Source of the DNA: a virus
Lineage: Duplodnaviria > Caudoviricetes
Strand: one strand, 5' to 3'
IMG/VR virus record: IMGVR_UViG_3300046694_000619
DNA: 64,000 bases
Shown: positions 1-64,000 of the stretch, in pieces
How the letters are laid out: each line of letters starts with the position of its first letter
How positions within the stretch are numbered: position 1 is the first letter of the stretch
Position numbers and translations under genes: made by a program
Notes under the pieces: model-generated
Seen by the model: only the letters and a program-made list of their open reading frames with translations
The model's database searches: none
Told to the model about the DNA's origin: nothing

Positions 1-471
1 ATGACGACAATTTACATCGGCCCCTATCTGGTTATCCCGCCTGCGCAGCTCACGAGCACCGCGCGCAAACGCGTCTGCTCGAATCATTGCGCCAAACCCG
101 CAATCGAGCGGCCGGCGAAGTTCTGCTCGAACTGCGGCGGCGCGGTTGTCGACGAGGCCGTAGTGTCGGAAGAGGTGAAGCCGCTGCCCATTACGAAGCT
201 TGATGCTCGATGGGAAGACGTCATGTGGCGCCCGGAATACGGTCAGCGCCATCCGAAGGGAGACATCTGGTTGCCGAACCGCGGTCGAATCGGCACAACC
301 TATGGCCACGGCTCCGAGGACAGTTACAAGCCCTTGGCGCTCACGGATGTCGACAGCCACGCCATGCTCACGAAGGCGCAAAATCAGTACGACGCGTTTG
401 TGACGGCGCTGCGACATGACTTCGGCATCGCGCCGTTCTGGGAAGTCGGAGTCATCGCCTACGCAAACTGA
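1..471 (+). CDS. hypothetical protein with Cys-rich zinc-ribbon motif
   Basis: 156-aa ORF with CSNHC...CSNC motif; start is at the window edge so upstream context is not visible. Confidence 0.6.
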   Translation: MTTIYIGPYLVIPPAQLTSTARKRVCSNHCAKPAIERPAKFCSNCGGAVVDEAVVSEEVKPLPITKLDARWEDVMWRPEYGQRHPKGDIWLPNRGRIGTTYGHGSEDSYKPLALTDVDSHAMLTKAQNQYDAFVTALRHDFGIAPFWEVGVIAYAN

Positions 472-580
472 CCCGGCGCGCGGGCGAGGCGCTCAAGCGG
501 GCAGAGTTTGCGGACGAGCGCAGAGAGCCTCGAGAAATCGGAGGCCCGGCTCAACACGACAAACACTCAAGGAACGGGAA

Positions 581-1003
581 TCACTTGGCCCTTCGCCATG
601 GCCGCGCGAACAGCAAATCATAGAGTTCGAGGAGGGAGTGCCGCCCCCACGGGCTGGCCACACGGATGACCATGATGATGAACGAGGCGAGCCATACCAG
701 AAAAATGGTGACGAAGACCATTTGTATGGTCAGCGAGTAATCCGCGAGAAAATATCGCATGCCGCCGACGTAGGCGCCCAGCGCAGTTGCTTCCAGGGTC
801 GGAAGAGGCGTCCCTCTCGCTACTCCAGCGAACCAGCTGAACAGCAGTAAGCCGAGGACCGCTCCGACGGCCCAGGACGAGTGCGCGCCGGCCATTACCA
901 GGTGCGTCGTGACGCCGAGGTCGCTCACGGATTGTGAGGTGTTCGCATAGCTCAATGCGGGAACAAGAAACAGGGCTAGCGCGGCGCTCACGATTGCGCG
1001 CAT
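581..1003 (-). CDS. hypothetical membrane protein (paralog of 988..1356)
   Basis: Signal-like N-terminus and 3-4 hydrophobic segments; GGAG RBS before ATG 1003. Confidence 0.6.
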   Translation of the reverse strand: MRAIVSAALALFLVPALSYANTSQSVSDLGVTTHLVMAGAHSSWAVGAVLGLLLFSWFAGVARGTPLPTLEATALGAYVGGMRYFLADYSLTIQMVFVTIFLVWLASFIIMVIRVASPWGRHSLLELYDLLFARPWRRAK

Positions 1004-1356
1004 GTCGACTCCTTCGCCTTCTTCGTCCACATCTTCTTGAAATCTAAAATCAACTGGACGAACGAAGGTGCATTCCAGTCAATCCACTGGTTCGACGAGC
1101 AAGCGAAGCGAGCAACCATAACCAGGCACGATGTCGTCCAGCACAAAAGCAGAATCGCGCTCAGATACTGAATGTCCGGTGTTGTCGTCGCGAGCAAGGC
1201 AGGCAGTTTAAAAAGGGCACCAGCGAGCGCCAGGCATTCCAGGGCCGGTATCGCTGTTCCGGAAGCCACACCGATAAAGCTGCCTACAGGCGGCAGAAAT
1301 CCCCAAAACCAGGGGCTGGTTGTCAGCGCAAAAAGCTGGGTCAGTACTGAATGCAT
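988..1356 (-). CDS. hypothetical membrane protein
   Basis: Hydrophobic ORF, start re-called at ATG 1356 (MHSVLTQ), 46 nt after CTATAC; aligns with the neighbour (GTAIPALECLAL vs GTPLPTLEATAL). Confidence 0.6.
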   Translation of the reverse strand: MHSVLTQLFALTTSPWFWGFLPPVGSFIGVASGTAIPALECLALAGALFKLPALLATTTPDIQYLSAILLLCWTTSCLVMVARFACSSNQWIDWNAPSFVQLILDFKKMWTKKAKESTCAQS

Positions 1357-1551
1357 GTCTTGTCCAACACAAGTTGAGGAGCGACCGGGCTCCGAAGCAG
1401 TGGTATAGCTCCGACAAGGAGTCATCTCGGCCGATGACTTGCGCACAGCGCCCTGAACGCTATACGGGTTGAGGCCATTACCGATAGCTGCGGCAAGCGC
1501 CGGGCCTTTTTAATCGAAAGAACGCGCGCCGCTCAACACAGAGGAACCAAT

Positions 1552-1788
1552 ATGAAACCTGTCAGCAAGAAAGTCGAGGACCTGGTCCAAGGTGACCGTG
1601 TCGACCTCGAGTCGTGCCCTTTCCTGAAGCACGACCCGCTCGCTCCGTATGAGTATGGGCGCGTCGAGCAAGTCGAACTGGAAGACAACGGCAACTGCGT
1701 CGTCGTCTACTACGAAAACTTCACCGCCACCGGCTATCCGGCCGGCACCGAGCTCAACGTGGCAGTCGAAGAAGCGGAGGTAGCATGA
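1552..1788 (+). CDS. hypothetical protein
   Basis: GAGGA RBS; ATGA overlap with NADAR. Confidence 0.65.
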   Translation: MKPVSKKVEDLVQGDRVDLESCPFLKHDPLAPYEYGRVEQVELEDNGNCVVVYYENFTATGYPAGTELNVAVEEAEVA

Positions 1789-2291
1789 AAACGACTTTCA
1801 AGATGGTGCTGTTTTATGGCAAGTCGGAGTGCTATTCGAACTGGAACCCGACCGGTTTCTCGGTAAAGGGCATCCCGTTCGCCAACGGCGAGCAGTACAT
1901 GATGTATTGCAAGGCGATGTTCTTCAAGGACACGGACACGGCGAAGCTGATTCTGGCTGAACCGGACCCCGCCAATGTGAAGGCGCTCGGCCGCAAGGTG
2001 AAGGGCTACGTCGAAAAGGACTGGGCCGATAACCGGCTTCGATTCGTTCGTCGAGGTCTGCTCGAAAAGGCTCGCCAGAACCCGGAAATCGCGCGCCAGC
2101 TTCTGGCTACCGGTAACCGTATCCTGGTCGAAGCAAGCCCGAGCGACAAAATCTGGGGCATCGGCTTGGGCGAGACGGACCCGCTCGCGCTGGACCCGAC
2201 GAAGTGGAAGGGTCAGAATCTTCTGGGTCAGGCCTGGATGTGGGTTCGCGACCAGCTGCGTGCAGAACAACAGTTGCCGCTTGCCGCATAA
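1785..2291 (+). CDS. NADAR (YbiA-like) family protein
   Basis: Motifs YSNW, EQYMMYCKA, KALGRKV, LVEASPSDKIWGIG, GQNLLG. Confidence 0.92.
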   Translation: MKTTFKMVLFYGKSECYSNWNPTGFSVKGIPFANGEQYMMYCKAMFFKDTDTAKLILAEPDPANVKALGRKVKGYVEKDWADNRLRFVRRGLLEKARQNPEIARQLLATGNRILVEASPSDKIWGIGLGETDPLALDPTKWKGQNLLGQAWMWVRDQLRAEQQLPLAA

Positions 2292-2310
2292 AAATTTTGG
2301 AATCAAACTC

Positions 2311-2338
2311 AAACCGCGCATCATTGCGCGGTTTTTTT
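2311..2338 (+). terminator. intrinsic terminator
   Basis: AAACCGCGCA-TCAT-TGCGCGGTTT followed by T tract. Confidence 0.85.
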
Positions 2339-2475
2339 CTGTGTAAGCGAGAAAGACGTAAGCAGAGTCGGCAGGCCGTTGTTAGCAGCGGCCTTTACAG
2401 TTCCGGTCCCAGGTGGAGTGCGTACGAATAGGACCCTTTCATAGTATAATTAGCCCCATTCAAAGGGAGATTTGG

Positions 2476-2847
2476 ATGTCGCTGACGGCGCGGGACCTGG
2501 AACTTCTGAACATGTCGACCATTGCTGAGCAGATGCCGCTTCAGTTCGACAACGGCTTTCGGTGGACCACACTCTCGTGCAACTGCTTTCGATGTGGCCA
2601 GGAGATGGTCGACGAACGCGTCAAAGGCATGCTGACCAAGCACACGCCGCACATGGCTGTGCTTGAAGCCATCGGAAACTGCCCGACGTGCGACCTGTAC
2701 ACGCGATTCCTCTATCGCCTCTACGATGACAAACGCATCATGGGGCCACGCAACGGTAAATGGCAGACCTGGCAGGCTCGGCGCAACCCTCTTCACAAGC
2801 GGGTGTGGTACTCACTTCGACGTGCACTCAGCCGTGTTTCGCAGTAG
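2476..2847 (+). CDS. hypothetical zinc-ribbon protein
   Basis: CFRC...CPTC; GGGAG RBS before ATG 2476; TATAAT upstream. Confidence 0.65.
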   Translation: MSLTARDLELLNMSTIAEQMPLQFDNGFRWTTLSCNCFRCGQEMVDERVKGMLTKHTPHMAVLEAIGNCPTCDLYTRFLYRLYDDKRIMGPRNGKWQTWQARRNPLHKRVWYSLRRALSRVSQ

Positions 2848-2865
2848 CCCGGCCGGCGGCGCGCT

Positions 2866-3177
2866 TCAGCGCTTGAACAGCGCAGCAGTGCTCGACGTCA
2901 TCTTCCACGCAATACGCCCGCGCAGCGATGCCTGCTCCGTAATCGGAGGCAGCGCGTAGCGACATTCCCACAGCTCGATGCCTGCGAAACGCTTGAAGCG
3001 TGCGCGGCGCCATTCACAATACTCGTCAGGCGCGGGTATCTCCGCCAGCTCGAGAGAGGTCAACGACACATGCGCAATGTCGCTCATGGACACCGGCTTC
3101 TTCGGGTCTAGCGGGAGGTTCTGGTTCAACCAGGGTATCAGGTCGGCTAGCAGCCGCTCAAGGGTGGGCGTAGGCAT
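2866..3177 (-). CDS. hypothetical protein
   Basis: ORF co-oriented with 3208..3972. Confidence 0.55.
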   Translation of the reverse strand: MPTPTLERLLADLIPWLNQNLPLDPKKPVSMSDIAHVSLTSLELAEIPAPDEYCEWRRARFKRFAGIELWECRYALPPITEQASLRGRIAWKMTSSTAALFKR

Positions 3178-3207
3178 TTCGAATCTCTTATCAAGCTCGA
3201 CAGTTCA

Positions 3208-3972
3208 TTATGCGGCGGGCGGCGCGGGCAACAGCATGGCGCCGCCGTTTGCGATGGCGGCGAGCATCCGATGCTCGTCGTGGGCGAATTCCTGGATACG
3301 GCGCGATAGCTCCGCCATGCCGAGCAGCAGTCGATGGAAGAACAGGGCGGCTTCGGGCGTGTAGGGCATCTCCGAGCACTCTTCTTCGTCCGGCAGCGAG
3401 AACGCCGCCCACGACTGCAGCAGATACAGCGGGGCTGTGCGCTCGCCCTCCGCGCCGACGCGTTCGTATTTGACGGTAACGGTATTCCCGCGCTTGAGTG
3501 TCGTTTTGTCGACCACGCGCGCGCCGATAACAAGCGAGTAGCCGTCTTGGGACGGTTTCCCAGCGTGGTGCTCGCCATACCACTCATTGGACGCCCAGCT
3601 GGCGTCCGGCCACGACGCATTCGGAACGATGGTCCCGTCCGGCGTCTGTGCGAACGAGACGTGCGAGCCGAGGTGATAGAGGATGACCCGTTCAACGGCT
3701 ACCTCGGGCGTCAATGCCTGAAGGTACGCCTGCTGAAGCGCATCGCGAAGGGTGGCCAGCACCGGCCCGCGCAGATGCGTATGTCCCCGTACGCTAACGT
3801 TCGCAATGGTCCTTCCATCAAAGCGGGTCGCGCGCACGACTTCGAGCAGCTCTTCCGGCACCCGCACCTGGAACACGCCTGCATCGTCGACACTCGTGAC
3901 GCACTTCAGCTCGAGCCGCTCGTCGGTGGCGGGGTCCTTGATGACAATCCTGGTATCTTGAATCTTGGCCAC
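3208..3972 (-). CDS. hypothetical protein
   Basis: 254-aa ORF, GGGAG RBS, extended -10 TGGTATAAT at 4009-4017 (minus). Confidence 0.7.
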   Translation of the reverse strand: MAKIQDTRIVIKDPATDERLELKCVTSVDDAGVFQVRVPEELLEVVRATRFDGRTIANVSVRGHTHLRGPVLATLRDALQQAYLQALTPEVAVERVILYHLGSHVSFAQTPDGTIVPNASWPDASWASNEWYGEHHAGKPSQDGYSLVIGARVVDKTTLKRGNTVTVKYERVGAEGERTAPLYLLQSWAAFSLPDEEECSEMPYTPEAALFFHRLLLGMAELSRRIQEFAHDEHRMLAAIANGGAMLLPAPPAA

Positions 3973-4008
3973 AGCGGGCTCCCTATTTGAACCTAAATGG
4001 TTTGCTTT

Positions 4009-4069
4009 ATTATACCAAATAATGATGATTATGCCGATGATTACTTAATCTATTTTTAAATGGTATACT
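4009..4069. promoter_or_regulatory. divergent sigma70-type extended -10 promoters
   Basis: TGGTATAAT (minus, 4009-4017) and TGGTATACT (plus, 4061-4069) in an AT-rich gap. Confidence 0.65.
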
Positions 4070-4128
4070 GCGCGCAGTCCGTGGCCAAGCCGCGCGTTGT
4101 GCAACCTTCCTTCACTGGAGAACGGAAA

Positions 4129-5118
4129 ATGAAAGTGCTCATCGTGGCCGAGAAGCCCGCTATTGCCCGCGCCATCGCGCCGTTTGCGAAAAAGCAATGG
4201 CCGGACGCCCACATTACCTTCGTACACGCCGTGCCCTACGGCAACATCAAATTCAGTTACCCGCGCGGGCTGAAGTCGCAAGATTTCCCCTACCTGGCTG
4301 AGCCAAAAGACTGCCTGCAATCCTGGGGCGATTGGTCCTGCAAGCCGGTAGTCTATGGGGCCATAGGTCTGTTTGTTCCGACGGAAATGCGCGAAGAGCT
4401 CTTTACTTCCGCAGACATCATCGTATCCGCCTGCGACCCGGACCCTACTGGAGCGAGCGCCTTTGCGGTGCTGCTGGAGCAGGTGTTTGGCGATGACCGC
4501 TTTCTGGCGTGCCCCGCGCTATCGCTCTACGGTCTGGACAATGAGTCCATCGTAAGGGCATTCGCACGGATGGCTCCGTTTGGTGAGCTCTGCGCCAGGA
4601 GCCTCGAGGCCGGGCGCTTAAAACGCTACTTTGACTGGAACTGGAACGTGAACAGCCTCGCCATTCTGGGCGAGACGCAGCGCCGTGCCGGCGTGCCGGC
4701 TGACGCACCGCCGCTGTCGAAATATGCGTTGCAGCTGCTGTACGGTCTGCGCAACCAACAGCCGATGACGGATGGCAAAGTCATTTCCCTGATGCAGCGC
4801 TGGCCGGGCACAGGTCGCTACCAGGTGCCGCTTGGCGAGTGGCGCGCGCAGCTCGGAAGTGCGGCATCGCGGTCGCCGATTCTGGATAACCTCGTCTCAG
4901 CAGGGCACCTCGCGCGCACAGAAGTGGATGGCAAGCAGGGAGTGCTTGTTTCAGCGCGCGGCCGGACATTGCTCGAGCTGTTGCATCCGGATTGCGAGGA
5001 CCCTGACCTGCCGTTCCGGCTGCACGCCTGGTGCGAGAAGGGCGCAGCATCAAAACCGGCCATCGACGGTTACATCAAGACATTTTTCGGAAAGCAGACG
5101 CGCTTCATGGCGCGTTAA
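4129..5118 (+). CDS. Toprim-domain protein, truncated type IA topoisomerase-like
   Basis: LIVAEKP and ACDPDPTG Toprim motifs; only 329 aa; no recognisable ITYPRT catalytic-Tyr segment. Confidence 0.75.
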   Translation: MKVLIVAEKPAIARAIAPFAKKQWPDAHITFVHAVPYGNIKFSYPRGLKSQDFPYLAEPKDCLQSWGDWSCKPVVYGAIGLFVPTEMREELFTSADIIVSACDPDPTGASAFAVLLEQVFGDDRFLACPALSLYGLDNESIVRAFARMAPFGELCARSLEAGRLKRYFDWNWNVNSLAILGETQRRAGVPADAPPLSKYALQLLYGLRNQQPMTDGKVISLMQRWPGTGRYQVPLGEWRAQLGSAASRSPILDNLVSAGHLARTEVDGKQGVLVSARGRTLLELLHPDCEDPDLPFRLHAWCEKGAASKPAIDGYIKTFFGKQTRFMAR

Positions 5119-5136
5119 TTCCGGAGGAACAGCACT

Positions 5137-5874
5137 ATGACGCGCGACAACACCAACGGCCCGCGGCTCATCGTCATCTCTGGCGCGGGGCTCTCCGCCG
5201 AAAGCGGTCTCGCCACCTTCCGCGATGCGGGCGGCATCTGGACACAGTTCAACCTCGAAGAGGTCTGCAACTATCGCGTCTGGAGACGGAACCGCACGAA
5301 GGTGTTCGACTTCTACGCGAAACGCAAGGCGGAGGTGCTGGCCGCGCAGCCCAATGAGGCACACCGGTGCCTCGCGCACTGGCAATCCCAGTGGGGTGTA
5401 TCGCGCGTACGGCTGTTGACCCAGAACGTCGACGACCTGCTCGAGCGCGCCGGCGCGAAGGGTGTCACCCACCTGCACGGCGAGCTCACCACGATGCTGT
5501 GCGACAACTGCTATCGCAAGTTCGACATCGGGCAGGCGCCTATCGACCCGACCGTTCCGTGTCCGCGGTGCGGTGACGTCGACCCGGTCAAGCCGGGCGT
5601 GGTGTTCTTTGGCGAAACGAGCCCGGGCTATCACATCCTGGACGAAGAGATGGAGCGGCTGCGCGCCGAAGACATTCTGCTGGTCATCGGCACCTCTATG
5701 CGCGTCATCCCCGCCGACATGCTCATTCCGTCGTGGCGTGCCGGCGACGACCGAGTCTGGCAGGTCAATCCTGAACTCGTCGACCAGCGCTACTTCGGCC
5801 GCAACGTGCGCGCGACGGCGAGCGAGGGCCTGGCGCAGCTCGAGCCGCTGCTCGTGCAATTGATGGGCGACTGA
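5137..5874 (+). CDS. Sir2/CobB-like NAD-dependent deacylase
   Basis: GAGLSAESGLATFRD, TQNVDDL.ERAG, HLHGEL, CxxC..CxxC, KPGVVFFGE, GTS. Confidence 0.93.
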   Translation: MTRDNTNGPRLIVISGAGLSAESGLATFRDAGGIWTQFNLEEVCNYRVWRRNRTKVFDFYAKRKAEVLAAQPNEAHRCLAHWQSQWGVSRVRLLTQNVDDLLERAGAKGVTHLHGELTTMLCDNCYRKFDIGQAPIDPTVPCPRCGDVDPVKPGVVFFGETSPGYHILDEEMERLRAEDILLVIGTSMRVIPADMLIPSWRAGDDRVWQVNPELVDQRYFGRNVRATASEGLAQLEPLLVQLMGD

Positions 5875-6024
5875 CCGTTGCTTCGCGTAAGAGGCGCAAA
5901 TGTGCCCCTTGTCGTCGAAAAACGGACACAAGCGCCCAAATGTGCCACTTATGCGCCAGGCATCAAGTCGGCCGGAGCCGCAAAAAAAGCCCTGCAAGAT
6001 GCAGGGCTCATGAGTTGCGGTAAA

Positions 6025-7023
6025 TCAGACCTCGAAGGCGGCGCGCAACAGGACGCGTTTGCGCTCCTTCTCGGCAGCGTATTTCCTGTCCTCTTCAGGG
6101 TCCGAAAAGTTCAGCCCATCAAGCATCTCCAGAACGGCCGCGCTTCCTTCAGCCTTTCGTAGCGCCTTCTCCTCGTCGGAGAGTGCTTCGAATGCCGCCA
6201 TTTGCGCGAGGTGTTCCTGAAACTGCGCTGGTGTTGCGACAGGAGGTGCTACCTCGACGGCGACCTTAAGGAACGGGTTTTCAGTTGTAACGACCCGCTC
6301 GTAAAGCACCTCGGGCACCTGCAGCTGAGGAAACGCCGCGTTCAGGTCCTGTACCACCTTGTGGGTGTTGAGGAACTCGGCGATACCCAGGAAGTGGGCG
6401 TACACCGCGCCAACGAGCGAATACGAAGCTCTGCGCCCGTAGTTCTTCTCTTCGCAGATGACGTAGGGCAGTGCGATGCGTCCGGGAAAATCCGCGGACC
6501 GCGCGCCCTGCACATTGACACCCTTGAAAAGTTCCTGGTCCGGCCGCGGGTCATACTCGTCCTGCCCGTCGAAGGCCTTGTAACCGATTTCCATCTCGGC
6601 CCAGCCAAGGGGTCGAGCGGACGAAAGGTCTGGGTACTGCCGGTCGCAAAGTCTGAGCTCCAGATTTCTCACACGGGTTTCGAAGTCCCAGCGCGTCCCG
6701 TTAAGCGACCTGCCGACGTCACTCAAGTCACGTGCCTCGCCGGAGATGCTGTCGAGGAGCGTGTACAGCGCGTCGTACAGGTCGGCGTAAATCATCGGGC
6801 CATATGTCTGGCGCAACAACGTTTTGCGCTCCTTCTTCAGGGCATGCGCGGCTTCCCACAGCGAATGTGACTCGAACCAGCTGCGCGCAGCCTTCATCGC
6901 CGCAACGCGGATTTCCGTGAAAAGGGCATCCAGGTTAGCGATGGGCGTCCACTTCTGGCCAATGAAATCGGCCAGAAGGGTCACTTCTTCGTCGAGATTG
7001 ATGTCTGCAGTCAGGGTCTTCAT
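6025..7023 (-). CDS. hypothetical protein
   Basis: 332-aa ORF, GAGG RBS, CTATAC 34 nt upstream. Confidence 0.7.
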   Translation of the reverse strand: MKTLTADINLDEEVTLLADFIGQKWTPIANLDALFTEIRVAAMKAARSWFESHSLWEAAHALKKERKTLLRQTYGPMIYADLYDALYTLLDSISGEARDLSDVGRSLNGTRWDFETRVRNLELRLCDRQYPDLSSARPLGWAEMEIGYKAFDGQDEYDPRPDQELFKGVNVQGARSADFPGRIALPYVICEEKNYGRRASYSLVGAVYAHFLGIAEFLNTHKVVQDLNAAFPQLQVPEVLYERVVTTENPFLKVAVEVAPPVATPAQFQEHLAQMAAFEALSDEEKALRKAEGSAAVLEMLDGLNFSDPEEDRKYAAEKERKRVLLRAAFEV

Positions 7024-7112
7024 GGTTTGGCCTCAGGATGTAGATTAAACACATCCCGTATAGGACGGCCGCGGCCTGGCCTGCCTGAGCCTGCTTCGAG
7101 GATGATGCCTCG

Positions 7113-7859
7113 CTACTCGGGCATTGTATCCGCGCGGGCGATTACACCCTGGCAACCGGGGATTGTATGCAGGTTTCCCAGCCCAATCCAGCTGAAGGCC
7201 TTGTCCGGATGTTTGGATTCGAGCAGCCGCACATTCGCCGTCGGACCCACGGGCCCGTGGAAAAGCTCCGTGATGACGGCGGGCGCCGGCGCCAGGTCTT
7301 CGCGACCGCGGTAGATGACATTCACTCGCTGGTCGACGCTGAAGCCACCCAAGGTGCGAAAAAGCGGCGTGCCATTCGGATGGTGGCCGACAATCTCCGG
7401 TCCGGGTACGAGGCGGCGAAGGAATGCACCCAGCTGCTGGCGCTGGTAACCAATGCCGCCGGACGTTTCCAACACATTCACGGTGCTTGCAAGTCGCCCA
7501 CGCTCGAGCTGGCGCTGTACCGCGGCGCGCATCACGCGCCGATATTCCAGCCCACCCGCGAGGAGCACCTTACTCGCGCCAGGGGGAATCGGGCCATGCA
7601 TGAATGCGTCGAGCTTCGCGAGCATCTCGTTGGCGCGCTCGGGCGTCAGGCGTTGCTCATAGGGCTCGATGACTGCATTGCCCGGAATGAACCCATGCTG
7701 CGCCGAAAGAATGACGACATGAGGACGCGCCTCGCGCTTCACATTCGCGCGAAAGGTGCTGTACATGACGCCCTGGTACAGGTCGAGGGCGGGCGCAGCG
7801 TGCGCCTGCTTGGTCGCCGAACACGCCATGATGACGACAGCCGAAGAGTCTCGTTCCAT
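7113..7859 (-). CDS. DUF6884-like protein with C-terminal extension
   Basis: ACSATK...ALDLYQG...ILSAQHGFI...IEPYEQRL...GIGYQ pattern. Confidence 0.75.
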   Translation of the reverse strand: MERDSSAVVIMACSATKQAHAAPALDLYQGVMYSTFRANVKREARPHVVILSAQHGFIPGNAVIEPYEQRLTPERANEMLAKLDAFMHGPIPPGASKVLLAGGLEYRRVMRAAVQRQLERGRLASTVNVLETSGGIGYQRQQLGAFLRRLVPGPEIVGHHPNGTPLFRTLGGFSVDQRVNVIYRGREDLAPAPAVITELFHGPVGPTANVRLLESKHPDKAFSWIGLGNLHTIPGCQGVIARADTMPE

Positions 7860-7892
7860 GTGCGAAGTATGAGTTTGGACTTGGATTGCCGG

Positions 7893-8501
7893 CTACGCGT
7901 GCGTGAGCCGGAACGTGAGGTTGATGCGCGGCCGCGCGCCGGGCTGCTTGGTAATCCCGTGGCGCCACTCTTCCTGAGTCGCACCCTTCATCACGAGAAG
8001 CGAGCCGCCGCGCAAGTCGTACGCCAGCTTCGTCCTGGTCGCCATGTGCTCCATGTCAAACGCACGCCCGGCACCCAGGGAAACCGACGCGATGACAGGA
8101 TGCTTGCCGAGCTGGGTTTCCTTATCCGCATGCATGCCGATAGAGTCGTTTCCGTCACGGTAGTAGTTCATCAGGACACTGTTGAATCGGGCGGCCAGTC
8201 CCTGGCCAGCCAGAACACGCTCGACCTTTTCCTGGAGTGCGCGCAGCTCCTGTGGCATCGGACAGGCAGGGTGATAGAGGCCCGAATAGCGGTAATCGAC
8301 CTCGCCGAACCACGCGAGCAGGCGCGGAATCTGAACCTGGCGTTCCTGCCAGAAGAGGGACTTCTGCTGCCAGTCAATCTGGTCGCGGCAGAAGTCGAAC
8401 AGCGACTGGTGTTCGTCCGGTGACAGGAACTCGGGCAACCACAGCACATCCGGTCGAGGCAGCGCCAGCTCAGGGAAAAGGGAATCCATGTGAAGCTCCA
8501 T
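7893..8501 (-). CDS. alkB: AlkB-family 2OG-Fe(II) dioxygenase
   Basis: NYYRDGNDSIGMHADKE (HxD), IASVSLG, WRHGI, RINLTFR. Confidence 0.92.
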   Translation of the reverse strand: MELHMDSLFPELALPRPDVLWLPEFLSPDEHQSLFDFCRDQIDWQQKSLFWQERQVQIPRLLAWFGEVDYRYSGLYHPACPMPQELRALQEKVERVLAGQGLAARFNSVLMNYYRDGNDSIGMHADKETQLGKHPVIASVSLGAGRAFDMEHMATRTKLAYDLRGGSLLVMKGATQEEWRHGITKQPGARPRINLTFRLTHA

Positions 8502-8512
8502 GTATATGACAA

Positions 8513-8594
8513 ATTATACCAAAAATAGCCCGTATTCTCAAGTTAACTTTGCCGATAGCCCCCGGTTGGAATAAACGTATTTTAATGGTATACT
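8513..8594. promoter_or_regulatory. divergent sigma70-type promoters (alkB / RNA ligase)
   Basis: TGGTATAAT minus at 8513-8521; TTGGAA-N17-TATACT with TG extension, plus at 8566-8594. Confidence 0.7.
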
Positions 8595-8622
8595 TGCGGC
8601 ATCTCAAAAACGCAATATCACC

Positions 8623-9690
8623 ATGCTCCTGCGTAAATTCTCGGAAATCGAGCAGTTCCGCCACGTCGTTGGCGATGTAACTCACAATGCCGAATACATC
8701 GGCCAGGACTCGAACAACGAGCCCATGTATGATGCGAGTCGCCGCAAGCCGGTGCTGACATTCAAGGGCACCGTCAAGCTGCACGGCAGCAACTGCGGCG
8801 TAGCCTTTGACGTACTCACCGGGGAGGTGGAGGCTCAGAGCCACTTCCGCTACCTGAGCGTCGAGGATGACAACTTCGGCTTCTGCGCGTGGATGAAGTC
8901 CCCGAGCGGCACAGCGGACTTGTGGAACCTGCGGCTTCTCATTCTCGCGGCGGCCCTTGAGCACGTGAGCCAGCCCATTCTGGCCATCCGCACGTTCGGA
9001 GAATGGTGCGGTGAGGGCATTTACGGCAAGACCGCTATCGGCTATCTGCCTGTACGGTGGGTCGTATTTGGCGTGCTGATTACGCTCGCGGACGGGAGCG
9101 AAAAGTGGATTCCGGTCGACGAGGTGGCGGGAAAGTGGGCCGAGCATATCGTCGGCAAGGAAGGCTCACTCGTCCACTTCATCACGGACTTTCCGACGTA
9201 CGCCATCGACATCGACTTCAACAACCCGGCCGCGAGTCTCGACGAGCTGGAGCGGTTGACGCTCGAGGTCGAAGCAGAGTGTCCGGTTGCGAAGGCGCGG
9301 GGTCTCAGCGGCATGGGTGAGGGCATCGTATGGGAATGCTTCCATCCGAAGCTCGGCCGCCTCACGTTCAAGACCAAGGGCGCCAAGCACAAAGGCACGA
9401 AGAACTCACGCATCGTCCAGATTGAACCCGAGGTGCTCGCGAGCATGGAGGCGTTCACGGACGCCGTGCTGACCGACAGCAGGCTCGAGCAGGGCTACGG
9501 GATTCTGCTTGCCGACCACGGTGAAGTTACCGAGAAGCACATCGGCACATTCCTGAAGTGGGTGGGTCAGGACGTGCTCAAGGAAGAGACGGACACGATG
9601 GAAGCGAGCGGCCTCGAGCGCAAACAGGTGATGGGCCGCATTAACCATCGCGCGAAACAGTGGCTGATGCCGCGACTTGCGCGCGACTGA
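8623..9690 (+). CDS. Rnl2-family RNA ligase
   Basis: Nucleotidyltransferase motifs KLHGSN (I), FGEWCG (III), EGIV (IV), FKTK (V). Confidence 0.85.
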   Translation: MLLRKFSEIEQFRHVVGDVTHNAEYIGQDSNNEPMYDASRRKPVLTFKGTVKLHGSNCGVAFDVLTGEVEAQSHFRYLSVEDDNFGFCAWMKSPSGTADLWNLRLLILAAALEHVSQPILAIRTFGEWCGEGIYGKTAIGYLPVRWVVFGVLITLADGSEKWIPVDEVAGKWAEHIVGKEGSLVHFITDFPTYAIDIDFNNPAASLDELERLTLEVEAECPVAKARGLSGMGEGIVWECFHPKLGRLTFKTKGAKHKGTKNSRIVQIEPEVLASMEAFTDAVLTDSRLEQGYGILLADHGEVTEKHIGTFLKWVGQDVLKEETDTMEASGLERKQVMGRINHRAKQWLMPRLARD

Positions 9691-9717
9691 CACAAACAAA
9701 CACACACGGGATTGCGT

Positions 9718-10731
9718 ATGTCACGCCCATATCTGCTCTCTGGTTCCTTTGCCTACGACACGGTTTTTTCGCATCCCCACGCATTCGGGGCTCGCATCAA
9801 GCCCGACGCCATCGACAAGCTGAACGCATCCTTTCAGCTCGATTCTGTGGTCGAGGCGTACGGCGGTTGCGCCGGCAACATCGCCTACAACGCGGCCCAA
9901 CTCTGCGACAAGCCGATGCTTTTGGGCAACGTCGGCGCCGACGGTGAGCGATACCTGCGCCGCATCGAGAGCTGGGGCCTGGACGCATCCACAATCGGGG
10001 TTGTGCACGAACAGCCGACCGCGCACGCGTGGGTGCTCACGGATAAAGATGGGAACCAGCTGACCTCGTTTTATGCGGGCGCAATGGCCACGCCGCTACA
10101 GTCAGTCCACAGCGGCGCGCTGCCGACCAGTATCTACGGCAAGGCGCCATCGCTTTGGCATATTGCGCCTGAAGACCCCGTCAACATGGTCAAGCTGGCG
10201 TCGACTGCGCGCGCTGTAGGCGCGGAATACCTCTTTGACCCGGGGCAGGCATTACCGTCCTTGCTCAACAAGGACGCATCGCACATTTCGCCCCTGAGCG
10301 TCGTACTGCGGGAGGCAAAGGGCATTTTCCTGAACGAGTACGAGGCGGAGCTCCTGCGCTCGGAAGTCATTGACCTGAAGCATCTGCTGACCGGGAGCGA
10401 CCAGTTCATTGTGCGCACGCGCGGTGCGAAGGGTGTCGACCTTATCCGTCGGGATGGCCAGGTTTCCCTGCCGCCTGCGACGCCGGACAGGGTGCTGGAC
10501 CCAACGGGATGCGGAGACGCCTTCCGCGCTGGCTTCCTTCACGCCTACACGCGCGGACACCGCCTCGAGGATTGCGTGGCGCTCGGCGCCGTCATGGGCG
10601 CGGTCGTGGTGGGCTGTGAGGGTGGCCAGAACTACATCGCTTCTCGCGAGGACCTCTATGCGCGTTGGAATAGCTATCGCGCGGTCGTGCTCGGCGCCAT
10701 GGACGAAGTGCCGGTTGCAGACCTGGGCTGA
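9718..10731 (+). CDS. PfkB-family carbohydrate/nucleoside kinase (adenosine kinase-like)
   Basis: SGSFAYD, GGCAGNIAY, FDPGQ, NEYE, DPTGCGDAFRAG. Confidence 0.9.
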   Translation: MSRPYLLSGSFAYDTVFSHPHAFGARIKPDAIDKLNASFQLDSVVEAYGGCAGNIAYNAAQLCDKPMLLGNVGADGERYLRRIESWGLDASTIGVVHEQPTAHAWVLTDKDGNQLTSFYAGAMATPLQSVHSGALPTSIYGKAPSLWHIAPEDPVNMVKLASTARAVGAEYLFDPGQALPSLLNKDASHISPLSVVLREAKGIFLNEYEAELLRSEVIDLKHLLTGSDQFIVRTRGAKGVDLIRRDGQVSLPPATPDRVLDPTGCGDAFRAGFLHAYTRGHRLEDCVALGAVMGAVVVGCEGGQNYIASREDLYARWNSYRAVVLGAMDEVPVADLG

Positions 10732-10743
10732 CCAGAAAAGGAG

Positions 10744-11415
10744 ATGGACATGCATTGCAAGGTAATTCCAGTCATTCACTACGAGAACGACGCGCAGGCG
10801 ATGCGCAACGCAGAGCGCGCATTTGACGCAGATTGCGATGGCGTATTCCTGATTCACATGGACGGCGACAACGAGCTGCTCGCACCAATTGCGCGCCGTA
10901 TCAAATCGCGCTGGACTGACCACCTCCTGGTGGGCATCAACTATCTGGGCATGGACCCCGCGAAGGCCGTACTCGCCAACATCGCAAACGGTCTCGACAT
11001 GACCTGGACGGACGTGCAGCTTACGCACAGTTCGGCGGACCCGTGGACGTACGCGGAGATGATTCAGACGGCGCTTGCGAAGCACCCGACGCATCTGGTC
11101 TTCGCCGGCGTTGCATTCAAGCATCAACGCCCGGAACCGAACCCGGAACTGGCGGCGCGCATGGCCGACAAATTCGGCTTCATCGCGACCACGAGCGGCT
11201 CGGCAACGGGTGTCGCCGCGGAGCTCGACAAGATTGCACGGCTGCGCACGGCGCTGGGGGATGCGCCTCTGGCCATCGCAAGCGGCGTCACGCCCGAGAA
11301 TGTGCACGAATACGCACCACACCTCAGCCACATCCTCGTCGCGACCGGTGTGTCCGAGTCGTTTCACGAGTTCGACTACGAAAAGTTGTACCGGTTGCGC
11401 AGTCTCTGCCAGTGA
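10744..11415 (+). CDS. BtpA/SgcQ-like TIM-barrel protein
   Basis: IPVIH, DGVFLI, GINYL, FKHQ, TSGSATG, LAIASGVTPEN, LVATG. Confidence 0.75.
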   Translation: MDMHCKVIPVIHYENDAQAMRNAERAFDADCDGVFLIHMDGDNELLAPIARRIKSRWTDHLLVGINYLGMDPAKAVLANIANGLDMTWTDVQLTHSSADPWTYAEMIQTALAKHPTHLVFAGVAFKHQRPEPNPELAARMADKFGFIATTSGSATGVAAELDKIARLRTALGDAPLAIASGVTPENVHEYAPHLSHILVATGVSESFHEFDYEKLYRLRSLCQ

Positions 11416-11435
11416 TTGACGGTCTGTGAAGTTAC

Positions 11436-11463
11436 TTGCAAAAAACGAATAAGGTGGTATAAT
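11436..11463 (+). promoter_or_regulatory. sigma70-type promoter
   Basis: TTGCAA-N16-TATAAT with TG extension. Confidence 0.7.
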
Positions 11464-11489
11464 GCAAGGAACTTTTCAAGGACTGTCAC

Positions 11490-11912
11490 ATGGACAACAC
11501 CCTTCCTCGTCCCACATCTGAATGGCAGCACAGCAACGGCGTCCTTTACGTCGTGCTGTGCATTGCCAACGAATTCACCGAGCAACCTGACCGCTATCCG
11601 CAGACCGTCGTCTACATGGGGCTGAACGGTCGCGTGTGGTCACGCCCTGCTACGGACTGGCACCGCTCCATGACGCTGGTGCGAGATGCCGCCGACGCGC
11701 CGGCGGAGCAGGCGCAAGACTCGCAGTACGACCCGAGCCGCCCGGTGTCAGCCTCGAACCTGCCTGACAGCATGAGAATCACGCCGGATGCGGCGAAGAC
11801 GTTTCTGTCGCGCTGGCGCGCCGTTATTCAGGAACTGCCGGTCAGCCGCATTGCGCGTGCTCGCGGCCTGCCGGGTACGATTGTGGGCGAGCCGGATGGT
11901 GAAAGCGAATGA
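11490..11912 (+). CDS. DUF1653-like protein
   Basis: WQHSNGVLYVVLCIAN...TVVY...VWSRP. Confidence 0.6.
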   Translation: MDNTLPRPTSEWQHSNGVLYVVLCIANEFTEQPDRYPQTVVYMGLNGRVWSRPATDWHRSMTLVRDAADAPAEQAQDSQYDPSRPVSASNLPDSMRITPDAAKTFLSRWRAVIQELPVSRIARARGLPGTIVGEPDGESE

Positions 11913-12121
11913 AGGATGGCCGCGATACCCCGCAGGTCGCGGCGTCGGCCGTACCCGAATGCCCGGTTTTTGACCCCTATAGCCACGCGCGACCATTCGA
12001 AGACCGGCGGTTTCCTGCCGGCGGTGACAAGCCGTTCACTCGCTGGCGCGATGTCGAGCCAAAGCAGGTCCACGACCGTGATTTTGTTGCGCCCAGCGCG
12101 ACCGATGGAGCCATGGCATGA
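11909..12121 (+). CDS. hypothetical protein
   Basis: ATGA overlaps at both ends. Confidence 0.5.
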   Translation: MKDGRDTPQVAASAVPECPVFDPYSHARPFEDRRFPAGGDKPFTRWRDVEPKQVHDRDFVAPSATDGAMA

Positions 12122-12549
12122 AGGACATCGAAGTCAACGTATTTGACAAGCCATCGGGCAACATCATTGCGCTCGTGAATGGCTCGGTAGCGGCAGAAAG
12201 CGGTCGGCGCGCTGCGCTCTGCACGGCCAACGCCATCATTTTCACGGACCGGTCGCCGGACGTCACCGTCAACACGTCGCGCGGCCTGAGCCTGGCTTCG
12301 CTTGCGCAGACCATCGACATGTTGCAACGCTTCGAGGCCAAGGTGCGTGACCTGGCTGCGGCCTATGGCCCGAGCGGAACGCTTTCCGAGCCGTCCAAGG
12401 CGGCTGCGATTGCGAGTGCCGCGAACGTGCTGGTGCGACATCACCTGGATTCTGTCGAGGTGCATCCTTGCGACGAGCACAACGACGATGTGCGGGCAGC
12501 CCGCTGTATCAAGGAAATTCAAGACATGCACGCGGCACTTCAGCGCTGA
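12118..12549 (+). CDS. hypothetical protein
   Basis: GGAG RBS; translationally coupled. Confidence 0.6.
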   Translation: MKDIEVNVFDKPSGNIIALVNGSVAAESGRRAALCTANAIIFTDRSPDVTVNTSRGLSLASLAQTIDMLQRFEAKVRDLAAAYGPSGTLSEPSKAAAIASAANVLVRHHLDSVEVHPCDEHNDDVRAARCIKEIQDMHAALQR

Positions 12550-12595
12550 ACCTATACCGGATAGCAGCGTTTTGCTGTTAACCTGAGGACATATC

Positions 12596-12997
12596 ATGCT
12601 GAAAGCCGACTTCGCAATTCTGGCGCAGGTGCGTCACCAACCGGTAACGGTCCGCGCGCGTGACCTGGCCGACCAGACCCCGCGCACGCTCGCACACGGA
12701 TTCACCAACAAAGGCACCTTCCACGTCTACCTCGCGGCAGATGGAATTCACAAAGTGGTATATCAAAATACGGTGCCGGCCGTGCTGCTGTCGCACAAGC
12801 ACGAACGCGACGGACTGCAGCCGAGTGAATGCGTACCGAACGGGCATCTCTACCCGGAAGCGTGCGACTTCGCGTTCTGTACTCTGCTCAAGACCCGTGG
12901 TGTCGAGCTGCCATTCCTGGAATGGAATGACCGCCAGATGGTCCGGCGCTATCACGCCCAGATTCTGGACGAGCTGGCAACCGGCCTCGCTGCGTGA
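12596..12997 (+). CDS. hypothetical protein
   Basis: GAGGA RBS; CTATAC 38 nt upstream. Confidence 0.7.
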   Translation: MLKADFAILAQVRHQPVTVRARDLADQTPRTLAHGFTNKGTFHVYLAADGIHKVVYQNTVPAVLLSHKHERDGLQPSECVPNGHLYPEACDFAFCTLLKTRGVELPFLEWNDRQMVRRYHAQILDELATGLAA

Positions 12998-13021
12998 CCC
13001 GACCCTACAAGGAACCATGCC

Positions 13022-13201
13022 GTGAACATCAACCAGGCCATTGAGCGGCTTCAACAGCGCAAGGAAGAGTTCGGTGGAGATACCGACCTGACCACGCTGG
13101 AGTACGCCGGCGGCGATGACCGCCCGTGCGACGTCGTGGACTTCGAGTATGACAACGAGACCGGCTCGCTTCGCATCCGGACCCGTTTCCAGCCGCGATA
13201 G
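13022..13201 (+). CDS. small hypothetical protein (59 aa, absent from ORF track)
   Basis: GTG start after AAGGAA; [20 protein letters not shown]...FQPR; followed by a terminator. Confidence 0.6.
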
Positions 13202-13220
13202 TTTCCTTTCTCTTCTCCAG

Positions 13221-13250
13221 AAGCCGCAGATTCTTTCTGCGGCTTTTTTT
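13221..13250 (+). terminator. intrinsic terminator
   Basis: AAGCCGCAGA...TCTGCGGCTT followed by T tract. Confidence 0.85.
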
Positions 13251-13383
13251 CGTCTGGAAACTATCAATTTCCCCACGCTTGGCTAAAGATTTTCGAACAT
13301 CTGCCGTTATTTTTGGCCATGCCGGGGCGCACCTCAACCATTTCCGTGGTCGGTGGGTGTGCTTACACACTGTTGAGGAAGTA

Positions 13384-14973
13384 ATGAAGTTGCAGGACAT
13401 CTCCGTCGCAAGGAAGTTTTTGGCGTCAAACATCGTTGTTCTCGTGATTCTCAGCCTTGCGGGCCTATGGCTTGAGCATTCTGTTTCCGCGGCCCAGAAA
13501 GAGGCGACTTCCCAGGTCGAGCAGATTGAGCGCGTGATAACGCTGGGCACCGAGTGGAAAGGGCTATCGGATGCGACGACACAGCGTGTGATAACAGCAG
13601 CGCTGCTCACCGAAGCCCCGTCGTTCGCACAAAAACTTGACTTCGAAGCTAACCGCGGCATCAAAGCCATCTCCACTTTGCAGGAGGAGCTGAAGAAAAC
13701 GGCCAACAAATCGGGCGACCAGGAAGCGATTGCCCGAATCGGGGACCTGCGCCAAACCGTGCTGTCGGACCTGAAAAATATGGCCGAGCTTAAGGCGGCC
13801 GGAAATTCGCAAGAGCTGCAGGCGTTCATCGAAGGGCGGTTGATGGCCGACCTCGGGCCCTATTTTGAGCTGCTCGACAGGTTCGTCAGCATGCAGGAGC
13901 AGCACCGCGTGCACGCCAAGAAGGCGGCCGCCGCGGCGACTCGCACGGCGGAAGTTACCAGCTATAGTCTGATGGTTCTGGCCGCGGTAGGCAGCTTCCT
14001 GTGGATGTGGATGCTGTCCCGCTCTATCGTGGTCCCACTGCAGCGCGCAGTCGGAGTGGCCAACGCCATTGCTGCAGGTGACCTGACGCAGACCCTGACT
14101 GTCGATGACCGCAAGGATGAGGTCGGCGCCCTGATGACGTCACTTGGTGCAATGAACGCCCGGTTGCGGCGCGTGGTCTCGGAGGTGCGCCGCGGGGTCG
14201 AGACAGTCAGCACAGCTTCATCCGAAATAGCGGCCAGCAACGCCGACCATTCCCTGCGTACCGAGCGCGCGGCCGCTAATCTGCAGGAGGCGGCAGCCTC
14301 TATGGAGGAACTCACGGGTGTCGTCTCGCACTCGGCCGATTCCGCGCGGCAGGCGAGCACGCTGGTCAACTCGGCGGCGCAGGCGGCGCGCCGGGGACAC
14401 GAAGTCGTCGACCAGGTGGTCGCGCGTATGAATGATATATCAGATAGTTCGCATAAAATATCAGAAATTACCAGCACCATCGACGGTATTGCGTTCCAGA
14501 CCAATCTTCTCGCGCTCAATGCTGCCGTTGAAGCGGCGCGTGCCGGGGCACAGGGAAAAGGCTTTGCCGTGGTAGCATCCGAGGTTCGGGCGTTAGCCTC
14601 TCGCAGTGCAGAGGCGGCCAAGCAAATCAAGGCGCTTATCGCAGCCTCCGTAGATAAAGTGGACACCGGAGCGGCTCTTGTGGCCCAGACAGGCGAGGTA
14701 ATGTCCGAGATTGTCCTGAGCGTAAAACGCGCGACGGATATGATGAACGAAATCTCGGCTGCGACGACTGAGCAGCTCGAAGGTATTACCCAGGTCAACA
14801 GGTCTGTCACTCATCTGGACGAGGTAACGCAGCAGAATGCCGCACTCGTCGAACAGTCGGTGGCCGCGGCGACGTCGCTGCGAGACCAGGCAACGAATCT
14901 TTTTGACCTGGTTGGAATTTTCAATGTTGGCGCGGACGTTCGTTCACAGAATCCTGGCGGACCGGGGGAGTAA
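13384..14973 (+). CDS. methyl-accepting chemotaxis protein
   Basis: Two TM segments, HAMP (GDLT..RKDEVG), signalling domain [32 protein letters not shown]. Confidence 0.95.
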
Positions 14974-15046
14974 GTAGCGGGCTGCTGCGTCCGGAGACAG
15001 ACGCCGGCCGGCGGCTGGCGGCACACTCGAATTTCATCAAGACAAC

Positions 15047-16525
15047 ATGAAGAAAGCAAAGCTGTTTGAACTCCTGCGGGAACGTACCCGGGAACGCGGA
15101 GAGTTTCCAGCGCTCAAGAAAGCGCTCAGCGCCATCGCCGAGTCGATGAATGACGAAAAGGCGAGCAACGCCGAGCTAGCGGCCACCGTGCTGGGTGATT
15201 TCACGCTTACCCAGAAGGTTCTGAAGCTTGCCAACTCGGCGACGTACCACGCCTACGCGCGGGACGTGACCACCGTGTCGCGGGCCCTGCTTATTCTCGG
15301 TTCGGCCACGGTGGCCTACACGGCCATAAACATTCAGCTGATTGATACCTTCGAAGGCCTGGCCGAGTCGCGTGTGGAAGCGACCGAAGAGCTGACGATG
15401 GCCTCTTTTGCCGGCAAGCTTGCCAGAGAGTTCGCGACCAAGAGCGGTGAGGCTTTCGGAGAGGAAGCGGCCGTCGCCACCCTCCTGTATCAACTGGCCC
15501 GACTGCTGGTCGTCTTCTATTTCCCGGAGGAGTGGGAGCGTATTCGTGAGCTGCTCAAGCTGGGGCTCGGCGAAGAGGATGCTTTTCTTCAGGTATTGGG
15601 AGTCACCCCGGACGAGCTGAGCGAAGAGACCCTAAAAGAATGGTCTTTACCGCATCAAGTCATCCATAAGTCGGCGGCCCGACCCAAGGCGCCAGGTCAG
15701 CTCGTGGCCAATCATGCTGAATATCTGGCCTGTCTAGCGGGGTTGTCTACTGAGCTTTCTCAGGAGCTAACGCGCGGTGGAGATGAGGCACGCGTGCAGG
15801 CGGTGCTGCAGACCTATGCTCCCTCGCTGGGGCAGGACCCGATAGAGCTTGAGCAACTGGCTCGCGAGATGTTTGCAGCCGAGACACGGGAAAAAGAGCC
15901 GCAGGAAAAAGTTGAATTGCCAAGCCTGTCTGGAGGCAAGCCACTGGACGCAGAAATGCGTCTGGGCACGGCCGTAGAAGAGTTGGCGTCGACCGCGAAA
16001 GGCACAGAAGTCTCGTCGCTGACACAGATGGTTCTGGAATCCATGATGCAGGGCCTGGGCCTTGCCACGTGTGTCGCCTTCTTCCGAATACCGGCGAAGC
16101 AAAACTTTGAGGCGCGACTTGGGTTCGGAATGGCCAAGGACAGTCTTCCAAAGATGGCTTTTGAAGAAGCATTTGTGCCGGACATCTTCCATCTCGCGTT
16201 GGCTCAAGGCCGCTCGATTTTCATGGACGAAATCCATAACTCAAAGAATGATTCACGCATTCCGGAGTGGCACAAAAAAGTGTTCCCCAATGTGCGTTCA
16301 GTCTTGCTGGTGCCGCTTCAACTGAACGACCGCGCTATCGGACTGCTCTATGGAAACTGGGGCGAGCAGAGCTGCTCGAGTTTGAGCGACCAGGAATATG
16401 AGCATCTGCATGCGATGCGCAACATGGTGTCCACGGCCTTCGAAGAAGCGCTGAAGGCCCCACTGGGGGCCTTCTCTTTGATTGACGCGACCCAGAGAAA
16501 ACGGGGCCGCAAGCCAACGGTTTAA
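15047..16525 (+). CDS. HDOD-domain protein with C-terminal GAF-like domain
   Basis: DFTLTQKVLKLANS, TTVSRA..ILG, WSLP; C-terminal LLVPL...IGLLYG. Confidence 0.85.
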   Translation: MKKAKLFELLRERTRERGEFPALKKALSAIAESMNDEKASNAELAATVLGDFTLTQKVLKLANSATYHAYARDVTTVSRALLILGSATVAYTAINIQLIDTFEGLAESRVEATEELTMASFAGKLAREFATKSGEAFGEEAAVATLLYQLARLLVVFYFPEEWERIRELLKLGLGEEDAFLQVLGVTPDELSEETLKEWSLPHQVIHKSAARPKAPGQLVANHAEYLACLAGLSTELSQELTRGGDEARVQAVLQTYAPSLGQDPIELEQLAREMFAAETREKEPQEKVELPSLSGGKPLDAEMRLGTAVEELASTAKGTEVSSLTQMVLESMMQGLGLATCVAFFRIPAKQNFEARLGFGMAKDSLPKMAFEEAFVPDIFHLALAQGRSIFMDEIHNSKNDSRIPEWHKKVFPNVRSVLLVPLQLNDRAIGLLYGNWGEQSCSSLSDQEYEHLHAMRNMVSTAFEEALKAPLGAFSLIDATQRKRGRKPTV

Positions 16526-16564
16526 CGCGCGGGATGGTCGAGCCGGCGTCCGCCGGCCGACAGC

Positions 16565-17149
16565 TCAGGCGGGGCGCTTGTCAATGACCTTGTCGACGAG
16601 ACCATACTCCATGGCGCCGGGGGCGCTCATGTAGCAGTCACGGTCTGTATCCTGCTCGATACGTTCGAGGGGCTGGCCGGTGCGCTCGGCAAGAATGCGA
16701 TTCAGGTCCCCCTTCAGGCGCAGGATTTCACGCGCCGTGATTTCGATGTCACTCGCCTGGCCCTGGGCACCGCCCAGCGGCTGGTGAATCATCACGCGAG
16801 CGTTCGGCAGAGCATAGCGCTTGCCTTTCGCGCCGGCGGCGAGCAGGAATGCGCCCATGCTGGCGGCCATACCCATACACAGCGTCGAGACATCCGGCTT
16901 GACGAACTGCATAGTGTCGAAAATGGCGAGCCCAGCGCTCACGCTTCCGCCCGGCGAGTTGACGTAGAGGAAGATGTCCTTGTCCGGGTTGACGCTCTCG
17001 AGATAGAGCAGCTGGGCAACCACGAGATTGGCGGACTGGTCGTTCACCTGGCCGTTGAGAAAGACGATGCGTTCCTTGAGCAGGCGGCTGTAGATGTCAT
17101 AGGCGCGTTCGCCACGGCCGGACTGTTCGACAACGGTTGGGACCAGCAT
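16565..17149 (-). CDS. clpP: ATP-dependent Clp protease proteolytic subunit
   Basis: [29 protein letters not shown] (Ser), MIHQP (His), DRD. Confidence 0.97.
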
Positions 17150-17257
17150 GAATATGTCCTTGCGGTGATAGTTAACAACGATGGTGAATAGTCTACCATA
17201 AAAAACAACATAATTCCACATCGAGCAATAGTTAACCTTGTCCGGAAGGACATCCCT

Positions 17258-17512
17258 TCACTTTGCGTAGGCCTGGACCATTTCCAGGGCCTGAGACCAG
17301 TCCTGTGCGTAATGGTCGTCCTCGTACGGGTCATGGCCGGCAAATCCGCGGGGCGGCCATACGTTGAAGCCACTGTCGATGGGCTCGATTTCGATGTCGT
17401 GCTCTTTCGCCAGCGCCTTGGCGGTCTCCCGGGCCTTGCGATGTGTGTCCGGTCGGCGCGCAGCTGGCGCCTTGAACGTGCGCGAAATCATACTGGAGAG
17501 GGTTTTCGGCAT
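17258..17512 (-). CDS. hypothetical protein
   Basis: 84-aa ORF downstream of 17519..17671. Confidence 0.6.
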   Translation of the reverse strand: MPKTLSSMISRTFKAPAARRPDTHRKARETAKALAKEHDIEIEPIDSGFNVWPPRGFAGHDPYEDDHYAQDWSQALEMVQAYAK

Positions 17513-17518
17513 CGCGGA

Positions 17519-17671
17519 TTACGCTTTATTAACGTTGAGCCCGTCGGCCACGCGCTGGGCCAGCTCCTTCGAGCCGCTCACATGGATGCTGACGTTGTCG
17601 TCAGTGCCGTTCTCATCGTACAGCAGCCATTTGCCGGCGTCCTGCACGTCATCCACTATCCAGTGTTCCAT
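17519..17671 (-). CDS. small hypothetical protein (50 aa, absent from ORF track)
   Basis: GGAGG RBS; MEHWIVDDVQDAGKWLLYDENG...NKA. Confidence 0.6.
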   Translation of the reverse strand: MEHWIVDDVQDAGKWLLYDENGTDDNVSIHVSGSKELAQRVADGLNVNKA

Positions 17672-17859
17672 AGGGCCTCCAAGCGCGCCAATGAGAGAAA
17701 TGACACTATAGTAATAAATATCGTTGAAGTCAAATTATCCTACCAGTTGGCCCGTTTTTGAGTTCGCCCCACGATACAGTGGGCTGCAAAGGCCAGGTGA
17801 ACGGACGGCTCAGACTTTGTCGCGTTTTGCGAAAAAGACTCGGGAATACGGATGTTTTG

Positions 17860-17868
17860 TGATATACT
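17860..17868 (+). promoter_or_regulatory. extended -10 promoter
   Basis: TGATATACT 32 nt before ATG 17901, at the head of a long run of small ORFs. Confidence 0.6.
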
Positions 17869-17900
17869 GAACTCATCGTAAATCACATCAGGACACGAAC

Positions 17901-18269
17901 ATGTCGCACGCAGGAATGACCACTGCGCATCCGGACTGGCTGGGCCAGGTCAAGGAAGTCAATGTCACGCCGGAACACGCTGAAGGCCGCTCGGAAACGG
18001 GGGCGGTGCTGGCCGCGGTGGCGGACACAATGGACCAGGAGAACGAACCGTTTGCTGCCGGCGAGGTGATGGGTGTCGAAATCGACAAAGGGCCGGTCGG
18101 CGGACTCGCCTTCGCCATGATGGTGTCAACGGGGTGCGTCAATGACGACTTGCAACGAATTGCGAATGCGTTTGCGGTGACACCCAAGGATATTTCGCTG
18201 ATGTCTCCGGGCGTGTTGCTGAAGCAGGGACCGTTTACGGGTCTGGGTCACATCACGCCTCTTCGCTGA
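17901..18269 (+). CDS. hypothetical protein
   Basis: AGGA RBS; first gene of a small-ORF array. Confidence 0.65.
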   Translation: MSHAGMTTAHPDWLGQVKEVNVTPEHAEGRSETGAVLAAVADTMDQENEPFAAGEVMGVEIDKGPVGGLAFAMMVSTGCVNDDLQRIANAFAVTPKDISLMSPGVLLKQGPFTGLGHITPLR

Positions 18270-18279
18270 GGTCACGTTC

Positions 18280-18516
18280 ATGAAAAAGATAACGCTCGAC
18301 GAAATGATTGCCGAACTGCAGAAGCAGAAGGACGCTGGCGTCGCAGGCGAAACGGTCCTGGCGCTGCCGGGCACCGACAACAACGCGCGCGGCGGCTTCG
18401 TCAACTTCGAAGTGAAGCCGCATCTGGTGTCCGTCGCAAAGACCGACTACGAAAAAGGTTGGACCATCGCGAAGGTCGTGTCACAGCGCGGCGTTCAGGT
18501 TCTGGTGCTGGGTTAA
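18280..18516 (+). CDS. hypothetical protein
   Basis: GAGG RBS. Confidence 0.65.
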   Translation: MKKITLDEMIAELQKQKDAGVAGETVLALPGTDNNARGGFVNFEVKPHLVSVAKTDYEKGWTIAKVVSQRGVQVLVLG

Positions 18517-18527
18517 GGAGAGTCAGG

Positions 18528-18857
18528 ATGGGCTTCAGAACTGTGGTGCTGCTCGAAAACGACCGGGCATCCGAGTGGGAAAACGACCCGACACTGGGCA
18601 AGAAAATCGTGCACGCATCGATGTTTGCATCGGCGCGCATCGAAGCCAGCGACAAAGCATCGTTCGTCGGCGGCCGCGTGCTCGAATGCACGCACGCTGA
18701 CACGCAGACCCTGGCCGTGCTCGACAGCTACAACATGGATGCGCTGGCGCATTCGAACTGGCAACGAGGGCAAACCGCTGAAGATGTCGCTATCCAACTG
18801 CTGCGCCAGGCGGCCGACAAGCTCGGTTACACGCTCTCGAAGAAACCGACGCGATGA
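18528..18857 (+). CDS. hypothetical protein
   Basis: AGGAG RBS before ATG 18528. Confidence 0.65.
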   Translation: MGFRTVVLLENDRASEWENDPTLGKKIVHASMFASARIEASDKASFVGGRVLECTHADTQTLAVLDSYNMDALAHSNWQRGQTAEDVAIQLLRQAADKLGYTLSKKPTR

Positions 18858-18912
18858 CATGTGCGGCTCCCGCTCACACCGGGCAGTCGTCGCGTAAATA
18901 GAGGAAAAAGCT

Positions 18913-19119
18913 ATGTACACCGTCGTTGTTGAAGTCAAGGTCGTGAATACCGAGGGCGAGGTGGTCGACCATCACGGCTGGCCGCACATGAATCCAGAAC
19001 GCAAGTTCTCGCCGCTCAGGGCAGAGCAACGCTTCGTCACGTTCGAAGACGTCGAGAAAGCGCACAAGGCGATGAATGATGTGCACCGCCTCGTTGGCGC
19101 TGCCAAAGAACTCGTTTAA
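18913..19119 (+). CDS. hypothetical protein
   Basis: GAGGA RBS. Confidence 0.6.
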   Translation: MYTVVVEVKVVNTEGEVVDHHGWPHMNPERKFSPLRAEQRFVTFEDVEKAHKAMNDVHRLVGAAKELV

Positions 19120-19140
19120 GCGAAATACAAGGAATACACG

Positions 19141-19581
19141 ATGAATCTGGGTGACCAACTCAAGGCTGCGACGGTTGTGGAATCGGAATTTGCGCGACGG
19201 GCAGCGCTGCTGAAGGCAGCTGACGATGGCGAGAAGAATCTCGAGAAGACGTTGTTCGCACAGCACTTCTTCGACCACGCTTACCACATCTTCGCGCATC
19301 GCCTGATGAATGAACAGTTGCCGGGAAAGATGAAGCTCGGCGGACCGACGTTCCGCGAGGCCGCGACCGCACTCGGAACTTCGAGCTGGCACATCCCGGT
19401 CGGCGTTGGCTGTCACGGACATGCGGGTGGCCGCGGTGTCTGGTCAGCGGGCCATCCGTTGTTCCACGTCTGGAATGAGTTCCTCGAACGCTGCAAGGCG
19501 GCCGGGCTCGAACCGGAATGGTCGTCCAGCTATAACGGCAATGAGTCCTGGTACGAACTGACGGTCACGGCGGCGGCCTGA
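19141..19581 (+). CDS. hypothetical protein (paralog of 55622..56050)
   Basis: AAGGA RBS; shares NLG..LK, VW.EF....GL and SWYEL motifs. Confidence 0.65.
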   Translation: MNLGDQLKAATVVESEFARRAALLKAADDGEKNLEKTLFAQHFFDHAYHIFAHRLMNEQLPGKMKLGGPTFREAATALGTSSWHIPVGVGCHGHAGGRGVWSAGHPLFHVWNEFLERCKAAGLEPEWSSSYNGNESWYELTVTAAA

Positions 19582-19583
19582 GT

Positions 19584-19997
19584 ATGCACCACGAAGATGA
19601 CGTCGCCCGCCAGGTGTTCCGTGCTGCATGGGTCGGCCACGTTCAGCAAGTCGCGAGGCGTGCTCCGGTGCAGGATTACGATGGGACGATTCCGTGGGCG
19701 CTGCACCTCGAAGCCTACGAGGTGTACTGCAAGCGCTACCGTCCTCAGCCGCGCCTGATTGAAGGAAACTGCCGCGGAGGATTCAGCGCCGGCGAGCTCG
19801 ATGACTTCATTCCTGGCTGGCGCGCGAGGGTGTCGGTCGCCGCGGTGGGCCGGCCAGGTGATGAGGGCCGGGTGTGTAGCGCCTTCGTGAAATTCATCGA
19901 GGCCACGGGTGTGGCGCCTGGCGCCGCGGTGGCCACCGCTTTCATTCAAGCCACGCTGCCATTGATTGCAGACCAGATGGCTACGTCCGGAACCTGA
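19584..19997 (+). CDS. hypothetical protein
   Basis: Coupled ORF with IPW..HLEAYE.Y...RGGF..GEL. Confidence 0.6.
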   Translation: MHHEDDVARQVFRAAWVGHVQQVARRAPVQDYDGTIPWALHLEAYEVYCKRYRPQPRLIEGNCRGGFSAGELDDFIPGWRARVSVAAVGRPGDEGRVCSAFVKFIEATGVAPGAAVATAFIQATLPLIADQMATSGT

Positions 19998-20014
19998 GTG
20001 TCTACGAGGTGGTT

Positions 20015-20392
20015 ATGAAAAAGCTTCTTCCCCACGCCAAACCGATGTCGGTGTGCCTGGCCATGGTGTTCGGCCTGGCGATGTATCTCATCGTTGCGGC
20101 GCCTCTCTTGCCGGCGATTGCCCAGCATGCAGGCTCGGCGTCGGCGTTCGTGTTTGGACTTGTCGGCATCAGCGCAGCGACTGTTTTCTTCGGCTGCGTG
20201 GTGTTCTTTCTGGCGCTGGCAGCGCTTGTCGTTGCGGCCCGCGGACGGTCCTTCATCGCGTACACCCGAGTTTCGCGATGCAACAGCCTGGCGGGTTGGC
20301 TCTGCGCCAGCTGGAATTTCTTCGGCGCCGGCGGACAGCAGGAAGGCGTACGGTTCTTCGGTCTCGAAGTCGCGCTGCAAGGCCGGCTGTAA
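20015..20392 (+). CDS. hypothetical membrane protein
   Basis: GAGG RBS; 2-3 hydrophobic segments. Confidence 0.55.
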   Translation: MKKLLPHAKPMSVCLAMVFGLAMYLIVAAPLLPAIAQHAGSASAFVFGLVGISAATVFFGCVVFFLALAALVVAARGRSFIAYTRVSRCNSLAGWLCASWNFFGAGGQQEGVRFFGLEVALQGRL

Positions 20393-20408
20393 CCGCGGCC
20401 GCGCCCCC

Positions 20409-20888
20409 ATGTCTGTCATTCCCAACCTCGAGCTTTCGCGCGAACGGGCGTTTCAGCTGTCGAACGACCTGCGTGCGCATGTCGAGACCTTCGACTCGAA
20501 CCAGACCGACGTGCATCATGGCCCGGTCGAGCTGACAGTGATGGGTATCACGCCCGACATCGTGCAAGCGAAAGAGGCGTGGCCACACCGGGACCCTCAC
20601 TGGGAGGGTTATGTGTTCTTCACGATGACCGCCGACGGCAGCATGTACGATTTCGGGACGTCGACCAGACCGGATGGCATCATCGTTCATCCAGGCAAGG
20701 TGTTTCGCGTCGACCCGCTCGAGCTGCACTGGCTTCGCCCGGACCCGACGGTCTCGTACACGTGGACGGCGCTTCAATGGGTGGTGCCGCTCGAGCAGGA
20801 GCCAGCCTTCGTCGATGCCCTGGCTGCCGCCATCCGCGCCTGGAACGAGCCCGGCTTTGAACTTCCGGTTCTCGAATTCCGAAGCTAG
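20409..20888 (+). CDS. hypothetical protein, possible cupin / 2OG-Fe(II) fold
   Basis: WPHRD...LHWL gives an HxD...H spacing. Confidence 0.5.
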   Translation: MSVIPNLELSRERAFQLSNDLRAHVETFDSNQTDVHHGPVELTVMGITPDIVQAKEAWPHRDPHWEGYVFFTMTADGSMYDFGTSTRPDGIIVHPGKVFRVDPLELHWLRPDPTVSYTWTALQWVVPLEQEPAFVDALAAAIRAWNEPGFELPVLEFRS

Positions 20889-20936
20889 TTTGAGCCGGAT
20901 TAATCACATTCGCAGTGGAGAATTCAGGAGAATCAG

Positions 20937-21209
20937 ATGTTCAACATTCCAGCCAACGCTCGAAGCGTGAATATTGCGCAACTGTATGCGCGTCACCGGC
21001 CGTCGGGCGCGGACCGGGCAATCCAGCTTGCGAGCGAGCGCGCAGCGGAAATGGCGGCGCGCATCTCGGTGGCGCGTGCTGACTCGACGCGCGTCATGAA
21101 TGAGCTGATGCGGCGGCAGTTCGAGCAGGCGGATAAGATTGCTTCTGTGAGTCGCCTTTTTGTTGGTTCGACGCAAAATGCACTTGGCAATTGCACGCAG
21201 AAATGTTAG
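20937..21209 (+). CDS. hypothetical protein
   Basis: AGGAG RBS. Confidence 0.55.
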   Translation: MFNIPANARSVNIAQLYARHRPSGADRAIQLASERAAEMAARISVARADSTRVMNELMRRQFEQADKIASVSRLFVGSTQNALGNCTQKC

Positions 21210-21288
21210 GACCCGCTTGGTCGATTTTGCGTTATGTGATATACTGCGTCCCAACAGTTAACAAGGCATCACCAGGAAGAGACCAGAC

Positions 21289-21777
21289 ATGAACTTCTTC
21301 ACCCGTATCGACTACATGAGCCTGAAGCCGGGCAACAAGACCGCAGGTTTTTTCCTCGCGGTCGCGGTGTCTGCGCTGAAGACGCTCGGCACGGTGCAGG
21401 TCACGGATGAAGAGCGTGCGCGCCTGCTCGAAGACGCAAAGACGCGGGTTCGCCGCGCGGAGCTGCTTCCCGCCGAGCTGGTCGAGGAGTGCGGTCTGGA
21501 GCTGCTTTCCGGCAGCGGGATTCCGCGATACTTCTGGGTGAACCAGATGTTCGGAGGCAGCCTCGGCGCCAATCCTGATGAGCTGGACAAGGTCTCGCGA
21601 CCCGACCAGGCCGACTGGCTGGGCGAAGAGATGATGTACACGCCGCATAACGTAGATGCGCCCAAGCAGGCGCTGGTGCTCATGATTCTGGTCCAGACCT
21701 GGGCAGAATGGGCATGGGGCAAAATTCTGGTCGCAGAGCACGCGCTGCTGCGGCAGGAAAAGGAGAATAAATCATGA
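21289..21777 (+). CDS. hypothetical protein
   Basis: TGATATACT at 21237-21245; RBS. Confidence 0.7.
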   Translation: MNFFTRIDYMSLKPGNKTAGFFLAVAVSALKTLGTVQVTDEERARLLEDAKTRVRRAELLPAELVEECGLELLSGSGIPRYFWVNQMFGGSLGANPDELDKVSRPDQADWLGEEMMYTPHNVDAPKQALVLMILVQTWAEWAWGKILVAEHALLRQEKENKS

Positions 21778-21992
21778 CCGTTCGACGGCTCGACGACCTG
21801 CGCGCAGCCGTACTGGGTATCGGCGGCGCGCTGGCGGTGTACTACGGCTTTGCCACCACCCAGGTGCTCGCCGGCAACAGCTCGCTGGACCGGCCGGTGA
21901 CCTGGCTGGGACTCGTTGCTGGTGTCGCTGCTCTGGGATGGGTCCTGACGTCGGGCATCTCGGCCCGACGCCGGAACCAGGCAGGCCTGTGA
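21774..21992 (+). CDS. small membrane protein
   Basis: AGGAG RBS; two TM segments. Confidence 0.55.
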   Translation: MTVRRLDDLRAAVLGIGGALAVYYGFATTQVLAGNSSLDRPVTWLGLVAGVAALGWVLTSGISARRRNQAGL

Positions 21993-22204
21993 TGCAGCTG
22001 AAGACCAACATCGAGCCGATGGACCCGGGTGTCTGCACTCCTGGCTATTCGAAGGGCTGGAAGTACGCGGAGTGGTTTCTGTCGATGGGTGGCGCCACGC
22101 AGGCTGACGCGCCAGACAACTGGGCAGAGGACCGCGTCAATGGATTCAGCGACCGGCTCGTGCGAGAGCGCGATGTGCGGGCCGCGGTACCGCAACTGCA
22201 GTAA
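21992..22204 (+). CDS. hypothetical protein
   Basis: TGATG coupling to the upstream gene. Confidence 0.55.
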   Translation: MQLKTNIEPMDPGVCTPGYSKGWKYAEWFLSMGGATQADAPDNWAEDRVNGFSDRLVRERDVRAAVPQLQ

Positions 22205-22274
22205 GCAACGGGGCCAGCAAGCCCCGTTTTCTATTTGAGGCTACGTTTTCGGCGCGGATGCAAAGGAGAGGGCG

Positions 22275-22541
22275 ATGAAGGAAAAATACATCAATGAGGC
22301 GTACCCGGAGTGGATGGTGTTTGGGGCGTATCCGAACGGGAACGTGAACCTGACGGATGCCAACAGCGCCTTCGACGCCGAGATGTCCGCGGCCGCCGCA
22401 GACGCCATCCTGAAGCAGCATCAACACCTGTACCGTGCTTTCGTGCGCATGGCTTCCGCCTTCGAAGCGGCATCTCCTGAAGCTTTCAAGCAGTTCTGGT
22501 ATGGCGGCGGACGCACAGACGTACAGCCGAATCAGCCGTAG
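22275..22541 (+). CDS. hypothetical protein
   Basis: AGGAG RBS. Confidence 0.65.
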   Translation: MKEKYINEAYPEWMVFGAYPNGNVNLTDANSAFDAEMSAAAADAILKQHQHLYRAFVRMASAFEAASPEAFKQFWYGGGRTDVQPNQP

Positions 22542-22741
22542 CCCGCGATAGTCCCCTGCCAGCGCTCCTCCTTCCCGGCAAATGCGTCGTCGTCGCGCGA
22601 TTCTGCCAATTCCCGATTCCTATACTGAACGTTGCAGCTTGACACGGAAAGTTAACTCTTCCGTGCCATTCACGCAAACAGCTTAAATTGTGATATACTA
22701 CTTGCGTCCAATTCAAAACCTTCGTAAGTGTAATTCGCACT

Positions 22742-23176
22742 ATGCCTAACTCCACCCTGCGTGTTCTGCCGTCGTTCGCCTGGCACGTGGCTCAGCTGCT
22801 GAGCTTTCAGCACGACGGTCGCGGTTTGCCCCGTAACGGCAGCCCGTCGCTGATGTTGATGGTGGGACTCAAGCTGGCGCTGACCTGCATGGTCATCACG
22901 ATGATGATGCCCGAGGTGGGGGTGGTATCTGGTTTCCTGAAGTCGCTCATGGCGGTTGCCGCGCTCTATGCGTGCGCCAGCGCTTCGCGACGGTTTTACG
23001 CGTTCTCGGGCTATCTGTTGCTGTGGTCGGGAGTCGATGTCGGTCTGCTGGTACTGAACCTGGCAGTCGACCACGTCCCGGAGGCATTCATCACGACCTG
23101 CTATGCCTGGGGTCTTTCAGCTTTTATCGTGCTGCTCATGCGGGCAGCGACACTACATGAGAAAAACACAAGTTAA
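22742..23176 (+). CDS. hypothetical membrane protein
   Basis: Four hydrophobic segments; TGATATACT at 22691-22699. Confidence 0.6.
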   Translation: MPNSTLRVLPSFAWHVAQLLSFQHDGRGLPRNGSPSLMLMVGLKLALTCMVITMMMPEVGVVSGFLKSLMAVAALYACASASRRFYAFSGYLLLWSGVDVGLLVLNLAVDHVPEAFITTCYAWGLSAFIVLLMRAATLHEKNTS

Positions 23177-23212
23177 TAATCGCGCTTTGGCGCCCCATGG
23201 AGAGGTGCGCTG

Positions 23213-25228
23213 ATGCTTCGCCGCAAATTTTCCTCTAACGACAGCCTCGACGGCATCATCCTCAGCGTCGACCCCCGCAGCCAGGGCCCAGCGCATCTGC
23301 CCGTCGTCAAGCCGCATGTGAAGGTCGCGGCACTCTCCGGTACCGTCTCTCTCAACCCCCGCGGTTTCGGTTTCATCACCGGCACCGACGGCGAGTCGTA
23401 CTTCCTGCGCGCGAATCTCGCGCGGTTCCTCCTCACTGGTGATACGGTCCGGTTCATTCCGCTCGAAGGCGGAGATGGTGACAGCCGCGAAGTTCGCGCG
23501 CTCTCTTCGGTCTCGCGGCCGGCGGGGCGCCTGCTGTGCGAAGTGCATCAGGTGGCCGACCTCACACACCTGGTTCCGGATGACCCGTGCTTCCTCCCGC
23601 TGCAGCTCGCTGCCGGCGAGGCCATGGCGCATGTGCCGGGCGACGTCGTCGCCGTGCGCGTGCCGGCATACGAAGGTGCGCCGATTGCCCGGCCGCTGAA
23701 CGTCACGCTCGAGCGCAATCTCGGTCCGCGTACGCGGGAAGGCTTTGACCTCGACTACGCGCTCGTGCGCTTCCAGTTCGACGAAGTGATGTCGGAAGAC
23801 CTCGTGTCATTGCGAGGCCTGGCTGCCAGCGAGCTCGATGCGCCGGACGGAAGTGACATCCCCTTTGTCACTATCGACGGCGAGAGCACGCGTGACTTCG
23901 ATGATGCTGTCTACGGCCGCGCGCTGCCTCACGGTGGCTGGGAAGTCCAGGTGGCCATCGCGGATGTCTCCTGGTACGTCACAGAGGACTCCGACCTCGA
24001 CAAGTGGTCGGCCAAGCGCTGCACGTCGCTCTACCTGCCGGGCCGCACGTATCCGATGTTGCCTGAGGGTCTGTCGACGGACCGCTGCTCGCTCGTTCCG
24101 GGCAAGCCGCGGCGCGCAGTCGTGCTGAAGCTCGAGCTGGATGCTGCCGGTAACGTCGTCAAGACCGAGCTCGAGCGCACGCTCATCGAGTCCGCAGCTC
24201 GGCTGACGTACACACAGGTCGCGGGCTTTATGGCCAACAAGCCGGATGTACGTTTCGCCATGCATGTCGAGCACAGCTTGCAGGCGCTGACCGATGTCTA
24301 CGGCGTACTCTCCGAGCGTCGCGAGAAGGCAGGGCGCCTCGATTTCGACGAGCCGGAGCCGACGATGGTGCAGGCCGAGGATGGCACGTGGTCGTTGAAG
24401 TGGGAAAGCCGCAACGATGCGCACAAGCTCGTCGAAGAGCTGATGCTGCTCGCGAACCGCACCGCGGCCGCGATGCTCATCAAGCGCTATGGGGCGGGTC
24501 TCTTCCGCTTCCAGCCGGCGCCGGACGCACAGGCCTGGGGCGAACTCAAGGACTGGGCGTTTGCGCACAGCTTCACACTGCCGGATGCACCGAGCCTGCG
24601 CGCGATGTCGGAGCTCGTATCGTCGCAGCCGGACGCCGAAGCACAGGCCGCTGCCTCGCTCAAGATTCGCTCGGCGATGCAGCCGGCGCGCTACGTGGTT
24701 CAGCGCAGCACAGAGCAGGGTGGTCACTTCTCGCTCTCCGTGGACTGGTACACCCACTTCACAAGCCCGATTCGTCGGTATGCCGACCTGCTCGTGCACC
24801 GTCTGCTGCTGGCGCCGGAAGGCCATCAGCTTTCGGCTGCAGACTGGGCCGCGCTATCCGCACAGGTGGAGCACTGCTCCGAACGGGCGCACGGGGCACG
24901 CCTCGCGGAGCGTATGGTCTGGGACCGCCTGAAGCTGCAAAGCTTCATGACGGCGAACTCGAACGAGGATGTCGTGGCGGCGCGCATCGTGCGCACCAAC
25001 CAGCGTGGTCTTCGCGTGGTGGTATCCGGCTGGCAGTGCAGTGCCTGGCTGCCTGCGGCTGACCTGCGCGAAAACGGACACCAGTGGCTCGACGATGTCT
25101 GGGTCGGCGGCGACCCGGGCGCGGCGCGGGTGCTCAACGAGGGCGTACAGGTTGCGGTTTCCTGGACGTCGCTGTCCCTGGCTCGACCTGCATATCCGGA
25201 ATTGCAGGTGAAACTGAACAGGGGGTAA
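23213..25228 (+). CDS. rnr: RNase R / RNase II (RNB) family exoribonuclease
   Basis: Cold-shock-like N-terminus (RGFGFI), TIDGESTRDFDDA, LVEELMLLAN, YTHFTSPIRRYADL. Confidence 0.92.
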   Translation: MLRRKFSSNDSLDGIILSVDPRSQGPAHLPVVKPHVKVAALSGTVSLNPRGFGFITGTDGESYFLRANLARFLLTGDTVRFIPLEGGDGDSREVRALSSVSRPAGRLLCEVHQVADLTHLVPDDPCFLPLQLAAGEAMAHVPGDVVAVRVPAYEGAPIARPLNVTLERNLGPRTREGFDLDYALVRFQFDEVMSEDLVSLRGLAASELDAPDGSDIPFVTIDGESTRDFDDAVYGRALPHGGWEVQVAIADVSWYVTEDSDLDKWSAKRCTSLYLPGRTYPMLPEGLSTDRCSLVPGKPRRAVVLKLELDAAGNVVKTELERTLIESAARLTYTQVAGFMANKPDVRFAMHVEHSLQALTDVYGVLSERREKAGRLDFDEPEPTMVQAEDGTWSLKWESRNDAHKLVEELMLLANRTAAAMLIKRYGAGLFRFQPAPDAQAWGELKDWAFAHSFTLPDAPSLRAMSELVSSQPDAEAQAAASLKIRSAMQPARYVVQRSTEQGGHFSLSVDWYTHFTSPIRRYADLLVHRLLLAPEGHQLSAADWAALSAQVEHCSERAHGARLAERMVWDRLKLQSFMTANSNEDVVAARIVRTNQRGLRVVVSGWQCSAWLPAADLRENGHQWLDDVWVGGDPGAARVLNEGVQVAVSWTSLSLARPAYPELQVKLNRG

Positions 25229-25231
25229 CCG

Positions 25232-25921
25232 ATGACGGCTATCCCGATGATTCAGACTTCCACCTTCTCGGCCCGGTTGACGAGCCTGCTCTCCGGGGTA
25301 CTGATGAGCGCGGTCGCGCTCGCGAGCATCCCGGGACTCGACTATACGACGCACCTGCCTTTCGGTCTCGAGCGCACACAAGTCGAAGTGGTGACCCAGG
25401 TTACGGATGCGAAACCCGTCCCGCAGACGACGTTGCCGTTCAACCAGGGCACCGTGGCGAACTATCTCTCGCGCGAGTGGAACCTGGATGGCTCCTACGC
25501 CAGCCAGGTCGCCTCAGCCGTCCTCTCGGCTTCCCAGCGCCACGGCGTGGACCCGTTGCTCCTCATGGCGGTGGCGGCGACCGAATCGTCGTTCAACCAC
25601 AAGGTAGGCAACCCCGGAGGCGGTCAGGACCCGATGAAGCCCTTCGGCATCATGCAGGTGGCCGGGCGCTACCACACGGACCTCTTTCCCGGCGGCAACG
25701 TGAAGGCGACCTCCGTCGGCGAGAACGTAGACATCGGTGCTCAGGTGCTCAAGGAGTATCTCGAGAACGAGGGTGGCAACGAGCGGCGCGCGCTCCTGCG
25801 CTACAACGGTTCTCTCCATGTGAGCGACAAATATTTTCGACGCGTGAATGAGCTCAAACGGCGCCTGATGCGCGGCCTGATGGCGCAGCGCAGTATCGAC
25901 GATGATGATGAGCCTGCGTAA
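25232..25921 (+). CDS. soluble lytic transglycosylase (SLT) domain protein
   Basis: N-terminal TM; AVAATESSFN, GIMQV, ALLRYNG. Confidence 0.88.
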   Translation: MTAIPMIQTSTFSARLTSLLSGVLMSAVALASIPGLDYTTHLPFGLERTQVEVVTQVTDAKPVPQTTLPFNQGTVANYLSREWNLDGSYASQVASAVLSASQRHGVDPLLLMAVAATESSFNHKVGNPGGGQDPMKPFGIMQVAGRYHTDLFPGGNVKATSVGENVDIGAQVLKEYLENEGGNERRALLRYNGSLHVSDKYFRRVNELKRRLMRGLMAQRSIDDDDEPA

Positions 25922-25949
25922 GCGCTTGAGGACAAAAGCATTCCCAATC

Positions 25950-25979
25950 AACGGCAACCTCGGGTTGCCGTTTTCTTTT
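25950..25979 (+). terminator. intrinsic terminator
   Basis: AACGGCAACC-TCG-GGTTGCCGTT followed by T tract. Confidence 0.85.
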
Positions 25980-26115
25980 GCACTTCAGTGTTGACATCGG
26001 GCTGGAAACGAGAGTTTGAAAAGCAGTTGCGAAAACTCTATTTCATGCTATACTATTTCTCATCGCAGTCGAACAAATCTCTGCGACCCGAAACCTACAC
26101 TGGAGTAACACTAGC

Positions 26116-26403
26116 ATGACCACCCCGACGTTCAACATGAAAGACCTGTCCGATGCTGTCGCCGAGCGTTTCGACCTGACGCATCAAGCCGGCGCCGAAG
26201 TCGCGCGCTTCGTGTTCGACCGAATCAAGGACGAACTGGCAGCAGGCAAGCAAGTCCGTCTGCACAAGTTCGGCACGTTCGAAGCGCGTCAGCGCGCAGC
26301 CGGCGTTGCACGCAATCCGGTGACGGGCGACCGCATCACGGTCCCGGCACGCCGCGTGGTCAAGCTGACGGTTTCGCCGGCACTGAAGGGCGCGCTGCAC
26401 TGA
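26116..26403 (+). CDS. HU/IHF-family DNA-binding protein
   Basis: VRLHKFGTFE.R.R..RNPVTG..I.VPA; TTGCGA-N16-TATACT promoter at 26027-26054. Confidence 0.93.
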   Translation: MTTPTFNMKDLSDAVAERFDLTHQAGAEVARFVFDRIKDELAAGKQVRLHKFGTFEARQRAAGVARNPVTGDRITVPARRVVKLTVSPALKGALH

Positions 26404-26524
26404 GCAGTACATCGTTGTAGGCCAGGCGCGTTCTGCGTCTGGCATCACCCCCATTTCTCGCTATACGGTTTGCTGGCGCTACGCAAGTGTCGCCGTATTT
26501 CCCCATAGAAAGGAGCTCACTCAC

Positions 26525-27286
26525 ATGAAGTTGAAACATCTGGCCGTTGCTGCCGTAGTTGGTCTGGGTCTCGTCGGTTCCGCGATGGCGGCCGACAGCC
26601 TGGCCGGCATGAAGGCGCTGGCCCAGTCGGAAAATGGCCTGACCGTGTCGGGCGACGTGCACGCGCAGTCGTCGTATCAATACCGCGGCATGCAGTTCTC
26701 GGACGGTAACCCGTCCATCGGCGCAAGCATCACCGCGCGCCACTCGTCGGGCCTGTACGGCACCCTCGAGAGCGACACCATCAACCTGACGCCGGGCGCG
26801 TCGAACCTGCACCAGCTGCAAAACCAGGTGACCGTCGGCTACGACTTCCGTCTGCCCCACGACGTGACCGTCGGCGGTGGTTTCACCCGCAACATCTTCA
26901 CGGGCCAGAACCACGTGAACGACCTGTCGTTCAGTGAAGCGTTCGTCGGCGCCGACTGGAATGGTCTGTATGCGAAGGTCTCGACCGTCATCGAAAGCGC
27001 GTCGGCTCCCATCGCAGGTTTTCAGACGGGCGACACTTTCGGTGAAATCGGCTACACGTACCACCTGAACCAGTTCAGCCTGGGCGGTGACGTCGGCTAC
27101 GGCCTGCACAACCACGCGGACGTTGGCCAGAAGAACGGCCTGTCGCTCGCGCAGGTTCGCGTCGGTTATTCGTTCAACGACCACGTCGACGTAGGCGTGA
27201 CGTACCAGTTCGCGGGCAACGACGCGTACGGGTTCACGAACACCGGCACGCACAAGGTTTTCGGCAAGGTCGACTACAAGTTCTGA
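26525..27286 (+). CDS. TorF-like putative outer-membrane porin
   Basis: Signal peptide; SSYQYRGMQFSDGNPSI; beta-strand pattern; C-terminal YKF. Confidence 0.75.
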   Translation: MKLKHLAVAAVVGLGLVGSAMAADSLAGMKALAQSENGLTVSGDVHAQSSYQYRGMQFSDGNPSIGASITARHSSGLYGTLESDTINLTPGASNLHQLQNQVTVGYDFRLPHDVTVGGGFTRNIFTGQNHVNDLSFSEAFVGADWNGLYAKVSTVIESASAPIAGFQTGDTFGEIGYTYHLNQFSLGGDVGYGLHNHADVGQKNGLSLAQVRVGYSFNDHVDVGVTYQFAGNDAYGFTNTGTHKVFGKVDYKF

Positions 27287-27306
27287 CCACCGGCGGCTGT
27301 ACGCGG

Positions 27307-27345
27307 AAAAACCCACCATTTGGAATGGTGGGTTTTTTGTTTTTT
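27307..27345 (+). terminator. intrinsic terminator
   Basis: AAAAACCCACCATT-TGG-AATGGTGGGTTTTT. Confidence 0.88.
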
Positions 27346-27705
27346 GGCTGTGGTATACCTAATAGTATGATGAAAGTCGACTGCGCACTCCACCTTGGAC
27401 GGTTCTGTCGTGGCGCGGCAACCACAATTGTCAAGTAGCACAAATTCATCGGAATTCTCCTCCAATAGTAGTCATTTGGGAGCGGTTCCAAAAGCGTTAA
27501 AGTTCTAAAAAAAGTTGCCGTTACACACAACTATCTTGTGACGAGAGATGAATCGCCGTTGAGGAGAATTGACTGCATGAATGGGGTCAGATTGCGCCAG
27601 TTTGCGCATCGGTAAGAACGGCCTGATGCCTTGTCGTACAAGTAGAAAAGGTTTAATCTTTTGTGTTTTTGAATCGGAGGGATTCGTCCTTCCTGGAACG
27701 TGCGT

Positions 27706-29202
27706 ATGGGTTGGCAGGCTTGGTTCAAATGGCTTGTGCCCCGGAAAAGCGGTACTGCTGTTGAGTCGTCCACATTCCCTGTCGAAGTCTTCTGGCGGTC
27801 GGTATGCAGTCTCAAGCAGCCTGTGTTGCTTGTAACCGGTGCGAGCGTACTGAATGTTCTCGCGGCAACTGAGGAAGCGCATGCGCTTCTTCGTTGTCGC
27901 AATGCGTCGGAAATCTGCAATCTGGTTCACAGCGGGCTGGACCCGCATACGCTGTCGCGTATACAGATTGCAGTTGCGAACCCGGGAAACATCGTGAACG
28001 ACCTGCCAATCCGGATGCACACTTCGGATAACTACGTCACGGTCAATGTCTCGGTTTCGGCGCTGCCGGAGTATCCGGAAAAGAACGCCGCGCTGCTCTT
28101 TCTGAAGGACAGCAAGGACGCGCTGTTTCCGGGCTGGTCGAGTCTTACTCGCGACCTCCTGTCGGCACTGCCGCATCCGTGCTGGGTCGTCGATGCCGCC
28201 GGCAGCACTGTGTTTTCGAACGCGGCGTTTGGTGGCTCTCCGATGGATGTGTTGCGTGCGCGCACGTCGTCCGGTCAGAGTCGCGACCAGGCGGAGCTTG
28301 AGCTGCTGGTTACCTTGCGGACGGACCTGAGGGACCGTCCGGCGCAGGTGCGCAATGGGGATTCGATTGCCTCGCACATTTACGACCTCGGGGTCGACGG
28401 CCGCTGGAATGTCTTGCACTTTCCGCTGACGGGCCGGGATGGTGATGGGTTTGTCGGTGTGATGGCTCTTTCGCTTGAGCCGCGTGAAGGGATGCGCTAC
28501 GTGATACAGAACGGGGCGCTTGGCAAGCAGGAGCTGCAACGCATGCTCGCAGTGAAGGAAGCCGAGCGTACGATGCTGGCGCGCGAGATACACGACTCTC
28601 TGGGCCAGCAGTTTACGGTGCTCAAGCTCGCGATGCGCCGGCTGGACCAGCTGGTGCTGGGTTCGAACACAGCGTCCGCGGAAGCGGTCCAGCAGTTCCA
28701 GTCCGTGCGTGAGCTTGTCGACACGCTCGCCAAGGCGGCACGTCGTATCGCGTTTGAGATGCGCGAAGACAACGTGACGCTGCAGGGTCTCGCGCACTCC
28801 ATTCACGAGCTGGTGTCGGACCTGCGCACCCGGCTCGGGATACAGATTCAGTTCGAGCTGGCGCCGGGCTTTGTGGAGCCGGAGCAGAAGTTGGCGCAGA
28901 ACATGCACCGCAGCGTGCAGGAACTGCTCAACAACGTGAGCAAACACGCCAAAGCGAGCCGGTGTCTCGTCCGAATGGGCCTCGACGAGAACACCTACTG
29001 GCTCGAAGTGCAGGACAACGGGGTGGGCATGCCGTCCCACGTGAAAACGCGGTCGATGGGGCTGCGTAGTATGAGAGAACGAGCGGACCTCTACGGCGGC
29101 AAGGTCAGCTTCACGACCCGGCCAGACGTCGACGGAACGCTTGCGCGTATGGAGCTGCCCGAGCGACGTATGCACCCTGCAGGAGTACCAGCAGGGGATT
29201 AG
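27706..29202 (+). CDS. cytoplasmic sensor histidine kinase (HisKA_3, PAS-like input)
   Basis: AREIHDSLGQ H-box, QELLNNVSKHA N-box, DNGVG, GL.SMRER; no clear TM segment. Confidence 0.9.
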   Translation: MGWQAWFKWLVPRKSGTAVESSTFPVEVFWRSVCSLKQPVLLVTGASVLNVLAATEEAHALLRCRNASEICNLVHSGLDPHTLSRIQIAVANPGNIVNDLPIRMHTSDNYVTVNVSVSALPEYPEKNAALLFLKDSKDALFPGWSSLTRDLLSALPHPCWVVDAAGSTVFSNAAFGGSPMDVLRARTSSGQSRDQAELELLVTLRTDLRDRPAQVRNGDSIASHIYDLGVDGRWNVLHFPLTGRDGDGFVGVMALSLEPREGMRYVIQNGALGKQELQRMLAVKEAERTMLAREIHDSLGQQFTVLKLAMRRLDQLVLGSNTASAEAVQQFQSVRELVDTLAKAARRIAFEMREDNVTLQGLAHSIHELVSDLRTRLGIQIQFELAPGFVEPEQKLAQNMHRSVQELLNNVSKHAKASRCLVRMGLDENTYWLEVQDNGVGMPSHVKTRSMGLRSMRERADLYGGKVSFTTRPDVDGTLARMELPERRMHPAGVPAGD

Positions 29203-29253
29203 TGGGGCATTCCGCGGTATTACAACAACACAAAATTGAACGAGGGATTGAGC

Positions 29254-29892
29254 GTGAGTGTGCCAGAGGTTGTAGTTGTCGATGACCACAGCATGGTGCG
29301 CAAAGGCATCGCCATGCTTGTGCAGGAACTGGGCTGGTCGATTTGCTATGAAGCGTCTTCGCTTCAGCAGGCGCGGATGGCTGTCCGGACGACGGGTTGG
29401 ACCATGATGGTGCTGGACCTGCAATTGCCCGACGGCGATGGGCTGGAACTGATTCAGGAGTTGCGCTCGGCCGGCTACAAGCAGCCGATTCTCGTGCACA
29501 GTCTCATGCCTGATTCCGCGGCGGCCGGCCGGGTGTTCAAGGTCGGCGGAAGCGGCTTCATCAACAAGACGTGCGACCCGTCGGAATTCCTTGCGGCGTG
29601 CCAGAAGGTGGCCGCGGGCGGCCGGTACGTGAGCCCGGAGTATGCGGAAGCGCTGGTCATGCAGGCTGGTGGCATGCCGTCGACCAATCCGCATGAAAAG
29701 CTCTCGGAACGGGAGTACCAGGTGATGTGCCACCTCGCGGCGGGCAAGTCACCCTCCGAGGTCGCGGCCGCCATCAGCGTTGAGGTGGGTACCATCTCGA
29801 CCTTCCGCTCGCGCGTGCTGAAAAAACTCGGGCTGAAAACCAACGCTGACATCATGCGTTACGCGCTGAGCCGCAAGCTGGTCACCATTTAA
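29254..29892 (+). CDS. NarL/FixJ-family response regulator
   Basis: VVDDH, LDLQLPDGDG, FINK, LuxR-type HTH (LSEREYQV...LKKLG). Confidence 0.92.
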   Translation: MSVPEVVVVDDHSMVRKGIAMLVQELGWSICYEASSLQQARMAVRTTGWTMMVLDLQLPDGDGLELIQELRSAGYKQPILVHSLMPDSAAAGRVFKVGGSGFINKTCDPSEFLAACQKVAAGGRYVSPEYAEALVMQAGGMPSTNPHEKLSEREYQVMCHLAAGKSPSEVAAAISVEVGTISTFRSRVLKKLGLKTNADIMRYALSRKLVTI

Positions 29893-30069
29893 CCCGGCCG
29901 ACTAGCCTGCGACCGGTACCCACCGGCGGTATCGTGGAGGGAGCGTAGACCCTCTTTTGAACCTCCTGCTTCGACCGTGAAGCGCAAAAACGCGGTCTTT
30001 TTAACCCTGCATCCTTCAATGCAGGGCGCCAGGCGCTATACCACTGCAGACCTCAAGGTATACCGCCAA

Positions 30070-32013
30070 ATGTCCACCACATCTTTCCTTCGCAAGACCG
30101 TCCTCGCTGCTGCCCTGGCTGCCAGCATGTCGGCATTCGCCTCCAGCTATTACGTCGTCGTGCCGGTTCCCGCGCGCACCGACACTGGCGCTGCGAACAT
30201 CTCCGTATCGCTGAGCGCCTATTCCCCGCCTGCGGGCTTCGTGGGCGACGCCTATCCCGGCTTCGATTTCAACCAGGCGTTGCAAGTCACCGGAGACCAG
30301 AACTTCAATCCATCGAACGTGCGCTGGTACGTATCCGGCGGCGCGCTGCCAGCGGGGCTCACGCTGAACGCTACCGGCAAACTCACCGGGACGCCGACCG
30401 CAGCCGGCACGTCAAGCTTCGTGGTCACGGCGGTGTATCGCACAAAATCAGGCACGAACACTTTTCAGGTCAGCGTGACGAACCTGCAGGTGAGTCTCGG
30501 CAGTGCGGTATTGCCCAATGCGACCCAGGGCGCAACGTACAGCTACGACATGAAGACGCGCCTGTCGGTGACAGGCGACTCGAGCTACTCGGGCGCAGGA
30601 GTCAGCTGGAGCATCGAGAGCGGCAACCTTCCCGCGGGCCTGAGCCTGGGCGCGAATGGCGTCATCACGGGCGTGGCCACCGCGGAAGGCACGTATCCTT
30701 TCACAGTCAAGGCAGCCTATCGGACAAAGTCCGGCATCCAGGGCTACCAGGTTGTCGTCGGCGCCATCACGGTCGGACTGCAAACCGCGACCTTGCCTGA
30801 TGCGAAGCAGGGCACAGCTTACAGCTACGACCTGAAGACGCTTCTCACGGTCGGCGGAGACGCGGCCTACTCGGGCGCAGGCGTGAGCTGGAGCGTCACG
30901 AGCGGCGCGCTGCCCGCCGGGCTGAGCATCGGAGCCGACGGCGTCATCACAGGGAGTGCCACTGCGGAAGGCACGTTTCCGTTCACAGTGAAGGCTGCGT
31001 ACAAAACGAAGTCCGGCACCCAGGGCTATCAGGTCGTGGTCGGGGCAATCACGGTCGAGTTGCAGCAAGCCACGCCACCGGGCGGCATTGTGGGCATTGC
31101 CTACAACAATGGCGCAGGATTCGACCTGAAGCCATCGGTGACCGTGAGCGGCGACGGAGCATATGCTGGCAGCGGCGCCGGCGTGCTGTGGTCGGTCACG
31201 AGCGGCACGTTGCCAGCGGGTCTGAGCCTGACGAACGCGGGTGTCATCGCAGGGACGCCGACTACCGCGGCGGTTTCGGCCACGGTCCAGGTCCAGGCAT
31301 CGTACAAAGGCAAGACAGCCACGCAGTCGTACTCGGTGCCCATCACCGGCTCCATCCAGCAGTTCAGCGGCTATCGCGCGTACGCAGATGGCACCTATGC
31401 GAGCACCTGTAACGGCTACCGCAACCCAAGCGCGCCGCACTACTACCAGGGCGCAACGGGAGATGGCATTTATCGCATCACCCCCGGCGGTGTGCCGTAC
31501 GACGTCTATTGCGACATGACGACGAATGGCGGCGGCTACACGGTCATCGAGGCGCTGCACGACACCCGTTACTACACGACCGCGACGTTCCTCCAAGCAC
31601 CTGCGGGTTCTCCGCCTGTCCCGGGCGAGGCCAACGGTACATACCTGCCGGCCGCGATTGCCATTGCATTGGCCAATCTGTCATCAGAGGTGCGCATCTC
31701 CGAATACGGTACCAGCAACGCAGCCTGGACAACCAGCGCGACGATGCTGAACAACCTGCGTCAAGGGCTGGTCGCCAACAACAACACGCAAACGGCCTAT
31801 GACCCAACGGCACTGTGGGCGGTTAGCTCGGCTGGCCTGACGCAATTCAACACGACCCAAAGCATTGCCGGACAGGGCGCCGTCAACTACCCGACGATTT
31901 TCTGGGCAGGCGGCAACAGCCGCGGACTGCATGTCACGGGGGGTGGTGGCGTGTCCAACGCGTCATGGCACTACGACACCCAGAACGGTCCGATGGTTGT
32001 CAGCTATCGTTGA
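30070..32013 (+). CDS. secreted putative-Ig-repeat protein with fibrinogen-like C-terminal domain
   Basis: Signal peptide AFA|SSYYVVVPVP; four LPAGL...GxIxG Ig repeats; DGIY...VYCDMTTNGGGYT. Confidence 0.85.
   Translation: MSTTSFLRKTVLAAALAASMSAFASSYYVVVPVPARTDTGAANISVSLSAYSPPAGFVGDAYPGFDFNQALQVTGDQNFNPSNVRWYVSGGALPAGLTLNATGKLTGTPTAAGTSSFVVTAVYRTKSGTNTFQVSVTNLQVSLGSAVLPNATQGATYSYDMKTRLSVTGDSSYSGAGVSWSIESGNLPAGLSLGANGVITGVATAEGTYPFTVKAAYRTKSGIQGYQVVVGAITVGLQTATLPDAKQGTAYSYDLKTLLTVGGDAAYSGAGVSWSVTSGALPAGLSIGADGVITGSATAEGTFPFTVKAAYKTKSGTQGYQVVVGAITVELQQATPPGGIVGIAYNNGAGFDLKPSVTVSGDGAYAGSGAGVLWSVTSGTLPAGLSLTNAGVIAGTPTTAAVSATVQVQASYKGKTATQSYSVPITGSIQQFSGYRAYADGTYASTCNGYRNPSAPHYYQGATGDGIYRITPGGVPYDVYCDMTTNGGGYTVIEALHDTRYYTTATFLQAPAGSPPVPGEANGTYLPAAIAIALANLSSEVRISEYGTSNAAWTTSATMLNNLRQGLVANNNTQTAYDPTALWAVSSAGLTQFNTTQSIAGQGAVNYPTIFWAGGNSRGLHVTGGGGVSNASWHYDTQNGPMVVSYR
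30511..31060 (+). repeat. intragenic tandem duplication of an Ig unit (282-bp period)
   Basis: LPNATQG...YQVVVGAITV and LPDAKQG...YQVVVGAITV are highly similar at DNA and protein level. Confidence 0.85.
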
Positions 32014-32032
32014 GGCATACCCGAGCTGAAAG

Positions 32033-32061
32033 AAAAACGCCGCGAGACTTTCGCGGCGTTT
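32033..32061. terminator. bidirectional terminator
   Basis: AAACGCCGCGA...TCGCGGCGTTT between convergent genes. Confidence 0.75.
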
Positions 32062-32068
32062 GAGTCAT

Positions 32069-32575
32069 TCAGTCTGTAGCACCGGTCAATCGTTCTGACC
32101 GCAAAACATGTAGCAATCGCCGGATGGCGATACCATCCGGGCAGGTTTTTCTGAGGTCGTAAATCCCGCAAAAGAAGAAACAGAGCCCGAAAATAGTTGC
32201 CTCATAAAAATGGGCATGCCGGAACAGCAGAAAAAACACGGGTCCCGCACAAAGGACCGCCAACGGTCCGCAAAGATAGGTCAACAGCACCTGCCACGTG
32301 TCCGGGAAGTTTCCTTCATCCACAAACGTCGTGTGGCCGTTGTTAGGCAACCAGCCCAACGTGAAGGAATAGCCTCGCACGACAACCGTAAAAATCGGCT
32401 TTGTTCCAATCCGGATACCCGTTGAGCGAACGCCAAGCAGCGCGCCAGCAACGGCATGGCCGACTTCATGAATCGCAAACACCATGTGCGCAAACAGGAT
32501 GTACACGACAATGGCGAATTGATACTGCCTGACCGCGTCTTCGAAATTCCACCAGAAAAGCTGAAACGAAACCAT
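32069..32575 (-). CDS. M50 / site-2 protease-like membrane metallopeptidase
   Basis: AIHEVGH (HExxH) inside a TM segment; CGP and PDG motifs. Confidence 0.75.
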   Translation of the reverse strand: MVSFQLFWWNFEDAVRQYQFAIVVYILFAHMVFAIHEVGHAVAGALLGVRSTGIRIGTKPIFTVVVRGYSFTLGWLPNNGHTTFVDEGNFPDTWQVLLTYLCGPLAVLCAGPVFFLLFRHAHFYEATIFGLCFFFCGIYDLRKTCPDGIAIRRLLHVLRSERLTGATD

Positions 32576-32703
32576 TTGTGTACCTCATTGAATTGGCCTA
32601 ATCAGTATAAGGGGACACGTCGCGTGCAAGCATTGCGCATCGGGACCACAGCAATAAAAAAGCGCCCAGAAAAAGGGCGCTTTAATAAAGAGAGAAGCGT
32701 CGG

Positions 32704-33093
32704 TTACTGGAGCGCACCGACGATGAAGATGCCCAGTTCGTTGGCCGTTTCTTTTGCCTCGGACTTGCGCATATCCCACGGCTGGACCAGGTCGGAACCT
32801 GCTTCAGTCACGATGCGCCACGCGGTCACGAACCAGCCTCGCTTCGTGTTGAAGCGTTCCATGCGGTCACGCTTGAAGTAGCCGACTTTCTCGAAGCCAC
32901 CCTCGCGCGGGCGGAAGGTTTCCAGCAGTTCCGCGCCACCATTGTTGCGCAACTGCTGCAAGAGGCACTGGTCGGCAGGGCTCGTGGTCACCGGATAGAT
33001 GCCACAGGTCCAGCTCGAAAAAAGCCGGTCCTTCCAGCCGCGTTTGTGTTCGAGAGCAAAACGGTTCAGCGCATTGATTTGGTCGACGTTCAT
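32704..33093 (-). CDS. hypothetical protein
   Basis: GAGGA RBS; CTATAC 37 nt upstream; terminator at 32656-32683. Confidence 0.7.
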   Translation of the reverse strand: MNVDQINALNRFALEHKRGWKDRLFSSWTCGIYPVTTSPADQCLLQQLRNNGGAELLETFRPREGGFEKVGYFKRDRMERFNTKRGWFVTAWRIVTEAGSDLVQPWDMRKSEAKETANELGIFIVGALQ

Positions 33094-33154
33094 AGATTCC
33101 TCGCAAAAAAGTAGTTGGCCTTGCAGACCCGTATAGGCTGCGGCCGCGCGAATG

Positions 33155-33179
33155 AAAAAACCCGGGCAGAAGCCCGGGT
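33155..33179 (-). terminator. intrinsic terminator
   Basis: CCCGGGC stem followed by T6 on the minus strand. Confidence 0.8.
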
Positions 33180-33206
33180 GCGAGGAGAAGTACTTGACGA
33201 AGCGCC

Positions 33207-34004
33207 TTACTTCGACGGCTTCGGAGGTTTCTGCGGCAGCTGCGCGATTTCCGCCAGTTCGTAGATGTAGACCTCGACACTGCGCATCTTGAAACCGGAC
33301 GAGTGGCCCTGGTGATTTTCGAACGACGTCACTTTCGACGAAGGCAGGCGCTGGGCAAAAAGCTTCATCAGTGCGTCACGACTCGCGTCGCAGTCACGGA
33401 TTTCCCAGTCACGGCCGTCCTGTTCCAGCACGAAGCCACGCTCCCGGAGACTTGCATGCCAGAGGACACGGCGTTCCTTGTCCGACACGGGAGTGTCCGA
33501 CTGGAAGCTGAAATCGCCGAAGAGCGAACAGCTGAACTTGGCCTTGCAACCATACTTGCCGAACGACAGGTCACTGATGTGGCCAAACCCTTCGAGGTCC
33601 CACCAGCTATTGAGCTGCTCGTCCAACTTTTTCAGACAGGCTTTCGTCACGTCTGGGCCTTGTGCAGCACCGAGCTGTGCCTCGAGCTCGCGAACGCGCA
33701 TGTTTGCCGCGCGCACCCGTGCAAAACGGTTCTCCATCTCGGCCGCAGAATCGGTCTCGATGCCAAGCAATTTTCCCAGGTCGGCCATGCGATGCTCCGC
33801 GACCGACAGGCAATTGGTCGCGAGTCCGCGCGGCAAACCGTCCTTGAACACACTCGCGTCGGGCCCTTTGAGGACGCTTGCGATTGTGCCCATCGCCTGC
33901 TGCAGGTCGAGGATGTGCTTCAAAGCGACCGCTTTCTGGTCGGCATTCAGCTCGATGATGTGGTCGTCACCATCTTCAAGCGGGAGGGTGATTTCGAGTG
34001 TCAT
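33207..34004 (-). CDS. hypothetical protein
   Basis: AAGGA RBS before ATG 34004; CTATAC 34 nt upstream. Confidence 0.72.
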   Translation of the reverse strand: MTLEITLPLEDGDDHIIELNADQKAVALKHILDLQQAMGTIASVLKGPDASVFKDGLPRGLATNCLSVAEHRMADLGKLLGIETDSAAEMENRFARVRAANMRVRELEAQLGAAQGPDVTKACLKKLDEQLNSWWDLEGFGHISDLSFGKYGCKAKFSCSLFGDFSFQSDTPVSDKERRVLWHASLRERGFVLEQDGRDWEIRDCDASRDALMKLFAQRLPSSKVTSFENHQGHSSGFKMRSVEVYIYELAEIAQLPQKPPKPSK

Positions 34005-34113
34005 GGTGTTCCTTTCATGTGTGAGTTGCCCTGACTCTGTATAGCCCGGCGCCCACGACAATATCTAATTACATGGTATACTAATTTCCATCAAACATCT
34101 GGAGTTGTCGCGC

Positions 34114-34737
34114 GTGAGCACTGAAACAAATGAGTCCCCATCGTGGGGTTCGCGGCTGCTGGACACCGCAAAATCGGCCCTGACTTCGGTGTTTCCGGCG
34201 CTTGGCGCCGTCGACGCTGCCAGGGAATTCATCTCGGAAGCCGTGGCGCAAAAGATTCGTAATGAGGCGAGCGTCAAGGCGCAGGCGCTGATTTCGCAGG
34301 CCCACCGCAAGGTCATCTTCTCCATCGTCTGGCAAAACGGCCTGCTCATGCTCTCGCTGGTGCCGGTGTACTTCCTGCGCGCGCCGTGGCCGTTCTACGT
34401 GGCGTACGCCTGCGTGTTCGGCTACTCCACGTATTCGGCTTACGAGTATCGCGGCATCATCTGGCGCCTGTGCAAGACGTTCAGCGTAACCCAGACGTTG
34501 GCGCTCGAGGTGCGCGAAGCCATCGAGACCGAACTGACCTCGCGTCAGTTTTTTGAGCGTAAGGCCGTCGAGTGGCTCGGCCCGGACATGAAACGACTGG
34601 CGGAAGACGTCGCGCGCAAACTCAAGCCGGATGTCATGATGGCCGCGTTCAATATGGCATTTACGCTCTTCACGGCGTTTATCGCGTTCCGGGTGTTCGT
34701 GATTCCGCTGCTCGAGCATCGCGCGCTGATGCATTGA
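34114..34737 (+). CDS. hypothetical membrane protein
   Basis: Three hydrophobic segments; TGGTATACT at 34074-34082; start uncertain. Confidence 0.65.
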   Translation: MSTETNESPSWGSRLLDTAKSALTSVFPALGAVDAAREFISEAVAQKIRNEASVKAQALISQAHRKVIFSIVWQNGLLMLSLVPVYFLRAPWPFYVAYACVFGYSTYSAYEYRGIIWRLCKTFSVTQTLALEVREAIETELTSRQFFERKAVEWLGPDMKRLAEDVARKLKPDVMMAAFNMAFTLFTAFIAFRVFVIPLLEHRALMH

Positions 34738-34831
34738 GCGACCTTCGCCGGCATCTTCGCCAGAATGGACGAAATAGCATTAAAAGGCTATATTATTATT
34801 TCCTGCAACCATCAGTACAAAGTAAATCCGT

Positions 34832-35212
34832 ATGAACACTGCAAGTGCACAAGGTCTCGTTTCGTTCGCCCCCGGCAAGGTCGTGGCCAGTCTTTCCGCC
34901 GACGAGGTTCGCTGCGCGCTGTCCACCGCAATGGGCTTGGGCGTGGCCCTGGTCCACGTCTCGTATCCGAATGTGGATAGCCGTAATCACAAGAGCCTCG
35001 AGTCGCTGGTGTCGAAGCTCTCGGGTCACGGTTTCGCCGAAACGGCGACGATGGTTCACGAAGAAGTGCCGTATATGGTCTTCAAAGACCTGAAGAAGGC
35101 CCTGAATGTGTACCACGAAATCCAGAAGGATTCGGTGGCCATCTCTGCATCGCTGTATTACGCCGGCGTCACTGGCCTGCAAGCCGAAGCCGCCATTCTG
35201 GCCGCTGCCTAA
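34832..35212 (+). CDS. hypothetical protein
   Basis: 126-aa ORF after an AT-rich gap. Confidence 0.6.
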   Translation: MNTASAQGLVSFAPGKVVASLSADEVRCALSTAMGLGVALVHVSYPNVDSRNHKSLESLVSKLSGHGFAETATMVHEEVPYMVFKDLKKALNVYHEIQKDSVAISASLYYAGVTGLQAEAAILAAA

Positions 35213-35271
35213 GGTCGCCTGCCGCCGCGCAAGGTGCGCGGCTTAACTGTTGGCGTTTGCTGGAGAGCGAG

Positions 35272-35637
35272 ATGGCGATAGAGGATGTTGTGTACAACGT
35301 GGACGGCAGCGTTGCTGCGTACCGGATGTCGGATGGTCGCATGCGGGTAAAGCTGCCCACGAGGGCACCGTCTGCGCCGGCAGCTCCAATGGAGCACTCG
35401 TGCACGCCTGACAGCATGGGCGAGATTCCTGCGAGCGCTCACGCCCGCAGGGACCGGGTCCTGGTGTACGCCATCATCCTGCTGGGTTCCGCCGCGCTGG
35501 GACTGTTGGGTGATGTGCCTGGCGGGTACATTCTGCCGCGCGGAATCATGGGGTTCTTCGCCGTGGTCGGCATCACTTCCGTTGTCGTGGACATTCAGCT
35601 GCGTGCTTCTAAGCGCAAGCCGCGCTCGCCTTCGTAA
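35272..35637 (+). CDS. hypothetical membrane protein
   Basis: GGAG RBS; two TM segments. Confidence 0.55.
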   Translation: MAIEDVVYNVDGSVAAYRMSDGRMRVKLPTRAPSAPAAPMEHSCTPDSMGEIPASAHARRDRVLVYAIILLGSAALGLLGDVPGGYILPRGIMGFFAVVGITSVVVDIQLRASKRKPRSPS

Positions 35638-35691
35638 ATCCGGTGGCCGGTCGACGATATACCGAACAACGACACTTCTGAAGGAACACGC

Positions 35692-36909
35692 ATGACTGCA
35701 ACTCCGCGCAAGCGCCGCTCGAGCGCAAAGGATAGGACGGACACCGCGCCGCCGGCGCTCGCGCCCATCGTCTCTCCGGTTGCGCAGGCCGGTGAGCCGG
35801 TCGAAGACCGTGCGCTGCGCCCCAAGCGCCTCGCAGACTACATCGGTCAGCAGGCGCTGCGCGCGCAGCTTGGCATTTTCCTTAACGCGGCCAAGCATCG
35901 CGCTGAGGCACTCGACCATGTCCTGCTGTCCGGCCCGCCGGGCCTGGGCAAGACGACGCTCGCGCAAATCATCGCTGCCGAGCTCGGCGTCGGCCTCAAG
36001 GTGACGACGGGGCCGGTGCTCGAGAAACCAGGCGACATTGCAGCGCTCCTCACGGGCCTGAACGCGAACGACGTGCTCTTCATCGACGAGATTCACCGGC
36101 TGCCGCCCGTCGTCGAGGAGGTGCTGTATCCGGCGATGGAAGACTACAAGCTCGACATCCTGGTCGGGGAAGGGCAGGAGGCGCGCACGGTGACCGTGCC
36201 GCTGTCGCCCTTTACGCTCGTGGGTGCCACGACGCGCGCGGGCAGTCTCTCGGCGCCGTTGCGCGACCGTTTTGGCATTACCGGTCGCATGGAGTTTTAC
36301 ACAGACGCGGAACTCGAATCCATCGTGACCCGCTCGGCAGGGCTTCTTGGCGTCGGTATGGCGCCGGGCGCCGCGCTCGAGGTCGCCATGCGTTCGCGCG
36401 GCACACCACGTATCGCCAACCGGCTGCTGCGTCGCGTGCGCGACTACGCGACCGTCACCGGGCCGAACCCGAACGAAGTCAGCAACGCCGATGCACAAGC
36501 GGCTCTCGCCATGCTTGGCGTCGACTCGCGCGGGCTGGACTCGATTGACCGCCGGCTACTTCAGGCGATGGTCGACTTTTACGGCGGCGGCCCCGTCGGC
36601 CTGAATACGTTGTGCGCGGCCATCAGCGAAGTAGAAGACACGATTGAGGATGCGGTCGAGCCGTTCCTCATCCAGCAGGGTTTCCTGCAGCGCACGCCGC
36701 GCGGACGCGTCATCACCGAGCTCGGACGCACGCATCTCGGTGCATGTCCTGGTCAGCCACCCGTGCAGGCCTCGCGCAGTGGTGGCCCGGTGTATGTGGG
36801 CGGTATCCAGCCGGCCGGGCAAGGGAAGGGCGCAGTGCTGAAGTTGGACCCGAATGGACTTGGTGTCGTGCGCGACCCGAAAACGGGCGAATACCTGCCG
36901 ACGTATTGA
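35692..36909 (+). CDS. ruvB: Holliday junction branch migration ATPase RuvB
   Basis: [65 protein letters not shown]. Confidence 0.97.
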
Positions 36910-36931
36910 ATACATAAACCGGAGCCAGGAG

Positions 36932-37225
36932 ATGAATCGAATCAAGCAGATGAGCCACGGAATGGATGTCGCGTTCTATGAGCGGCTCGCCACGGTCTTC
37001 GCATACTACGGCGCGATTATGGCGACGGCTCGCTTCTGGCTGGTTCCGGCGTTCGCCTGGGTGGACCAGCATCACCCGCAAGCCCACGAGTACGCGGTGT
37101 GGGCCATGGTATTGCTGCTTTCGCTCGTCGGGGCGGTCCTCCTGGCGCGGACGCTGGCGGCTCCCGCGCCGACGCTCCAACAACCCGCAAGGTACCCGGA
37201 GGTGGTGCGTCCGTTCAGGAATTGA
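36932..37225 (+). CDS. small membrane protein
   Basis: Two TM segments; start uncertain. Confidence 0.5.
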   Translation: MNRIKQMSHGMDVAFYERLATVFAYYGAIMATARFWLVPAFAWVDQHHPQAHEYAVWAMVLLLSLVGAVLLARTLAAPAPTLQQPARYPEVVRPFRN

Positions 37226-37284
37226 TACGGGCTTTCTATACAGGAAAGCAGGACCCATTCAATCAAGGACAGACGGAGCACATC

Positions 37285-37761
37285 ATGCAAAACTGGAAGG
37301 TATGCGGCTCGACTTACAATGGAGCCGTAGCCGTTTTCATTCAGGCTCAGAGCCGCACGGCTGCCATCGAAATCAGCAGCAAGGCGCCACACCTGCTACT
37401 GGTTGTTCGTAGCGCCGAGCTGCGGACTGAAGAGGACGTCTGGCATATCGCCACGAGCCATCTCTGCAGGCAGCACGGCTGGCGCGCCGAGAGCGTACTC
37501 GACAACGTTGTGATGAAGGACTACGACGGTGCTGACGGCTTTACGGAAGCACTTGCCAGCATCCGTTACGGCGTGAAAAGTTCGCAGTTCGTCATGAGCT
37601 GCTCTTACACGCTCGAAGACGGCCATGGCGATTCGTTGCAGCTCATGGCCATTCCGGAATCTGCTTCGAAGGAAGAAATCGAAGCATGTGTGGACGCGTT
37701 CGCTGCCAAGGCGGACACGTTTGTCACCGCGAGCGCTGCCACAGCTTTCGCTCACGGTTGA
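37285..37761 (+). CDS. hypothetical protein (paralog of 37912..38412)
   Basis: GGAG RBS; CTATAC 43 nt upstream. Confidence 0.7.
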   Translation: MQNWKVCGSTYNGAVAVFIQAQSRTAAIEISSKAPHLLLVVRSAELRTEEDVWHIATSHLCRQHGWRAESVLDNVVMKDYDGADGFTEALASIRYGVKSSQFVMSCSYTLEDGHGDSLQLMAIPESASKEEIEACVDAFAAKADTFVTASAATAFAHG

Positions 37762-37911
37762 GATTTGTCTCTCCCTCGCCCAGCGATTCTGCTGGGCTTT
37801 TTCATTTTCAACGCCAGCTGACGTGTTGCCGGTCCTGAGGATTCGGGCGATGTCGGCTATACGCTCACGTAGGAACCTTTAATATTGAGTGAATTGCCCA
37901 GAGGACACATC

Positions 37912-38412
37912 ATGAAAGAATGGCGAGTACGCGGCAGAAGAGATGACTCCATCAAGATTGTGGAAATCATCGTTGAAGCAAAGAGCTGGGCAGGTGCAGT
38001 CGCCGAAGCACAATCGGGAGCGCATCAGCTCAAGGTACGTGATGCGGTGCGTATCGACCTCGAAGCACTGGCAATCGGCCGACTCATCACCGAGCATGGC
38101 TGGATGTCGTACGCGCAGCACCCGTGGAAGTCGTACCGCGACAATCCGATTTTCACTACGAAAGACTTTCCGACCGCAGTCGGCCCGCAAATGGCCGTGA
38201 TTCGCCCGGTTGTGCCCGACAATGGCCTGGCTCAATTGTGGCTCGTTGGCGAGTACATCAGTGAAGGCAATAACGCACTGGTGGGCACGATGGCCATCAT
38301 CCCGCAAGACGCTGACGACGCCGAGGTTTTCCGGCACGTCGACGACTTCGCAGCTTGCGTGGCTCAACGCATCTCCGAAACATACGCCGCGCGCCTTCTG
38401 AAGGCAGTCTGA
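37912..38412 (+). CDS. hypothetical protein
   Basis: GAGGA RBS; shares W.V.G, HGW and IP..A...E....VD.FAA with the upstream gene. Confidence 0.7.
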   Translation: MKEWRVRGRRDDSIKIVEIIVEAKSWAGAVAEAQSGAHQLKVRDAVRIDLEALAIGRLITEHGWMSYAQHPWKSYRDNPIFTTKDFPTAVGPQMAVIRPVVPDNGLAQLWLVGEYISEGNNALVGTMAIIPQDADDAEVFRHVDDFAACVAQRISETYAARLLKAV

Positions 38413-38541
38413 TTCGCACTGACGCAACACCCTCGAGCCCGGCATTCGCTGGGCTTTTTTCTTTGAGAGCCAAGCCCAGTGCGGCTCTCAAGACAATGAC
38501 ACACGCTCTATACCGAATTACGCGAGCGTAACGCTCATCTC

Positions 38542-38820
38542 GTGCAATCCAGTTCGGAGTATTCATCGACTATGCTTCTCATCATCGCGGCCGCCAGCGT
38601 CACTGGCGGGTTCCTGTTCATTCTCATCGGTGCAATTCTTGAGGTCCGCGCGGCGGTCAAGTTCCAGGCCACGCTGAAAACAAAACTCGGCTTCCTCTCA
38701 TTTCGCCAGCAAATCAAGAAATCCGAATTCGGTCAGATGCATCGCAACGGTCGCATCCTGCGCGCGCTCGGCGTGCTGACCTTCGCGGGTTTCTTTCTCT
38801 GGGCCGGCCTGCACCGGTAA
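38542..38820 (+). CDS. small membrane protein
   Basis: Two TM segments; CTATAC 28 nt upstream. Confidence 0.55.
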   Translation: MQSSSEYSSTMLLIIAAASVTGGFLFILIGAILEVRAAVKFQATLKTKLGFLSFRQQIKKSEFGQMHRNGRILRALGVLTFAGFFLWAGLHR

Positions 38821-38874
38821 CCCACGGCGCAAAAGAAAATCGCCCCATCAAGGAGCGATTTTGAGTTTTGCAGC

Positions 38875-39255
38875 CTAGTCGTAGCGGCGGTTGCAATGCA
38901 GCAGGTCATACGTCTTCATCAGGTCTTGCAGGTTTGCACCTACACGCTTGTCCATCGTGGTGTCCAGAACGCCAATCTGCCGGCAGTTCTTCACATACTG
39001 CGAGTCGATGGAGTAGAGCGCTGCTTCCTTGATGTTGATGATGATTGTGTCCGCATGAAAACCGGTTGCAGCATGAGCAGGGCTCTTGCTGGTCATCAGA
39101 ACGCAACCTTGACGGACTTCACCAGTACGCTCCGGGTTGGTCGACACGGGTGCGACCGCGATGCGGCCGTTGACCATGCCAAGCACAACTGCGGGACGAC
39201 GCTTGCCGTTCGGGTCAGTCGGACGAATAAGGCCAGTGACAACGACGAATTTCAT
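38875..39255 (-). CDS. PemK/MazF-like fold protein
   Basis: GKRRPAVVLG...AVAPVST; GGAGG RBS; CTATAC 38 nt upstream. Confidence 0.6.
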   Translation of the reverse strand: MKFVVVTGLIRPTDPNGKRRPAVVLGMVNGRIAVAPVSTNPERTGEVRQGCVLMTSKSPAHAATGFHADTIIINIKEAALYSIDSQYVKNCRQIGVLDTTMDKRVGANLQDLMKTYDLLHCNRRYD

Positions 39256-39395
39256 GATGTTTGCCTCCAGTAGGCAGCTATTTCCACATAGCCGTATAGC
39301 GCCAAATGCGGCAAAATAGCGTGTAATCGGAGGTGTCGCTGGCGCGCCGCGCTGTTCTATACGGAACATGGCAACAATTAACCAGCGAGGAAGCT

Positions 39396-39884
39396 ATGAA
39401 TCAGGTAATGAGCAGTGCAGTTCACGCAGAGATGGAACAACTTTTCGGTTCGGACGACGCAATCGGCATGCGCGTCATCGTGGATGAGCGGCACCCCGTG
39501 CTGACGATGTCCGAGTTCGAAGCGTTCAAGCAGCAGAACCCCGGTTTCGCAGGCGACTGGCGTGTCGCAATGCCCGACGGCTCGAGTTCGGTCGTTTGTA
39601 CGAACTACGCGAAGCACATCAAGGCCACGCTGAAGCAGCGTAACGTCGAAATCGTAGGCTTCATGTGCTCGGATAATCAGGACTGCACGTTCACGCGTAT
39701 GGACCTGGCTGAAGGGCACGATTTCGCGCTCGTCGACGGTCGCTACCTGGTCGACCCGTGGATGCGTCTTGTCTGCGGCTACGACAACATCCCGATGGTC
39801 TACGACCTGACGAATCAGGCCGAAGCCCAGCAGGCGCATCACATGTACGGTGCGCGTGACCGCTGGGTTCGCGTGGACAAGTAA
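39396..39884 (+). CDS. hypothetical protein, possible papain/transglutaminase-like fold
   Basis: CTNYA...GHDFALVDGRYLVDPW gives Cys-His-Asp order. Confidence 0.6.
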   Translation: MNQVMSSAVHAEMEQLFGSDDAIGMRVIVDERHPVLTMSEFEAFKQQNPGFAGDWRVAMPDGSSSVVCTNYAKHIKATLKQRNVEIVGFMCSDNQDCTFTRMDLAEGHDFALVDGRYLVDPWMRLVCGYDNIPMVYDLTNQAEAQQAHHMYGARDRWVRVDK

Positions 39885-39901
39885 GCCTTTCTTAACCTCG
39901 G

Positions 39902-39930
39902 ACCCCGCTTAACCGCGGGGTTTTTTCTTT
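39902..39930 (+). terminator. intrinsic terminator
   Basis: ACCCCGC...GCGGGGT followed by T tract. Confidence 0.8.
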
Positions 39931-39992
39931 CCTGCTTCACGGGCGCGCAAGCGTTTTGAGCTATACCACAGACGCCACTTATCGCTTCGACC

Positions 39993-41924
39993 ATGCACCT
40001 CACAAACCTGTTTAAAGCTTCGCTGCTGAGCGCGGCGCTCGCGGCAAGCCTCCCGGCATTCGCCTCCGACTATTACGTCGTTGTTCCGGTACCCAATCGC
40101 ACCGCTGCCGGCAACGTTTCGGTGTCGCTCGCCGGGTTCGGCCTGCCCGCGGCGCAGGTCGGTTTGCCGTACGCGGGTTTCGACTTCAGGTCGCTGCTTT
40201 CCGTCACCGGCGACGCCAGCTACAACGGCTATGGCGTTCGCTGGAGTGTGGTCTCGGGCAGCCTGCCGGCGGGCCTGACACTTAACAGCGATGGGACGCT
40301 CACCGGTACGCCGAGCGCGGGGGGCTCGTCGACTTTCCAGGTGATGGCCAGCTACAAGAGCAAGGCGGGCCAGCAGGCGTACCAGATTTATACGGCGGCC
40401 GTCACGGTCGGACTGGCGAGCGGCGCGCCGCCAGTGGGTCTGGTCGGTCAGGCCTATAGCTACGACCTGCGGCCGCTCCTGTCGGTCGCCGGCGACTCGG
40501 CATACACCGGCGCGGGTGTCACGTGGACTGTCGTGTCCAACACGCTGCCCGCGGGCCTCTATCTCACGAGCGACGGATTCATCGGCGGCACGCCGACAGC
40601 GAGCGGTACGGGAAGCGTCACCGCGCGCGCATCATACAAGGGCGTAAACGGCCAGCAGACCTATCAGGTGGTCACGCAGGCCATCAGCGTGACACTCGGC
40701 AGCACGACGCTGCCTGCGGCCTCGCAAGGGATGCCGTACGCTGGCTACGACTTCCGCTCGCTCGTCAGCAGCAACGAGCCGACGTTCCAGCCGGGCAGCA
40801 CAACCTGGTCCGTCGTGGGCACGCTTCCCGCGGGCCTCGCGCTCGATGCGAGCGGGGTGCTAAGCGGCACGCCGACGGCGTCCGGTTCGCAACCCTTCAC
40901 GCTCAAGGCGAGTTACAAGGGCTACGTCGGCCAGCAGACCTACACGCTTATCAGCGCGCCGAGTTCACTGCTTTCCACGTCGACGCCCCCGCTCGCATTC
41001 CCTGGGGTGAGCGACTACACGGTGGCCACGCAACCGGTCACCTTGACCAACAGTGGTGACGCAGCGGGCACCCTGTCCCTGGCCTCCGACTCGCCGAACT
41101 TCACGGTAAGCGGCTGCGCGACGATTGCGGCAAAAAGCAGCTGCACGGCGAACGTCACCTTCTATCCGACTGGCGTTACCAGCTACTCGGCCCAGTTGAC
41201 CGTCAGCGGTGCGACGAGTGGCGACATCAAAGTCGCGCTCTCCGGCTCTGCGGTGGCAAACGTGAAGACGTTTGCTGCGAGCACGAACTGGACGGTGCCC
41301 GCCAAACTCACGCACGCGCAGGTGTTGGTGGTCGGCGGTGGCGGCGGCCCGATGGCCACAGGAAACTTCGTCCCTGGCCTTGGCGGCATTGCCGGGGGTG
41401 GCGGACAGGTCATCTATAACGCGAGCTATTCGCTCACGCCTAACGCCAATATGCCAGTCACCGTGGGTGTTGGCGGCAGTGTCGGGCCGGATGCGCAGGA
41501 GAATGGCACGCCTTCTGTGTTCGGCGCTATTACGGCCTCGGGCGGCTACTCCGGCTACGAAGGTGGTGCATCCGGCGCGGGCTATCCGAGCGGCGGCGGC
41601 GCACAAAACAACCTGCAGGGTGGCGGGGGCGGTGGCGCGGGTGGCGCGGGCGGCGTGCCAAGCGCGACGACGGGCGGCAAGGGCGGAGCAGGTCTTTGCT
41701 ACGCCCTGACCGGGACGATGACCTGCTACGGTGGCGGTGGTGGTGGCGGAGTCGGTACCGACCCGGCGACGCAGACCCCGGGGGGTAACGGAGGCGGTGG
41801 TTTGGGCGGTACGCCAACCATCGTAGGCGGACCGGGCGCGGACAATACCGGCGGTGGCGCGGGCGGCGCGGGCGGCGGCGGTCGCAGTGTTGGCGGCAGC
41901 GGTGTCGTGATTGTCGTGTACTGA
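39993..41924 (+). CDS. secreted putative-Ig-repeat protein with ASH-like domain and glycine-rich C-terminal domain
   Basis: AFA|SDYYVVVPVPNRT; three LPAGL repeats; TLTNSG...C...SCT.NVTF.P; VVGGGGG...GGSGVVIV. Confidence 0.85.
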   Translation: MHLTNLFKASLLSAALAASLPAFASDYYVVVPVPNRTAAGNVSVSLAGFGLPAAQVGLPYAGFDFRSLLSVTGDASYNGYGVRWSVVSGSLPAGLTLNSDGTLTGTPSAGGSSTFQVMASYKSKAGQQAYQIYTAAVTVGLASGAPPVGLVGQAYSYDLRPLLSVAGDSAYTGAGVTWTVVSNTLPAGLYLTSDGFIGGTPTASGTGSVTARASYKGVNGQQTYQVVTQAISVTLGSTTLPAASQGMPYAGYDFRSLVSSNEPTFQPGSTTWSVVGTLPAGLALDASGVLSGTPTASGSQPFTLKASYKGYVGQQTYTLISAPSSLLSTSTPPLAFPGVSDYTVATQPVTLTNSGDAAGTLSLASDSPNFTVSGCATIAAKSSCTANVTFYPTGVTSYSAQLTVSGATSGDIKVALSGSAVANVKTFAASTNWTVPAKLTHAQVLVVGGGGGPMATGNFVPGLGGIAGGGGQVIYNASYSLTPNANMPVTVGVGGSVGPDAQENGTPSVFGAITASGGYSGYEGGASGAGYPSGGGAQNNLQGGGGGGAGGAGGVPSATTGGKGGAGLCYALTGTMTCYGGGGGGGVGTDPATQTPGGNGGGGLGGTPTIVGGPGADNTGGGAGGAGGGGRSVGGSGVVIVVY

Positions 41925-41941
41925 CGCGCACCAGGAAATCG

Positions 41942-41976
41942 AGACGCCTGTTCTTCGGAGCAGGCGTTTTTCTTTT
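41942..41976 (+). terminator. intrinsic terminator
   Basis: ACGCCTGTTC-TTCG-GAGCAGGCGT followed by T tract. Confidence 0.85.
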
Positions 41977-42027
41977 GTGCTCGCGAAAGAAAACGGCCAC
42001 GTGGGCCGTTTGAGAGGGGAGGTATGC

Positions 42028-42348
42028 CTAAAGCATACGGACGTATTTCGCGGCTTCCTGCATCGAAATTTCGAGCCGGTCGCGCAATTTCACGCAGGCC
42101 GATGAGGGGCTGTGCTGTTTCAGGTCCCGGCAGTCGTCGAGGAGGTGCTCGAAGTCAGCCAGTGTGATGATGGCTCCAACCCTCAACGCTTCCCACCATT
42201 TCCGCGCCAGCAGCGCGCGGTCTTCGGCGGTCTCGGCGCTGTGAAGGGCCTCGAGCTCTTCCTCGAGCCCGGCCGCACGTTGACGGAGTTCAGCCAGCTC
42301 AGTTTCAAGCTTCTGGATACGCAACTGTCGCTGTTCCGCAGTACTCAT
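42028..42348 (-). CDS. hypothetical coiled-coil protein
   Basis: Coupled to the upstream ORF. Confidence 0.6.
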   Translation of the reverse strand: MSTAEQRQLRIQKLETELAELRQRAAGLEEELEALHSAETAEDRALLARKWWEALRVGAIITLADFEHLLDDCRDLKQHSPSSACVKLRDRLEISMQEAAKYVRML

Positions 42349-42349
42349 C

Positions 42350-42556
42350 TCAGTCCACCTGTTGGCCGCGTATCGACAGAAACTTCCCGTCCTGGTCGAA
42401 GTTGAAAATCGTCATGCCGTCGACCCGTTGGTCTCCCCGGCAGATGATTTGATGCCCCAGTTCGTTGTCGATACATTCGACACCAAAGTCAGCAAGCAGC
42501 GCCTTCAGTTTTTCCTTGTGCGTTGCTGCGGTCGTGTCGTCAATTTGCGTGCTCAT
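42350..42556 (-). CDS. hypothetical protein
   Basis: AGGAG RBS; CTATAC 31 nt upstream. Confidence 0.65.
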   Translation of the reverse strand: MSTQIDDTTAATHKEKLKALLADFGVECIDNELGHQIICRGDQRVDGMTIFNFDQDGKFLSIRGQQVD

Positions 42557-42665
42557 GGCCGCTCCTTTTTTGTGTTTGCCTGCAAGCGTATAGCAGCCTG
42601 GCAGCTTGCGCGAAAAGAAAACCTCCACGGCAGTGCTGCGCGTGGAGGTGGTGAGGTGCTACGTG

Positions 42666-43037
42666 TCAGCCGCAGAGGTATTCTTCGGCGGCAGTCACAA
42701 CCTGGCGTGCATCGTCGACAGCTACGCGAGTGGCAGCCTGAACTGCTTCCTCGGTGCCGGCAACCTTGCCGCTGGCGATTTGACCTTCGATGAGCTGCGT
42801 TGCAACTGAACGGATACGTTCCTGGTTGGCTGCCGGGTAGTGCGCCAGCTGACGCATGCACGCGTCCAGAGTGACAACGACCTGGCAAGCCTCCATGAAA
42901 GCTTGGGGCAATGCTGCCTTGATGGCGGTCTCGGACTCGGCAACCGTACCCTTGTTCACCTTGAGTTCGAGCAGGCGCGTGAAGGTAGCCTTGATACGCG
43001 GTTGCTCGTCTTCGGTGTAACCGGACAACTTCGACAT
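42666..43037 (-). CDS. hypothetical protein with two internal repeats
   Basis: AGGAGG RBS; RI.....L.E....G.VA..E.A..AA occurs twice. Confidence 0.65.
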   Translation of the reverse strand: MSKLSGYTEDEQPRIKATFTRLLELKVNKGTVAESETAIKAALPQAFMEACQVVVTLDACMRQLAHYPAANQERIRSVATQLIEGQIASGKVAGTEEAVQAATRVAVDDARQVVTAAEEYLCG

Positions 43038-43048
43038 GAAACCTCCTT

Positions 43049-43414
43049 TTATATCCTGAGACCCGTTCCAGCGAGCAGTGCCGCCTCGCCAACAACAGGA
43101 TGCAACCTTGCGTTTTCTCCCGCGTGGCCTGCATGACCCGGCAGCTTCGTCGTCCAGATTTCCTTGACGCCTTCGAGCTTCTCCTGCTCGGTGAGCTCGC
43201 GCACACCAAACAGGATGCCGTAGTCGTACGAGTAGCTCACGCGGCGGCCGCTCCAGTCTTCGCCCGGATACGTATGGGGCAGAATCATGTCGAGTGTCAC
43301 GGCGTGCAGCTTTGCCTTGACAATCGCGCGGGCGCGCGTTCGTGCCGTTGCGCGGAACATCGTCGCGCCGCGGCAGATAGGCCATTGAAGCCAGACTTCA
43401 GCAACAAAGCTCAC
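43049..43414 (-). CDS. hypothetical protein
   Basis: GTGA overlap with the upstream gene. Confidence 0.55.
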   Translation of the reverse strand: MSFVAEVWLQWPICRGATMFRATARTRARAIVKAKLHAVTLDMILPHTYPGEDWSGRRVSYSYDYGILFGVRELTEQEKLEGVKEIWTTKLPGHAGHAGENARLHPVVGEAALLAGTGLRI

Positions 43415-43854
43415 GCTGACACCTCGTCGCCATAAATCGTGACGACGCGCAGCACCCAGAACCAGTAGTCCCGCGGGCTGTCCGCACATTCCTCGACCAG
43501 CGGCCAGTTGCTGCGTGGATGCGCCAGGTGCTCGCCGAGCTCGTTGCCGTTGGCATGCTTGTCGATGAGCGCCTGAACCTTCACATCCAGTTCCTTGCGC
43601 ACACGAGCCGCGATGTCGAGAAGCCACTTCTCCTGCTTCTCCGACAGCGGCAGGTACGTGTTCAGACGCTGCTGGCAGTTGCGAACGAGACTACGCTCGT
43701 TTTCCGCGAGCGTCTCGCATGCTTCCTGACAGAGATTCAGCGCGCGACGCAGCACCTTCTCGTGCGCGGCCGCTTTCGCCTCCGCTGCCTCGCGTTCAAC
43801 GCGCATCTGCTCACGCACGGCCGGGTCATTCAATCGAGCGAAATCAATAGCCAT
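43411..43854 (-). CDS. hypothetical protein (paralog of 43883..44458)
   Basis: GGAGG RBS; QEKWLLDIA, ANGN..GEH, YW.W.L. Confidence 0.7.
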   Translation of the reverse strand: MAIDFARLNDPAVREQMRVEREAAEAKAAAHEKVLRRALNLCQEACETLAENERSLVRNCQQRLNTYLPLSEKQEKWLLDIAARVRKELDVKVQALIDKHANGNELGEHLAHPRSNWPLVEECADSPRDYWFWVLRVVTIYGDEVSA

Positions 43855-43882
43855 CTTCTTCCTCCGTTATCGGTTTTTCTGG

Positions 43883-44458
43883 TTACATAGCCAACTGTTC
43901 GCGAGTGACCTCGCCGCTTTCCACGCGGTCGGCGCAGTTGCCGCACAGACCGTCCCAGCCTTCATCGTCGAGCTGAGCGCCGCATTCATCACAGTGCTCT
44001 TCCTCACCGCCGTTGCGCACGAGTTCGCTGAGCGCCCAATGCCAGTACGCCGTGGGCTTCAGGCCCTTGACGCCGGCCAGCGGCCACTTTTCGCGCGGAT
44101 ACGTGGGGTGCTCGCCGTCAGCATTGCCGTTGGCCCACTTGTGGACCAGCCGGTCAATGTCTTCGGCCACTTCCCCGTTGGTGCGTTGGGCGATGTCGAG
44201 CAGCCACTTCTGCTGCCCAGCGGTCAACGGCACCACCGCCTTGAGCAGCTCGCGACACGAACGCACGAGCCCCAATTCAGGCTGCGTGAGGTCTTCACGG
44301 GCCGCGAGACACGTATGAATCGCAACGCGCAGCGTGTAGTACTGCGCACGCTCCGCATTGCTCATCGCATCGACCTTCGCCTGACGCTGCAGTACTTCGC
44401 GGCGTTGATGCAACTCAGCCACATTTGCGGGGTCATCCAGCTTGGCGTTGTGTTTCAT
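43883..44458 (-). CDS. hypothetical protein with C-terminal CxxC..CxxC
   Basis: GGAGG RBS; QQKWLLDIA, ANGNADGEH. Confidence 0.7.
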   Translation of the reverse strand: MKHNAKLDDPANVAELHQRREVLQRQAKVDAMSNAERAQYYTLRVAIHTCLAAREDLTQPELGLVRSCRELLKAVVPLTAGQQKWLLDIAQRTNGEVAEDIDRLVHKWANGNADGEHPTYPREKWPLAGVKGLKPTAYWHWALSELVRNGGEEEHCDECGAQLDDEGWDGLCGNCADRVESGEVTREQLAM

Positions 44459-44477
44459 TTTTCTATCCTCCGGGTTG

Positions 44478-45113
44478 TCATTCAAAATAAAAGCGGGGCG
44501 TCGTCAGCGCGATGTAGCAGGTCTGGTCATCGAGGTCGCCCACCTGCTCCTTCTTTGCGGTGTTCACGTACTCGATGACCCCATAACCGCGGGCCACCAG
44601 GATGTCGCGGTACGCCTGCGCGATGTCCGTCATCAACTGCGTCTCAGCGCCTTCAGCCTTGAGCATGCTCACGCGCGGCCAGTCCTTCTCTGCCGTCATT
44701 ACATCGAGACAGGCCTGCGGGCTTGCATGACCCCGGAGGGCTGCATACCGCGCGAGCAGGTCAGGACGCTCAGTCAAGGTGACCTTGCCGATGTCATGGG
44801 CCAGTGCGTGATAGTCCGCACCCACAAACGCGACGTGACCGCCGGTTTCCGGATGCGACAGCATGCAAGTCGAGCCTGGAAAATCCACGAAACGCTGGTT
44901 CAGTTTGTAGACTTCGCCTACGAGCCGCACCGGAATGACCCGGCCGCCCGTCCGCTTGCCATGACCCTTTCGCCCTGGATTTCTCAAGGCAAACTTGTTG
45001 GCGAGCGCGGGCGTCTTCGAGAAGTGTGGCCCGACCACGCGGTCGATTGAAAATGTGCCCGGCTCGAACGTGTCGAAATCGACCTTCGTGCCGTGATAAC
45101 CAATAATTTCCAT
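44478..45113 (-). CDS. putative ADP-ribosyltransferase-fold protein
   Basis: YHGT..DFDTF...GPHFS...LANKFA...GRVIPV.L...GY..I.Y.N; CTATAC 35 nt upstream. Confidence 0.6.
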   Translation of the reverse strand: MEIIGYHGTKVDFDTFEPGTFSIDRVVGPHFSKTPALANKFALRNPGRKGHGKRTGGRVIPVRLVGEVYKLNQRFVDFPGSTCMLSHPETGGHVAFVGADYHALAHDIGKVTLTERPDLLARYAALRGHASPQACLDVMTAEKDWPRVSMLKAEGAETQLMTDIAQAYRDILVARGYGVIEYVNTAKKEQVGDLDDQTCYIALTTPRFYFE

Positions 45114-45305
45114 ACCCTACCTCCAGATGTGTTGTTTCCTCTGGAGTCGTATAGAGAAATACGAAGGCTCGAACTTGCCCGGAAGTTGACAAATACGTAT
45201 TGTACGGTAATCTATGTGACGTTGCCAGTTAACGCTGAGGCTCCGTCCGGATGGATGTTGCTGTCAAAACGCTATACGATTGACCCAACAATCAAGGAGT
45301 GCCCC

Positions 45306-45608
45306 GTGGCTGACCGCCTGCGTGAGAGTTACCAGAAGCTGATGCGCGAGCCGTTCTATCGGGCCCGCGCCGCCAACGCCCGCGCGAAGAAGCTCGAGCA
45401 GCGCGTCTACTCGCTCATCACCGCCGTGCTGCTCTTCGGGCTGTTCGGCTCGGGCGCGGTGTGGGAGCTGCAGGGGCCCGATACGTTCTGGTTTGGCGTG
45501 GCGGCCGCGGTCGTCGCGCTCTACAGCCTGGCCGTATTCCTGATTGACTGGCCGGCCCTCGCCATCGACCTGCGCGCGCGGGAAGCGCTCGACGCGGGCT
45601 CGCGCTGA
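45306..45608 (+). CDS. small membrane protein (paralog of 46923..47243)
   Basis: AAGGAG RBS before GTG 45306; CTATAC 28 nt upstream; two TM segments. Confidence 0.65.
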   Translation: MADRLRESYQKLMREPFYRARAANARAKKLEQRVYSLITAVLLFGLFGSGAVWELQGPDTFWFGVAAAVVALYSLAVFLIDWPALAIDLRAREALDAGSR

Positions 45609-45696
45609 GCCCTCCCCCTTGCGCGCCTCAATGAAAAAACCGCGACCATGAAGGCCGCGGTTGAGGTGCAGTTTGAGTCCGAGGTTACGCCAGAGA

Positions 45697-46785
45697 TTAA
45701 GCCGCCGGCGCCATCATTGCCTCGCGCAATGCGACGGCGCGCTCGAGTTTGCCCTTGGCGAGCCTCTGGTAGTCATCCTTGTTGGTCTTCACGTACGCGT
45801 TCGCGCCGGTGACCTCGACGAAATCGCGCAGCACATCCATGGCGAGCAGGAAGTGCGACAGGTCGAGGTAGTTCAGCGCATCCGTCATACCAAGCCACAT
45901 CGAGGATGCCGGTTGCGTCAGGGTGTCTTCGAACGCGAGCGCGAGGTAGATGCAGAACGACAGGCCGTACTGCTCGCCCATCCCCAGCATGAACCACGCG
46001 ATGTCCGAGCGACGCCCGTGCCGCTCAATCATCACATCCCAGCGACCTTCCCACAGTTCGTACTCGGCACCCATGACCCGTTTCACGAGCGTGTTGGCCA
46101 GCGCTGTGATGCGCGCGCGTTCCGGGTGGTCCAGCAGCTTCTGCAGCCAGACTTCCGTGTCAGCGACGCGCACAAACGGATGCGTGACGGTGCTCACGAA
46201 ATCGCGTGGCGCCGGCTCGAATGAGTGCGGGTCCATGCGCTGCACTTCGAACATCGGAAGCTTCTCCGACGCACGCGGTTCGCCGAACACATTGGTGAGC
46301 CGCGTCTTCAGCTCAGCGGGTGTGCACACGATTTTGCGAACGCCGCGTGTCTCGTGCAGGAGATTGCGCGCCATTTCCTGGTTGCCCGGCACCTTCAGCC
46401 AGTCATCCAGGTCCACGAGATACAGATAAGCGTGAGGACCGTACCAGTCGTCAGACTTGTCCAGCCACATCCCGATTTTCATGCGAAAGGTCTCGGCGGC
46501 TACATCCTGCCAGACCTTCGAGGTGCCGCGCGAGCGCCAGCGCTCAACTTCCGCGGCAGCGTTCGCTTCGGCTGCGGTGCCGAGTAGCTCGGTGAGCGAC
46601 ACGAACACGACGCCGCCCGGTTTGGCCGCAACCGGCTCAACCAGATGCACGAGCCCTTCTTTCTCGACACCCGACAACCCCAGCTGCGTGAGCAGCTCGA
46701 GGATGCGCGCGGGTCCGGTTTCGTCCGGCGCCGGCAGCTTGTAGCCAGCGTGCGCGTTGCGAATCTTTTCCCAGTTCGACGTCAT
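45697..46785 (-). CDS. hypothetical protein with degenerate ABC/SMC-like C-terminal motifs
   Basis: GGAGG RBS; LGMGEQ...LAL...TDALNYLD; no Walker A seen. Confidence 0.65.
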   Translation of the reverse strand: MTSNWEKIRNAHAGYKLPAPDETGPARILELLTQLGLSGVEKEGLVHLVEPVAAKPGGVVFVSLTELLGTAAEANAAAEVERWRSRGTSKVWQDVAAETFRMKIGMWLDKSDDWYGPHAYLYLVDLDDWLKVPGNQEMARNLLHETRGVRKIVCTPAELKTRLTNVFGEPRASEKLPMFEVQRMDPHSFEPAPRDFVSTVTHPFVRVADTEVWLQKLLDHPERARITALANTLVKRVMGAEYELWEGRWDVMIERHGRRSDIAWFMLGMGEQYGLSFCIYLALAFEDTLTQPASSMWLGMTDALNYLDLSHFLLAMDVLRDFVEVTGANAYVKTNKDDYQRLAKGKLERAVALREAMMAPAA

Positions 46786-46922
46786 ATTTTTCCTCCGGTT
46801 ATTGAACGTTCCTGGAACGGTATAGCTCGTGGCCACACGCGCGCCGCCGGCCGGCGCATCCGAGGGCAGAACATGACCGGGTGCGCGAGCTATACGAATG
46901 ACTTCAATTTCGGGGGCTCTCC

Positions 46923-47243
46923 ATGTCCGACCGCCAGGCTCGCGCGTATCGCGTGATGATGACCGACTCCTACATGCGCGAACGCGCGCGGCGCAGTCGT
47001 CTGTTGCCGCTTCGTGCGCGCATGGCCAGCGTGGTAGCGAGTGCGATGGCGTTTGGTGCGCTCACCCCGGCCGTGCCTCTCGTACTCGACCTGCCACTGG
47101 GTGGCCTGCTCGCCGTGGGTACTGCTGCGGCCGCACTCTTCAGCCTGCAGCGGTTCCTCTTTGACTCGACGATTCTTTACGTCGACCTGCGCCGGCTTGA
47201 CGCCGAGCTGCGCGGCCGTGGCCCGGTAGACGACAAAGCCTAG
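46923..47243 (+). CDS. small membrane protein
   Basis: CTATAC 27 nt upstream; two TM segments; DR....Y..MM...Y.R.R. Confidence 0.6.
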   Translation: MSDRQARAYRVMMTDSYMRERARRSRLLPLRARMASVVASAMAFGALTPAVPLVLDLPLGGLLAVGTAAAALFSLQRFLFDSTILYVDLRRLDAELRGRGPVDDKA

Positions 47244-47632
47244 CTGTTTTCGCGGATGAATTCTCGGTTTCGCCGCGCGAGGTTGATGCCCGTGCCCTTG
47301 ACGCTCGGGCGTCGACGGATAGCCGCCTGATGCCGCGCCACGCGTTTTTTCTCAAGCATGCGTTCGCGCAGCCGCAGCCAGAGGAGCTGGTTTGCTTCCC
47401 CGTTTGCCTCGCCGGATGCCTCGTCTGATGCGCGGCGCGTCGCCCGGCGTATCGCGAGACGGGCCATTGCCACGACGTAGTGCGACGAGTGATTGCCAGA
47501 CGGCGCGCCACGTTGCGCCTTGACGGCGGCCTTAAGCGCCTGCCGGTCGAGACGGTGCAGCAGCCTGCGATTGGCTACCCGGTTGACGGGCCGGTCGACG
47601 TGCCGGATGCGTTGTTCCCAGACGATGCTCAT
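47240..47632 (-). CDS. possible Arg-rich basic protein
   Basis: Open frame with GGAG before ATG 47632 (alternative start 47776); atypical composition. Confidence 0.35.
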   Translation of the reverse strand: MSIVWEQRIRHVDRPVNRVANRRLLHRLDRQALKAAVKAQRGAPSGNHSSHYVVAMARLAIRRATRRASDEASGEANGEANQLLWLRLRERMLEKKRVARHQAAIRRRPSVKGTGINLARRNREFIRENS

Positions 47633-47804
47633 TGCGCGGCGCACTCCCTGTTTTTCACGACGCCTGGATTTGGGCGGCGTCCCGTTCGAAGTATATGTGA
47701 GCGCGCTGCCGTGACCGCCTGGCCACCCCCGCGGCGAGAGCGAATTTTCCGGAGCGGACCGTTTCGGGACCGACATGTTTTTTTCCGAGGTAGACGCGTT
47801 TTTC

Positions 47805-48070
47805 CGCCCCCGAAATCTCCCTGCCTCAAAAGTCAATTTACGGACAGAGCCCGGCGGACCGCGAACTTCGACCCCTTTGCCGAGCGCTTTTTCGGAAATG
47901 CCGGGACCCGGATAGCCCGAATCTGGAAATGCCATTTTACGGAAATGCCGGTTAAGGCTATTCCGGAAAAGCGAAAGGCGTCAATCCAGAGGGACGAGGG
48001 GTTTGGCTGAGCCTGATGTCCGTAAATTGACTTCTAGTTATAGGGCGATTTTTGAGGCGGACGGGGGCGG
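47805..48070. repeat. long interrupted inverted repeat enclosing three GGAAATGCC direct repeats
   Basis: Perfect 17-bp IR AAGTCAATTTACGGACA (47830-47846) / TGTCCGTAAATTGACTT (48017-48033); outer arms GCCTCAAAA and CCGCCCCCG. Confidence 0.8.
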
Positions 48071-48113
48071 GAGGCCGTGATGCTGAAGCAGTTATTCGCG
48101 CTACGCGTGCAAG

Positions 48114-48617
48114 CAACGCAAAGTCTGTCGGGCCGAACAATAAAGTCTGTCGCGGCAACGCACGCGGAATGTTCTCGTTGCTTTCGCTGAACCTGGCGTG
48201 CAGCATGAATTTTTCGACGGAGGATGTCATGCGCACATCGGAGCGCAATGCTCGCGACGAAAACATAGAGGCCCTGGCAGGCGCTCTTTTTCATGTTCTG
48301 GCTACCAACCCAATGGGATGCCGCTGGACCGAAATTCCAGAGGCAATTGGTCTGCTGCTCAAGCTCTTTGGCACCACGCTCATCACGATTACAGATGCCA
48401 ATAACGAGGAGGCGGAGAACATCTTGAACGACATGAATTCCCGCTTCGACAAGGGCTACAAAAGACCTACATCCATCTTTTTCACGAAGTAACCACGCCG
48501 GGACTTGAGCGCGGATGAGCCGACGGCCACATATTCTGTGGCACGCCAGCAACAGCCACGCTCAAGTCCCGACAGACTTTATTGTTCGAGGCCCGACAGA
48601 CTTAATTGTTTGAATCA
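48114..48617. mobile_element. possible non-autonomous Tn7-like mini-element or remnant
   Basis: Two AAAGTCTGTCG sites at 48114-48154 and two inverted copies at 48568-48611, resembling the Tn7 TnsB site core ACAATAAAGTCT; no TSD found. Confidence 0.45.
48229..48492 (+). CDS. hypothetical protein
   Basis: GGAGG RBS; 87 aa; lower GC than neighbours. Confidence 0.6.
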   Translation: MRTSERNARDENIEALAGALFHVLATNPMGCRWTEIPEAIGLLLKLFGTTLITITDANNEEAENILNDMNSRFDKGYKRPTSIFFTK

Positions 48618-50636
48618 CGGTGCAAGTGCGTCGACAGGCACAGAGCTGCTGTTGAGCGTTCCATCGCCGAGTGCGCCTGTCGTGTTATCACCCCAGCACT
48701 TCAAGCCAGTGCCCAGCTGCGCGCAGCTGAAGTAATACCCGTCCAGCACGCGCGTCACGCCTGCGCCCAGGCCGATGACCGTCGAAGGCAATGACACGTT
48801 CGTGCGTGTGTTGTTGCCAATTTGGCCCCAGTTGTTATAGCCCCAGCACAAGGCCGCAGAATTTGCCGTGGCGCAGGCGTGGATGTTTCCCGCGCTCACG
48901 CTCGTGACGCCGGCGCCCAGGCCAGTGACCGCAACGGGCACGTTGCTGTTGGTCAGGCTGCCGTTACCCAGTTGACCGGCGCTATTCAGCCCCCAGCAAT
49001 AGAGTCCGCTGTTGACAATCGCGCAAGTAAAGTTGGCGCCAAGCGCAAAGCCCGTGACGCCCGACGTCATTCCGGTCACCTGAACAGGAACGCCGCTTTG
49101 CACGGTATTGCCGTTGCCCAGCTGCCCAGACGTGCCGGCTCCCCAACATTTCAGCCCGCCCGAGACCAGGGCGCAGGTGTGATACCACGTTCCCGCAACC
49201 CGGGTCACGCCGGAGGTGAGTCCGATAACCTGAACCGGCACGGAGCTATCGGTCAGCGTGTTGTTGCCCAACTGATAGTTCCCGTTAAGGCCCCAGCATT
49301 TCGCGCTGCCAGATACCGTTGCGCACGTATGGTAGTACCCGGCCGACAGCGTCGACACACCGCTCGCCAGTCCGCTCACCAACGTCAGGACGCCGCTGCT
49401 CGCCGTCGAATTGTTGCCCAGCTGGCCGTAGCCGTTGTATCCCCAACAGTACGCGCCCCCGTTAATCTGTGCGCACGTGTGATAGTAGCCGGCCGTGATG
49501 CTTGTCACAGGCCCTGGCAGCCCGACAACGTTGACCGGGACGAGACTGTCCGTCGTGGTTCCATTGCCAAGCTGGCCATAACCGTTAGAGCCCCAGCACT
49601 GCAGACTGCCCGACGGAGTGACGACGCAGGTGTGGTGGCCGCCGGTCGCAACCTGCACCGCCTGAATGGGCGCGCCGTTAACCGTGAGCGTGTAGACCTG
49701 CTGACCTGTTTTGGCCCGGTAGCTGGCCACGACCTGGAACGACGACCCTGCATCGTTGCGCGCGGTCGGCGTGCCGCTGAGCAGCCCATCGGCCGACACG
49801 CTCAAGCCCGCGGGCAGCCCGGTTGCGGTGAAGCTTGCCTTGCTCGCGTCAAACGAATCGTCGCCGCTCACGCTGAGCTGTGTCTTGAAGTCGTAGGGCG
49901 TGTAGGCGGTGTTCGCGCGCGCCGCGGGCAGCGTTGCCGTCGCGAGGCTCACCGCAATATCGAGCGTCACCACCTGATAGGTTTGCTGCCCATTGAAGCC
50001 GCGGTACGTCGCGCGGGCGGTTACTGAGCCGGAACCCGAGGTCACCGGTGTGCCGCCAATCCAGCCATCGCTGGTGAGATACAGCCCCGAGGGCAGCGTG
50101 CTCGACACCACAGACCACGTGACACCTGTGCCGTTGTATGAGGCATCGCCGGTAACCGACAGAAGCGAGCGCAGGTCATAGCTGTAGGCTTCCCCCACGA
50201 TGGCCTGGGGCGGCGCGCCGGCCGAGAGTGCGACCGTGATGCTGGCTACGTAAATCTGGTATCCCTGCTGACCCGCTTTGGTTTTGTACGAGGCCATCAC
50301 CTGGAAGCTCGATGTGCCCCCGGCCGTCGGTGTGCCGCTGACCGTACCATCGCTGTTGAGTGTGAGCCCCGCAGGCAGGCTGCCGGAGGTCAGACTCCAG
50401 CGCACGCCATAGCCGGTGTACGCAGCGTCGCCGGTGACCGCGAGCAGGCTTTTCAGGTTAGCGCCCGCGTACGGCTGACCGACAAGCCCACTGGGTAGGG
50501 CGCTGGCGCTGAGAGAAACTCCGATATTGCTTGTCGTTGTGCGATTGGGGACTGGCACCACGACAAAGTAGGAACTGGCGAGCGAGCCTAGGCTAGTCAG
50601 CGCGAGTGTCGCGGCCAGCAATGAGTGTTTAAGCAT
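48615..50636 (-). CDS. secreted putative-Ig-repeat protein with RCC1-like beta-propeller
   Basis: SLA|SSYFVVVPVPNRT; three LP[AS]GL repeats; seven AGxxHTCA...CWGxNxxGQLG repeats. Confidence 0.9.
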   Translation of the reverse strand: MLKHSLLAATLALTSLGSLASSYFVVVPVPNRTTTSNIGVSLSASALPSGLVGQPYAGANLKSLLAVTGDAAYTGYGVRWSLTSGSLPAGLTLNSDGTVSGTPTAGGTSSFQVMASYKTKAGQQGYQIYVASITVALSAGAPPQAIVGEAYSYDLRSLLSVTGDASYNGTGVTWSVVSSTLPSGLYLTSDGWIGGTPVTSGSGSVTARATYRGFNGQQTYQVVTLDIAVSLATATLPAARANTAYTPYDFKTQLSVSGDDSFDASKASFTATGLPAGLSVSADGLLSGTPTARNDAGSSFQVVASYRAKTGQQVYTLTVNGAPIQAVQVATGGHHTCVVTPSGSLQCWGSNGYGQLGNGTTTDSLVPVNVVGLPGPVTSITAGYYHTCAQINGGAYCWGYNGYGQLGNNSTASSGVLTLVSGLASGVSTLSAGYYHTCATVSGSAKCWGLNGNYQLGNNTLTDSSVPVQVIGLTSGVTRVAGTWYHTCALVSGGLKCWGAGTSGQLGNGNTVQSGVPVQVTGMTSGVTGFALGANFTCAIVNSGLYCWGLNSAGQLGNGSLTNSNVPVAVTGLGAGVTSVSAGNIHACATANSAALCWGYNNWGQIGNNTRTNVSLPSTVIGLGAGVTRVLDGYYFSCAQLGTGLKCWGDNTTGALGDGTLNSSSVPVDALAP

Positions 50637-50730
50637 GAAAAATCCCTTTGGGACGGACGTGCGTCAGCGACCTGGGTTACAGGCCAACTTGGTAGTTGGT
50701 ATAGCGTTGAAAGAGCTCAGCGTTTCGATG

Positions 50731-50764
50731 AAAAAACCTCCATGGCATCGCTGCGCATGGAGGT
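50731..50764 (-). terminator. intrinsic terminator
   Basis: ACCTCCATG stem followed by T tract on the minus strand. Confidence 0.75.
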
Positions 50765-50788
50765 GTGAGGGTTGGTGCTTGAAGTGGC

Positions 50789-51475
50789 CTAGAAGTCTAG
50801 GACGATGACCTTCAGCGGTTCAATCGTGCGCGGCTCGGGCGGCTGCTTGTCGAGCCACGTCCGGTACGGCCCTTGGGCATAGCCGAACAGCTCGTGTTCG
50901 CGGATGATGGTCCAGGACCACGGACCGATTTTCCCGAGCGTCAAGGCCACCTGTCGCAGCCAGTGGCTGAGTGCGGGACTTGCGTCTATACGCGCCTTGA
51001 GGCTTGCGGTTGCGGCTTCATCACGTCCCATCTTGTTTTCGCCGGCGGGCACGCGACACGCGACGGCACCATATCTTCGCCGGTTGCGGTCCCGTTCGTT
51101 GCAGACTTGGATGTCGCAGCGTTCGGTTTGATGCGCTGTAAAAAACGCCTTCATTTCGAACAGCATCTCGCGGAACTCGACGAGCTCCAGCGACGGATGC
51201 ACCGCGGGTAGCAGCAGGAGCTTTGCCAGGTTCAGCGTGAGCATCGTGCCGCGTTCAACGGGCGTCAACTCGAGGTCAATTTCCGTAATGGCTTTCTTGA
51301 TGGCATCCAGTCGCAGGTTTGCGGTCGGCAGGTCCATGAACATGGCGGCTAGATACTCGCGCGCCTGGTCTTTCGTGCGCACGGGTTCCCGGTCATCTGC
51401 GATAAAGATGATTTTGCCATCTGCGTCGGCCGAGGCGATGAGAGTCAGCAGTGTGTCGGTGTTGGTTCTGAGCAT
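50789..51475 (-). CDS. hypothetical protein
   Basis: GGAGG RBS; CTATAC 36 nt upstream. Confidence 0.72.
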   Translation of the reverse strand: MLRTNTDTLLTLIASADADGKIIFIADDREPVRTKDQAREYLAAMFMDLPTANLRLDAIKKAITEIDLELTPVERGTMLTLNLAKLLLLPAVHPSLELVEFREMLFEMKAFFTAHQTERCDIQVCNERDRNRRRYGAVACRVPAGENKMGRDEAATASLKARIDASPALSHWLRQVALTLGKIGPWSWTIIREHELFGYAQGPYRTWLDKQPPEPRTIEPLKVIVLDF

Positions 51476-51520
51476 GATGTTTCCTCCGTGAATGTTAGAC
51501 TAATCCAATCCGTATAGAAG

Positions 51521-51559
51521 AAAAACGAGAGCCTCCAAACGCAAGGCGTAGGGAGGCTC
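51521..51559 (-). terminator. intrinsic terminator closing the 57189-51621 operon
   Basis: GAGCCTCC...GGAGGCTC stem followed by T5 on the minus strand. Confidence 0.7.
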
Positions 51560-51620
51560 AAGGTGTTGGACTGCGTCAGTCTGGACGAACAGTTAGCACG
51601 CGCCGACGGACATCGTCGGC

Positions 51621-51755
51621 CTAGCCAAGAGAGGACACGTCGCCAGGCGCTTCCTCTTTCACCGTTTCGCACCGTTCGCATCGAACGAGGCTGTCGTACC
51701 CGCTGCCGTAGCGTTCCCAGACGTGCTCGCAAAAGAGTCGTTTGAGCCAGTTCAT
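51621..51755 (-). CDS. small Cys/His protein (DUF1660-like)
   Basis: MNWLKRLFCEHVW...CERC; ATGA overlap with the NadM-like gene. Confidence 0.55.
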   Translation of the reverse strand: MNWLKRLFCEHVWERYGSGYDSLVRCERCETVKEEAPGDVSSLG

Positions 51756-52354
51756 GCGGGCGAAGTCTCCAGCGCACGCTGCGTATAATCGTCCGCGAGG
51801 ACCTGATACCCGGGCGTCGACATCCACTGCTCGAGGAAGCCGAGCGCGCCGGCGGGAACCATTTCCTGCATTTCGGCAAGACGCGCCTCGAGCGGCCGGC
51901 GTTGGTCGAACATCACATTGCGCACGGTCGTGGCATCGAGGTCGTTCGCCCGCGGGACGCTCTCGAGCTGCCAGTCCGGGAAGAAGTTGAGGTAGTAGCT
52001 CGAATCGTCCTTGAAGTGGCCGATAAGCGCGACGCGCCCCGCGCCTGGAACTGCCTGCGCTACAACATCCTGAACCTTCGCGACCCAGCTTTCGTTGTCA
52101 CCGAAGTCCGGCACCGGCGCAAACAGAACGCGGTTCACGGCATCGCCGGCGATACAGCTCGCAATCATGACCATGCGCTGGTCAGCGCACAGCGGATTCT
52201 TGAGGCTGCTTGGCGCGCCGTCCGAGCCGAGCACCATGACGACCCACTTTCCCAGGGCGAGCGCCTGCAGCACGAGCGCGTCGTGGCCATTGTGATAAGG
52301 CTCGAAGCGGCCGATATAAACGACCACGTCATACGGATAGTTTTTCTCTTGCAT
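51752..52354 (-). CDS. NadM-type NMN adenylyltransferase domain (no Nudix domain)
   Basis: YIGRFEPYHNGH (HxGH), LGS, KNPL, GHFKDDSSYYLNFFPDW, DATTVR. Confidence 0.85.
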   Translation of the reverse strand: MQEKNYPYDVVVYIGRFEPYHNGHDALVLQALALGKWVVMVLGSDGAPSSLKNPLCADQRMVMIASCIAGDAVNRVLFAPVPDFGDNESWVAKVQDVVAQAVPGAGRVALIGHFKDDSSYYLNFFPDWQLESVPRANDLDATTVRNVMFDQRRPLEARLAEMQEMVPAGALGFLEQWMSTPGYQVLADDYTQRALETSPA

Positions 52355-52355
52355 A

Positions 52356-53006
52356 TCAACCCTGTGCGGCAACGCGCGCGAGCGCCTGCGTGAATCGCGG
52401 CAAGGCGAGCGCCGTGCCGTAGAGGTACGACTGGCCTTTGAAATGCCGCAAGCCGTAGGAGCCGACCTCGAGACCGGCGACGACCAGGTCCGTCTGCGCT
52501 GCGCCGCATTCTTCCCGGTCGATGCGCATCCCGATAGGACCTTCCGCATAGAGCGCCACCGCACGGAACATCATCTCCTGCGCGGCCATCAGCTCATCGA
52601 GGCGCGTCCGCCATCCGGACACATCGGTGCGCTCGAGCGACACATACCACTCAGCCTTCATGAAGCCGTGCTGATGAGTCTCGTCGAGCACCGACTCGTC
52701 ACGAAGGCAGGGCGTCCAGCCGATGAATCCCGGCGCGCCGCCAGCCAAAAGGCCCTGTTCGCGCAACATCAGGAAACTCTGTTCGCCCGAGCCCACGAAT
52801 GAACCGTGCGGGGTGGAGATGTCCCGGCAGAATGCAGGTCGGTGCGCAGCGGCGTACCCACCCGGAACCATCCACGGCAGGTCGACATACATGAAGCCTT
52901 GCGTCTGCCACCACTGGATGGCCAGATGCAGAAGCAGGAGGCTGTTCGGGGGAAAGGGGCCCGTTACGGCGGGCGCACGTGGTTCAGTTCGAAGTACGAC
53001 GGCCAT
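52356..53006 (-). CDS. minimal class II aminoacyl-tRNA-synthetase-like catalytic domain
   Basis: Motif 1 GFMYVDLPW, motif 2 CLRDE...HQHGFMKAEWY, LEVGSYG, motif 3 GTALALPRF; no anticodon-binding domain. Confidence 0.72.
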   Translation of the reverse strand: MAVVLRTEPRAPAVTGPFPPNSLLLLHLAIQWWQTQGFMYVDLPWMVPGGYAAAHRPAFCRDISTPHGSFVGSGEQSFLMLREQGLLAGGAPGFIGWTPCLRDESVLDETHQHGFMKAEWYVSLERTDVSGWRTRLDELMAAQEMMFRAVALYAEGPIGMRIDREECGAAQTDLVVAGLEVGSYGLRHFKGQSYLYGTALALPRFTQALARVAAQG

Positions 53007-53280
53007 TGACGAATGCTCGCTGGGTGATGTTGGAGAACGTGAGAAGGTCTTGCATCGTCAGGCCGGGCAGGTGGCGCTCCATGAACTTCTGGATGGCGCC
53101 CACCATGTCCGAAAGCTCGACGGCCGCCATCACGCGCGAGCCTTGCTCCATCGCGTCGCGCAACTCGTCGAGTTCTTCCTGAATCTTCGAGAGCTCGCCG
53201 AGCTCTCCCTTGGGGATTGCCACCAGGTGATAGCCGGGCTTCGCCACAGCGACTGCGGGCAGGGGTACGTGTGAGGTCAT
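52984..53280 (-). CDS. MazG-like all-alpha nucleotide pyrophosphohydrolase
   Basis: KIQEELDELRDA...VELSDMVGAI (EExxE...ExxD); alternative start 53301. Confidence 0.68.
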   Translation of the reverse strand: MTSHVPLPAVAVAKPGYHLVAIPKGELGELSKIQEELDELRDAMEQGSRVMAAVELSDMVGAIQKFMERHLPGLTMQDLLTFSNITQRAFVNGRRTSN

Positions 53281-53293
53281 GGGTTCAATCTCT

Positions 53294-53740
53294 TCAGTCA
53301 TCGGTTGGCACGTGCGATTCTTCAATGTCCTCGCGACTGCGGTCCTGCTGCCGACGAGCATTTGCGTATTCGTTGAGGTAACAGGCTTCCCGGACCGTGA
53401 GCGGGCGGCAGAGCTTTTGCACTTTGGCGAGGTAGCTGGCGACTTGCTCGTACCTCCGCGCGCCTTCGTCGATGCCACCTGTCCACGGCTGTAGTTCCAT
53501 CAGCGCGAGGTCATAGCGGTGAGTCACCCAGAAGGCACAGGCGAACACAGGGGCGCCCGCGAGTAGCACGAACCAGGGGTAGGTGCTTGCCTCATAGAGG
53601 AAGCCATAGGCAAGGCACAAGCCAACGGTCAGCGTCCAGAAAAACGTCAGCGCAAGCCGCGCCCGACCACGCAATGGAACGCGCTCGGCGTCCAGCTGCT
53701 CTGTTGCCGGCGGCGCGGCGCGAAGGTCGATGGACTTCAT
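53294..53740 (-). CDS. membrane protein (paralog of 53737..54213)
   Basis: IDL.A.PP....L.AER, two TM segments, VASYL, LT..EA. Confidence 0.68.
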   Translation of the reverse strand: MKSIDLRAAPPATEQLDAERVPLRGRARLALTFFWTLTVGLCLAYGFLYEASTYPWFVLLAGAPVFACAFWVTHRYDLALMELQPWTGGIDEGARRYEQVASYLAKVQKLCRPLTVREACYLNEYANARRQQDRSREDIEESHVPTDD

Positions 53741-54213
53741 GCGGCAGGCTTCTCGACGCCTGTACCATGAACCGCCCGCCAGGCCTCGACCGCGCGCTCG
53801 TGGTCGACGAGCTCAATGGTCTTGCGGGCATACCGCCGGATTTCGCCCGCTTCCAGTCGTGTCAGTTCTCGCCCTTGGTGCTGAAGCGCGCCAAGGTAAC
53901 TCGCTACCACCGGCTCCCGCTTCGCTGTCTCGAGCGGCAGACACTGGAGCGGCGTCACCGGAGACAGCAGCTCCCGCTCAAACGAAAACCGCATGAGGAA
54001 TACGGCGACAGCCCCCAACGACAAGGCGAAACCGAACCCGGCAAGGCCGCCGCCCATGAACGAATCTCGCGTGAGCCAGACCACAGGCACCATGCCCACT
54101 ACGAGAGGGATAAGGCGCAGCAGCCACCGGCGCTGAAGCACAGCGATGTGCTGGCGCTCTGCCTCGAGCACGTCCTGTGTAGGTGGCGTCGCAGTCAGGT
54201 CAATCTTCAGCAT
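53737..54213 (-). CDS. membrane protein
   Basis: Same motifs as the downstream paralog. Confidence 0.68.
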   Translation of the reverse strand: MLKIDLTATPPTQDVLEAERQHIAVLQRRWLLRLIPLVVGMVPVVWLTRDSFMGGGLAGFGFALSLGAVAVFLMRFSFERELLSPVTPLQCLPLETAKREPVVASYLGALQHQGRELTRLEAGEIRRYARKTIELVDHERAVEAWRAVHGTGVEKPAA

Positions 54214-54222
54214 GCCGCCCCC

Positions 54223-54747
54223 TTACGCCGGCTCGCGCTTCGCAGGCGCATCTTCACCGAAGAGCGCGTGGTACCGCTCGGGCGTAAACTGGTCGCTGTC
54301 AAAGTACCAGCGCTTGGCCGAGTCAATGCTGACCGGACGTGTGCTCGCGAAGCGCCGGCATCCGGCATCGAGGCAGGGCTTGGCCACATCGAAGATGCCT
54401 TCGGTTTCCGTCTCCAGGTCCGATTCGTAGCTGAACACGAACCAACGGCCGCTTTTGGTGACCGCCAGGCCGGGTTGGCTCATCCACGTGTTGAAGCGGT
54501 CGTGAAGATACGGCTTGCCGACAGCGATGATGGTCGAGTCGGCGCCCCTGAAAACGAGCGTCGGAGCGGGCTTGCCGTTAAAGGGGGGCGGCTCTTCGAA
54601 TTCGAGTTTGCTGAAATCCTTCGGTAGCGCGACATCCATGGCGTGGGTGACGTCAGCTTTCAGCATGTCCTGCGTGGGGCCGCCACATCCCGTGAGGGCC
54701 GCGGCTAGCGCGCCGGCAAGCGCCAGTGTCTTGAGAAATTTTTGCAT
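54223..54747 (-). CDS. putative lipoprotein
   Basis: Lipobox LTG-C after a signal peptide. Confidence 0.7.
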   Translation of the reverse strand: MQKFLKTLALAGALAAALTGCGGPTQDMLKADVTHAMDVALPKDFSKLEFEEPPPFNGKPAPTLVFRGADSTIIAVGKPYLHDRFNTWMSQPGLAVTKSGRWFVFSYESDLETETEGIFDVAKPCLDAGCRRFASTRPVSIDSAKRWYFDSDQFTPERYHALFGEDAPAKREPA

Positions 54748-54768
54748 TGAAAACGAATCCCTTTGAAC

Positions 54769-55104
54769 TCAGCTGTGCGCCGGCGTGCGGCTCGCTATCA
54801 CAAGTGCTGCGAGTACTGTGATGAAAATCGCCTTGCGAAGGGCGAAGATGAGTGCGATACCGACGACGAGTGCCATCAGTACATTGCCGTCGGCCAGGAG
54901 CCGGCCATTGGATGTGACTTCGGCTGCCAGCGTCAGATGCGTCCATTGCGCAAGCATCGCGATGCACGCCCAGACGCCAATCAGCGCGACAGTCATCACG
55001 CCGCGATGGAAAGCGGGCGGCGTGATAGCGCCGTTTTGTTGGCCCGCGACGTAAGCAACACGTGCCTCGCGCGCCGGAGAGAAAAAGCGCTTCAGTCTGT
55101 TCAT
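54769..55104 (-). CDS. membrane protein
   Basis: GAGGA RBS; three TM segments; ATGA overlap. Confidence 0.6.
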   Translation of the reverse strand: MNRLKRFFSPAREARVAYVAGQQNGAITPPAFHRGVMTVALIGVWACIAMLAQWTHLTLAAEVTSNGRLLADGNVLMALVVGIALIFALRKAIFITVLAALVIASRTPAHS

Positions 55105-55604
55105 GCTGGGAGTTCCTCGGTGACCCACGCAAACGGCTGCGGTGTCAGTGTCTTGGGCAAATAAAGCGGATGCCCTGGATGCCCGTCTTTCGTCAGGCGC
55201 AGGTAGCGCATTTCCGGGATGAGCTGCTTCACCCGTGAGTCGCGCTCCATGTGGGTGCCGTGCACACCCCACGCAGCCACGACAAGGCCCGCGCGCCGCG
55301 CGAGTCGCTCAAGCCAGACATCGTTTTCTGGTCCTACCGGGTCATTGGCCGCGAGCATGGCTGCGGGGTCCGTTGAGCGGAAGGCAAAGAGATTGACCAT
55401 GCACACGCCGCTATATCCCCAGGCCTTCGCGAACGCGATGCATCGGCGGATAGTCGGGTCATCGTTATTTTCGTCTGCCGTGCTCGGGTTGAGCCCGATA
55501 AACAGGACGTATCCGCGGTCGACAGCGCCAGCCTGCGCGCCCCATGCGCGCCAGAGCGCGTAACGGTAGAGCCGACAGGGCGAGAAGTGGGCGCTTCGGT
55601 CCAT
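55101..55604 (-). CDS. DUF1643 family protein
   Basis: YRYALWR, FIGLNPSTAD...DPTIRRC, NLFAFRSTDP, VAAWG, HPLY. Confidence 0.9.
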   Translation of the reverse strand: MDRSAHFSPCRLYRYALWRAWGAQAGAVDRGYVLFIGLNPSTADENNDDPTIRRCIAFAKAWGYSGVCMVNLFAFRSTDPAAMLAANDPVGPENDVWLERLARRAGLVVAAWGVHGTHMERDSRVKQLIPEMRYLRLTKDGHPGHPLYLPKTLTPQPFAWVTEELPA

Positions 55605-55621
55605 GGCAAAGTCTCCAGTTG

Positions 55622-56050
55622 TCAGAGTGCTACGCCGCGCAACTCGTACCACGAGTCTTCCGGGCCGGCCTCATTGCATTCATCCGAGAAGTCATACTCG
55701 ATGCTCACGCCCAGGCCCTGTTCGCGAGCCCAAGCCGTAAATTCGAGCCAGACGTCGTGATTTGCATGCGTTGCTGCGTCGATTCGCTTGCCGTTGTCGT
55801 AGATGCCGAGGAGTTGCTGGATATGCCCCGCGCGGTCCGCGCGCCGCAGCTCAATGGGGATAAACCGGCCCGAATTACGTATCGAGCTTTCAATTCGCAC
55901 CTTGTACGATTCAAAGAGTGCAACCGTCTCATCGCGCCGAGCGGCTCGATGAACTGCGGCTTGCCTCTGCTCGCGCTGAACCCGCGCCGCCGCGGCAGCG
56001 GGTTCAGCCGCGGCGGTTTGCTTGAGGATAGTTCCCAGATTCGTAGTCAT
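55622..56050 (-). CDS. hypothetical protein (paralog of 19141..19581)
   Basis: NLG..LK, VWLEF..W...GL, SWYEL. Confidence 0.65.
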   Translation of the reverse strand: MTTNLGTILKQTAAAEPAAAAARVQREQRQAAVHRAARRDETVALFESYKVRIESSIRNSGRFIPIELRRADRAGHIQQLLGIYDNGKRIDAATHANHDVWLEFTAWAREQGLGVSIEYDFSDECNEAGPEDSWYELRGVAL

Positions 56051-56091
56051 ATCTGCCCTTTTTTTGAGGTTGAGTGGCCGGTGGTGCGCGC

Positions 56092-57189
56092 TCAGGCGGC
56101 TGCCGGCAGGTCGTAGTTGACTGCGCCTCGGGCGAACCGTTGACGCGAGAACTGGACCACGACTTCCGGGTCATGGGTCGCAAACACGAAACGACCCTCG
56201 TCGATGTTCACTTCCTTGAGCAGGTTGATGTCCAAGGTGTAGGACTCGGGTTCGCTCAGCCCATCTGCGGGAACCTCACCTTCATCGAATCCGTAGAAGG
56301 TCACTTCCATGCCGTTCAGGCTGAGCGGGCTCCGGTTTACCTCGTTGTGGCTCTGGCCATCACACAAAATGGGCGCGCCGTTGCGCAGCCCCTTGATGTT
56401 GTACTGGCCACCTTCGTCGTTCTGCGGACGCATGTTCAGCATCTGCATCGCGTCGGTTGCATTCTCGTTGTAGCGGTTCATTTCCTCGACGAGCGCCTGC
56501 AGCATGTCGAACGTGAACTCGGTGAAGAACGCCGCGACGTTCAAAACGCCGCTCAGGTTCGACTTGTTTTCCAGATTGTCGACGCAGTATTCCTCGACGA
56601 AAGCGCGCGGCAGGCCTGCGAAGTCCAGCGAGTAGAACAGGCGGCCTGGTCGGTTAATCATGTGCTTGTCGATGCGGCTGCGGTCGTTGACCGTCAGCAG
56701 GAACAACTTCTTCGACGGATACAGGCCGTCGAGCAGCGTCAGCAGGTGCGGCTGTTTTTCATGGTCGTACACCTTTTCGAATTCGTCGAAGAGGATGATG
56801 GCCGACTGCGACATGCCGCCGATGAAGGCGTTAAATTCGTCGCCACAGAAGGGTTCATTGACCACCAGTGTCGGGATGTCCAGTTCCTGCCCGAGCTGCG
56901 AGACGCGCTTGGTCAGCATCGTCTTGCCTGCGCCCTTGTGGCCCGAAAGCAGCACGCCAGTGCCCGACGGACGGCAGCCGAACGTGTTCAGGATGCGGTG
57001 CGCACGGCTGTTTACGTCGCCGTAGAGCTTCGCCGGCAGCTTGAAGTCTTCGATGCGCTCCAGATAGAAACCAATCAGCGCGCCATGGCGCACTGCGTAC
57101 GTGCCCGGCGGCAGGACCGGCTCGACGGCGAGCGCTTCAGTGCTGGTCGGAAAGTATTCGTTGCCGTCACGGCGGTAGACACGGGTCAT
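56092..57189 (-). CDS. AAA-family ATPase (phage-type, BCS1-like)
   Basis: Walker A GHKGAGKT, Walker B ILFDEFEK, LLDG, NRPGR. Confidence 0.9.
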   Translation of the reverse strand: MTRVYRRDGNEYFPTSTEALAVEPVLPPGTYAVRHGALIGFYLERIEDFKLPAKLYGDVNSRAHRILNTFGCRPSGTGVLLSGHKGAGKTMLTKRVSQLGQELDIPTLVVNEPFCGDEFNAFIGGMSQSAIILFDEFEKVYDHEKQPHLLTLLDGLYPSKKLFLLTVNDRSRIDKHMINRPGRLFYSLDFAGLPRAFVEEYCVDNLENKSNLSGVLNVAAFFTEFTFDMLQALVEEMNRYNENATDAMQMLNMRPQNDEGGQYNIKGLRNGAPILCDGQSHNEVNRSPLSLNGMEVTFYGFDEGEVPADGLSEPESYTLDINLLKEVNIDEGRFVFATHDPEVVVQFSRQRFARGAVNYDLPAAA

Positions 57190-57222
57190 GCGATTCCCTG
57201 TAGCGTTCAAGTGATGATTTGA

Positions 57223-57251
57223 ACTATACTATCAAATGCGTATAAACGCAA
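57223..57251 (-). promoter_or_regulatory. sigma70-type promoter of the AAA-to-NadM operon
   Basis: TTGCGT-N17-TATAGT on the minus strand. Confidence 0.6.
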
Positions 57252-57385
57252 GTTACCTCTCAATATCGGTCCGCGTACGGTAGGTGTTTTGAGTGACGCA
57301 TACCGTCAAACGCAAACCTGTCAACCATCGCCTCTATACTGATTTGCAGCAATTTCGCTGTTAATAAATAGAGGAAACATTCATC

Positions 57386-59620
57386 ATGACCAACACTATC
57401 CAAAATACGTCGCTGGGCAAGCAAATGCTGTCCCAATCCAAGTTCTTCATGGGCTATTCCCGCTGGGTCGAAGGCAAAGGCGCCTACGAAACCTGGGCAG
57501 AATCCGTGGAACGTGTGATGTCGATGCACCGCGGCAAGTACGCTGACCGCATGACGCCGGAGCTCGAGGCCTTCATGGCCAAGGCTCAGGCGGCGTACGA
57601 CTCGCAGCTCGTTCTGGGCGCGCAACGCGCGCTGCAGTTCGGCGGAGAGCAGCTGCTGCGCCACGAAGCAAAGATGTACAACTGCTCGGTGTCGCACGCG
57701 GACCGCGCGGCTTTCTTCCAGGAAGCCATGTATCTGCTGTTGTGCGGCTGCGGTGTCGGCTTCTCGGTCCAGGAACGTCACGTTTCGAAGCTCCCGCGCA
57801 TTCAGGCGCGTTCGGCTGACAGCGCGAAGGTGTTCCAGGTGCCCGATAGCATCGAAGGCTGGGCTGACGCGTTCGGCGTGCTGTTGTCCTCGTACTTCGT
57901 GGACGGCGGTACGTTCCCGGAATTCAAGGGCACTCCGGTCCTCTTCGACTTCTCGAAGATTCGTCCGAAGGGCTCGCTGATTTCGGGCGGCTTCAAGGCG
58001 CCGGGCGCGGATGGTCTGCGCAATGCGCTCGTGAAATGCGAAACGCTCATCGAGCGTGCGCTGGCCGAAGGTCGCGACAACATGCGCGCTATCGTGGTCT
58101 ACGACTTCGTGATGCACATGTCGGATGCTGTTCTGTCGGGTGGTGTGCGCCGTTCGGCCACCATCTGCCTGTTCGACAAGTTCGATGACGAGATGCTGAA
58201 GGCGAAGACGGGTAACTGGTTCGTCGACAATCCGCAGCGCGGCCGTAGCAACAACTCGGTGGTGCTGAAGAAAGACGAACTGACCCGCGAAGAATGGGCC
58301 GCCATCATGCGCTCTGTGCGTGATTTCGGCGAACCCGGTTTCATCTTCGTGGACGACTTCGACTTCGCGTACAACCCATGCGTTGAAATCGGCATGCGTC
58401 CGATTTGCGTCGAAACCGGCGAGTCGGGTTTCCAGTTCTGCAATCTGACCGAGGGCAACGGCGCCAAGTGCACAACGAAGGAAATCTTCTTCGCGATGTG
58501 CGAGGCGAGCGCCATTCTCGGTACGCTGCAGGCTGGGTACACCAACTTCAAGTACCTGAGCGACGCCACGCGCCGCATCACGGAACGCGAGGCACTCATC
58601 GGCGTGTCCATCACGGGCTGGATGAACAATCCGCATATCCTGTTCGACGAAGAAATCCTGAAACAAGGGGCCGAAATCGTCAAGCGGGTGAACCGTGAAG
58701 TCGCCAAGCTGATTGGTACCCGTCCGGCCGCTCGTACGACCTGCGCCAAACCTTCGGGCAATGCGTCGGTTCTGCTGCAGACCGAGTCGGGTATCCACGG
58801 CGCGCACTCGGCGTTGTACTTCCGCAACGTGCAGATGAACGTCGAAGATGAAGTGGCCAAGCTGATTCAGGCCCTCAACCCGAAAATGGTTGAGAAGAGC
58901 GTCTGGAGCAGCAACGGCACCGACATCGTCGTGAGCTTCCCGGTCTTCACGAAGGAAGGTTCGATTTGCAAGGCGGACCTGATGGGCGTGAAGCAGCTGG
59001 AATACGTGAAGAAGGCGCAGCAGTTCTGGGTCGAAAACGGCACCAACGTCGAGCTGTGCGTGCATCCGAAGTTGCGCCACAACATCTCGAACACCATTTC
59101 GGTGGACGACTGGGATGAAGTGGAGCAGTACATCTTCGATAACCGCGAATGGTTCGCTGGCATTTCGCTGCTGTCGGCTTTTGGCGACAAGGCGTATGCA
59201 CAGGCTCCGTTCACGGAAGTGCAGACCGCAGAGGACATCCTGCGCCTGTACGGTGATGCCAGCATGTTTGCATCGGGACTGATTGTCGACGGCCTGGCCG
59301 CCTTCAACGGAAACCTGTGGATGGCCTGCGACACGGCAATGGGCAACGGCCAGGTGCTGTCGGACGAAGCAACCGACCTGCTCAAGCGTGACTGGGTTCG
59401 TCGATTCGCAAAGTTCGCGGAAAACTTCTTCGGTGGTGACGAGCTGAAGACGTCCTTCTGTGTGAAGGATTGCTACAACCTGCACAAGTGGGTAAGCATC
59501 CAGAAGACCATGAAGGAAATCGACTTCTCGGAAGCGCTGGCAAAGCGCGACTATGTCGATGTCGATACGCTCGCCTCGCAAGGTTGCGCTGGCGGTGCGT
59601 GCGAAATCAGCTTTGCGTGA
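57386..59620 (+). CDS. nrdJ: class II (B12-dependent) monomeric ribonucleotide reductase
   Basis: YNCS, GGVRRSA, NPCVEI, CNLTE, KPSG, C-terminal CAGGAC; no nrdB nearby. Confidence 0.88.
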   Translation: MTNTIQNTSLGKQMLSQSKFFMGYSRWVEGKGAYETWAESVERVMSMHRGKYADRMTPELEAFMAKAQAAYDSQLVLGAQRALQFGGEQLLRHEAKMYNCSVSHADRAAFFQEAMYLLLCGCGVGFSVQERHVSKLPRIQARSADSAKVFQVPDSIEGWADAFGVLLSSYFVDGGTFPEFKGTPVLFDFSKIRPKGSLISGGFKAPGADGLRNALVKCETLIERALAEGRDNMRAIVVYDFVMHMSDAVLSGGVRRSATICLFDKFDDEMLKAKTGNWFVDNPQRGRSNNSVVLKKDELTREEWAAIMRSVRDFGEPGFIFVDDFDFAYNPCVEIGMRPICVETGESGFQFCNLTEGNGAKCTTKEIFFAMCEASAILGTLQAGYTNFKYLSDATRRITEREALIGVSITGWMNNPHILFDEEILKQGAEIVKRVNREVAKLIGTRPAARTTCAKPSGNASVLLQTESGIHGAHSALYFRNVQMNVEDEVAKLIQALNPKMVEKSVWSSNGTDIVVSFPVFTKEGSICKADLMGVKQLEYVKKAQQFWVENGTNVELCVHPKLRHNISNTISVDDWDEVEQYIFDNREWFAGISLLSAFGDKAYAQAPFTEVQTAEDILRLYGDASMFASGLIVDGLAAFNGNLWMACDTAMGNGQVLSDEATDLLKRDWVRRFAKFAENFFGGDELKTSFCVKDCYNLHKWVSIQKTMKEIDFSEALAKRDYVDVDTLASQGCAGGACEISFA

Positions 59621-59678
59621 TTTCTGAAAGCGTGGGCTCTATCTAGTCCATTCTGACAGGTAAGCAAAACTCCTCAAC

Positions 59679-59712
59679 AAACCCTCCTTGCTTCGGCATT
59701 GGAGGGTTTTTT
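59679..59712 (+). terminator. intrinsic terminator
   Basis: AAACCCTCC...GGAGGGTTT followed by T tract. Confidence 0.85.
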
Positions 59713-59872
59713 ATTCGCAGAGCGTTTAGGTTGAGGGCGAAGACAGGGCGTCAAAAGCCTCCGCTTCGATTCAGATTGTGCTATCTTTTTCGGAACGGCA
59801 GTCACCCGTGCCCCCACCGGCGAACGTCGCTCAGCGACAGACATCTGCATCAAGCGAGTATTCGTCGTACGC

Positions 59873-59899
59873 AAATCCGCTTCGGGCGGTTTTTTCTTT
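59873..59899 (+). terminator. intrinsic terminator in the leader of 59936..60886
   Basis: CCGC-TTCGG-GCGG followed by T6. Confidence 0.65.
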
Positions 59900-59935
59900 G
59901 CGTATGGACGGTGGGACGTGCGCATGGAGAAGACA

Positions 59936-60886
59936 ATGTCCGAACCGATTGCTGTACATATCGACATCCCCCGCGTCAAGAAGAACGCCCGCCTGCTCGA
60001 AAAGTGGGTCGGGCTGCAGACTTCAACGTCCCAGGAACTCACGGCCAGAATGATGTCGGCGACCAGCTGGCAGAATCTACTCACCCTCGGCGTTTTCGTT
60101 CCCGACGATAGTCTGAGAGGCGCGGGCAATCTGGGCGTTTTCAAGCGTATCCACGAACAAGCCGACCTGCTTGCAGGTCGGCTCAATATTCCGGCCAGCA
60201 CTGCGACCAAACTCGCAGCGTTCTGGCAGCCAACTGCGCGACGCAGGTCCCCAGAGGTACTGTTCTCATTCCTCGAGGACATTAAAGCTTTACCGTCCGA
60301 TACGTCTTTGCCCGCATCATGGCTTAACCACGCCCCATCCGCGAAGGAACTTCTTAAGCTTGCCGCAGACTGTCCTGCTCTGGCACAGGACCAGGTTGAT
60401 GAGCCTATAAAGCAGCGGCCGGAAGCATTCTTTTCAATCGTGCGGGATGGACTCGCCTTCCATGGAATGGCCGACAGCGAGCTCTATCTGAGGGTGGACC
60501 GTTTGGGAAAGCGACCATCAATGAGCGACTATCTGGGCTATGTGTCGTTCGGCCCGGGGAGTATTGAGCCGGACGGAAACGGAGGGTTCATGCTGGCCAA
60601 ATACACAACTCAGGCGCGCGCAAAACTCGTAGGGCTCACAGAGCAATCTGCGCGGGAGGTGGCTCATTCTTTCGGATTCTCCGCGCCTGGCGGTTTGGGC
60701 GGATTCCTAGGGCACTCCGGCTTCTACGGAAGTCGAGCAGCTCTCGGACTCGCATCCTGGATTGCACGGCACCCGAGAAAAGCATCAAAGCTCTCTAGCG
60801 CTGCAAACCTGTATATGGGCGCCTGGCCCGAAAACACGATGGTTCGGCTCGAGTTTGAGCTCGTCCATGCAGGACTGCTGGTCTAA
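59936..60886 (+). CDS. hypothetical protein
   Basis: GGAG RBS; 316 aa; lower GC. Confidence 0.7.
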   Translation: MSEPIAVHIDIPRVKKNARLLEKWVGLQTSTSQELTARMMSATSWQNLLTLGVFVPDDSLRGAGNLGVFKRIHEQADLLAGRLNIPASTATKLAAFWQPTARRRSPEVLFSFLEDIKALPSDTSLPASWLNHAPSAKELLKLAADCPALAQDQVDEPIKQRPEAFFSIVRDGLAFHGMADSELYLRVDRLGKRPSMSDYLGYVSFGPGSIEPDGNGGFMLAKYTTQARAKLVGLTEQSAREVAHSFGFSAPGGLGGFLGHSGFYGSRAALGLASWIARHPRKASKLSSAANLYMGAWPENTMVRLEFELVHAGLLV

Positions 60887-60902
60887 CCGGGAGCACTTTC
60901 AA

Positions 60903-62072
60903 ATGGAACTGCTACTGAAGATAGTCCGAAAAATGGCCAGCCCGTGGCCTGTGGTCGTATGCAAGAGGGATAAGAGTGGGAAGGTGCTCAGAATCCAGAT
61001 GCAGGACGGGCTCTATTACGAAGCGGTGCCCGCCCGGATGTGGCTCGAACTGAAAAACGGGATGCTCAAGGAGGTGGCTCGAGCGGCGACGCGCGTTCAC
61101 GCGCAGGGCTTACGCTTTGGCTCTGCAGCATGGACAGGTGCTCAAGCGGACTATCCGCTCGTCGACGCCGCTGGCAATATCGTGGGAACGAGCAAGATTC
61201 GGCAGGTGCCTGAGGCTAGGGCGCACAAGCCCAAGACAAGAGACCCGTTGGTCTGGCACGACCGCCGCGTACGCCTGGCGCGCCAGGCCGCGAAGCAGGG
61301 CTACACAATGGTGACGGCGGAATGGCACGGCCAGCAAAAGAAATATGAGTTCGTTGATTCAGAGGGCGAAACAGTCTGGCTGACCGCTGCACAAATCCAA
61401 TCCGGCGAGCAAGCGAAATTGAGAGCGCTGGCGCGGACAGCGGCCGGTGTCGACCCGGGATACACGCTTGTCGCGGCCAAGTGGTACGGCGGCACTCGAA
61501 AATATGCGTGGCGCACCCCGGATGGCGAGCATATTTTCGAATCGCTGGATGCGTTGCGTCAGCGAAGTTGCCGTATCGGTATGCGTGTGCTTGATGAGCA
61601 AACAAGTCCATCGCCGTTGCGCGGCTGGCCACGGTTCAGGTGGACGTTGCCAGATTCATCGTGCATAGAATCGACGTGGCCCGAATTCGAGGCCGCACTC
61701 CGGAAGGTATTAGGGCAGCCAGCCACAGAACAGCCGCCGAAGTACATGCGCACCGGTTTTTCAGCGTCAGTCCGTCGCGAGCTTGTTGAGCAGGTTGCGA
61801 GCCAAAGTGCTGCTCCCGAGGACGGCAAGGGTGGCCACTTCGACGCCGACGACCAGCCCGGTATCGGTCAATCACCGGGCACGCTCTCAGCTATAACGCT
61901 CGCGGTTCGGCTAGCGATGCAACCCCGAAAAATTTTGAAGGGTGTCGAGAGTAATGCGCAACGAATACGCCAACAGACACTAACCGTAGCGCGAGGGCCA
62001 AAAGCGCGGCGTTATGCATGGCTTCACGGCCACGGGAAGCGAGGCAAGGGGATTGCGCAGCAAGGCCGCTAA
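60903..62072 (+). CDS. hypothetical protein with about four degenerate repeats
   Basis: GGGAG RBS; G[YL]T.V.A.W.G...KY....[DS].G repeats. Confidence 0.65.
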   Translation: MELLLKIVRKMASPWPVVVCKRDKSGKVLRIQMQDGLYYEAVPARMWLELKNGMLKEVARAATRVHAQGLRFGSAAWTGAQADYPLVDAAGNIVGTSKIRQVPEARAHKPKTRDPLVWHDRRVRLARQAAKQGYTMVTAEWHGQQKKYEFVDSEGETVWLTAAQIQSGEQAKLRALARTAAGVDPGYTLVAAKWYGGTRKYAWRTPDGEHIFESLDALRQRSCRIGMRVLDEQTSPSPLRGWPRFRWTLPDSSCIESTWPEFEAALRKVLGQPATEQPPKYMRTGFSASVRRELVEQVASQSAAPEDGKGGHFDADDQPGIGQSPGTLSAITLAVRLAMQPRKILKGVESNAQRIRQQTLTVARGPKARRYAWLHGHGKRGKGIAQQGR

Positions 62073-62256
62073 GACATCGACAGCCCCCTTGCGGGGCTGC
62101 GGCTCGAACACCGGCAGGTCGCCTTCCGTTCGACTCAAAGTTACAGTTATCCCTTGAAATACGCCAACTTTCTGCCTATGTTCCAAACTTCGAACCGTAA
62201 GATGATTGGGTACTATCTCGATATATCCTCAACTCGCACTACCAACAGGAGATTAA

Positions 62257-62805
62257 ATGGCGACTCTGGAAGCCATCCAGGCACGTATTCAGAAGCTTCA
62301 GGACCAGGCAGATGCTTTGCGCTCGAAGGCAAAGCAGTCGGTAATCGGCAAGATTCATGACCTGATGCTCAAGAATGACTTAACGCCGGAAGACATTGGC
62401 AATCCCATCCGGCGCGCATCAAAAGTCATCAAGACGGTCAAGGCGAAGAATGCTTCGGCCGGCGCCCACGCCAAAGGCAAACTGCCCGCGAAATACCTGA
62501 ACCCCAAGACGGGTGAAACGTGGAGTGGCCATGCCCGTCCGCCGGCATGGATTAAGAACGTCAAGGACCGCTCGAAGTTTCTCATCAACCAGGAAGAACT
62601 TCCCGCGTCGGCTCCTGCCTCAAAGACGCACCTGAAAGTCGTACCGAATGGCGCATCGAATGGTAAAGCGCGCAAGAAGGTGAGCGTCGCGCCGAAGTAT
62701 CGCGACCCGGAAAGCGGTGTAACCTGGACGGGCCGGGGCCTGGCACCGGTCTGGATTCGCGACGCCGAAGACCGTACGCCGTTCTTGATTAAGGAAGCAG
62801 CCTGA
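62257..62805 (+). CDS. H-NS family protein with two DNA-binding domains
   Basis: N-terminal coiled coil; KYLNPKTGETWSGHARPPAWI and KYRDPESGVTWTGRGLAPVWI. Confidence 0.92.
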   Translation: MATLEAIQARIQKLQDQADALRSKAKQSVIGKIHDLMLKNDLTPEDIGNPIRRASKVIKTVKAKNASAGAHAKGKLPAKYLNPKTGETWSGHARPPAWIKNVKDRSKFLINQEELPASAPASKTHLKVVPNGASNGKARKKVSVAPKYRDPESGVTWTGRGLAPVWIRDAEDRTPFLIKEAA

Positions 62806-62892
62806 ACGGTGCGCGCTCTATGCCGCTCACTGCGCGCATAGCAGGCGACAGTCTTTGCGTAAGGTCGGAATGGCCTCGAGCTAGCGGCCATG

Positions 62893-62922
62893 AAAAAGGA
62901 CTCCCGGAGAAGGGGAGTCCTT
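62893..62922. terminator. bidirectional terminator
   Basis: AAGGACTCCC...GGGAGTCCTT between convergent genes. Confidence 0.75.
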
Positions 62923-62938
62923 AGAGTTGCTACAGGAC

Positions 62939-63382
62939 TTACGCGGCTTGCGCGAACTCTTCGAACGAGCCGACCGTAAAACCCAATTGCACGAGTGTTT
63001 CGCGCAGGGTCCGCAGGCCCATCCCCGCATCCACGCTCTGAACAGACCCGCCGTTGAAGGCGACGTCCAGGCGATATTCCTCGAGCTGTTCGCTCCAGCG
63101 ACGCGTGAGCGTGACGTCTCCCAACGACGGCATCGGGCGCAGATAGGTGACAGGCTTGCTCTTCAGCAAGTCCGACACCGTGTAGCGCGATTCACCGCCT
63201 GCCTCGTTGATAAGGCGAACGCTGTTGAAGCCGAGCAGAATAAGCGCCGGAAGAACAGGGCTTTCCTGGTCTTCGACAACACGAAGGTCGACTACGCCGA
63301 GAACCGAATTGTCCAGCAGTACGGTCATGCGGTCCGACATCGGCGTGATGTCGTTCAACAAAATGCTCACTACGTTCTTCAT
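62939..63382 (-). CDS. hypothetical protein
   Basis: AGGAGG RBS; CTATAC 34 nt upstream. Confidence 0.7.
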   Translation of the reverse strand: MKNVVSILLNDITPMSDRMTVLLDNSVLGVVDLRVVEDQESPVLPALILLGFNSVRLINEAGGESRYTVSDLLKSKPVTYLRPMPSLGDVTLTRRWSEQLEEYRLDVAFNGGSVQSVDAGMGLRTLRETLVQLGFTVGSFEEFAQAA

Positions 63383-63464
63383 GGCTGTGTCCTCCTTGGT
63401 TGATAAGCCCATAGCCGTATAGCGCGATGCGCCGGCCGGGCATCAACGAGAAGGTCGTTTTGCG

Positions 63465-63806
63465 TCAGTCTGGACTCTCGACCAGTGAGCGTTTTTTTGC
63501 GTTGTGTTCGTGCAGCCAGGCAATGGCGTCTTCCGGCCTGCCGAGCTCTCCCGTCTCTCGGCGCCGCGCGGTCATCGCGGAGGCCTGCTTCCAGGTAATC
63601 GGAATAGCGCCGGCCGCCACGGCAAGCGTTTTCTTTGACATGCAGATGTCGTAGTGCCTGCGGGGTTTGCCGGGTTTCTGGTGCCACTTGCGTGCGACAC
63701 CGATGCGCGCCGCCATCGCGTGCAGCTCGTCATCATCGTCGGAAATCATGTGACACATCTTCATGCGGCCGTACTGTGCCTGCATGTCATCGACGTAGAC
63801 GGCCAT
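63465..63806 (-). CDS. DUF4031 family protein
   Basis: MAVYVDD...CHMISD...ELHAMA..IG...W.Q...HYDI. Confidence 0.85.
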   Translation of the reverse strand: MAVYVDDMQAQYGRMKMCHMISDDDDELHAMAARIGVARKWHQKPGKPRRHYDICMSKKTLAVAAGAIPITWKQASAMTARRRETGELGRPEDAIAWLHEHNAKKRSLVESPD

Positions 63807-63808
63807 GC

Positions 63809-64000
63809 TTACCAGCGCCGCGCGTATTGGCCAAACTTGCCCGTCCCTTCATCTGCGAAAAGGTCCACGAGCGGCAGAACTGTCGGCGCGCGCGCGTCAA
63901 TCACGACCGTCTGGCACAACACGTTGGCCATCGTCAGCTTGCCAGGGGCGATGCCCTTTTCGCCGAATACCGCACCCGTGTCGATGAAATAGCAGTTGCC
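63809..64000 (-). CDS. PPP-family metallophosphoesterase, C-terminal part (runs off the window)
   Basis: Minus frame reads GNCYFIDTGAVFG..GKLT, matching lambda NinI/PrpA-type phosphatases. Confidence 0.7.
   Translation of the reverse strand, partial: GNCYFIDTGAVFGEKGIAPGKLTMANVLCQTVVIDARAPTVLPLVDLFADEGTGKFGQYARRW

Follow-up and report, generated by a model that had tools for sequence, protein, structure and literature searches.

What reads the hexamer CTATAC, and whether it marks a class of promoters, is the question raised by the 64,000-nucleotide stretch of DNA that we analyzed (the window). The window is a piece of a giant soil-bacterium plasmid, from a family of conjugative plasmid-like replicons of 0.6 to 0.8 Mb. 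An earlier note had listed 22 copies of CTATAC upstream of gene starts, regarded their raw count as near chance, and proposed a two-tier transcription programme in which the hexamer is read by the element's own sigma factor or activator.

Number, position and make-up of the CTATAC sites

All 22 of these copies were found in place and on the same strand, but the total was too low: the window contains 28, and those at 37857(+), 22620, 26048, 57224, 25342 and 50986 had been overlooked. The last two are intragenic. The count is also far from chance, with 4.4 +/- 2.2 copies and a maximum of 12 in dinucleotide-preserving shuffles; the expectation is this low because TA-containing words are rare in the 60% G+C DNA of the window. 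The bias in position and strand held, as 26 of the 28 copies are intergenic versus 12% of window positions (P = 6e-22), and 23 are co-oriented and 15 to 70 nt upstream of a start codon (P about 6e-33), a zone that makes up 2.4% of position-strand pairs. An unbiased k-mer test of upstream windows returned CTATAC as the top-scoring hexamer, with 23 of its 28 occurrences there versus 0.6 expected.

The core class comprises 22 sites, typically about 35 nt before mostly unknown genes (Table 1). Start distances reported earlier matched our gene calls except at 38508, where a GTG at 38542 (28 nt) had been used and the ATG at 38572 (58 nt) is used here. Core sites often sit 3' of the previous gene's terminator, as had been described for several copies: for at least five, the scan found an intrinsic terminator about 20 to 60 nt before the site, and further ones follow a T-run visible in the sequence. 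The four back-to-back divergent pairs were seen as well, in G+C-rich spacers without other A+T-rich elements. Fixed orientation and a narrow distance to the start codon would also suit a site that acts as CUAUAC in the 5' leader of the RNA, where an RNA-binding protein, a small RNA or a processing nuclease could recognise it. However, many units start directly after a terminator or back-to-back, with no other promoter to make a motif-bearing RNA, and the conserved A-GG start box is downstream of the hexamer, so that we consider an RNA site extremely improbable.

The core sites read (G)CTATAC(G/C/A). The C before TATAC is invariant and equals the sigma-S-selective C at -13, and the hexamer has T and A throughout at positions 2 and 3, which would be -12 and -11 in the register suggested by the A/G start box. 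The T at -7 that characterizes sigma-70 and sigma-S -10 elements, previously reported as missing, followed the hexamer at 0 of 22 core sites in the window and at 10 of 199 sites on the Variovorax plasmid, where it is avoided relative to a background of about 19% (P = 8e-9). The lack of a consistent -35 box was likewise confirmed: core sites have neither a -35 box nor a TG extension, carry no information upstream of -2, and were not called as promoters in a consensus scan for the sigma-70 type. Because there is no -35 and no TG, and T is avoided at -7, the host housekeeping (sigma-70) or stationary-phase (sigma-S) holoenzyme probably does not read CTATAC in the normal way. Without a -35, the sites do not fit an ECF sigma promoter (GGAAC-like -35 plus CGT-type -10), nor do they look like a T7-type promoter (about 20 bp, -17 to +3), as conservation is limited to the hexamer and a loose start box.

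A separate gene set with TGnTATA(A/C)T promoters, also recognized earlier, was found. This ordinary extended -10 of sigma-70 type heads about 14 other units in the window, and such promoters precede the element's housekeeping-like genes, namely those for HU, AlkB, RNA ligase, ClpP and an RNase II/R-family protein (RNB domain) and an AAA operon. The copy at 26048 was rejected as a core site and belongs to the promoter of the HU gene, an ordinary extended -10 of sigma-70 type. The site at 57334, counted as a member by the earlier note, reads CTATACT and hence lies outside the core class; 57224 and 22620 likewise read CTATACT.

The targets named earlier were borne out in part. Three He_PIG Ig-repeat proteins and a beta-barrel outer-membrane protein are among them, whereas the ART-like assignment is weak (PF18760, E = 0.0018, below cut-off) and no PemK-like domain was found. 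The 362-aa protein at 45697-46785 was found only in CTATAC-using elements. As promoters, the sites would drive mainly accessory, secreted or unknown genes.

Table 1. Core CTATAC sites, CTATACT sites and second-class promoters in the window
Feature	Position	Strand	Distance to start (nt)	Downstream gene	Context
CTATAC core	1403..1408	-	46	988-1356	divergent pair with 1460
CTATAC core	1460..1465	+	86	1552-1788	
CTATAC core	7058..7063	-	34	6025-7023 (332 aa, no family)	
CTATAC core	12552..12557	+	38	12596-12997	
CTATAC core	26461..26466	+	58	26525-27286 (beta-barrel outer-membrane protein)	kept in B. ubonensis orthologue
CTATAC core	30036..30041	+	28	30070-32013 (He_PIG/fibrinogen-C protein)	kept in B. 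ubonensis
CTATAC core	33131..33136	-	37	32704-33093	24 nt after terminator 33179-33160; kept in B. ubonensis
CTATAC core	34039..34044	-	34	33207-34004 (265-aa plasmid backbone protein)	kept in B. ubonensis
CTATAC core	37236..37241	+	43	37285-37761	
CTATAC core	37857..37862	+	49	37912-38412	after terminator 37778-37797; Variovorax orthologue: CTACAC, same place
CTATAC core	38508..38513	+		38572-38820 (or GTG 38542)	after terminator 38435-38456
CTATAC core	39294..39299	-	38	38875-39255	divergent pair with 39357; kept in B. ubonensis
CTATAC core	39357..39362	+	33	39396-39884	
CTATAC core	39961..39966	+	26	39993-41924 (He_PIG/Gly-rich protein)	after terminator 39900-39923; kept in B. ubonensis
CTATAC core	42588..42593	-	31	42350-42556 (then 42028-42348)	
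CTATAC core	45149..45154	-	35	44478-45113 (weak ART-like)	head of same-strand gene run to 42666; kept in B. ubonensis
CTATAC core	45272..45277	+	28	45306-45608	
CTATAC core	46820..46825	-	34	45697-46785 (362 aa)	Variovorax orthologue: CTAGAC, same place
CTATAC core	46890..46895	+	27	46923-47243	kept in B. ubonensis
CTATAC core	50699..50704	-	62	48615-50636 (He_PIG/RCC1 protein)	
CTATAC core	51512..51517	-	36	50789-51475	
CTATAC core	63417..63422	-	34	62939-63382	
CTATACT within TGCTATACT	26048..26056	+		HU gene	TTGCGA 16 nt upstream
CTATACT, class uncertain	57334..57340	+	46	57386-59620 (RNR-like)	next base T
TGnTATA(A/C)T, example	3973..4128	.			divergent pair TGGTATAAT / TGGTATACT
TGnTATA(A/C)T, others	8490-8622, 11416-11489, 17150-17257, 17672-17900, 21210-21288, 22542-22741, 34005-34113, 57190-57385				

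Conservation and restriction to the lineage

At 10 orthologous promoters on a syntenic 643-kb Burkholderia ubonensis contig, the hexamer was identical to that of the window at 60 of 60 positions, the 30 nt upstream at 105 of 280 (37%) and the 20 nt downstream at 102 of 182. Gene by gene, the presence or absence of the motif agrees between the two. Orthologues on Variovorax plasmid 2 (816 kb) have CTACAC, CTAGAC or CTATAC at the matching place. On this plasmid, as on a 667-kb compost contig, the hexamer is relaxed to CTAnAC and precedes an A-GG-A-M-M-A start box. With an EM model, T-n-S-C-T-A-n-A-C/G-G ... A-G-G-A-M-M-A was placed in 233 of the 657 upstream regions of Variovorax plasmid 2, where the distance from hexamer to start peaks at 25 to 34 nt.

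The composite pattern scored 73 vs 4 on Variovorax plasmid 2. In five whole Burkholderiales genomes, taken as stand-in controls, neither CTATAC nor the composite pattern exceeded the reversed control, and 1 of 135 CTATAC copies was in the upstream class on 1.25 Mb of betaproteobacterial chromosomal DNA, a stand-in rather than the window's own host. Related giant plasmids with a common backbone protein showed no use of CTATAC; among plasmids of Burkholderiales hosts, this holds for Cupriavidus p1 and B. gladioli bgla_3p. Among the chromosomes and plasmids compared, the CTATAC class is specific to this element lineage.

The CTATAC sites almost certainly form a special class of promoters. A very unlikely alternative is that the hexamer is bound by an element-encoded repressor or activator and overlaps weak sigma-70 promoters that could not otherwise be recognised. 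Regulators that act across an element through sites in many of its promoters have precedent in KorA/KorB of IncP and in AcaCD and SetCD of IncC and SXT, and one related plasmid that does not use the motif encodes FlhD/FlhC-like proteins. However, the conserved site is only 6 bp, asymmetric, in a single orientation and at a fixed distance to the start; the G+C-rich spacers hold no other -10-like element, and there is no box upstream, in the region bound by class I or class II activators. A regulon of the FlhDC type (AcaCD, SetCD or BisDC) was rejected, as there is no box at or upstream of -35 and orthologous promoters agree at only 37% of positions in their upstream flanks.

Candidate readers of the hexamer

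Pfam and PHROGs gave no sigma-like protein in the window, and no sigma factor, activator or RNA polymerase of the element's own for CTATAC was found there or on the complete Variovorax plasmid, which had no Sigma70_r2 or Rpb1 match. The divergent sigma factor or RNA polymerase subunit for which the earlier note had suggested a search was found on neither. Phage-type RNA polymerase (PF00940) had no match on Variovorax plasmid 2, and the control genomes gave none either. No Sigma70_r2/TIGR02937 candidate fits a gp55-like sigma consisting of region 2 only; such proteins may escape sequence profiles. The only sigma-like gene of the Variovorax plasmid is ECF-like and lies in a UvrD/ThiF operon between insertion sequences; it was rejected as the CTATAC reader, having its own, different repeated promoter, TTCCGATTC-N15-GCGAnTTAA. 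The two-tier programme thus held insofar as a distinct class exists beside the sigma-70-type extended -10 class, but its own reader did not emerge.

We consider it likely that CTATAC forms the -10-like core of promoters specific to one lineage of Burkholderiales giant plasmid-like replicons, a class for which a dedicated factor would be the more likely reader. Each copy would head its own short transcription unit, in the order of the previous gene's terminator, (G)CTATAC(G/C), about 6 nt, and a (C)AGG(A/C)A-type box that contains the purine start. From this predicted start, about 6 nt after the hexamer, a leader of 20 to 30 nt with a Shine-Dalgarno site would lead into the gene. By analogy with gp55 at T4 late promoters, bacterial RNA polymerase may be guided by a dedicated specificity factor that recognises C-T-A-n-A-C. 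More tentatively, and with rather less than even confidence, we suggest that the plasmids themselves encode this factor, without detectable similarity to the sigma-70 family, the sigma family that the search covered. It would act on a six-base, -10-only element that host sigma-70 and sigma-S cannot read for lack of a -7 T, with a preference at one position that has drifted between lineages. It might be region-2-only, gp55-like, or something unrelated that reprograms the host core enzyme, and the drift would be reflected in strict CTATAC in the window and the B. ubonensis elements versus CTAnAC in the Variovorax and compost elements.

Alternatively, CTATAC could be read by a host-encoded Burkholderiales sigma that the elements adopted for accessory genes, namely RpoS or else an orphan paralogue of the sigma-70 family whose chromosomal regulon is small. 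RpoS promoters of E. coli and Pseudomonas have the sigma-S consensus CTATACT with C at -13, and CTATAC equals its positions -13 to -8, including that C; however, the T that follows at -7, which sigma-70 and sigma-S require, is avoided instead of being favoured. C-T-A-n-A-C also agrees with how strongly the positions of sigma-70-family -10 elements are conserved, the variable position being the least conserved one. The named hosts of motif users (Variovorax and B. ubonensis) are all Burkholderiales, but Cupriavidus p1 and B. gladioli bgla_3p reside in Burkholderiales too without using the motif, and neither the five Burkholderiales genomes nor the 1.25 Mb of chromosomal DNA, all of them stand-ins, has any excess of it. 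The failure to find an element-encoded sigma speaks for a host sigma, as does the fact that only 11 of the 89 window proteins are common to the Variovorax plasmid, so that any reader that the elements have in common and carry themselves would be confined to a small core of genes. On balance, we regard a host sigma as unlikely, though not negligibly so.

If the sites are promoters with a dedicated factor, a private channel to which host sigma-70 and sigma-S have no access would serve about a third of all transcription units. Such a channel would concern a widespread family of 0.6- to 0.8-Mb soil plasmids, and its reader would probably represent a new type of protein conferring promoter specificity. 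Related elements occur in cultured strains (Variovorax sp. WDL1, SRS16, PBL-E5 and PBL-H6; Burkholderia ubonensis), the one-position difference between lineages would be a natural specificity-swap system, and a six-base, -35-independent, host-orthogonal promoter could serve Burkholderiales engineering.

Comparison with known promoter systems

Plasmid and phage sigma factors such as SigN/ZpdN of B. subtilis pBS32 and gp36 of phiEco32 also serve an element-specific promoter class on many units, but those elements carry a recognisable sigma-70-family gene, whereas none was found on the complete CTATAC-class relative. T4 late promoters (TATAAATA), whose reader gp55 works together with gp33 and the sliding clamp, resemble the CTATAC sites in being short, strict and -10-only, with no -35, and in being private to a mobile genome beside host-type promoters on the same DNA. 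The sequence differs, however, no gp55-like or region-2 sigma gene was detected, and the CTATAC sites are carried by a conjugative plasmid-like replicon instead of a lytic phage. Extended -10 sigma-70 promoters (TGnTATAAT), which share the window with the CTATAC class, have the same TATA(A/C) core and independence of -35, whereas CTATAC sites lack TG and the -7 T and have an invariant C at -13. RpoS promoters of E. coli and Pseudomonas (-10 CTATACT, degenerate -35) have the same C(-13) T A T A C(-8), likewise need no -35, and serve a distinct gene set beside sigma-70 promoters. In contrast to these, the CTATAC class has G/C in place of a counter-selected -7 T, an invariant rather than degenerate hexamer and no presence on the host-type chromosomes tested, and its relatives relax only the -10 position (CTAnAC).

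Abundance, placement and anatomy of CTATAC sites

The hexamer CTATAC was found 28 times on the two strands of the 64-kb window, compared with 4.4 +/- 2.2 times in dinucleotide-preserving shuffles, and none of 100 shuffles reached 28 copies. The raw count is therefore about six times chance; the near-chance estimate of the earlier note took no account of how rare TA-containing words are in DNA of 60% G+C. The density was 0.44 per kb, versus 0.03 to 0.12 per kb in five whole Burkholderiales genomes. A self-trained codon model called 89 genes in the window (84% coding), and a gap at 59.9 to 62.1 kb held two further genes. All but two of the 28 copies were intergenic, although only 12% of window positions are (binomial P of 6e-22), and all 26 pointed towards a gene on the same strand. 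In total, 23 copies were located 15 to 70 nt before a start codon, a class that makes up 2.4% of position-strand pairs (binomial P of 6e-33). An unbiased test of upstream hexamers also ranked CTATAC first, with 23 of its 28 copies in upstream windows against 0.6 expected. The window was strict for this word, with one upstream CTACAC and no upstream CTAAAC or CTAGAC. In chromosomal DNA around ruvB (1.25 Mb from 64 mostly betaproteobacterial genomes), 1 of 135 copies was of the upstream class, and the CTAnAC variants behaved in the same way as the control word. The positional and strand bias described in the earlier note was thus borne out and set the window apart from the chromosomal control, and the 22 sites listed there were all real, although the list overlooked a member of the same class at 37857(+) and counted in the site at 57334(+), which reads CTATACT. 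The observation of a CTATAC class is confirmed and strengthened.

Alignment of the 22 core sites gave the consensus (G)CTATAC(G/C/A)(G/A), and none of them had a T after the hexamer. These sites carried no information upstream of the hexamer to position -45, so there was no -35 box, UP-like tract or TG extension. Downstream, we observed a (C)AGG(A/C)A box of somewhat variable position; its A, approximately 6 to 7 nt past the hexamer, would be the start point for a bacterial RNA polymerase if the hexamer serves as a -10 element. At least five core sites were located about 20 to 60 nt past an intrinsic terminator that a scan placed behind the preceding gene, and further core sites were preceded by a T-run visible in the sequence. 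Four back-to-back CTATAC pairs had G+C-rich spacers without any other A+T-rich element, and a sigma-70 consensus scan of 32 to 52 kb returned 5 promoter-like sites (4.5 expected), all of them away from the hexamers. The genes downstream therefore need a promoter at the position of the hexamer itself, and no other signal is present there. The promoter reading of CTATAC is well supported by its placement, conservation and exclusivity. Literature searches on the motif found no paper.

Approximately 14 other units in the window were headed by textbook extended -10 promoters (TGGTATAAT, TGGTATACT, TGATATACT, and TGGTAGACT), which bears out the two promoter sets proposed earlier. This class heads HU, AlkB, an RNA ligase operon (with PfkB), ClpP, a unit containing an RNase II/R-family (RNB) protein, an AAA-ATPase operon, a Toprim-like protein, and the unit directly upstream of RuvB. 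Genes headed by CTATAC encode the three proteins with He_PIG Ig repeats, an outer-membrane beta-barrel protein, a weakly ART-like protein, and numerous proteins outside any family. Both classes have TATA(A/C) in common and differ in three respects: whether TG is present, whether C occupies -13, and whether the base at -7 is T or G/C. The Toprim-like protein has, by eye, a MKVLIVAEKPAIARAIAP motif at its start and no Pfam match; its gene has a strong TGGTATACT promoter, and its divergent neighbor encodes an acidic 254-aa protein without assigned function.

Coordinates of sites and genes discussed in the text (window positions unless stated otherwise)
Position	Strand	Feature	Remark
4129-5118	+	Toprim-like protein	329 aa
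7893-8489		AlkB	
33179-33160		Intrinsic terminator	Followed by CTATAC at 33131(-)
33207-34004	-	265-aa backbone protein	
34114-37225	+	RuvB paralogue locus	RuvB paralogue of 405 aa
34114-34737	+	Gene directly before RuvB	207 aa
37778-37797		Intrinsic terminator	Followed by CTATAC at 37857(+)
37912-38412		Small protein	CTACAC before the Variovorax orthologue, distance to start about as in the window
38435-38456		Intrinsic terminator	Followed by CTATAC at 38508(+)
39900-39923		Intrinsic terminator	Followed by CTATAC at 39961(+)
45697-46785	-	362-aa protein	CTAGAC before the Variovorax orthologue, distance to start about as in the window
57386-59620	+	RNR-like protein	744 aa; CTATAC before the Variovorax orthologue
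61062-62072	+	Family-less protein	336 aa; missed by codon model
Variovorax plasmid 2, 525028-526100 (L126 13029-14100)		ECF-like sigma factor	255 aa; annotated LuxR-type regulator
bgla_3p, L192 29226-29597 and 37588-38238		FlhD-/FlhC-like proteins	

Conservation among related elements

A RuvB paralogue in the window shares about 65% identity with RuvB of betaproteobacteria. Also encoded are a divergent protein resembling class-II RNR, an RNase II/R-family protein with an RNB domain, an MCP, a histidine kinase with a response regulator, H-NS, HU, Sir2, and NADAR. The RNR-like protein has a counterpart of 76% identity on plasmid 2 of the cultured strain Variovorax sp. WDL1, an 816-kb plasmid with F-type transfer genes that shares 11 of the 89 window proteins. 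Window positions 21 to 50 kb were syntenic with 20 kb of a Burkholderia ubonensis contig of 643 kb (LPAX01000060.1). Megablast of 30 to 50 kb gave no match in the phage collection and only a 250-bp chance-like match in the plasmid collection.

The gene for the RNR-like protein had the highest codon score in the window, its class-II ribonucleotide reductase domain matches were only faint, and its Variovorax counterpart is annotated as a recombinase. A search of 401 Burkholderiales species genomes found matches in 11, which were merely 32 to 35% identical. The most probable identity of the product is a divergent RNR that these elements retain. At the RuvB locus, the paralogue is preceded by three small family-less proteins, of which at least some look membrane-like by eye, and a fourth follows it; no recognizable RuvA or RuvC was present; the adjacent orthologues in B. 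ubonensis were only RuvB and the gene directly before it. The 336-aa family-less protein has an atypical composition and at least two, perhaps three, copies of the motif GYT.V.A.W.G...KY.....GE.

In the syntenic B. ubonensis stretch, 13 of 14 CTATAC copies were intergenic, and presence or absence of the motif agreed between orthologues. Ten orthologous promoters had the hexamer in both elements, with identity at 60/60 hexamer bases, 105/280 bases in the upstream 30 nt (near random), and 102/182 in the downstream 20 nt. We analyzed Variovorax plasmid 2 at full length, where the top upstream words included CTATAC, CTACAC, CTAGAC, and CTAAAC, with one position thus relaxed. An EM model of this plasmid read T-n-(G/C)-C-T-A-n-A-(C/G)-G, four bases, and A-G-G-A-M-M-A, and it was present in 233 of 657 upstream regions, with a sharp peak of the hexamer-to-start distance at 25 to 34 nt. 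The relaxed form CTAnAC was also in use on a 667-kb compost contig (RCUP01000003.1).

The 265-aa protein, which belongs to no Pfam family and has the conserved motifs RxANxRIRELExQLG and WWDLEGFGH, is a backbone component found widely among very large plasmids. It was found on 194 PLSDB records, among them Pseudomonas IncP-2 megaplasmids, pMPPla107, Cupriavidus and Variovorax plasmids, and, in other phyla, plasmids of Bacillus thuringiensis, Paenibacillus, and Clostridium botulinum. A 579-kb JGI contig, counted among the users of the motif, has a copy with 92% identity. Among elements sharing this protein, we found no use of the motif in IncP-2 pBM413, Cupriavidus metallidurans BS1 p1, B. gladioli bgla_3p, pMPPla107, pBASL58, pPL1, the Pseudomonas sp. 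FeN3W plasmid, or a 504-kb Geopseudomonas contig. The 129-kb F-type conjugative plasmid bgla_3p of B. gladioli BSR3 encodes FlhD- and FlhC-like proteins, which would fit an AcaCD/SetCD-type master activator instead.

A filamentous prophage lead, the pattern CGCTATACAGG, gave 61 single matches in a scan of viral contigs, which is the chance level, and the Ralstonia inoviruses RSM1 and RSS1 had no such promoters. Four unrelated IMG/VR contigs of 41 to 43% G+C (L132, L146, L186, and L187) contained 2 to 2.6 CTATAC per kb, and the sequence around these sites showed no consistent resemblance to promoters. Their richness may reflect a bias of that phage group in word use, or a pattern linked to methylation or restriction.

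Candidate readers of the motif

The few genes shared with the Variovorax plasmid mean that any element-borne reader, that is, a protein recognizing CTATAC, must sit in a small core, and we examined three window proteins common to both. The first was conserved and sigma-70-driven but proved to be AlkB, and the 265-aa protein was conserved, yet it also occurs on nonuser plasmids of Pseudomonas, Cupriavidus, Bacillus, and Clostridium. The 362-aa protein was found only on users of CTATAC or CTAnAC (22 clusters; in PLSDB, Variovorax plasmids only), but its AlphaFold model (pLDDT of 86, pTM of 0.85) was weakly like half of a Rad50/SMC ATPase head and not sigma-like. Despite these best PDB matches, over about 145 columns at a TM of about 0.28, the modeled fold is essentially unassigned. 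The small protein encoded at 37912 was likewise rejected, having by eye no sigma-like features.

The earlier note had proposed a sigma factor or activator of the element's own, and our search for such a reader came up empty. Pfam and PHROGs searches of the called window proteins found no sigma-like protein, only a LuxR-type response regulator HTH, HU, and H-NS. On the complete Variovorax plasmid 2, Sigma70_r2 gave no credible match, the lone weak one being to a protein that by eye resembles a substrate-binding protein or decarboxylase; Sigma70_r4 gave weak HTH matches only; Rpb1 domain 2 gave none; and phage-type RNA polymerase (PF00940) gave no match, with the control likewise silent. The single TIGR02937 match was the ECF-like protein, which we rejected as the reader, because its gene lies at the head of a UvrD/ThiF operon flanked by insertion sequences and is preceded by a different, repeated promoter of its own. 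This operon encodes a UvrD-like helicase, a ThiF-family adenylyltransferase, and small proteins without assigned function; three tandem TTCCGATTC-N15-GCGAnTTAA repeats lie upstream, and the operon looks like a self-activated, sigma-controlled defense-type module.

The own sigma factor part of the first reading is thus unproven, and a factor of the host whose chromosomal regulon is very small is a live rival as the reader of CTATAC. Across the whole genomes of five Burkholderiales (Variovorax, Caballeronia, Cupriavidus, Acidovorax, and Massilia), CTATAC was about half as frequent as the reversed control, and the composite pattern CTANACSNNNNAGG did not exceed its control, versus a score of 73 against 4 on the Variovorax plasmid. 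The host's housekeeping and stationary-phase holoenzymes are unlikely to read the hexamer in the normal way, since T was depleted after it on the Variovorax plasmid (10 of 199; P = 8e-9) and at the core sites of the window (0 of 22), and this base is the -7 T position required by sigma-70 and sigma-S. The promoter design looks insulated from both host factors. Nevertheless, C-T-A-n-A-C is shaped like a sigma-70-family -10 element, with T-12 and A-11 invariant, the least conserved position free, and a C at -13 of the kind present in sigma-S promoters, which suggests a region-2-like reader.

Follow-up and report, generated by a model that had tools for sequence, protein, structure and literature searches.

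Exported bacterial proteins with a constant N-terminal tag and interchangeable binding heads: a large and apparently undescribed family

Within a 64,000-nucleotide stretch of DNA, referred to here as the window, three dispersed genes encode proteins of similar length that begin alike and end differently. This raises the question of what a constant N-terminus is doing on proteins with such dissimilar C-terminal domains. All three open reading frames translate without internal stops, and in each product a basic n-region and a hydrophobic core are followed by an AxA-type signal peptidase site (signal peptides and cleavage sites were inferred by sequence rules). Translations and Pfam matches confirm the original prediction that each gene combines a Sec signal, a constant motif (the tag), immunoglobulin-like (Ig) repeats and a head unlike the others, and a search of the window with a motif regex found these three members and no others. 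Their features are as follows.

30070..32013, plus strand: member 1, 647 aa; signal peptide, tag, four He_PIG domains, fibrinogen/intelectin-like head
30070..30141, plus strand: member 1 signal peptide, aa 1-24, ending AFA, the family-wide AxA pattern
30142..30180, plus strand: member 1 N-terminal tag, SSYYVVVPVPART
31360..32010, plus strand: member 1 head, aa 431-647, a fibrinogen-related / X-type-lectin-like domain
39993..41924, plus strand: member 2, 643 aa; signal peptide, tag, three He_PIG domains, ASH/HYDIN-like Ig, Gly_rich_2 head
40065..40103, plus strand: member 2 N-terminal tag, SDYYVVVPVPNRT
41268..41921, plus strand: member 2 head, glycine-rich PF21722, aa 426-643
48615..50636, minus strand: member 3, 673 aa; signal peptide, tag, three He_PIG domains, seven-blade RCC1 propeller
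50538..50576, minus strand: member 3 N-terminal tag, SSYFVVVPVPNRT; unstructured in the AF2 model
48618..49670, minus strand: member 3 head, RCC1-like beta-propeller, aa 323-673

The stalks are readily recognized by the Pfam profile He_PIG (PF05345, cut-off 24 bits), which scores 137.6 bits over four stretches in member 1, 66.8 bits over three in member 2 and 93.2 bits over three in member 3. In the head of member 1, Fibrinogen_C (PF00147) reaches 26.7 bits against a cut-off of 22 with only profile positions 8-52 covered, and GGGWT_bact (NF040941, NCBIfam) reaches 39.2 bits against 30. The order of IgSF-like domains followed by a fibrinogen-related head is shared with mollusc FREPs and with intelectins / X-type lectins; these are lectins of animal innate immunity, and the sequence matches of member 1 in the PDB (XEEL, intelectin-1, and FIBCD1) span only ~40-57 residues around the YCDxxxxGGGW region. 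The member 2 head matches Gly_rich_2 (PF21722) along profile positions 5-225 of 226 (60.6 bits against 24.3, E 2.9e-16) and also phrog_2295, while its AF2 model has a pLDDT of 64, falling below 50 in the Gly-rich segments, and does not confirm the fold. It is preceded by an ASH/HYDIN-type Ig domain with a sub-threshold score and a confident AF2 fold. The head of member 3 has 240 bits for WD40_RLD (cut-off 150), 194 bits for RCC1 (cut-off 21.7), and seven CWG...GQLG blades readable in the translation. Members 2 and 3 share ~70% identity over Ig1-Ig2 and 43% over Ig3 and have unrelated heads, which bears out the early similarity and later divergence noted originally. Their diverged stalk pair forms the only long inverted repeat (78% over 402 nt); shufflon-type switching was rejected, as the heads are separate genes. 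No autotransporter, intimin-invasin, or TPS translocator, N-terminal TPS domain, or lipobox signature was found in the three proteins by Pfam and NCBIfam scans, in agreement with the claimed absence of a beta-barrel, lipobox or membrane anchor.

These three genes belong to a large bacterial family of exported proteins that appears not to have been described before. The family is defined by an SPase I signal, the sequence [YF][YF]VVVP within ~12 residues, and then a He_PIG-type Ig1, an arrangement present in the translations of all three window proteins. Among 1.84 billion proteins, a profile of the 45-residue N-terminus matched 208 clusters (50% identity), always within the first ~90 residues of the target among the matches listed. 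He_PIG was detected in 99 of 115 scanned members, and stalk length varies from one to seven or more Ig repeats, the longest having up to ~20 Ig domains (2411 aa). At the other extreme, the exhaustive profile search recovers members of 300-350 aa as well as fragments. A word-index look-up returned no protein shorter than 352 aa with the tag N-terminus, which reflects its limited sensitivity, as the profile search found some.

Across the 115 scanned members the heads are binding folds: LamG (31), fibrinogen-like (31), RCC1 (9), SPRY (4), SUEL (2) and discoidin (2) domains, with GP38, TSP1, and PAW also represented. Neither the 25 families shown nor the members' precomputed Pfam lists include an enzyme or toxin family. 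Between orthologues the heads change faster than the stalks, and when head types are placed on a tree of tag plus Ig1, 16 changes are needed against a minimum of five. Together with the 208 clusters and the domain catalogue, this tree supports the original view that the family is polymorphic: the mature N-terminus stays constant, the stalk varies in length, and the binding heads can be exchanged. Some of the heads are GP38 or Gly_rich_2 domains, which occur also in phages; a tblastn comparison of heads with phage genomes gave no match.

The distribution of the family is restricted. Contigs of 200-720 kb from Burkholderia/Paraburkholderia and soil metagenomes carry members, several per contig, and giant plasmid-like elements of Burkholderia-type soil bacteria seem to be its sole home. 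Searches of 185,579 species-representative genomes matched nothing but generic He_PIG proteins without the tag, and the same was true of PLSDB, INPHARED, and IMG/VR. Genes adjoining the members are not conserved between the loci compared. The proteins are modular, predicted to be Sec-exported and apparently specific to one type of element, and their presumed sugar- or surface-binding tips are interchangeable. Neither the family nor these giant elements were found described in the literature; a paper on the pC3 megaplasmid concerns a different replicon. Even on an ordinary reading, at least 208 clusters are covered by no Pfam or NCBIfam model beyond generic domains.

The most constant part of these proteins is the tag, 12 near-invariant residues at the mature N-terminus with the consensus [SA][DSNQ][YF][YF]VVVP[VLI][PK]x[RKH]. 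Its hydrophobic, proline-ended core, [YF][YF]VVVP, occupies mature residues 3-8 and is nearly invariant across 247 sequences (Neff ~197): an aromatic residue is found at position 3 in all 247 and at position 4 in 244, V6 is kept in 244 and P8 in 246, while the adjoining Ig1 diverges to ~30% identity. In most members two residues separate the AxA site from the core, and one subfamily has 7-10 extra residues ahead of the tag. The tag codons of paralogues vary at synonymous sites, and therefore it is the peptide, not the DNA, that is kept. A search of the ESM Atlas with the tag region gave no usable match.

Structural modelling places the tag outside the Ig fold. The AF2 monomer (pLDDT 93.7) contains three complete Ig sandwiches (pLDDT 96-98), and its first ~14 residues are without secondary structure (pLDDT ~66; ~66-74 over the first 20 residues for member 3). 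According to this model the tag is not strand 1 of Ig1, so one way in which the original prediction could have failed is not borne out, although the monomer picture would be no different if the tag packed weakly on Ig1 or if the protein formed a strand-swapped dimer. A second way, that the motif is common in unrelated chromosomal proteins, is also not borne out: it is absent from the 185,579 genomes and from generic He_PIG proteins, including 0 of 115 long ones and those with PF03797. When the internal repeats are aligned, the tag occupies the place of the preceding repeat's last (G) strand, and in sequence it looks like an orphan strand; the internal repeats themselves have no VVVPVP insertion. 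Among the profile matches and scanned members, no tagged protein lacked a He_PIG-type Ig1, so that the tag cannot be called a portable signal on this evidence; one would perhaps expect a sorting signal that was fully portable to turn up on other architectures too.

What would such a peptide do? Our leading interpretation, held tentatively and at somewhat less than an even chance, is that the family forms an exported repertoire of lectins or adhesins in which the tag acts as a beta-strand handle for one shared partner. From the features above we infer strand addition, surface display, and ligands for the heads. Signal-peptidase cleavage would expose the tag at the mature N-terminus, where strand addition would join it to a single partner, either an element-encoded protein or a component of the host envelope. 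This partner would carry the repertoire across the outer membrane, tether the proteins at the cell surface, or both. The He_PIG stalk would serve as a rigid spacer, and the lectin- or adhesin-type head would bind a ligand, probably a glycan or protein on the surface of another cell. As the proposed partner would carry or tether the whole repertoire, one device would present many different heads.

Several known systems share parts of this plan. The mosaic adhesive trimer (MAT) fibres of Bdellovibrio (Caulton et al. 2024, PMC10769870) number ~20 paralogues per genome with inferred tip swapping, and their constant N-terminal module is presumed to bind a surface element of the producer (PMC10769870). 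They resemble the family described here in combining a signal peptide and an N-terminal module that does not vary with an elongated stalk and many alternative C-terminal binding tips, which have lectin folds. However, MAT fibres are built of three intertwined chains, their constant domain measures ~130 aa, many have S74 chaperone-protease ends, and their genes lie on the predator's chromosome, whereas the family has a 12-residue peptide, a stalk modelled as a monomeric He_PIG string, and genes on giant plasmid-like elements. Phage tail fibres and GP38-type adhesins (PF05268) also combine a conserved N-terminal attachment part with exchangeable C-terminal receptor-binding modules, but they lack a Sec signal and sit on virions, and no genes for a virion were observed with the family. 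A tail-fibre reading was rejected on the basis of the Sec signal and of the family's absence from the phage collections INPHARED and IMG/VR. Chaperone-usher pilin N-terminal extensions and TasA-type donor strands resemble the tag as short, hydrophobic, beta-prone segments outside their own fold. In such subunits the Ig fold is incomplete and takes up a donor strand, whereas the Ig domains of the family are modelled as complete, with full strand sets and pLDDT >95 in AF2. No PapD-like chaperone or usher gene was found in Pfam scans of 40 window neighbours and seven locus neighbours.

A parallel from conjugation is PilV of IncI thin pili (the R64 shufflon; TP114, PMC9045228), whose tips set the specificity of conjugation recipients. 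Like the family, PilV is encoded on plasmids and joins alternative C-terminal tips to an N-terminal part that stays constant. As a type IV minor pilin, however, PilV carries a prepilin leader, and DNA inversion within one gene switches its tips, whereas the family has an SPase I-type signal, tips in separate genes, and no shufflon-like switch that we could see. Its leaders end in AxA followed by S/D-Y-Y and lack the class III prepilin pattern of type IV pilins (G|F/M xxxE). The evidence for a conjugation role of the family is circumstantial: on the related metagenome contig Ga0255336_100098, the genes for TraW, TraU, and TrbC of an F-type T4SS lie 5-9 kb upstream of a family member, and no tra genes were found within the window. 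The stronger proposal, that YYVVVP is a new envelope address label plugging lectin heads into an element-encoded surface device, possibly an F-type mating apparatus, and that the element thereby chooses cells or host surfaces, conjugation recipients included, is in our estimation unlikely. Should the tag serve as a label for docking or export, it would define a Gram-negative envelope sorting signal and its partner, of which we found no description, and the signal would be simple, at about six residues. With its tag, stalk, and head modules, the family would then amount to a natural toolkit. From its heads one would learn which targets the giant plasmids of soil Burkholderiaceae have their hosts bind, and this bears on the spread of the elements and on host colonisation of fungi, plants, and other bacteria.

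Other explanations of the tag have to be weighed against a handle for a shared partner. It could be an export signal only, which a translocation route of the outer membrane would recognize in the periplasm and which would have no later role, with the proteins released as soluble lectins. The absence of any membrane anchor, lipobox, or barrel fits this proposal, as does the position of the tag directly behind the signal peptide and its flexibility in the AF2 model. The parallel would be with the N22 segment of CsgA and the CsgG channel, or with a TonB-box-like strand. The tag loosely resembles TonB boxes, in which an acidic residue precedes a run of beta-branched hydrophobic residues. Set against this, no dedicated channel gene lies near any member among the neighbours scanned, stalks of ~20 Ig domains (2411 aa) fit surface display better than a free lectin, and secretion signals are not usually confined to one architecture. 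We consider the proposal unlikely.

Alternatively, the tag might swap or zip onto the Ig1 or tag of another member, giving homo- or heterodimers with multivalent, cell-bridging heads; we judge this quite improbable. Classical cadherins have an N-terminal A*-strand with an aromatic anchor and a proline hinge (mature DWVIPP), a swap strand that the aromatic pair, beta-branched run, and proline of the tag resemble. The tag always accompanies a He_PIG Ig1, He_PIG Ig domains are cadherin-like, and the top query-normalised TM-scores (0.36-0.41) among the listed Foldseek matches of the stalk model belong to cadherin ectodomains. Swap strands also stay undocked in AF2 monomer models. However, covariation between tag and Ig1 is not convincing (best APC-corrected MI 0.094, confined to variable flank positions, against a maximum of 0.239 elsewhere), and Ig1 is no more conserved than Ig2. 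The subfamily with extra residues before the tag indicates that a free N-terminus beside the aromatics is not required. There are no Ca-binding linker motifs and no above-threshold Cadherin match in Pfam; the linkers (...YQIYVASITV...) have no acidic clusters, and the anchor is Tyr/Phe rather than Trp. Very unlikely is the remaining idea that the tag has no separate function and, as the last strand left from a lost N-terminal repeat, is kept because it caps Ig1, aids folding or aids signal-peptidase processing: its place in the repeat alignment and its constant company with Ig1 suit this, but six near-invariant residues across at least 208 clusters (50% identity), beside a signal peptide and Ig1 that diverge freely, far exceed a cap's need, AF2 shows no packing on Ig1, and internal repeats manage without the insertion.

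Each of the three genes had also been credited with its own CTATAC motif, and a copy is indeed found 30-65 nt 5' of each start, as an element-wide, promoter-like motif.

30036..30041, plus strand: CTATAC upstream of member 1
39961..39966, plus strand: CTATAC upstream of member 2
50699..50704, minus strand: CTATAC upstream of member 3

The motif does not mark the family. The window contains 28 copies against 4.4 expected, nearly all of them upstream of the SD and start codon of some gene, and CTATAC belongs to the replicon at large as a promoter-like element.

Exported proteins with a constant N-terminus and unrelated heads are encoded by three dispersed genes in the window.
30070-32013, + strand: gene 1, 647 aa
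39993-41924, + strand: gene 2, 643 aa
48615-50636, - strand: gene 3, 673 aa

A typical Sec signal, ending in AFA or SLA, opens all three products, and the mature N-termini behind it are, in order, SSYYVVVPVPART, SDYYVVVPVPNRT, and SSYFVVVPVPNRT. This segment directly after the signal peptide (the tag) is followed by a stalk of He_PIG Ig repeats (Pfam), numbering four, three, and three in proteins 1, 2, and 3, and then by heads with no mutual relation. The head of protein 1 is a fibrinogen-related domain (PF00147; NCBIfam GGGWT_bact), with XEEL, intelectin-1, and FIBCD1 among its sequence relatives of solved structure. Protein 2 carries an ASH/HYDIN-type Ig, sub-threshold in Pfam yet confidently folded, followed by Gly_rich_2, and protein 3 ends in a 7-blade RCC1 propeller. 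Proteins 2 and 3 are ~70% identical over Ig1-Ig2, the first two stalk repeats, and diverge beyond. No barrel, lipobox, or TPS domain was detected in the three proteins with Pfam and NCBIfam. The original prediction had described these reading frames, signals, tags, and Ig repeats, the unrelated heads, the closeness of proteins 2 and 3 before they diverge, and the absence of a barrel or lipobox, and all of these features are borne out.

Judged from sequence matches, the three proteins belong to a large and sharply bounded family. When residues 1-235 of protein 3 served as query in a word-indexed search, over 120 clusters came up as close matches (44-88% identity). Around 105 of the 120 listed clusters have a strict [YFW][YFW]V[VI]VP behind the signal peptide, and most of the others have tag variants or lack the N-terminus. 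Members range from short proteins with a single Ig repeat to a largest size of 2411 aa. Below ~45% identity, the matches are generic He_PIG proteins from Acidobacteria, Planctomycetes, and others. The proposed search for the tag after a signal peptide was also carried out exhaustively with HMMER, using a profile of 45 positions that spans signal, tag, and first strand against 1.84 billion representatives (E<=0.001). It matched 208 clusters, with all listed matches lying within the first ~90 residues of the protein; He_PIG was present in 99 of 115 scanned proteins found in this way (Pfam), and the same Ig1-type sequence continues after the tag in the N-termini examined. The original prediction would have been weakened by a motif common in unrelated chromosomal proteins; the motif occurred nowhere in 115 generic He_PIG proteins, and no family member was found in 185,579 species-representative genomes.

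PLSDB, INPHARED, and IMG/VR likewise contained no members. Members of named origin are from Burkholderia ubonensis, B. vietnamiensis, B. multivorans, and Paraburkholderia, where contig sizes recur (~580-720 kb) and each contig has several of them. A single 699-kb contig carries members of at least eight of the listed clusters, and one of 720,352 bp, equal in size to the contig recorded for protein 3, carries at least five. On a 640-kb B. ubonensis contig, the locus tags show some members in tandem and others dispersed, and within 12 kb of a 572-kb metagenome contig at least five family genes form a tandem cluster (L004:760-11870), among them minimal forms with one Ig repeat and a SPRY head.

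The genes adjoining family members are not conserved between loci. In the window, a histidine kinase and LuxR-type response regulator pair lies directly 5' of gene 1, as does a TorF/Gcw_chp-like putative outer-membrane porin (sub-threshold matches); these may be a candidate local regulator or envelope partner. Other neighbours are RuvB, RNB nuclease, SLT, ClpP, MCP, and many ORFs without Pfam matches. The sole link to conjugation that was found is on the 205-kb metagenome contig Ga0255336_100098 (L003), where TraW, TraU, and TrbC of F-type T4SS assembly lie 5-9 kb 5' of a member, with a Sak-type single-strand annealing protein and a YqaJ-like recombinase 3' of it.
26525-27286, window: porin-like ORF, upstream of gene 1
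27700-29892, window: histidine kinase/LuxR-type pair, directly upstream of gene 1
1041-4645, L003: Tra genes
13194-14834 and 19439-20389, L003: Sak-type protein and YqaJ-like recombinase

A consensus drawn from 247 sequences has Ala at position -1 of the cleavage site, followed by [SA][DSNQ], [YF], [YF], V, V (244/247), V, P (246/247), [VLI], [PKQ], [GNA], and [RKH]. Between paralogues in the window and related loci, the third codon positions of the tag vary freely. The tag is therefore conserved as a peptide, rather than as a DNA-level signal or through recent gene conversion, and the peptide is under selection. Between orthologues, identity is 60-100% in the signal peptide and 88-100% in a 16-residue window around the tag; heads diverge fastest (61-70%, compared with 80-95% for stalks).

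One possibility raised at the outset was that the motif is only the first strand of Ig1. In an AF2 monomer model of mature protein 3 (residues 21-330, 68-row alignment; pLDDT 93.7 overall), the three Ig sandwiches reach 96-98, while the first 14 modelled residues have no secondary structure and a pLDDT of ~66. By this model the tag is thus outside Ig1 and not its strand 1, which goes against that possibility. The repeats open with IGVSLS (Ig1), ITVALS (Ig2), and IAVSLA (Ig3), and an alignment that includes the sequence upstream of each repeat puts the tag in the place of a preceding repeat's final strand, with FVVVPVPN as an insertion. The impression is therefore of an orphan strand that has a proline stop. 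Foldseek neighbours of the stalk model are tandem Ig and cadherin ectodomains and bacterial adhesin stalks.

What can be said most safely is that the family is a set of exported binding modules of lectin or adhesin type, carried on Ig stalks that vary in length. The role tentatively favoured for the tag is that of a beta-strand handle, to which a single putative partner, common to the whole family, would bind and so export and/or tether the proteins. This reading is favoured because the tag is extremely conserved against a diverging background, because it is exposed in the model and orphan-strand in nature, and because the family is restricted to one kind of element. It is unlikely that the tag serves as a signal for export alone. 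Cadherin-like self-association of the tag through Ig1 is rather improbable; the inseparability of the two favours it, and the missing covariation between them and the extra residues before the tag in one subfamily speak against it. That the tag is a structural leftover is very doubtful.

Among the first 120 clusters, the heads are fibrinogen-like (~20), ASH/HYDIN-only (~18), Gly_rich_2 (~12), RCC1 (7), and GP38 phage-adhesin type (6), with further TSP1, Big_9, PAW, LamG, SPRY, SUEL lectin, discoidin, and chagasin-type heads. This catalogue of C-terminal domains, suggested with the original prediction, was extended by 115 further representatives, which gave LamG_3 (31), Fibrinogen_C (31), RCC1 (9), Gly_rich_2 (4), and SPRY (4), and more rarely SUEL, Lcl_C, and F5/8C (two each). 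Neither the 25 families shown for these representatives nor the Pfam lists precomputed for family members contain an enzyme or toxin family. Mapping the six commonest head types onto a tree of tag and Ig1 required 16 changes, against a minimum of 5 and 44.7 for shuffled labels, and branches with good support make at least two origins unavoidable for five of the six. The swappability originally proposed is supported by these counts: heads are mostly inherited, yet have been exchanged repeatedly between stalk lineages. Separately, a 402-nt inverted repeat (arms 78% complementary, 9.45 kb apart) is made up of stalk-coding parts of genes 2 and 3 (40194-40595 and 50046-50447); if its arms recombined, the segment between them would flip and the two genes would trade heads.

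A constant anchor with variable tips is an already known kind of system. The PilV adhesins of IncI plasmids are a precedent for alternative tips carried on plasmids, where they reportedly set recipient specificity. In logic, the nearest published parallel is the MAT fibre family of Bdellovibrio (PMC10769870), whose constant N-terminal module is likewise presumed to attach to some element of the cell surface. No description of the tag or family was found in the literature or curated models searched; what is new is the 12-residue tag, the He_PIG stalk modelled as monomeric, and the confinement to giant plasmid-like elements.

The hexamer CTATAC, proposed as a motif of each family gene, is present at all three window genes, but it is not a feature of the family: the window has 28 copies (4.4 expected from shuffles), nearly all 25-70 nt 5' of a Shine-Dalgarno and start codon.
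12552, 26461, 37857, 45272, + strand: example CTATAC sites
33136, 42593, 51517, 63422, - strand: example CTATAC sites

The terminator hairpin of the preceding gene is often directly before the hexamer, and no obvious -35 accompanies the window copies. CTATAC also lies 5' of family genes in three related metagenome loci (L002, L004, and L005). Its appearance is that of a -10-type element in a promoter used throughout the replicon, mostly for monocistronic genes.

Other repeats occur in the window. Directly 3' of the gene 3 stop codon, a perfect 19-nt inverted repeat (48134-48152 and 48570-48588) flanks 417 nt, and a tandem pair of 24-nt direct repeats (48562-48609) overlaps its right arm. A 77-nt stretch of 73% identity (43494-43570 and 44074-44150) is common to two neighbouring ORFs on the minus strand, 43411-43854 and 43883-44485, which are therefore probably tandem paralogues.

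What the first reader, a model, noticed from the sequence alone, without database searches (positions are those of the whole stretch)
51752..53301. MazG-like / minimal class II aaRS-like / Nudix-less NadM trio: candidate new NAD or nucleotide pathway
Seen in sequence: three tightly coupled genes (23-bp overlap, 1-bp gap). They encode a ~98-aa all-alpha NTP-pyrophosphatase-like protein, a 216-aa class II synthetase catalytic core with motifs 1-3 and no tRNA-binding domain, and an HxGH NadM-type adenylyltransferase that ends where the Nudix domain of NadM-Nudix would begin. Established: stand-alone class IIb paralogs (AsnA, EpmA) adenylate a carboxylate and transfer it to ammonia or a protein amine, and mobile elements carry NAD-rebuilding pathways that counter NAD-depleting defences. 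Inference: the aaRS-like enzyme could amidate NaMN/NaAD in place of NadE, ligate an amino acid to a nucleotide or protein, or make Ap4N. The MazG-like protein could stand in for the missing Nudix. I know of no described pathway with this combination.
Basis: partly seen in the sequence, partly recalled or inferred. Interest (0 to 1): 0.8.

Follow-up and report, generated by a model that had tools for sequence, protein, structure and literature searches.

The report
Mini-SerRS/MazG phage pair beside NMNAT
The three coupled genes are real, but only the first two (a stripped-down seryl-tRNA-synthetase core and a small HisE/MazG-like pyrophosphatase) form a conserved, sometimes fused and still unstudied module of large phages. 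The NAD enzyme next to them is a local neighbour, not part of a new NAD pathway.

Summary
Observation confirmed. On the minus strand lie A (52984-53301, 105 aa), B (52356-53006, 216 aa) and C (51752-52354, 200 aa), with a 23-nt A/B overlap and a 1-nt B/C gap. A fourth 44-aa CxH..CxxC gene overlaps the end of C by 4 nt.

- **B** is a confident class II core (pLDDT 93.8). It derives from SerRS (class IIa), not from AsnA/EpmA, and keeps the motif 2/3 arginines and the SerRS serine-pocket motifs.
- **A** is HisE/MazG-like, with an invariant KxxEExxE...ExxD signature.
- **C** is the NMNAT domain of NadM with no Nudix domain.

The trio is not a unit. In 101 loci fetched through B, A sits beside B in about 97, and A and B are fused in both orders. 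An NMNAT lies within 6 kb in only 2. In sister lineages of this element the NMNAT is about 2 kb away behind 3-5 other genes, or is missing. Other jumbo phages keep NMNAT-Nudix next to Nampt, 60-130 kb from A-B.

The most frequent neighbours of A-B are ribonucleotide reductase and nucleotide kinases. I found no publication on the pair. This scan has noted the same pair before in at least 53 other genomes. The function of A-B is open; the NAD-pathway reading is unlikely (about 0.07).

The parts
52984..53301 (-). Gene A: small HisE/MazG-like all-alpha NTP pyrophosphohydrolase-type protein (105 aa; alternative start 53280 gives 98 aa); PHROG 6408
   Evidence: phrog_6408 E 1.6e-36. Pfam PRA-PH is below threshold, E 0.0066. 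There are 23 invariant residues, including K39, E42, E43, E46, E62 and D65. The AF2 core has pLDDT 96-98. The best Foldseek hits are HisE/PRA-PH structures, rmsd 1.2-2.0 A. hhalign puts the motifs in the same register as a Sphingobium HisE.
52356..53006 (-). Gene B: minimal (216 aa) SerRS-derived class II aminoacyl-tRNA-synthetase catalytic core with no tRNA-binding arm; PHROG 4806 (labelled 'histidyl tRNA synthetase' there)
   Evidence: No Pfam or NCBIfam hit; phrog_4806 E 1.1e-25. AF2 pLDDT 93.8. Foldseek and VIA top hits are SerRS cores, Z 17-19, rmsd 2.7-3.0 A over about 195 residues. The family profile hits only SerRS in the PDB at E<=1e-3. SerRS motifs are conserved.
51752..52354 (-). 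Gene C: stand-alone NadM-type nicotinamide/nicotinate mononucleotide adenylyltransferase with no Nudix domain
   Evidence: NCBIfam NadM-Nudix models E 1e-38, covering only their N-terminal half; stand-alone model NF010365 E 1.6e-32. PDB 2qjo E 1.1e-28, chain residues 7-185 of 341. GRFxPxHxGH motif present. About 23 Nudix-less homologue clusters of about 200 aa, all on contigs of the same element clade.
51621..51755 (-). 44-aa CxH...CxxC mini zinc-finger-like ORF; its ATG overlaps the stop codon of C (ATGA)
   Evidence: It is called as a gene on identical metagenome contigs and in the Burkholderia ubonensis relative.
53294..57210 (-). Upstream part of the same tightly packed minus-strand gene string: AAA ATPase (56092-57210, phrog_2376), DUF1643 protein (55101-55652, phrog_3230), and small unknown or membrane proteins including two paralogues (53737-54213, 53294-53740)
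   Evidence: The same order is seen in relatives L105, L106 and L124.
57386..59620 (+). Ribonucleotide reductase, transcribed divergently from the gene string; the neighbourhood type that recurs around A-B in other phages
   Evidence: phrog_367 E 5.3e-85; GC3 frame choice.

Best explanation
The locus is a composite of two things.

**(1) The A-B module.** A and B are one self-contained, mostly viral two-enzyme module.
- B is a SerRS catalytic core stripped of its tRNA-binding arm and with a shortened motif 2 loop.
- Inferred from its retained SerRS residues: B binds ATP and L-serine (or a very similar small amino acid), makes the aminoacyl-adenylate, and passes the acyl group to an acceptor other than a canonically recognised tRNA.
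- A is a Mg-dependent HisE/MazG-type enzyme that cleaves the alpha-beta pyrophosphate bond of a nucleoside-triphosphate-type compound. That compound is either B's substrate or B's product.
- By analogy, HisE pulls the HisG reaction forward, and MazZ feeds PurZ in phages that make 2-aminoadenine DNA. The module would therefore act in phage nucleotide metabolism.

**(2) The NMNAT.** C is an ordinary stand-alone NadM-type NMN/NaMN adenylyltransferase that makes NAD(+) or NaAD from ATP and the mononucleotide. It came to abut B in this sub-lineage when the intervening genes were lost. It works independently of A-B.

**Shown:** gene structure, folds, motif conservation, A-B linkage and fusion, and non-linkage of C.
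**Inferred:** serine as the substrate, the nature of the acceptor, and the substrate of A.
For: **A-B linkage**
- A is adjacent to B in about 97 of 101 loci from 60 lineages at <60% B identity.
- Natural fusions exist as B-A (L012, L018, L019, L037, P0331, P0389, P0392) and as A-B (P0302).
- The B family has 1131 clusters at 50% identity with E<=1e-30, and 232 cultured phage records carry it.
- ESM Atlas clusters for both proteins are 87-99% viral.

**B is SerRS-like and looks active**
- VIA Z is 17-19 to SerRS, against 14.6 for AsnA and 13.4 for EpmA/GenX.
- The PDB profile search hits only SerRS at E<=1e-3.
- The same profile picks out the 410-420-aa SerRS genes in Saccharimonadia genomes.
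- S73/E75 (the TxE position), R102, E119, E180/S183, T198 and R204 are invariant or >=98% conserved across 82 members. They line up with the SerRS TxE, CFRxE, HQFxKVE, EISS and GSGLAxxR motifs.

**A**
- The invariant K..EE..E...E..D signature and the top HisE structural hits support the assignment.

**Nucleotide context**
- RNR is the commonest neighbour (6 of 60 lineages within 2.2 kb), followed by AAA_28 and dNMP kinases, dCMP deaminase and thymidylate synthase.
- In ESCO13 the string helicase-A-B-RNR has overlapping genes.
- KARL-1 places the pair in the nrdC/nrdH region.
- This window has an RNR about 4 kb upstream.

**C is independent**.
Against: - No biochemical data exist for any member, so the amino acid, the acceptor and A's substrate are all inferred.
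- A reaches neither Pfam's threshold (17.3 vs 21.3 bits) nor a significant structural E-value. Its profile finds no HisE/MazG in the PDB by sequence.
- In some lineages A-B lies in tRNA arrays or beside RNA ligase, not nucleotide genes. That fits an RNA-directed role equally well.
- Weak hints of an NAD/ADP-ribose link recur. The NMNAT stays within about 2 kb across this clade. NadM-Nudix lies 1.2 kb from A in L029. CPR genomes carry a wHTH-Nudix / AAA_28-kinase / A / B cassette.
- The B-C junction with its 1-nt gap is kept in the Burkholderia ubonensis relative at 75% B identity, so co-expression of C with A-B is real in this lineage.
Confidence: 0.6

Rival explanations
1. RNA-end reading. 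B still acts on tRNA or another RNA 3' end, either as a minimalist seryl-tRNA synthetase or as part of a tRNA repair or protection route. A removes a pyrophosphate or nucleotide block, or clears a nucleotide by-product. This would help the phage keep translation running against host tRNA-targeting defences.
For: - B keeps every SerRS catalytic motif.
- The pair sits inside phage tRNA gene arrays in CcrBL9, L035, L039, L041 and L066.
- RNA ligase genes are neighbours in 3 lineages and MetRS in 1.
- Earlier notes of this scan report YqeY/GatB-like and RlaP/RNA-ligase neighbours in other phages (not checked here).
Against: - B lacks the N-terminal coiled coil that SerRS needs to recognise tRNA-Ser (established knowledge).
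- Its motif 2 loop, which contacts the acceptor stem, is about 6 residues shorter.
- 43 of the 60 loci scanned have no tRNA gene within 6 kb, and this 64-kb window has none.
- An obligate, sometimes fused MazG/HisE-type partner has no role in ordinary aminoacylation.
Confidence: 0.2
2. First reader's reading. A, B and C form one new NAD pathway. B adenylates and amidates NaMN/NaAD in place of NadE (or ligates an amino acid to a pyridine nucleotide). C adenylylates the mononucleotide. A replaces the missing Nudix domain. Together they rebuild NAD against NAD-depleting defences.
For: - Tight coupling of the three genes here and in the B. ubonensis relative.
- The NMNAT stays within about 2 kb of A-B in most of this clade.
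- NadM-Nudix lies within 6 kb of A-B in L029 and L101.
- CPR cassettes pair A-B with a Nudix protein and an AAA_28 kinase, the Pfam family that also holds NadR's ribosylnicotinamide kinase domain (my knowledge).
Against: - An NMNAT lies within 6 kb in only 2 of 101 loci fetched through B.
- In sister lineages C is separated from B by 3-5 genes including an opposite-strand gene, and directly follows a GmrSD_N gene instead. It is absent in L106.
- ESCO13 and KARL-1 carry A-B with no NMNAT or Nampt. Three jumbo phages keep NMNAT-Nudix beside Nampt, 60-130 kb from A-B.
- B keeps the SerRS motifs that bind the alpha-amino group and side chain of serine. An enzyme acting on a nicotinate carboxylate would have no reason to keep them.
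- The AAA_28 kinases match no NadR model and score best, weakly, to dTMP and nucleotide kinases.
Confidence: 0.07
3. Dinucleotide-polyphosphate or alarmone reading. B uses its aminoacyl-adenylate to make Ap4A-type compounds, as several class II synthetases do, and A hydrolyses these or related signalling nucleotides. The pair would tune a nucleotide signal during infection.
For: Established knowledge: class II aaRS such as LysRS, PheRS and GlyRS make Ap4A, and MazG enzymes hydrolyse NTPs and (p)ppGpp. Intact ATP-site residues in B and metal-site residues in A. Nucleotide-metabolism neighbourhoods.
Against: Nothing specific points to it. Fusing a synthase to a hydrolase of the same product would be futile. 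The conservation of the serine-pocket residues is not explained.
Confidence: 0.06
4. Carrier-loading reading. As in the SerRS-like amino acid:[carrier protein] ligases, B loads an amino acid onto its small helical neighbour A, which would be an acceptor protein and not an enzyme.
For: - The aa:CP ligase Bll0957 (3mey) is a good structural match to B (Z 15.9).
- Those ligases are encoded next to carrier proteins of about 85 aa (my knowledge of Mocibob et al. 2010; not opened).
- A has an invariant Ser38 at the start of its first helix.
Against: - A has 23 invariant positions in about 85, including the K..EE..E...E..D metal-site pattern of HisE/MazG. That is far more than a carrier protein needs.
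- A has no PP-binding Pfam hit.
- A's best structural hits are HisE/MazG, and no ACP appears among the rows shown.
- B scores higher to bacterial and eukaryotic SerRS than to 3mey.
Confidence: 0.04

Closest known systems
Seryl-tRNA synthetase (bacterial/eukaryotic type, class IIa) catalytic domain
   Same: Same fold: VIA Z 17-19, rmsd 2.7-3.0 A over about 195 residues. Significant sequence-profile similarity to SerRS and to nothing else in the PDB at E<=1e-3. The TxE-type loop, motif 2 (P-C-x-R-x-E ... H-x-F-x-K-x-E), the E-x-x-S strand and motif 3 (G-T-A-L-A-x-P-R) are all conserved.
   Different: Only about 200 aa. It has no N-terminal coiled-coil tRNA arm, a shorter motif 2 loop, and no Pfam or NCBIfam SerRS hit. 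It is always paired or fused with a HisE/MazG-like protein. It is mostly viral and present in only 6 of 201 Saccharimonadia genomes, each of which also has a normal SerRS-sized match.
Stand-alone class II paralogs AsnA, EpmA/PoxA(GenX), HisZ and amino acid:[carrier protein] ligases
   Same: All are truncated class II cores without tRNA anticodon-binding function that use, or have lost, adenylate chemistry for non-translational jobs. Structural Z values are 13.4-17.1 (11as 14.6, 3a5y 13.4, 3od1 17.1, 3mey 15.9).
   Different: B is smaller than all of them. Its sequence signal is to SerRS only. Unlike HisZ it keeps the catalytic arginines. Its partner is a MazG/HisE-like protein, not HisG, EF-P or a carrier protein.
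HisE (phosphoribosyl-ATP pyrophosphohydrolase) / MazG all-alpha NTP pyrophosphohydrolases, including phage MazZ of the 2-aminoadenine pathway
   Same: A has the same helical core and the K..EE..E...E..D metal-binding pattern in the same register. Like MazZ with PurZ, it is a small NTP-PPase genetically tied to an ATP-dependent ligase in phage nucleotide-gene clusters (analogy from my knowledge).
   Different: A is below Pfam's threshold. It carries extra invariant N-terminal (P-G-Y-H) and C-terminal (T-x-R-A-F-x-x-G-x-R) motifs. Its substrate is unknown, and its partner is a class II aaRS core.
NadM / NatV-type NMN adenylyltransferase, and the phage Nampt + NMNAT(-Nudix) NAD salvage cassette (NARP2-type)
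   Same: C matches the NMNAT domain of NadM-Nudix (2qjo E 1e-28; NCBIfam E 1e-38) and has the HxGH motif. Related jumbo phages carry the standard Nampt + NMNAT-Nudix pair.
   Different: C lacks the Nudix domain, like the stand-alone family NF010365, although it scores below that model's cut-off (112.7 vs 198 bits). No Nampt gene is found in the 64-kb window.

Membership tests
Class II aaRS catalytic core | Antiparallel beta-sheet core fold with motifs 1-3 | tested here: met
   AF2 pLDDT 93.8. There are 500+ Foldseek hits at E<=1e-3, all those listed being class II aaRS. VIA Z reaches 19. The motif 1 Pro (P44) is conserved in 77 of 82 members.
Class II aaRS catalytic core | Motif 2 and motif 3 arginines of the ATP site | tested here: met
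   R102 is conserved in 82/82 members and R204 in 81/82. They sit in P-C-x-R-x-E and G-T-A-L-A-x-P-R, which match the SerRS motifs.
Seryl-tRNA synthetase (SerRS, TIGR00414 / PF00587+PF02403) | Serine-pocket motifs (TxE loop, Glu of FxKxE, ExxS, Thr/Ser of motif 3) | tested here: met
   S73 81/82, E75 82/82, E119 82/82, E180 80/82, S183 81/82, T198 82/82, aligned to SerRS. That these residues bind serine in SerRS is from my knowledge of the T. thermophilus structures.
Seryl-tRNA synthetase (SerRS, TIGR00414 / PF00587+PF02403) | N-terminal coiled-coil tRNA-binding arm and full-length architecture reaching the curated cut-offs | tested here: not met
   B is 216 aa, and the model aligns only to the catalytic domain (for example 1ser residues 141-398). 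No Pfam or NCBIfam family is reported even at E<=1. B is therefore not a SerRS, although its chemistry probably resembles SerRS step 1.
AsnA / EpmA (class IIb stand-alone paralogs) | Closest sequence and structural kinship to the AspRS/AsnRS/LysRS group | tested here: not met
   The profile search finds SerRS at 1e-6 to 1e-3 and AspRS only at E 0.83. VIA Z is 14.6 (AsnA) and 13.4 (GenX) against 17-19 for SerRS.
Amino acid:[carrier protein] ligase (Bll0957 type) | SerRS-like core plus an adjacent phosphopantetheinylated carrier protein as acceptor | tested here: inconclusive
   3mey gives Z 15.9. The neighbour A shows a HisE/MazG signature and no PP-binding hit, but acceptor function was not assayed.
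MazG/HisE all-alpha NTP pyrophosphohydrolase superfamily (protein A) | Acidic metal-binding motifs EExxE ... ExxD on a helical bundle | tested here: met
   E42, E43, E46, E62, D65 and K39 are invariant in 57 sequences, in the same register as a Sphingobium HisE. The helical model has core pLDDT 96-98.
MazG/HisE all-alpha NTP pyrophosphohydrolase superfamily (protein A) | Significant match to the family models or structures | tested here: inconclusive
   PF01503 scores 17.3 bits against a 21.3 cut-off. Foldseek top hits are HisE with probability 0.87-0.95 but E 0.5-1.5. VIA Z 6.4 to 1yvw lies among unrelated helical hits. The A profile finds no HisE in the PDB by sequence. hhalign gives E 0.041.
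NadM-type NMN adenylyltransferase (protein C) | Nucleotidyltransferase fold with (H/T)xGH motif and similarity to the NadM NMNAT domain | tested here: met
   PF01467 E 1.3e-8, above its cut-off. NadM models E 1e-38. 2qjo E 1.1e-28 with G-R-F-x-P-x-H-x-G-H aligned.
Bifunctional NadM-Nudix (PRK05379) | C-terminal Nudix ADP-ribose pyrophosphatase domain | tested here: not met
   C ends at residue 200. Its matches cover only about positions 4-200 of the 312-354-position models and score 87-133 bits against cut-offs of 354-449.
Phage NAD reconstitution cassette (Nampt + NMNAT, NARP2-type) | Nampt (PF04095) gene partnered with the NMNAT | tested here: inconclusive
   tblastn with a jumbo-phage Nampt finds nothing in the 64-kb window, and sister loci show no Nampt next to C. 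The rest of this genome is not available.

The most novel reading that the evidence does not exclude
The mini-SerRS core and its HisE/MazG partner are a single, virus-spread enzyme system. It ligates serine (or a similar amino acid) to a free nucleotide or nucleotide cofactor and then trims the triphosphate. The product would be an aminoacylated nucleotide that large phages, and a few CPR/DPANN cells, use for a modified DNA or RNA precursor, a signalling molecule or a cofactor. In this clade that product could feed into or draw on the neighbouring NMNAT reaction.
Probability: 0.1. Interest if true: 0.85.

Novelty: new variant of a known kind. Interest (0 to 1): 0.5.

Why it matters
A family of more than 1,100 sequence clusters (at 50% identity) combines an apparently active, 200-residue remnant of a core translation enzyme with an obligate pyrophosphatase partner. 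It is present in easily handled E. coli, Acinetobacter and Caulobacter phages, and I could find no published function for it.

Working it out would add a new stand-alone aaRS paralog function. It could also reveal a new nucleotide- or RNA-directed step in phage infection.

For annotation, three points follow:
- The database labels 'histidyl tRNA synthetase' and 'putative seryl-tRNA synthetase' are misleading.
- Gene callers truncate B.
- The adjacent NMNAT should not be read as evidence of a new NAD pathway.

Tried and rejected
- **Complex prediction of B with A**: no verdict (score 0.01). This counts neither for nor against binding.
- **Literature**: no paper describing the pair. The 2021 jumbo-phage overview mentions MazG-like enzymes only in general terms.
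- **PADLOC defence models** for A, B, C and seven neighbours: no hits.
- **Megablast of 24 kb** against plasmids and phages: only trivial short hits.
- **No whole genome is held for the window**, so genome-wide searches for Nampt, NadE and the like were impossible. tblastn with a phage Nampt found nothing in the window.
- **tRNA scan of the window:** none.
- **hhalign of the B family against a Sphingobium SerRS** misplaced the TxE region because of an insertion in that SerRS. I used motif positions and the PDB profile alignments instead.
- **A-family profile against PDB sequences:** no HisE/MazG hit.
- **VIA structural search for A:** dominated by generic helical hairpins.
- **Search for an obligate third partner.** I clustered all neighbours and ran Pfam tallies on 209 flanking ORFs from 60 lineages. 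No family exceeded about 10% of lineages.
- **Housekeeping gene of Saccharibacteria?** Rejected, because B is found in only 6 of 201 genomes sampled.


Full report
**1. What is in the sequence**

The minus strand of the window carries a tightly packed gene string. In order it reads:
- AAA ATPase (56092-57210; phrog_2376)
- a DUF1643 protein (55101-55652; phrog_3230)
- several small unknown proteins
- A (52984-53301)
- B (52356-53006)
- C (51752-52354)
- a 44-aa CxH..CxxC ORF (51621-51755)

A and B overlap by 23 nt, and B and C are separated by 1 nt. In addition, the start of A overlaps the upstream stop by 8 nt, and the 44-aa ORF overlaps the stop of C as ATGA.

The window is phage-like. It holds a ribonucleotide reductase (57386-59620, phrog_367), a nuclease (phrog_13933), an RNA ligase (phrog_548), a clamp loader and other PHROG families. 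It has no tRNA gene. No whole genome is held for it. Identical genes occur on JGI metagenome contigs, and close relatives occur in Burkholderia ubonensis assemblies and on contigs of 0.5-0.7 Mb.

**2. The three proteins**

C is plainly the NMN adenylyltransferase domain of NadM.
- NCBIfam NadM-Nudix models score E 1e-38 but only over their first half.
- The stand-alone model NF010365 scores E 1.6e-32.
- PDB 2qjo scores E 1.1e-28, with chain residues 7-185 of 341 aligned and the HxGH motif matched.
- The protein stops where the Nudix domain would begin.

B has no Pfam or NCBIfam hit but matches phrog_4806.
- An AlphaFold model built on 82 homologues has pLDDT 93.8. The folded representative differs from the window protein at one residue.
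- Foldseek and the exhaustive VIA search put SerRS catalytic domains on top: Z 17-19, rmsd 2.7-3.0 A over about 195 residues. HisRS/HisZ, PylRS and the aa:CP ligase 3mey (15.9) follow. AsnA (14.6) and EpmA/GenX (13.4) come clearly lower.
- A profile of the family finds only SerRS in the PDB at E<=1e-3 (best 1.2e-6). It aligns the SerRS TxE loop, P-C-F-R-x-E and H-Q-F-x-K-V-E with B's S-G-E, P-C-L-R-D-E and H-G-F-M-K-A-E.
- Against a Sphingobium SerRS fetched for the purpose, E-I-S-S corresponds to E-V-G-S, and N-G-S-G-L-A-V-G-R to Y-G-T-A-L-A-L-P-R.
- All these positions are invariant or at least 98% conserved in the family.

B is therefore a SerRS-derived class IIa core with an intact ATP site and an intact SerRS-type amino-acid site. 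It has no tRNA arm, and its motif 2 loop is shortened.

A matches phrog_6408 and, below threshold, Pfam PRA-PH.
- It is unusually conserved: 23 invariant positions in 57 diverse sequences, including K39, E42, E43, E46, E62 and D65.
- Its model is a three-helix unit with core pLDDT 96-98.
- The best Foldseek hits are HisE/PRA-PH structures (rmsd 1.2-2.0 A, 22-30% identity, probability up to 0.95) and MazG proteins, but the E-values are only 0.5-3.
- hhalign against a genuine HisE places the K..EE..E...E..D pattern in register.
- A sequence profile against the PDB and VIA are not decisive.

I accept A as a HisE/MazG-type enzyme with moderate confidence.

**3. Which genes belong together**

I fetched 101 loci through B: 21 from species-representative genomes (all but one of them MAGs) and 80 from IMG/VR. 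I scanned their six-frame ORFs with profiles of A and B and with C.
- A is next to B in about 97 loci. The usual order is A then B with a short overlap; sometimes it is B then A.
- Four loci encode B-A fusions with no linker (L012, L018, L019, L037).
- Among the top representatives of an exhaustive search there are three more B-A fusions and one A-B fusion.
- The B family has 1131 clusters at 50% identity with E<=1e-30.
- It occurs in 232 cultured phage records, including Phapecoctavirus, the CR3/CR9 group, Acinetobacter T4-like phages, phiCbK-like Caulobacter phages and Brevundimonas jumbo phages.
- It is 87-99% viral in ESM Atlas clusters.
- In Saccharimonadia it is sporadic, at 6 of 201 genomes. 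The same search picks up the normal SerRS genes of those genomes as weak hits.

By contrast, an NMNAT lies within 6 kb of B in only 2 of the 101 loci (L029 and L101, both NadM-Nudix).

The Nudix-less C family consists of about 23 clusters (56-91% identical to C), all on contigs of this element's own clade. Within that clade:
- the B. ubonensis relative keeps the 1-nt B/C junction;
- three more distant members have C about 2 kb downstream of B, behind 3-5 genes that include an opposite-strand L5_gp82-like gene, and directly after a GmrSD_N gene;
- another syntenic member lacks C altogether.

The abutment of B and C is therefore a derived deletion product.

Elsewhere the picture is the same.
- CcrPW, Kabachok and a complete 578-kb phage keep NMNAT-Nudix next to Nampt, 60-130 kb from their A-B pair.
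- ESCO13 and KARL-1 have A-B and neither NAD gene.
- No Nampt is found in this window.

**4. Context of the A-B pair**

No third gene is obligatory. Clustering of all neighbours and Pfam tallies of 209 flanking ORFs from 60 lineages give these counts:
- ribonucleotide reductase as the commonest neighbour (6 lineages);
- AAA_28 kinases (4), dNMP kinases (4) and Nudix (4);
- RNA ligase (3) and UDP-sugar dehydrogenase (3);
- dCMP deaminase (2) and inorganic pyrophosphatase (2);
- thymidylate synthase, 5-hmdU kinase and MetRS (1 each).

Further context:
- In ESCO13 the genes helicase-A-B-RNR overlap one another.
- In KARL-1 the pair lies in the nrdC/nrdH/endonuclease VII region.
- In a large syntenic clade the order is Dda helicase, dNMP kinase, MazG, A, B, RNR.
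- Here an RNR is divergently transcribed about 4 kb upstream.
- tRNA arrays surround the pair in five or six lineages.
- In CPR genomes the pair is chromosomal, between housekeeping genes. It sits in a cassette made of a divergent wHTH-Nudix gene and, in some, an overlapping AAA_28 kinase.

**5. Mechanism**

Shown: the A-B linkage and fusions, B's SerRS ancestry with conserved catalytic and pocket residues, A's metal-site signature, and the independence of C.

Inferred:
- B forms seryl- (or a similar small aminoacyl-) adenylate.
- Lacking the arm that SerRS needs for tRNA-Ser, it hands the acyl group to a different acceptor.
- A cleaves the alpha-beta bond of a triphosphate compound that enters or leaves B's reaction. 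This is the logic by which HisE follows HisG, and by which MazZ supplies PurZ.
- The nucleotide-gene neighbourhoods favour a nucleotide-type substrate.
- C makes NAD (or NaAD) on its own, as in other phage NAD salvage.

My confidence is high that A-B is the unit and C a bystander (about 0.85). It is about 0.3 for the specific chemistry. I give 0.6 overall.

**6. Rivals**

- An RNA or tRNA 3'-end role (0.2). tRNA arrays, RNA ligase neighbours and the intact SerRS site support it. The missing arm, the shortened loop and the obligate pyrophosphatase partner weaken it.
It keeps some weak hints: clade-level proximity of C, L029, and the CPR Nudix/kinase cassette. It fails the co-conservation test, and it does not explain why the alpha-amino-acid pocket is conserved.
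- Ap4A-type signalling (0.06).
- Carrier-protein loading (0.04).

**7. Comparison and novelty**

The closest known entities are the SerRS catalytic domain for B, HisE/MazG for A, and NadM for C. B fails SerRS membership on architecture and curated thresholds. It is not an AsnA/EpmA relative. The combination of a SerRS-type mini-core with a HisE/MazG partner appears in none of the papers I could search.

Earlier notes of this same scan describe the pair, with the same conclusion, in at least 53 other genomes. They also describe the MazG/aaRS/NMNAT/Zn-finger arrangement in one other genome. I treated these as leads and re-derived the points above independently.

**8. Verdict**

The interpretation as a three-gene NAD pathway is not supported beyond the correct domain calls. 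What remains is a widespread, experimentally tractable enzyme pair of unknown function, with an ordinary NMNAT parked beside it in this lineage.

Noticed in passing
window 51621-51755 (-): A 44-aa ORF with a CxH...CxxC pattern starts at an ATG overlapping the stop codon of the NMNAT gene (ATGA). It is also called as a gene in relatives (40-44 aa), so it is a fourth translationally coupled gene of unknown role.
   Followed up: partly
window 53294-53740 (-) and 53737-54213 (-): Two adjacent, overlapping genes just upstream of A encode paralogous proteins of about 150 aa. They share a similar N-terminus (M-x-x-I-D-L-x-A-x-P-P) followed by hydrophobic, probably membrane-spanning segments. They have no family match.
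   Followed up: no
window 48615-50636 (-): A 673-aa protein with a signal-peptide-like N-terminus, He_PIG/Ig-like repeats and RCC1/WD40_RLD repeats. It is conserved next to this gene string in relatives (L105, L124, L127).
   Followed up: no
L127, L128, L129 (about 7000-8400 in each) and L106 9454-10233: In sister lineages the Nudix-less NMNAT directly follows a GmrSD_N (DUF262) gene, not the aaRS-like gene. L106 has the GmrSD_N gene without the NMNAT. This may be a small variable conflict or competition islet inside these huge phage-like elements.
   Followed up: partly
L004, L008, L013, L017, L020 (about 4300-6600); L009, L013, L020 for the kinase: In Saccharibacteria and other CPR MAGs the A-B pair is chromosomal, between fusA and rpoC or next to dnaE. 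It sits in a cassette with a divergently transcribed wHTH(DUF7347)-Nudix protein and, in three loci, an overlapping AAA_28 P-loop kinase.
   Followed up: partly
L124/L125/L126 gene calls; phage records such as ESCO13, KARL-1, ESCO5: Annotation problems. JGI calls B from an internal ATG (178 aa), which removes a conserved helix. PHROG-based annotation names the family 'histidyl tRNA synthetase', and some records say 'putative seryl-tRNA synthetase'. CcrColossus labels it an RNA polymerase alpha CTD protein.
   Followed up: partly
L016 7053-9869 (+): The ribonucleotide reductase large-subunit gene next to the A-B pair in a Saprospiraceae MAG carries an intein with a LAGLIDADG homing endonuclease.
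   Followed up: no
L053 12067-12142 (+): ARAGORN calls a tRNA with a CUA anticodon (reported as tRNA-Pyl, an amber suppressor type) about 5.5 kb from the A-B pair on a 243-kb viral contig. It may be a sign of stop-codon reassignment in that phage.
   Followed up: no
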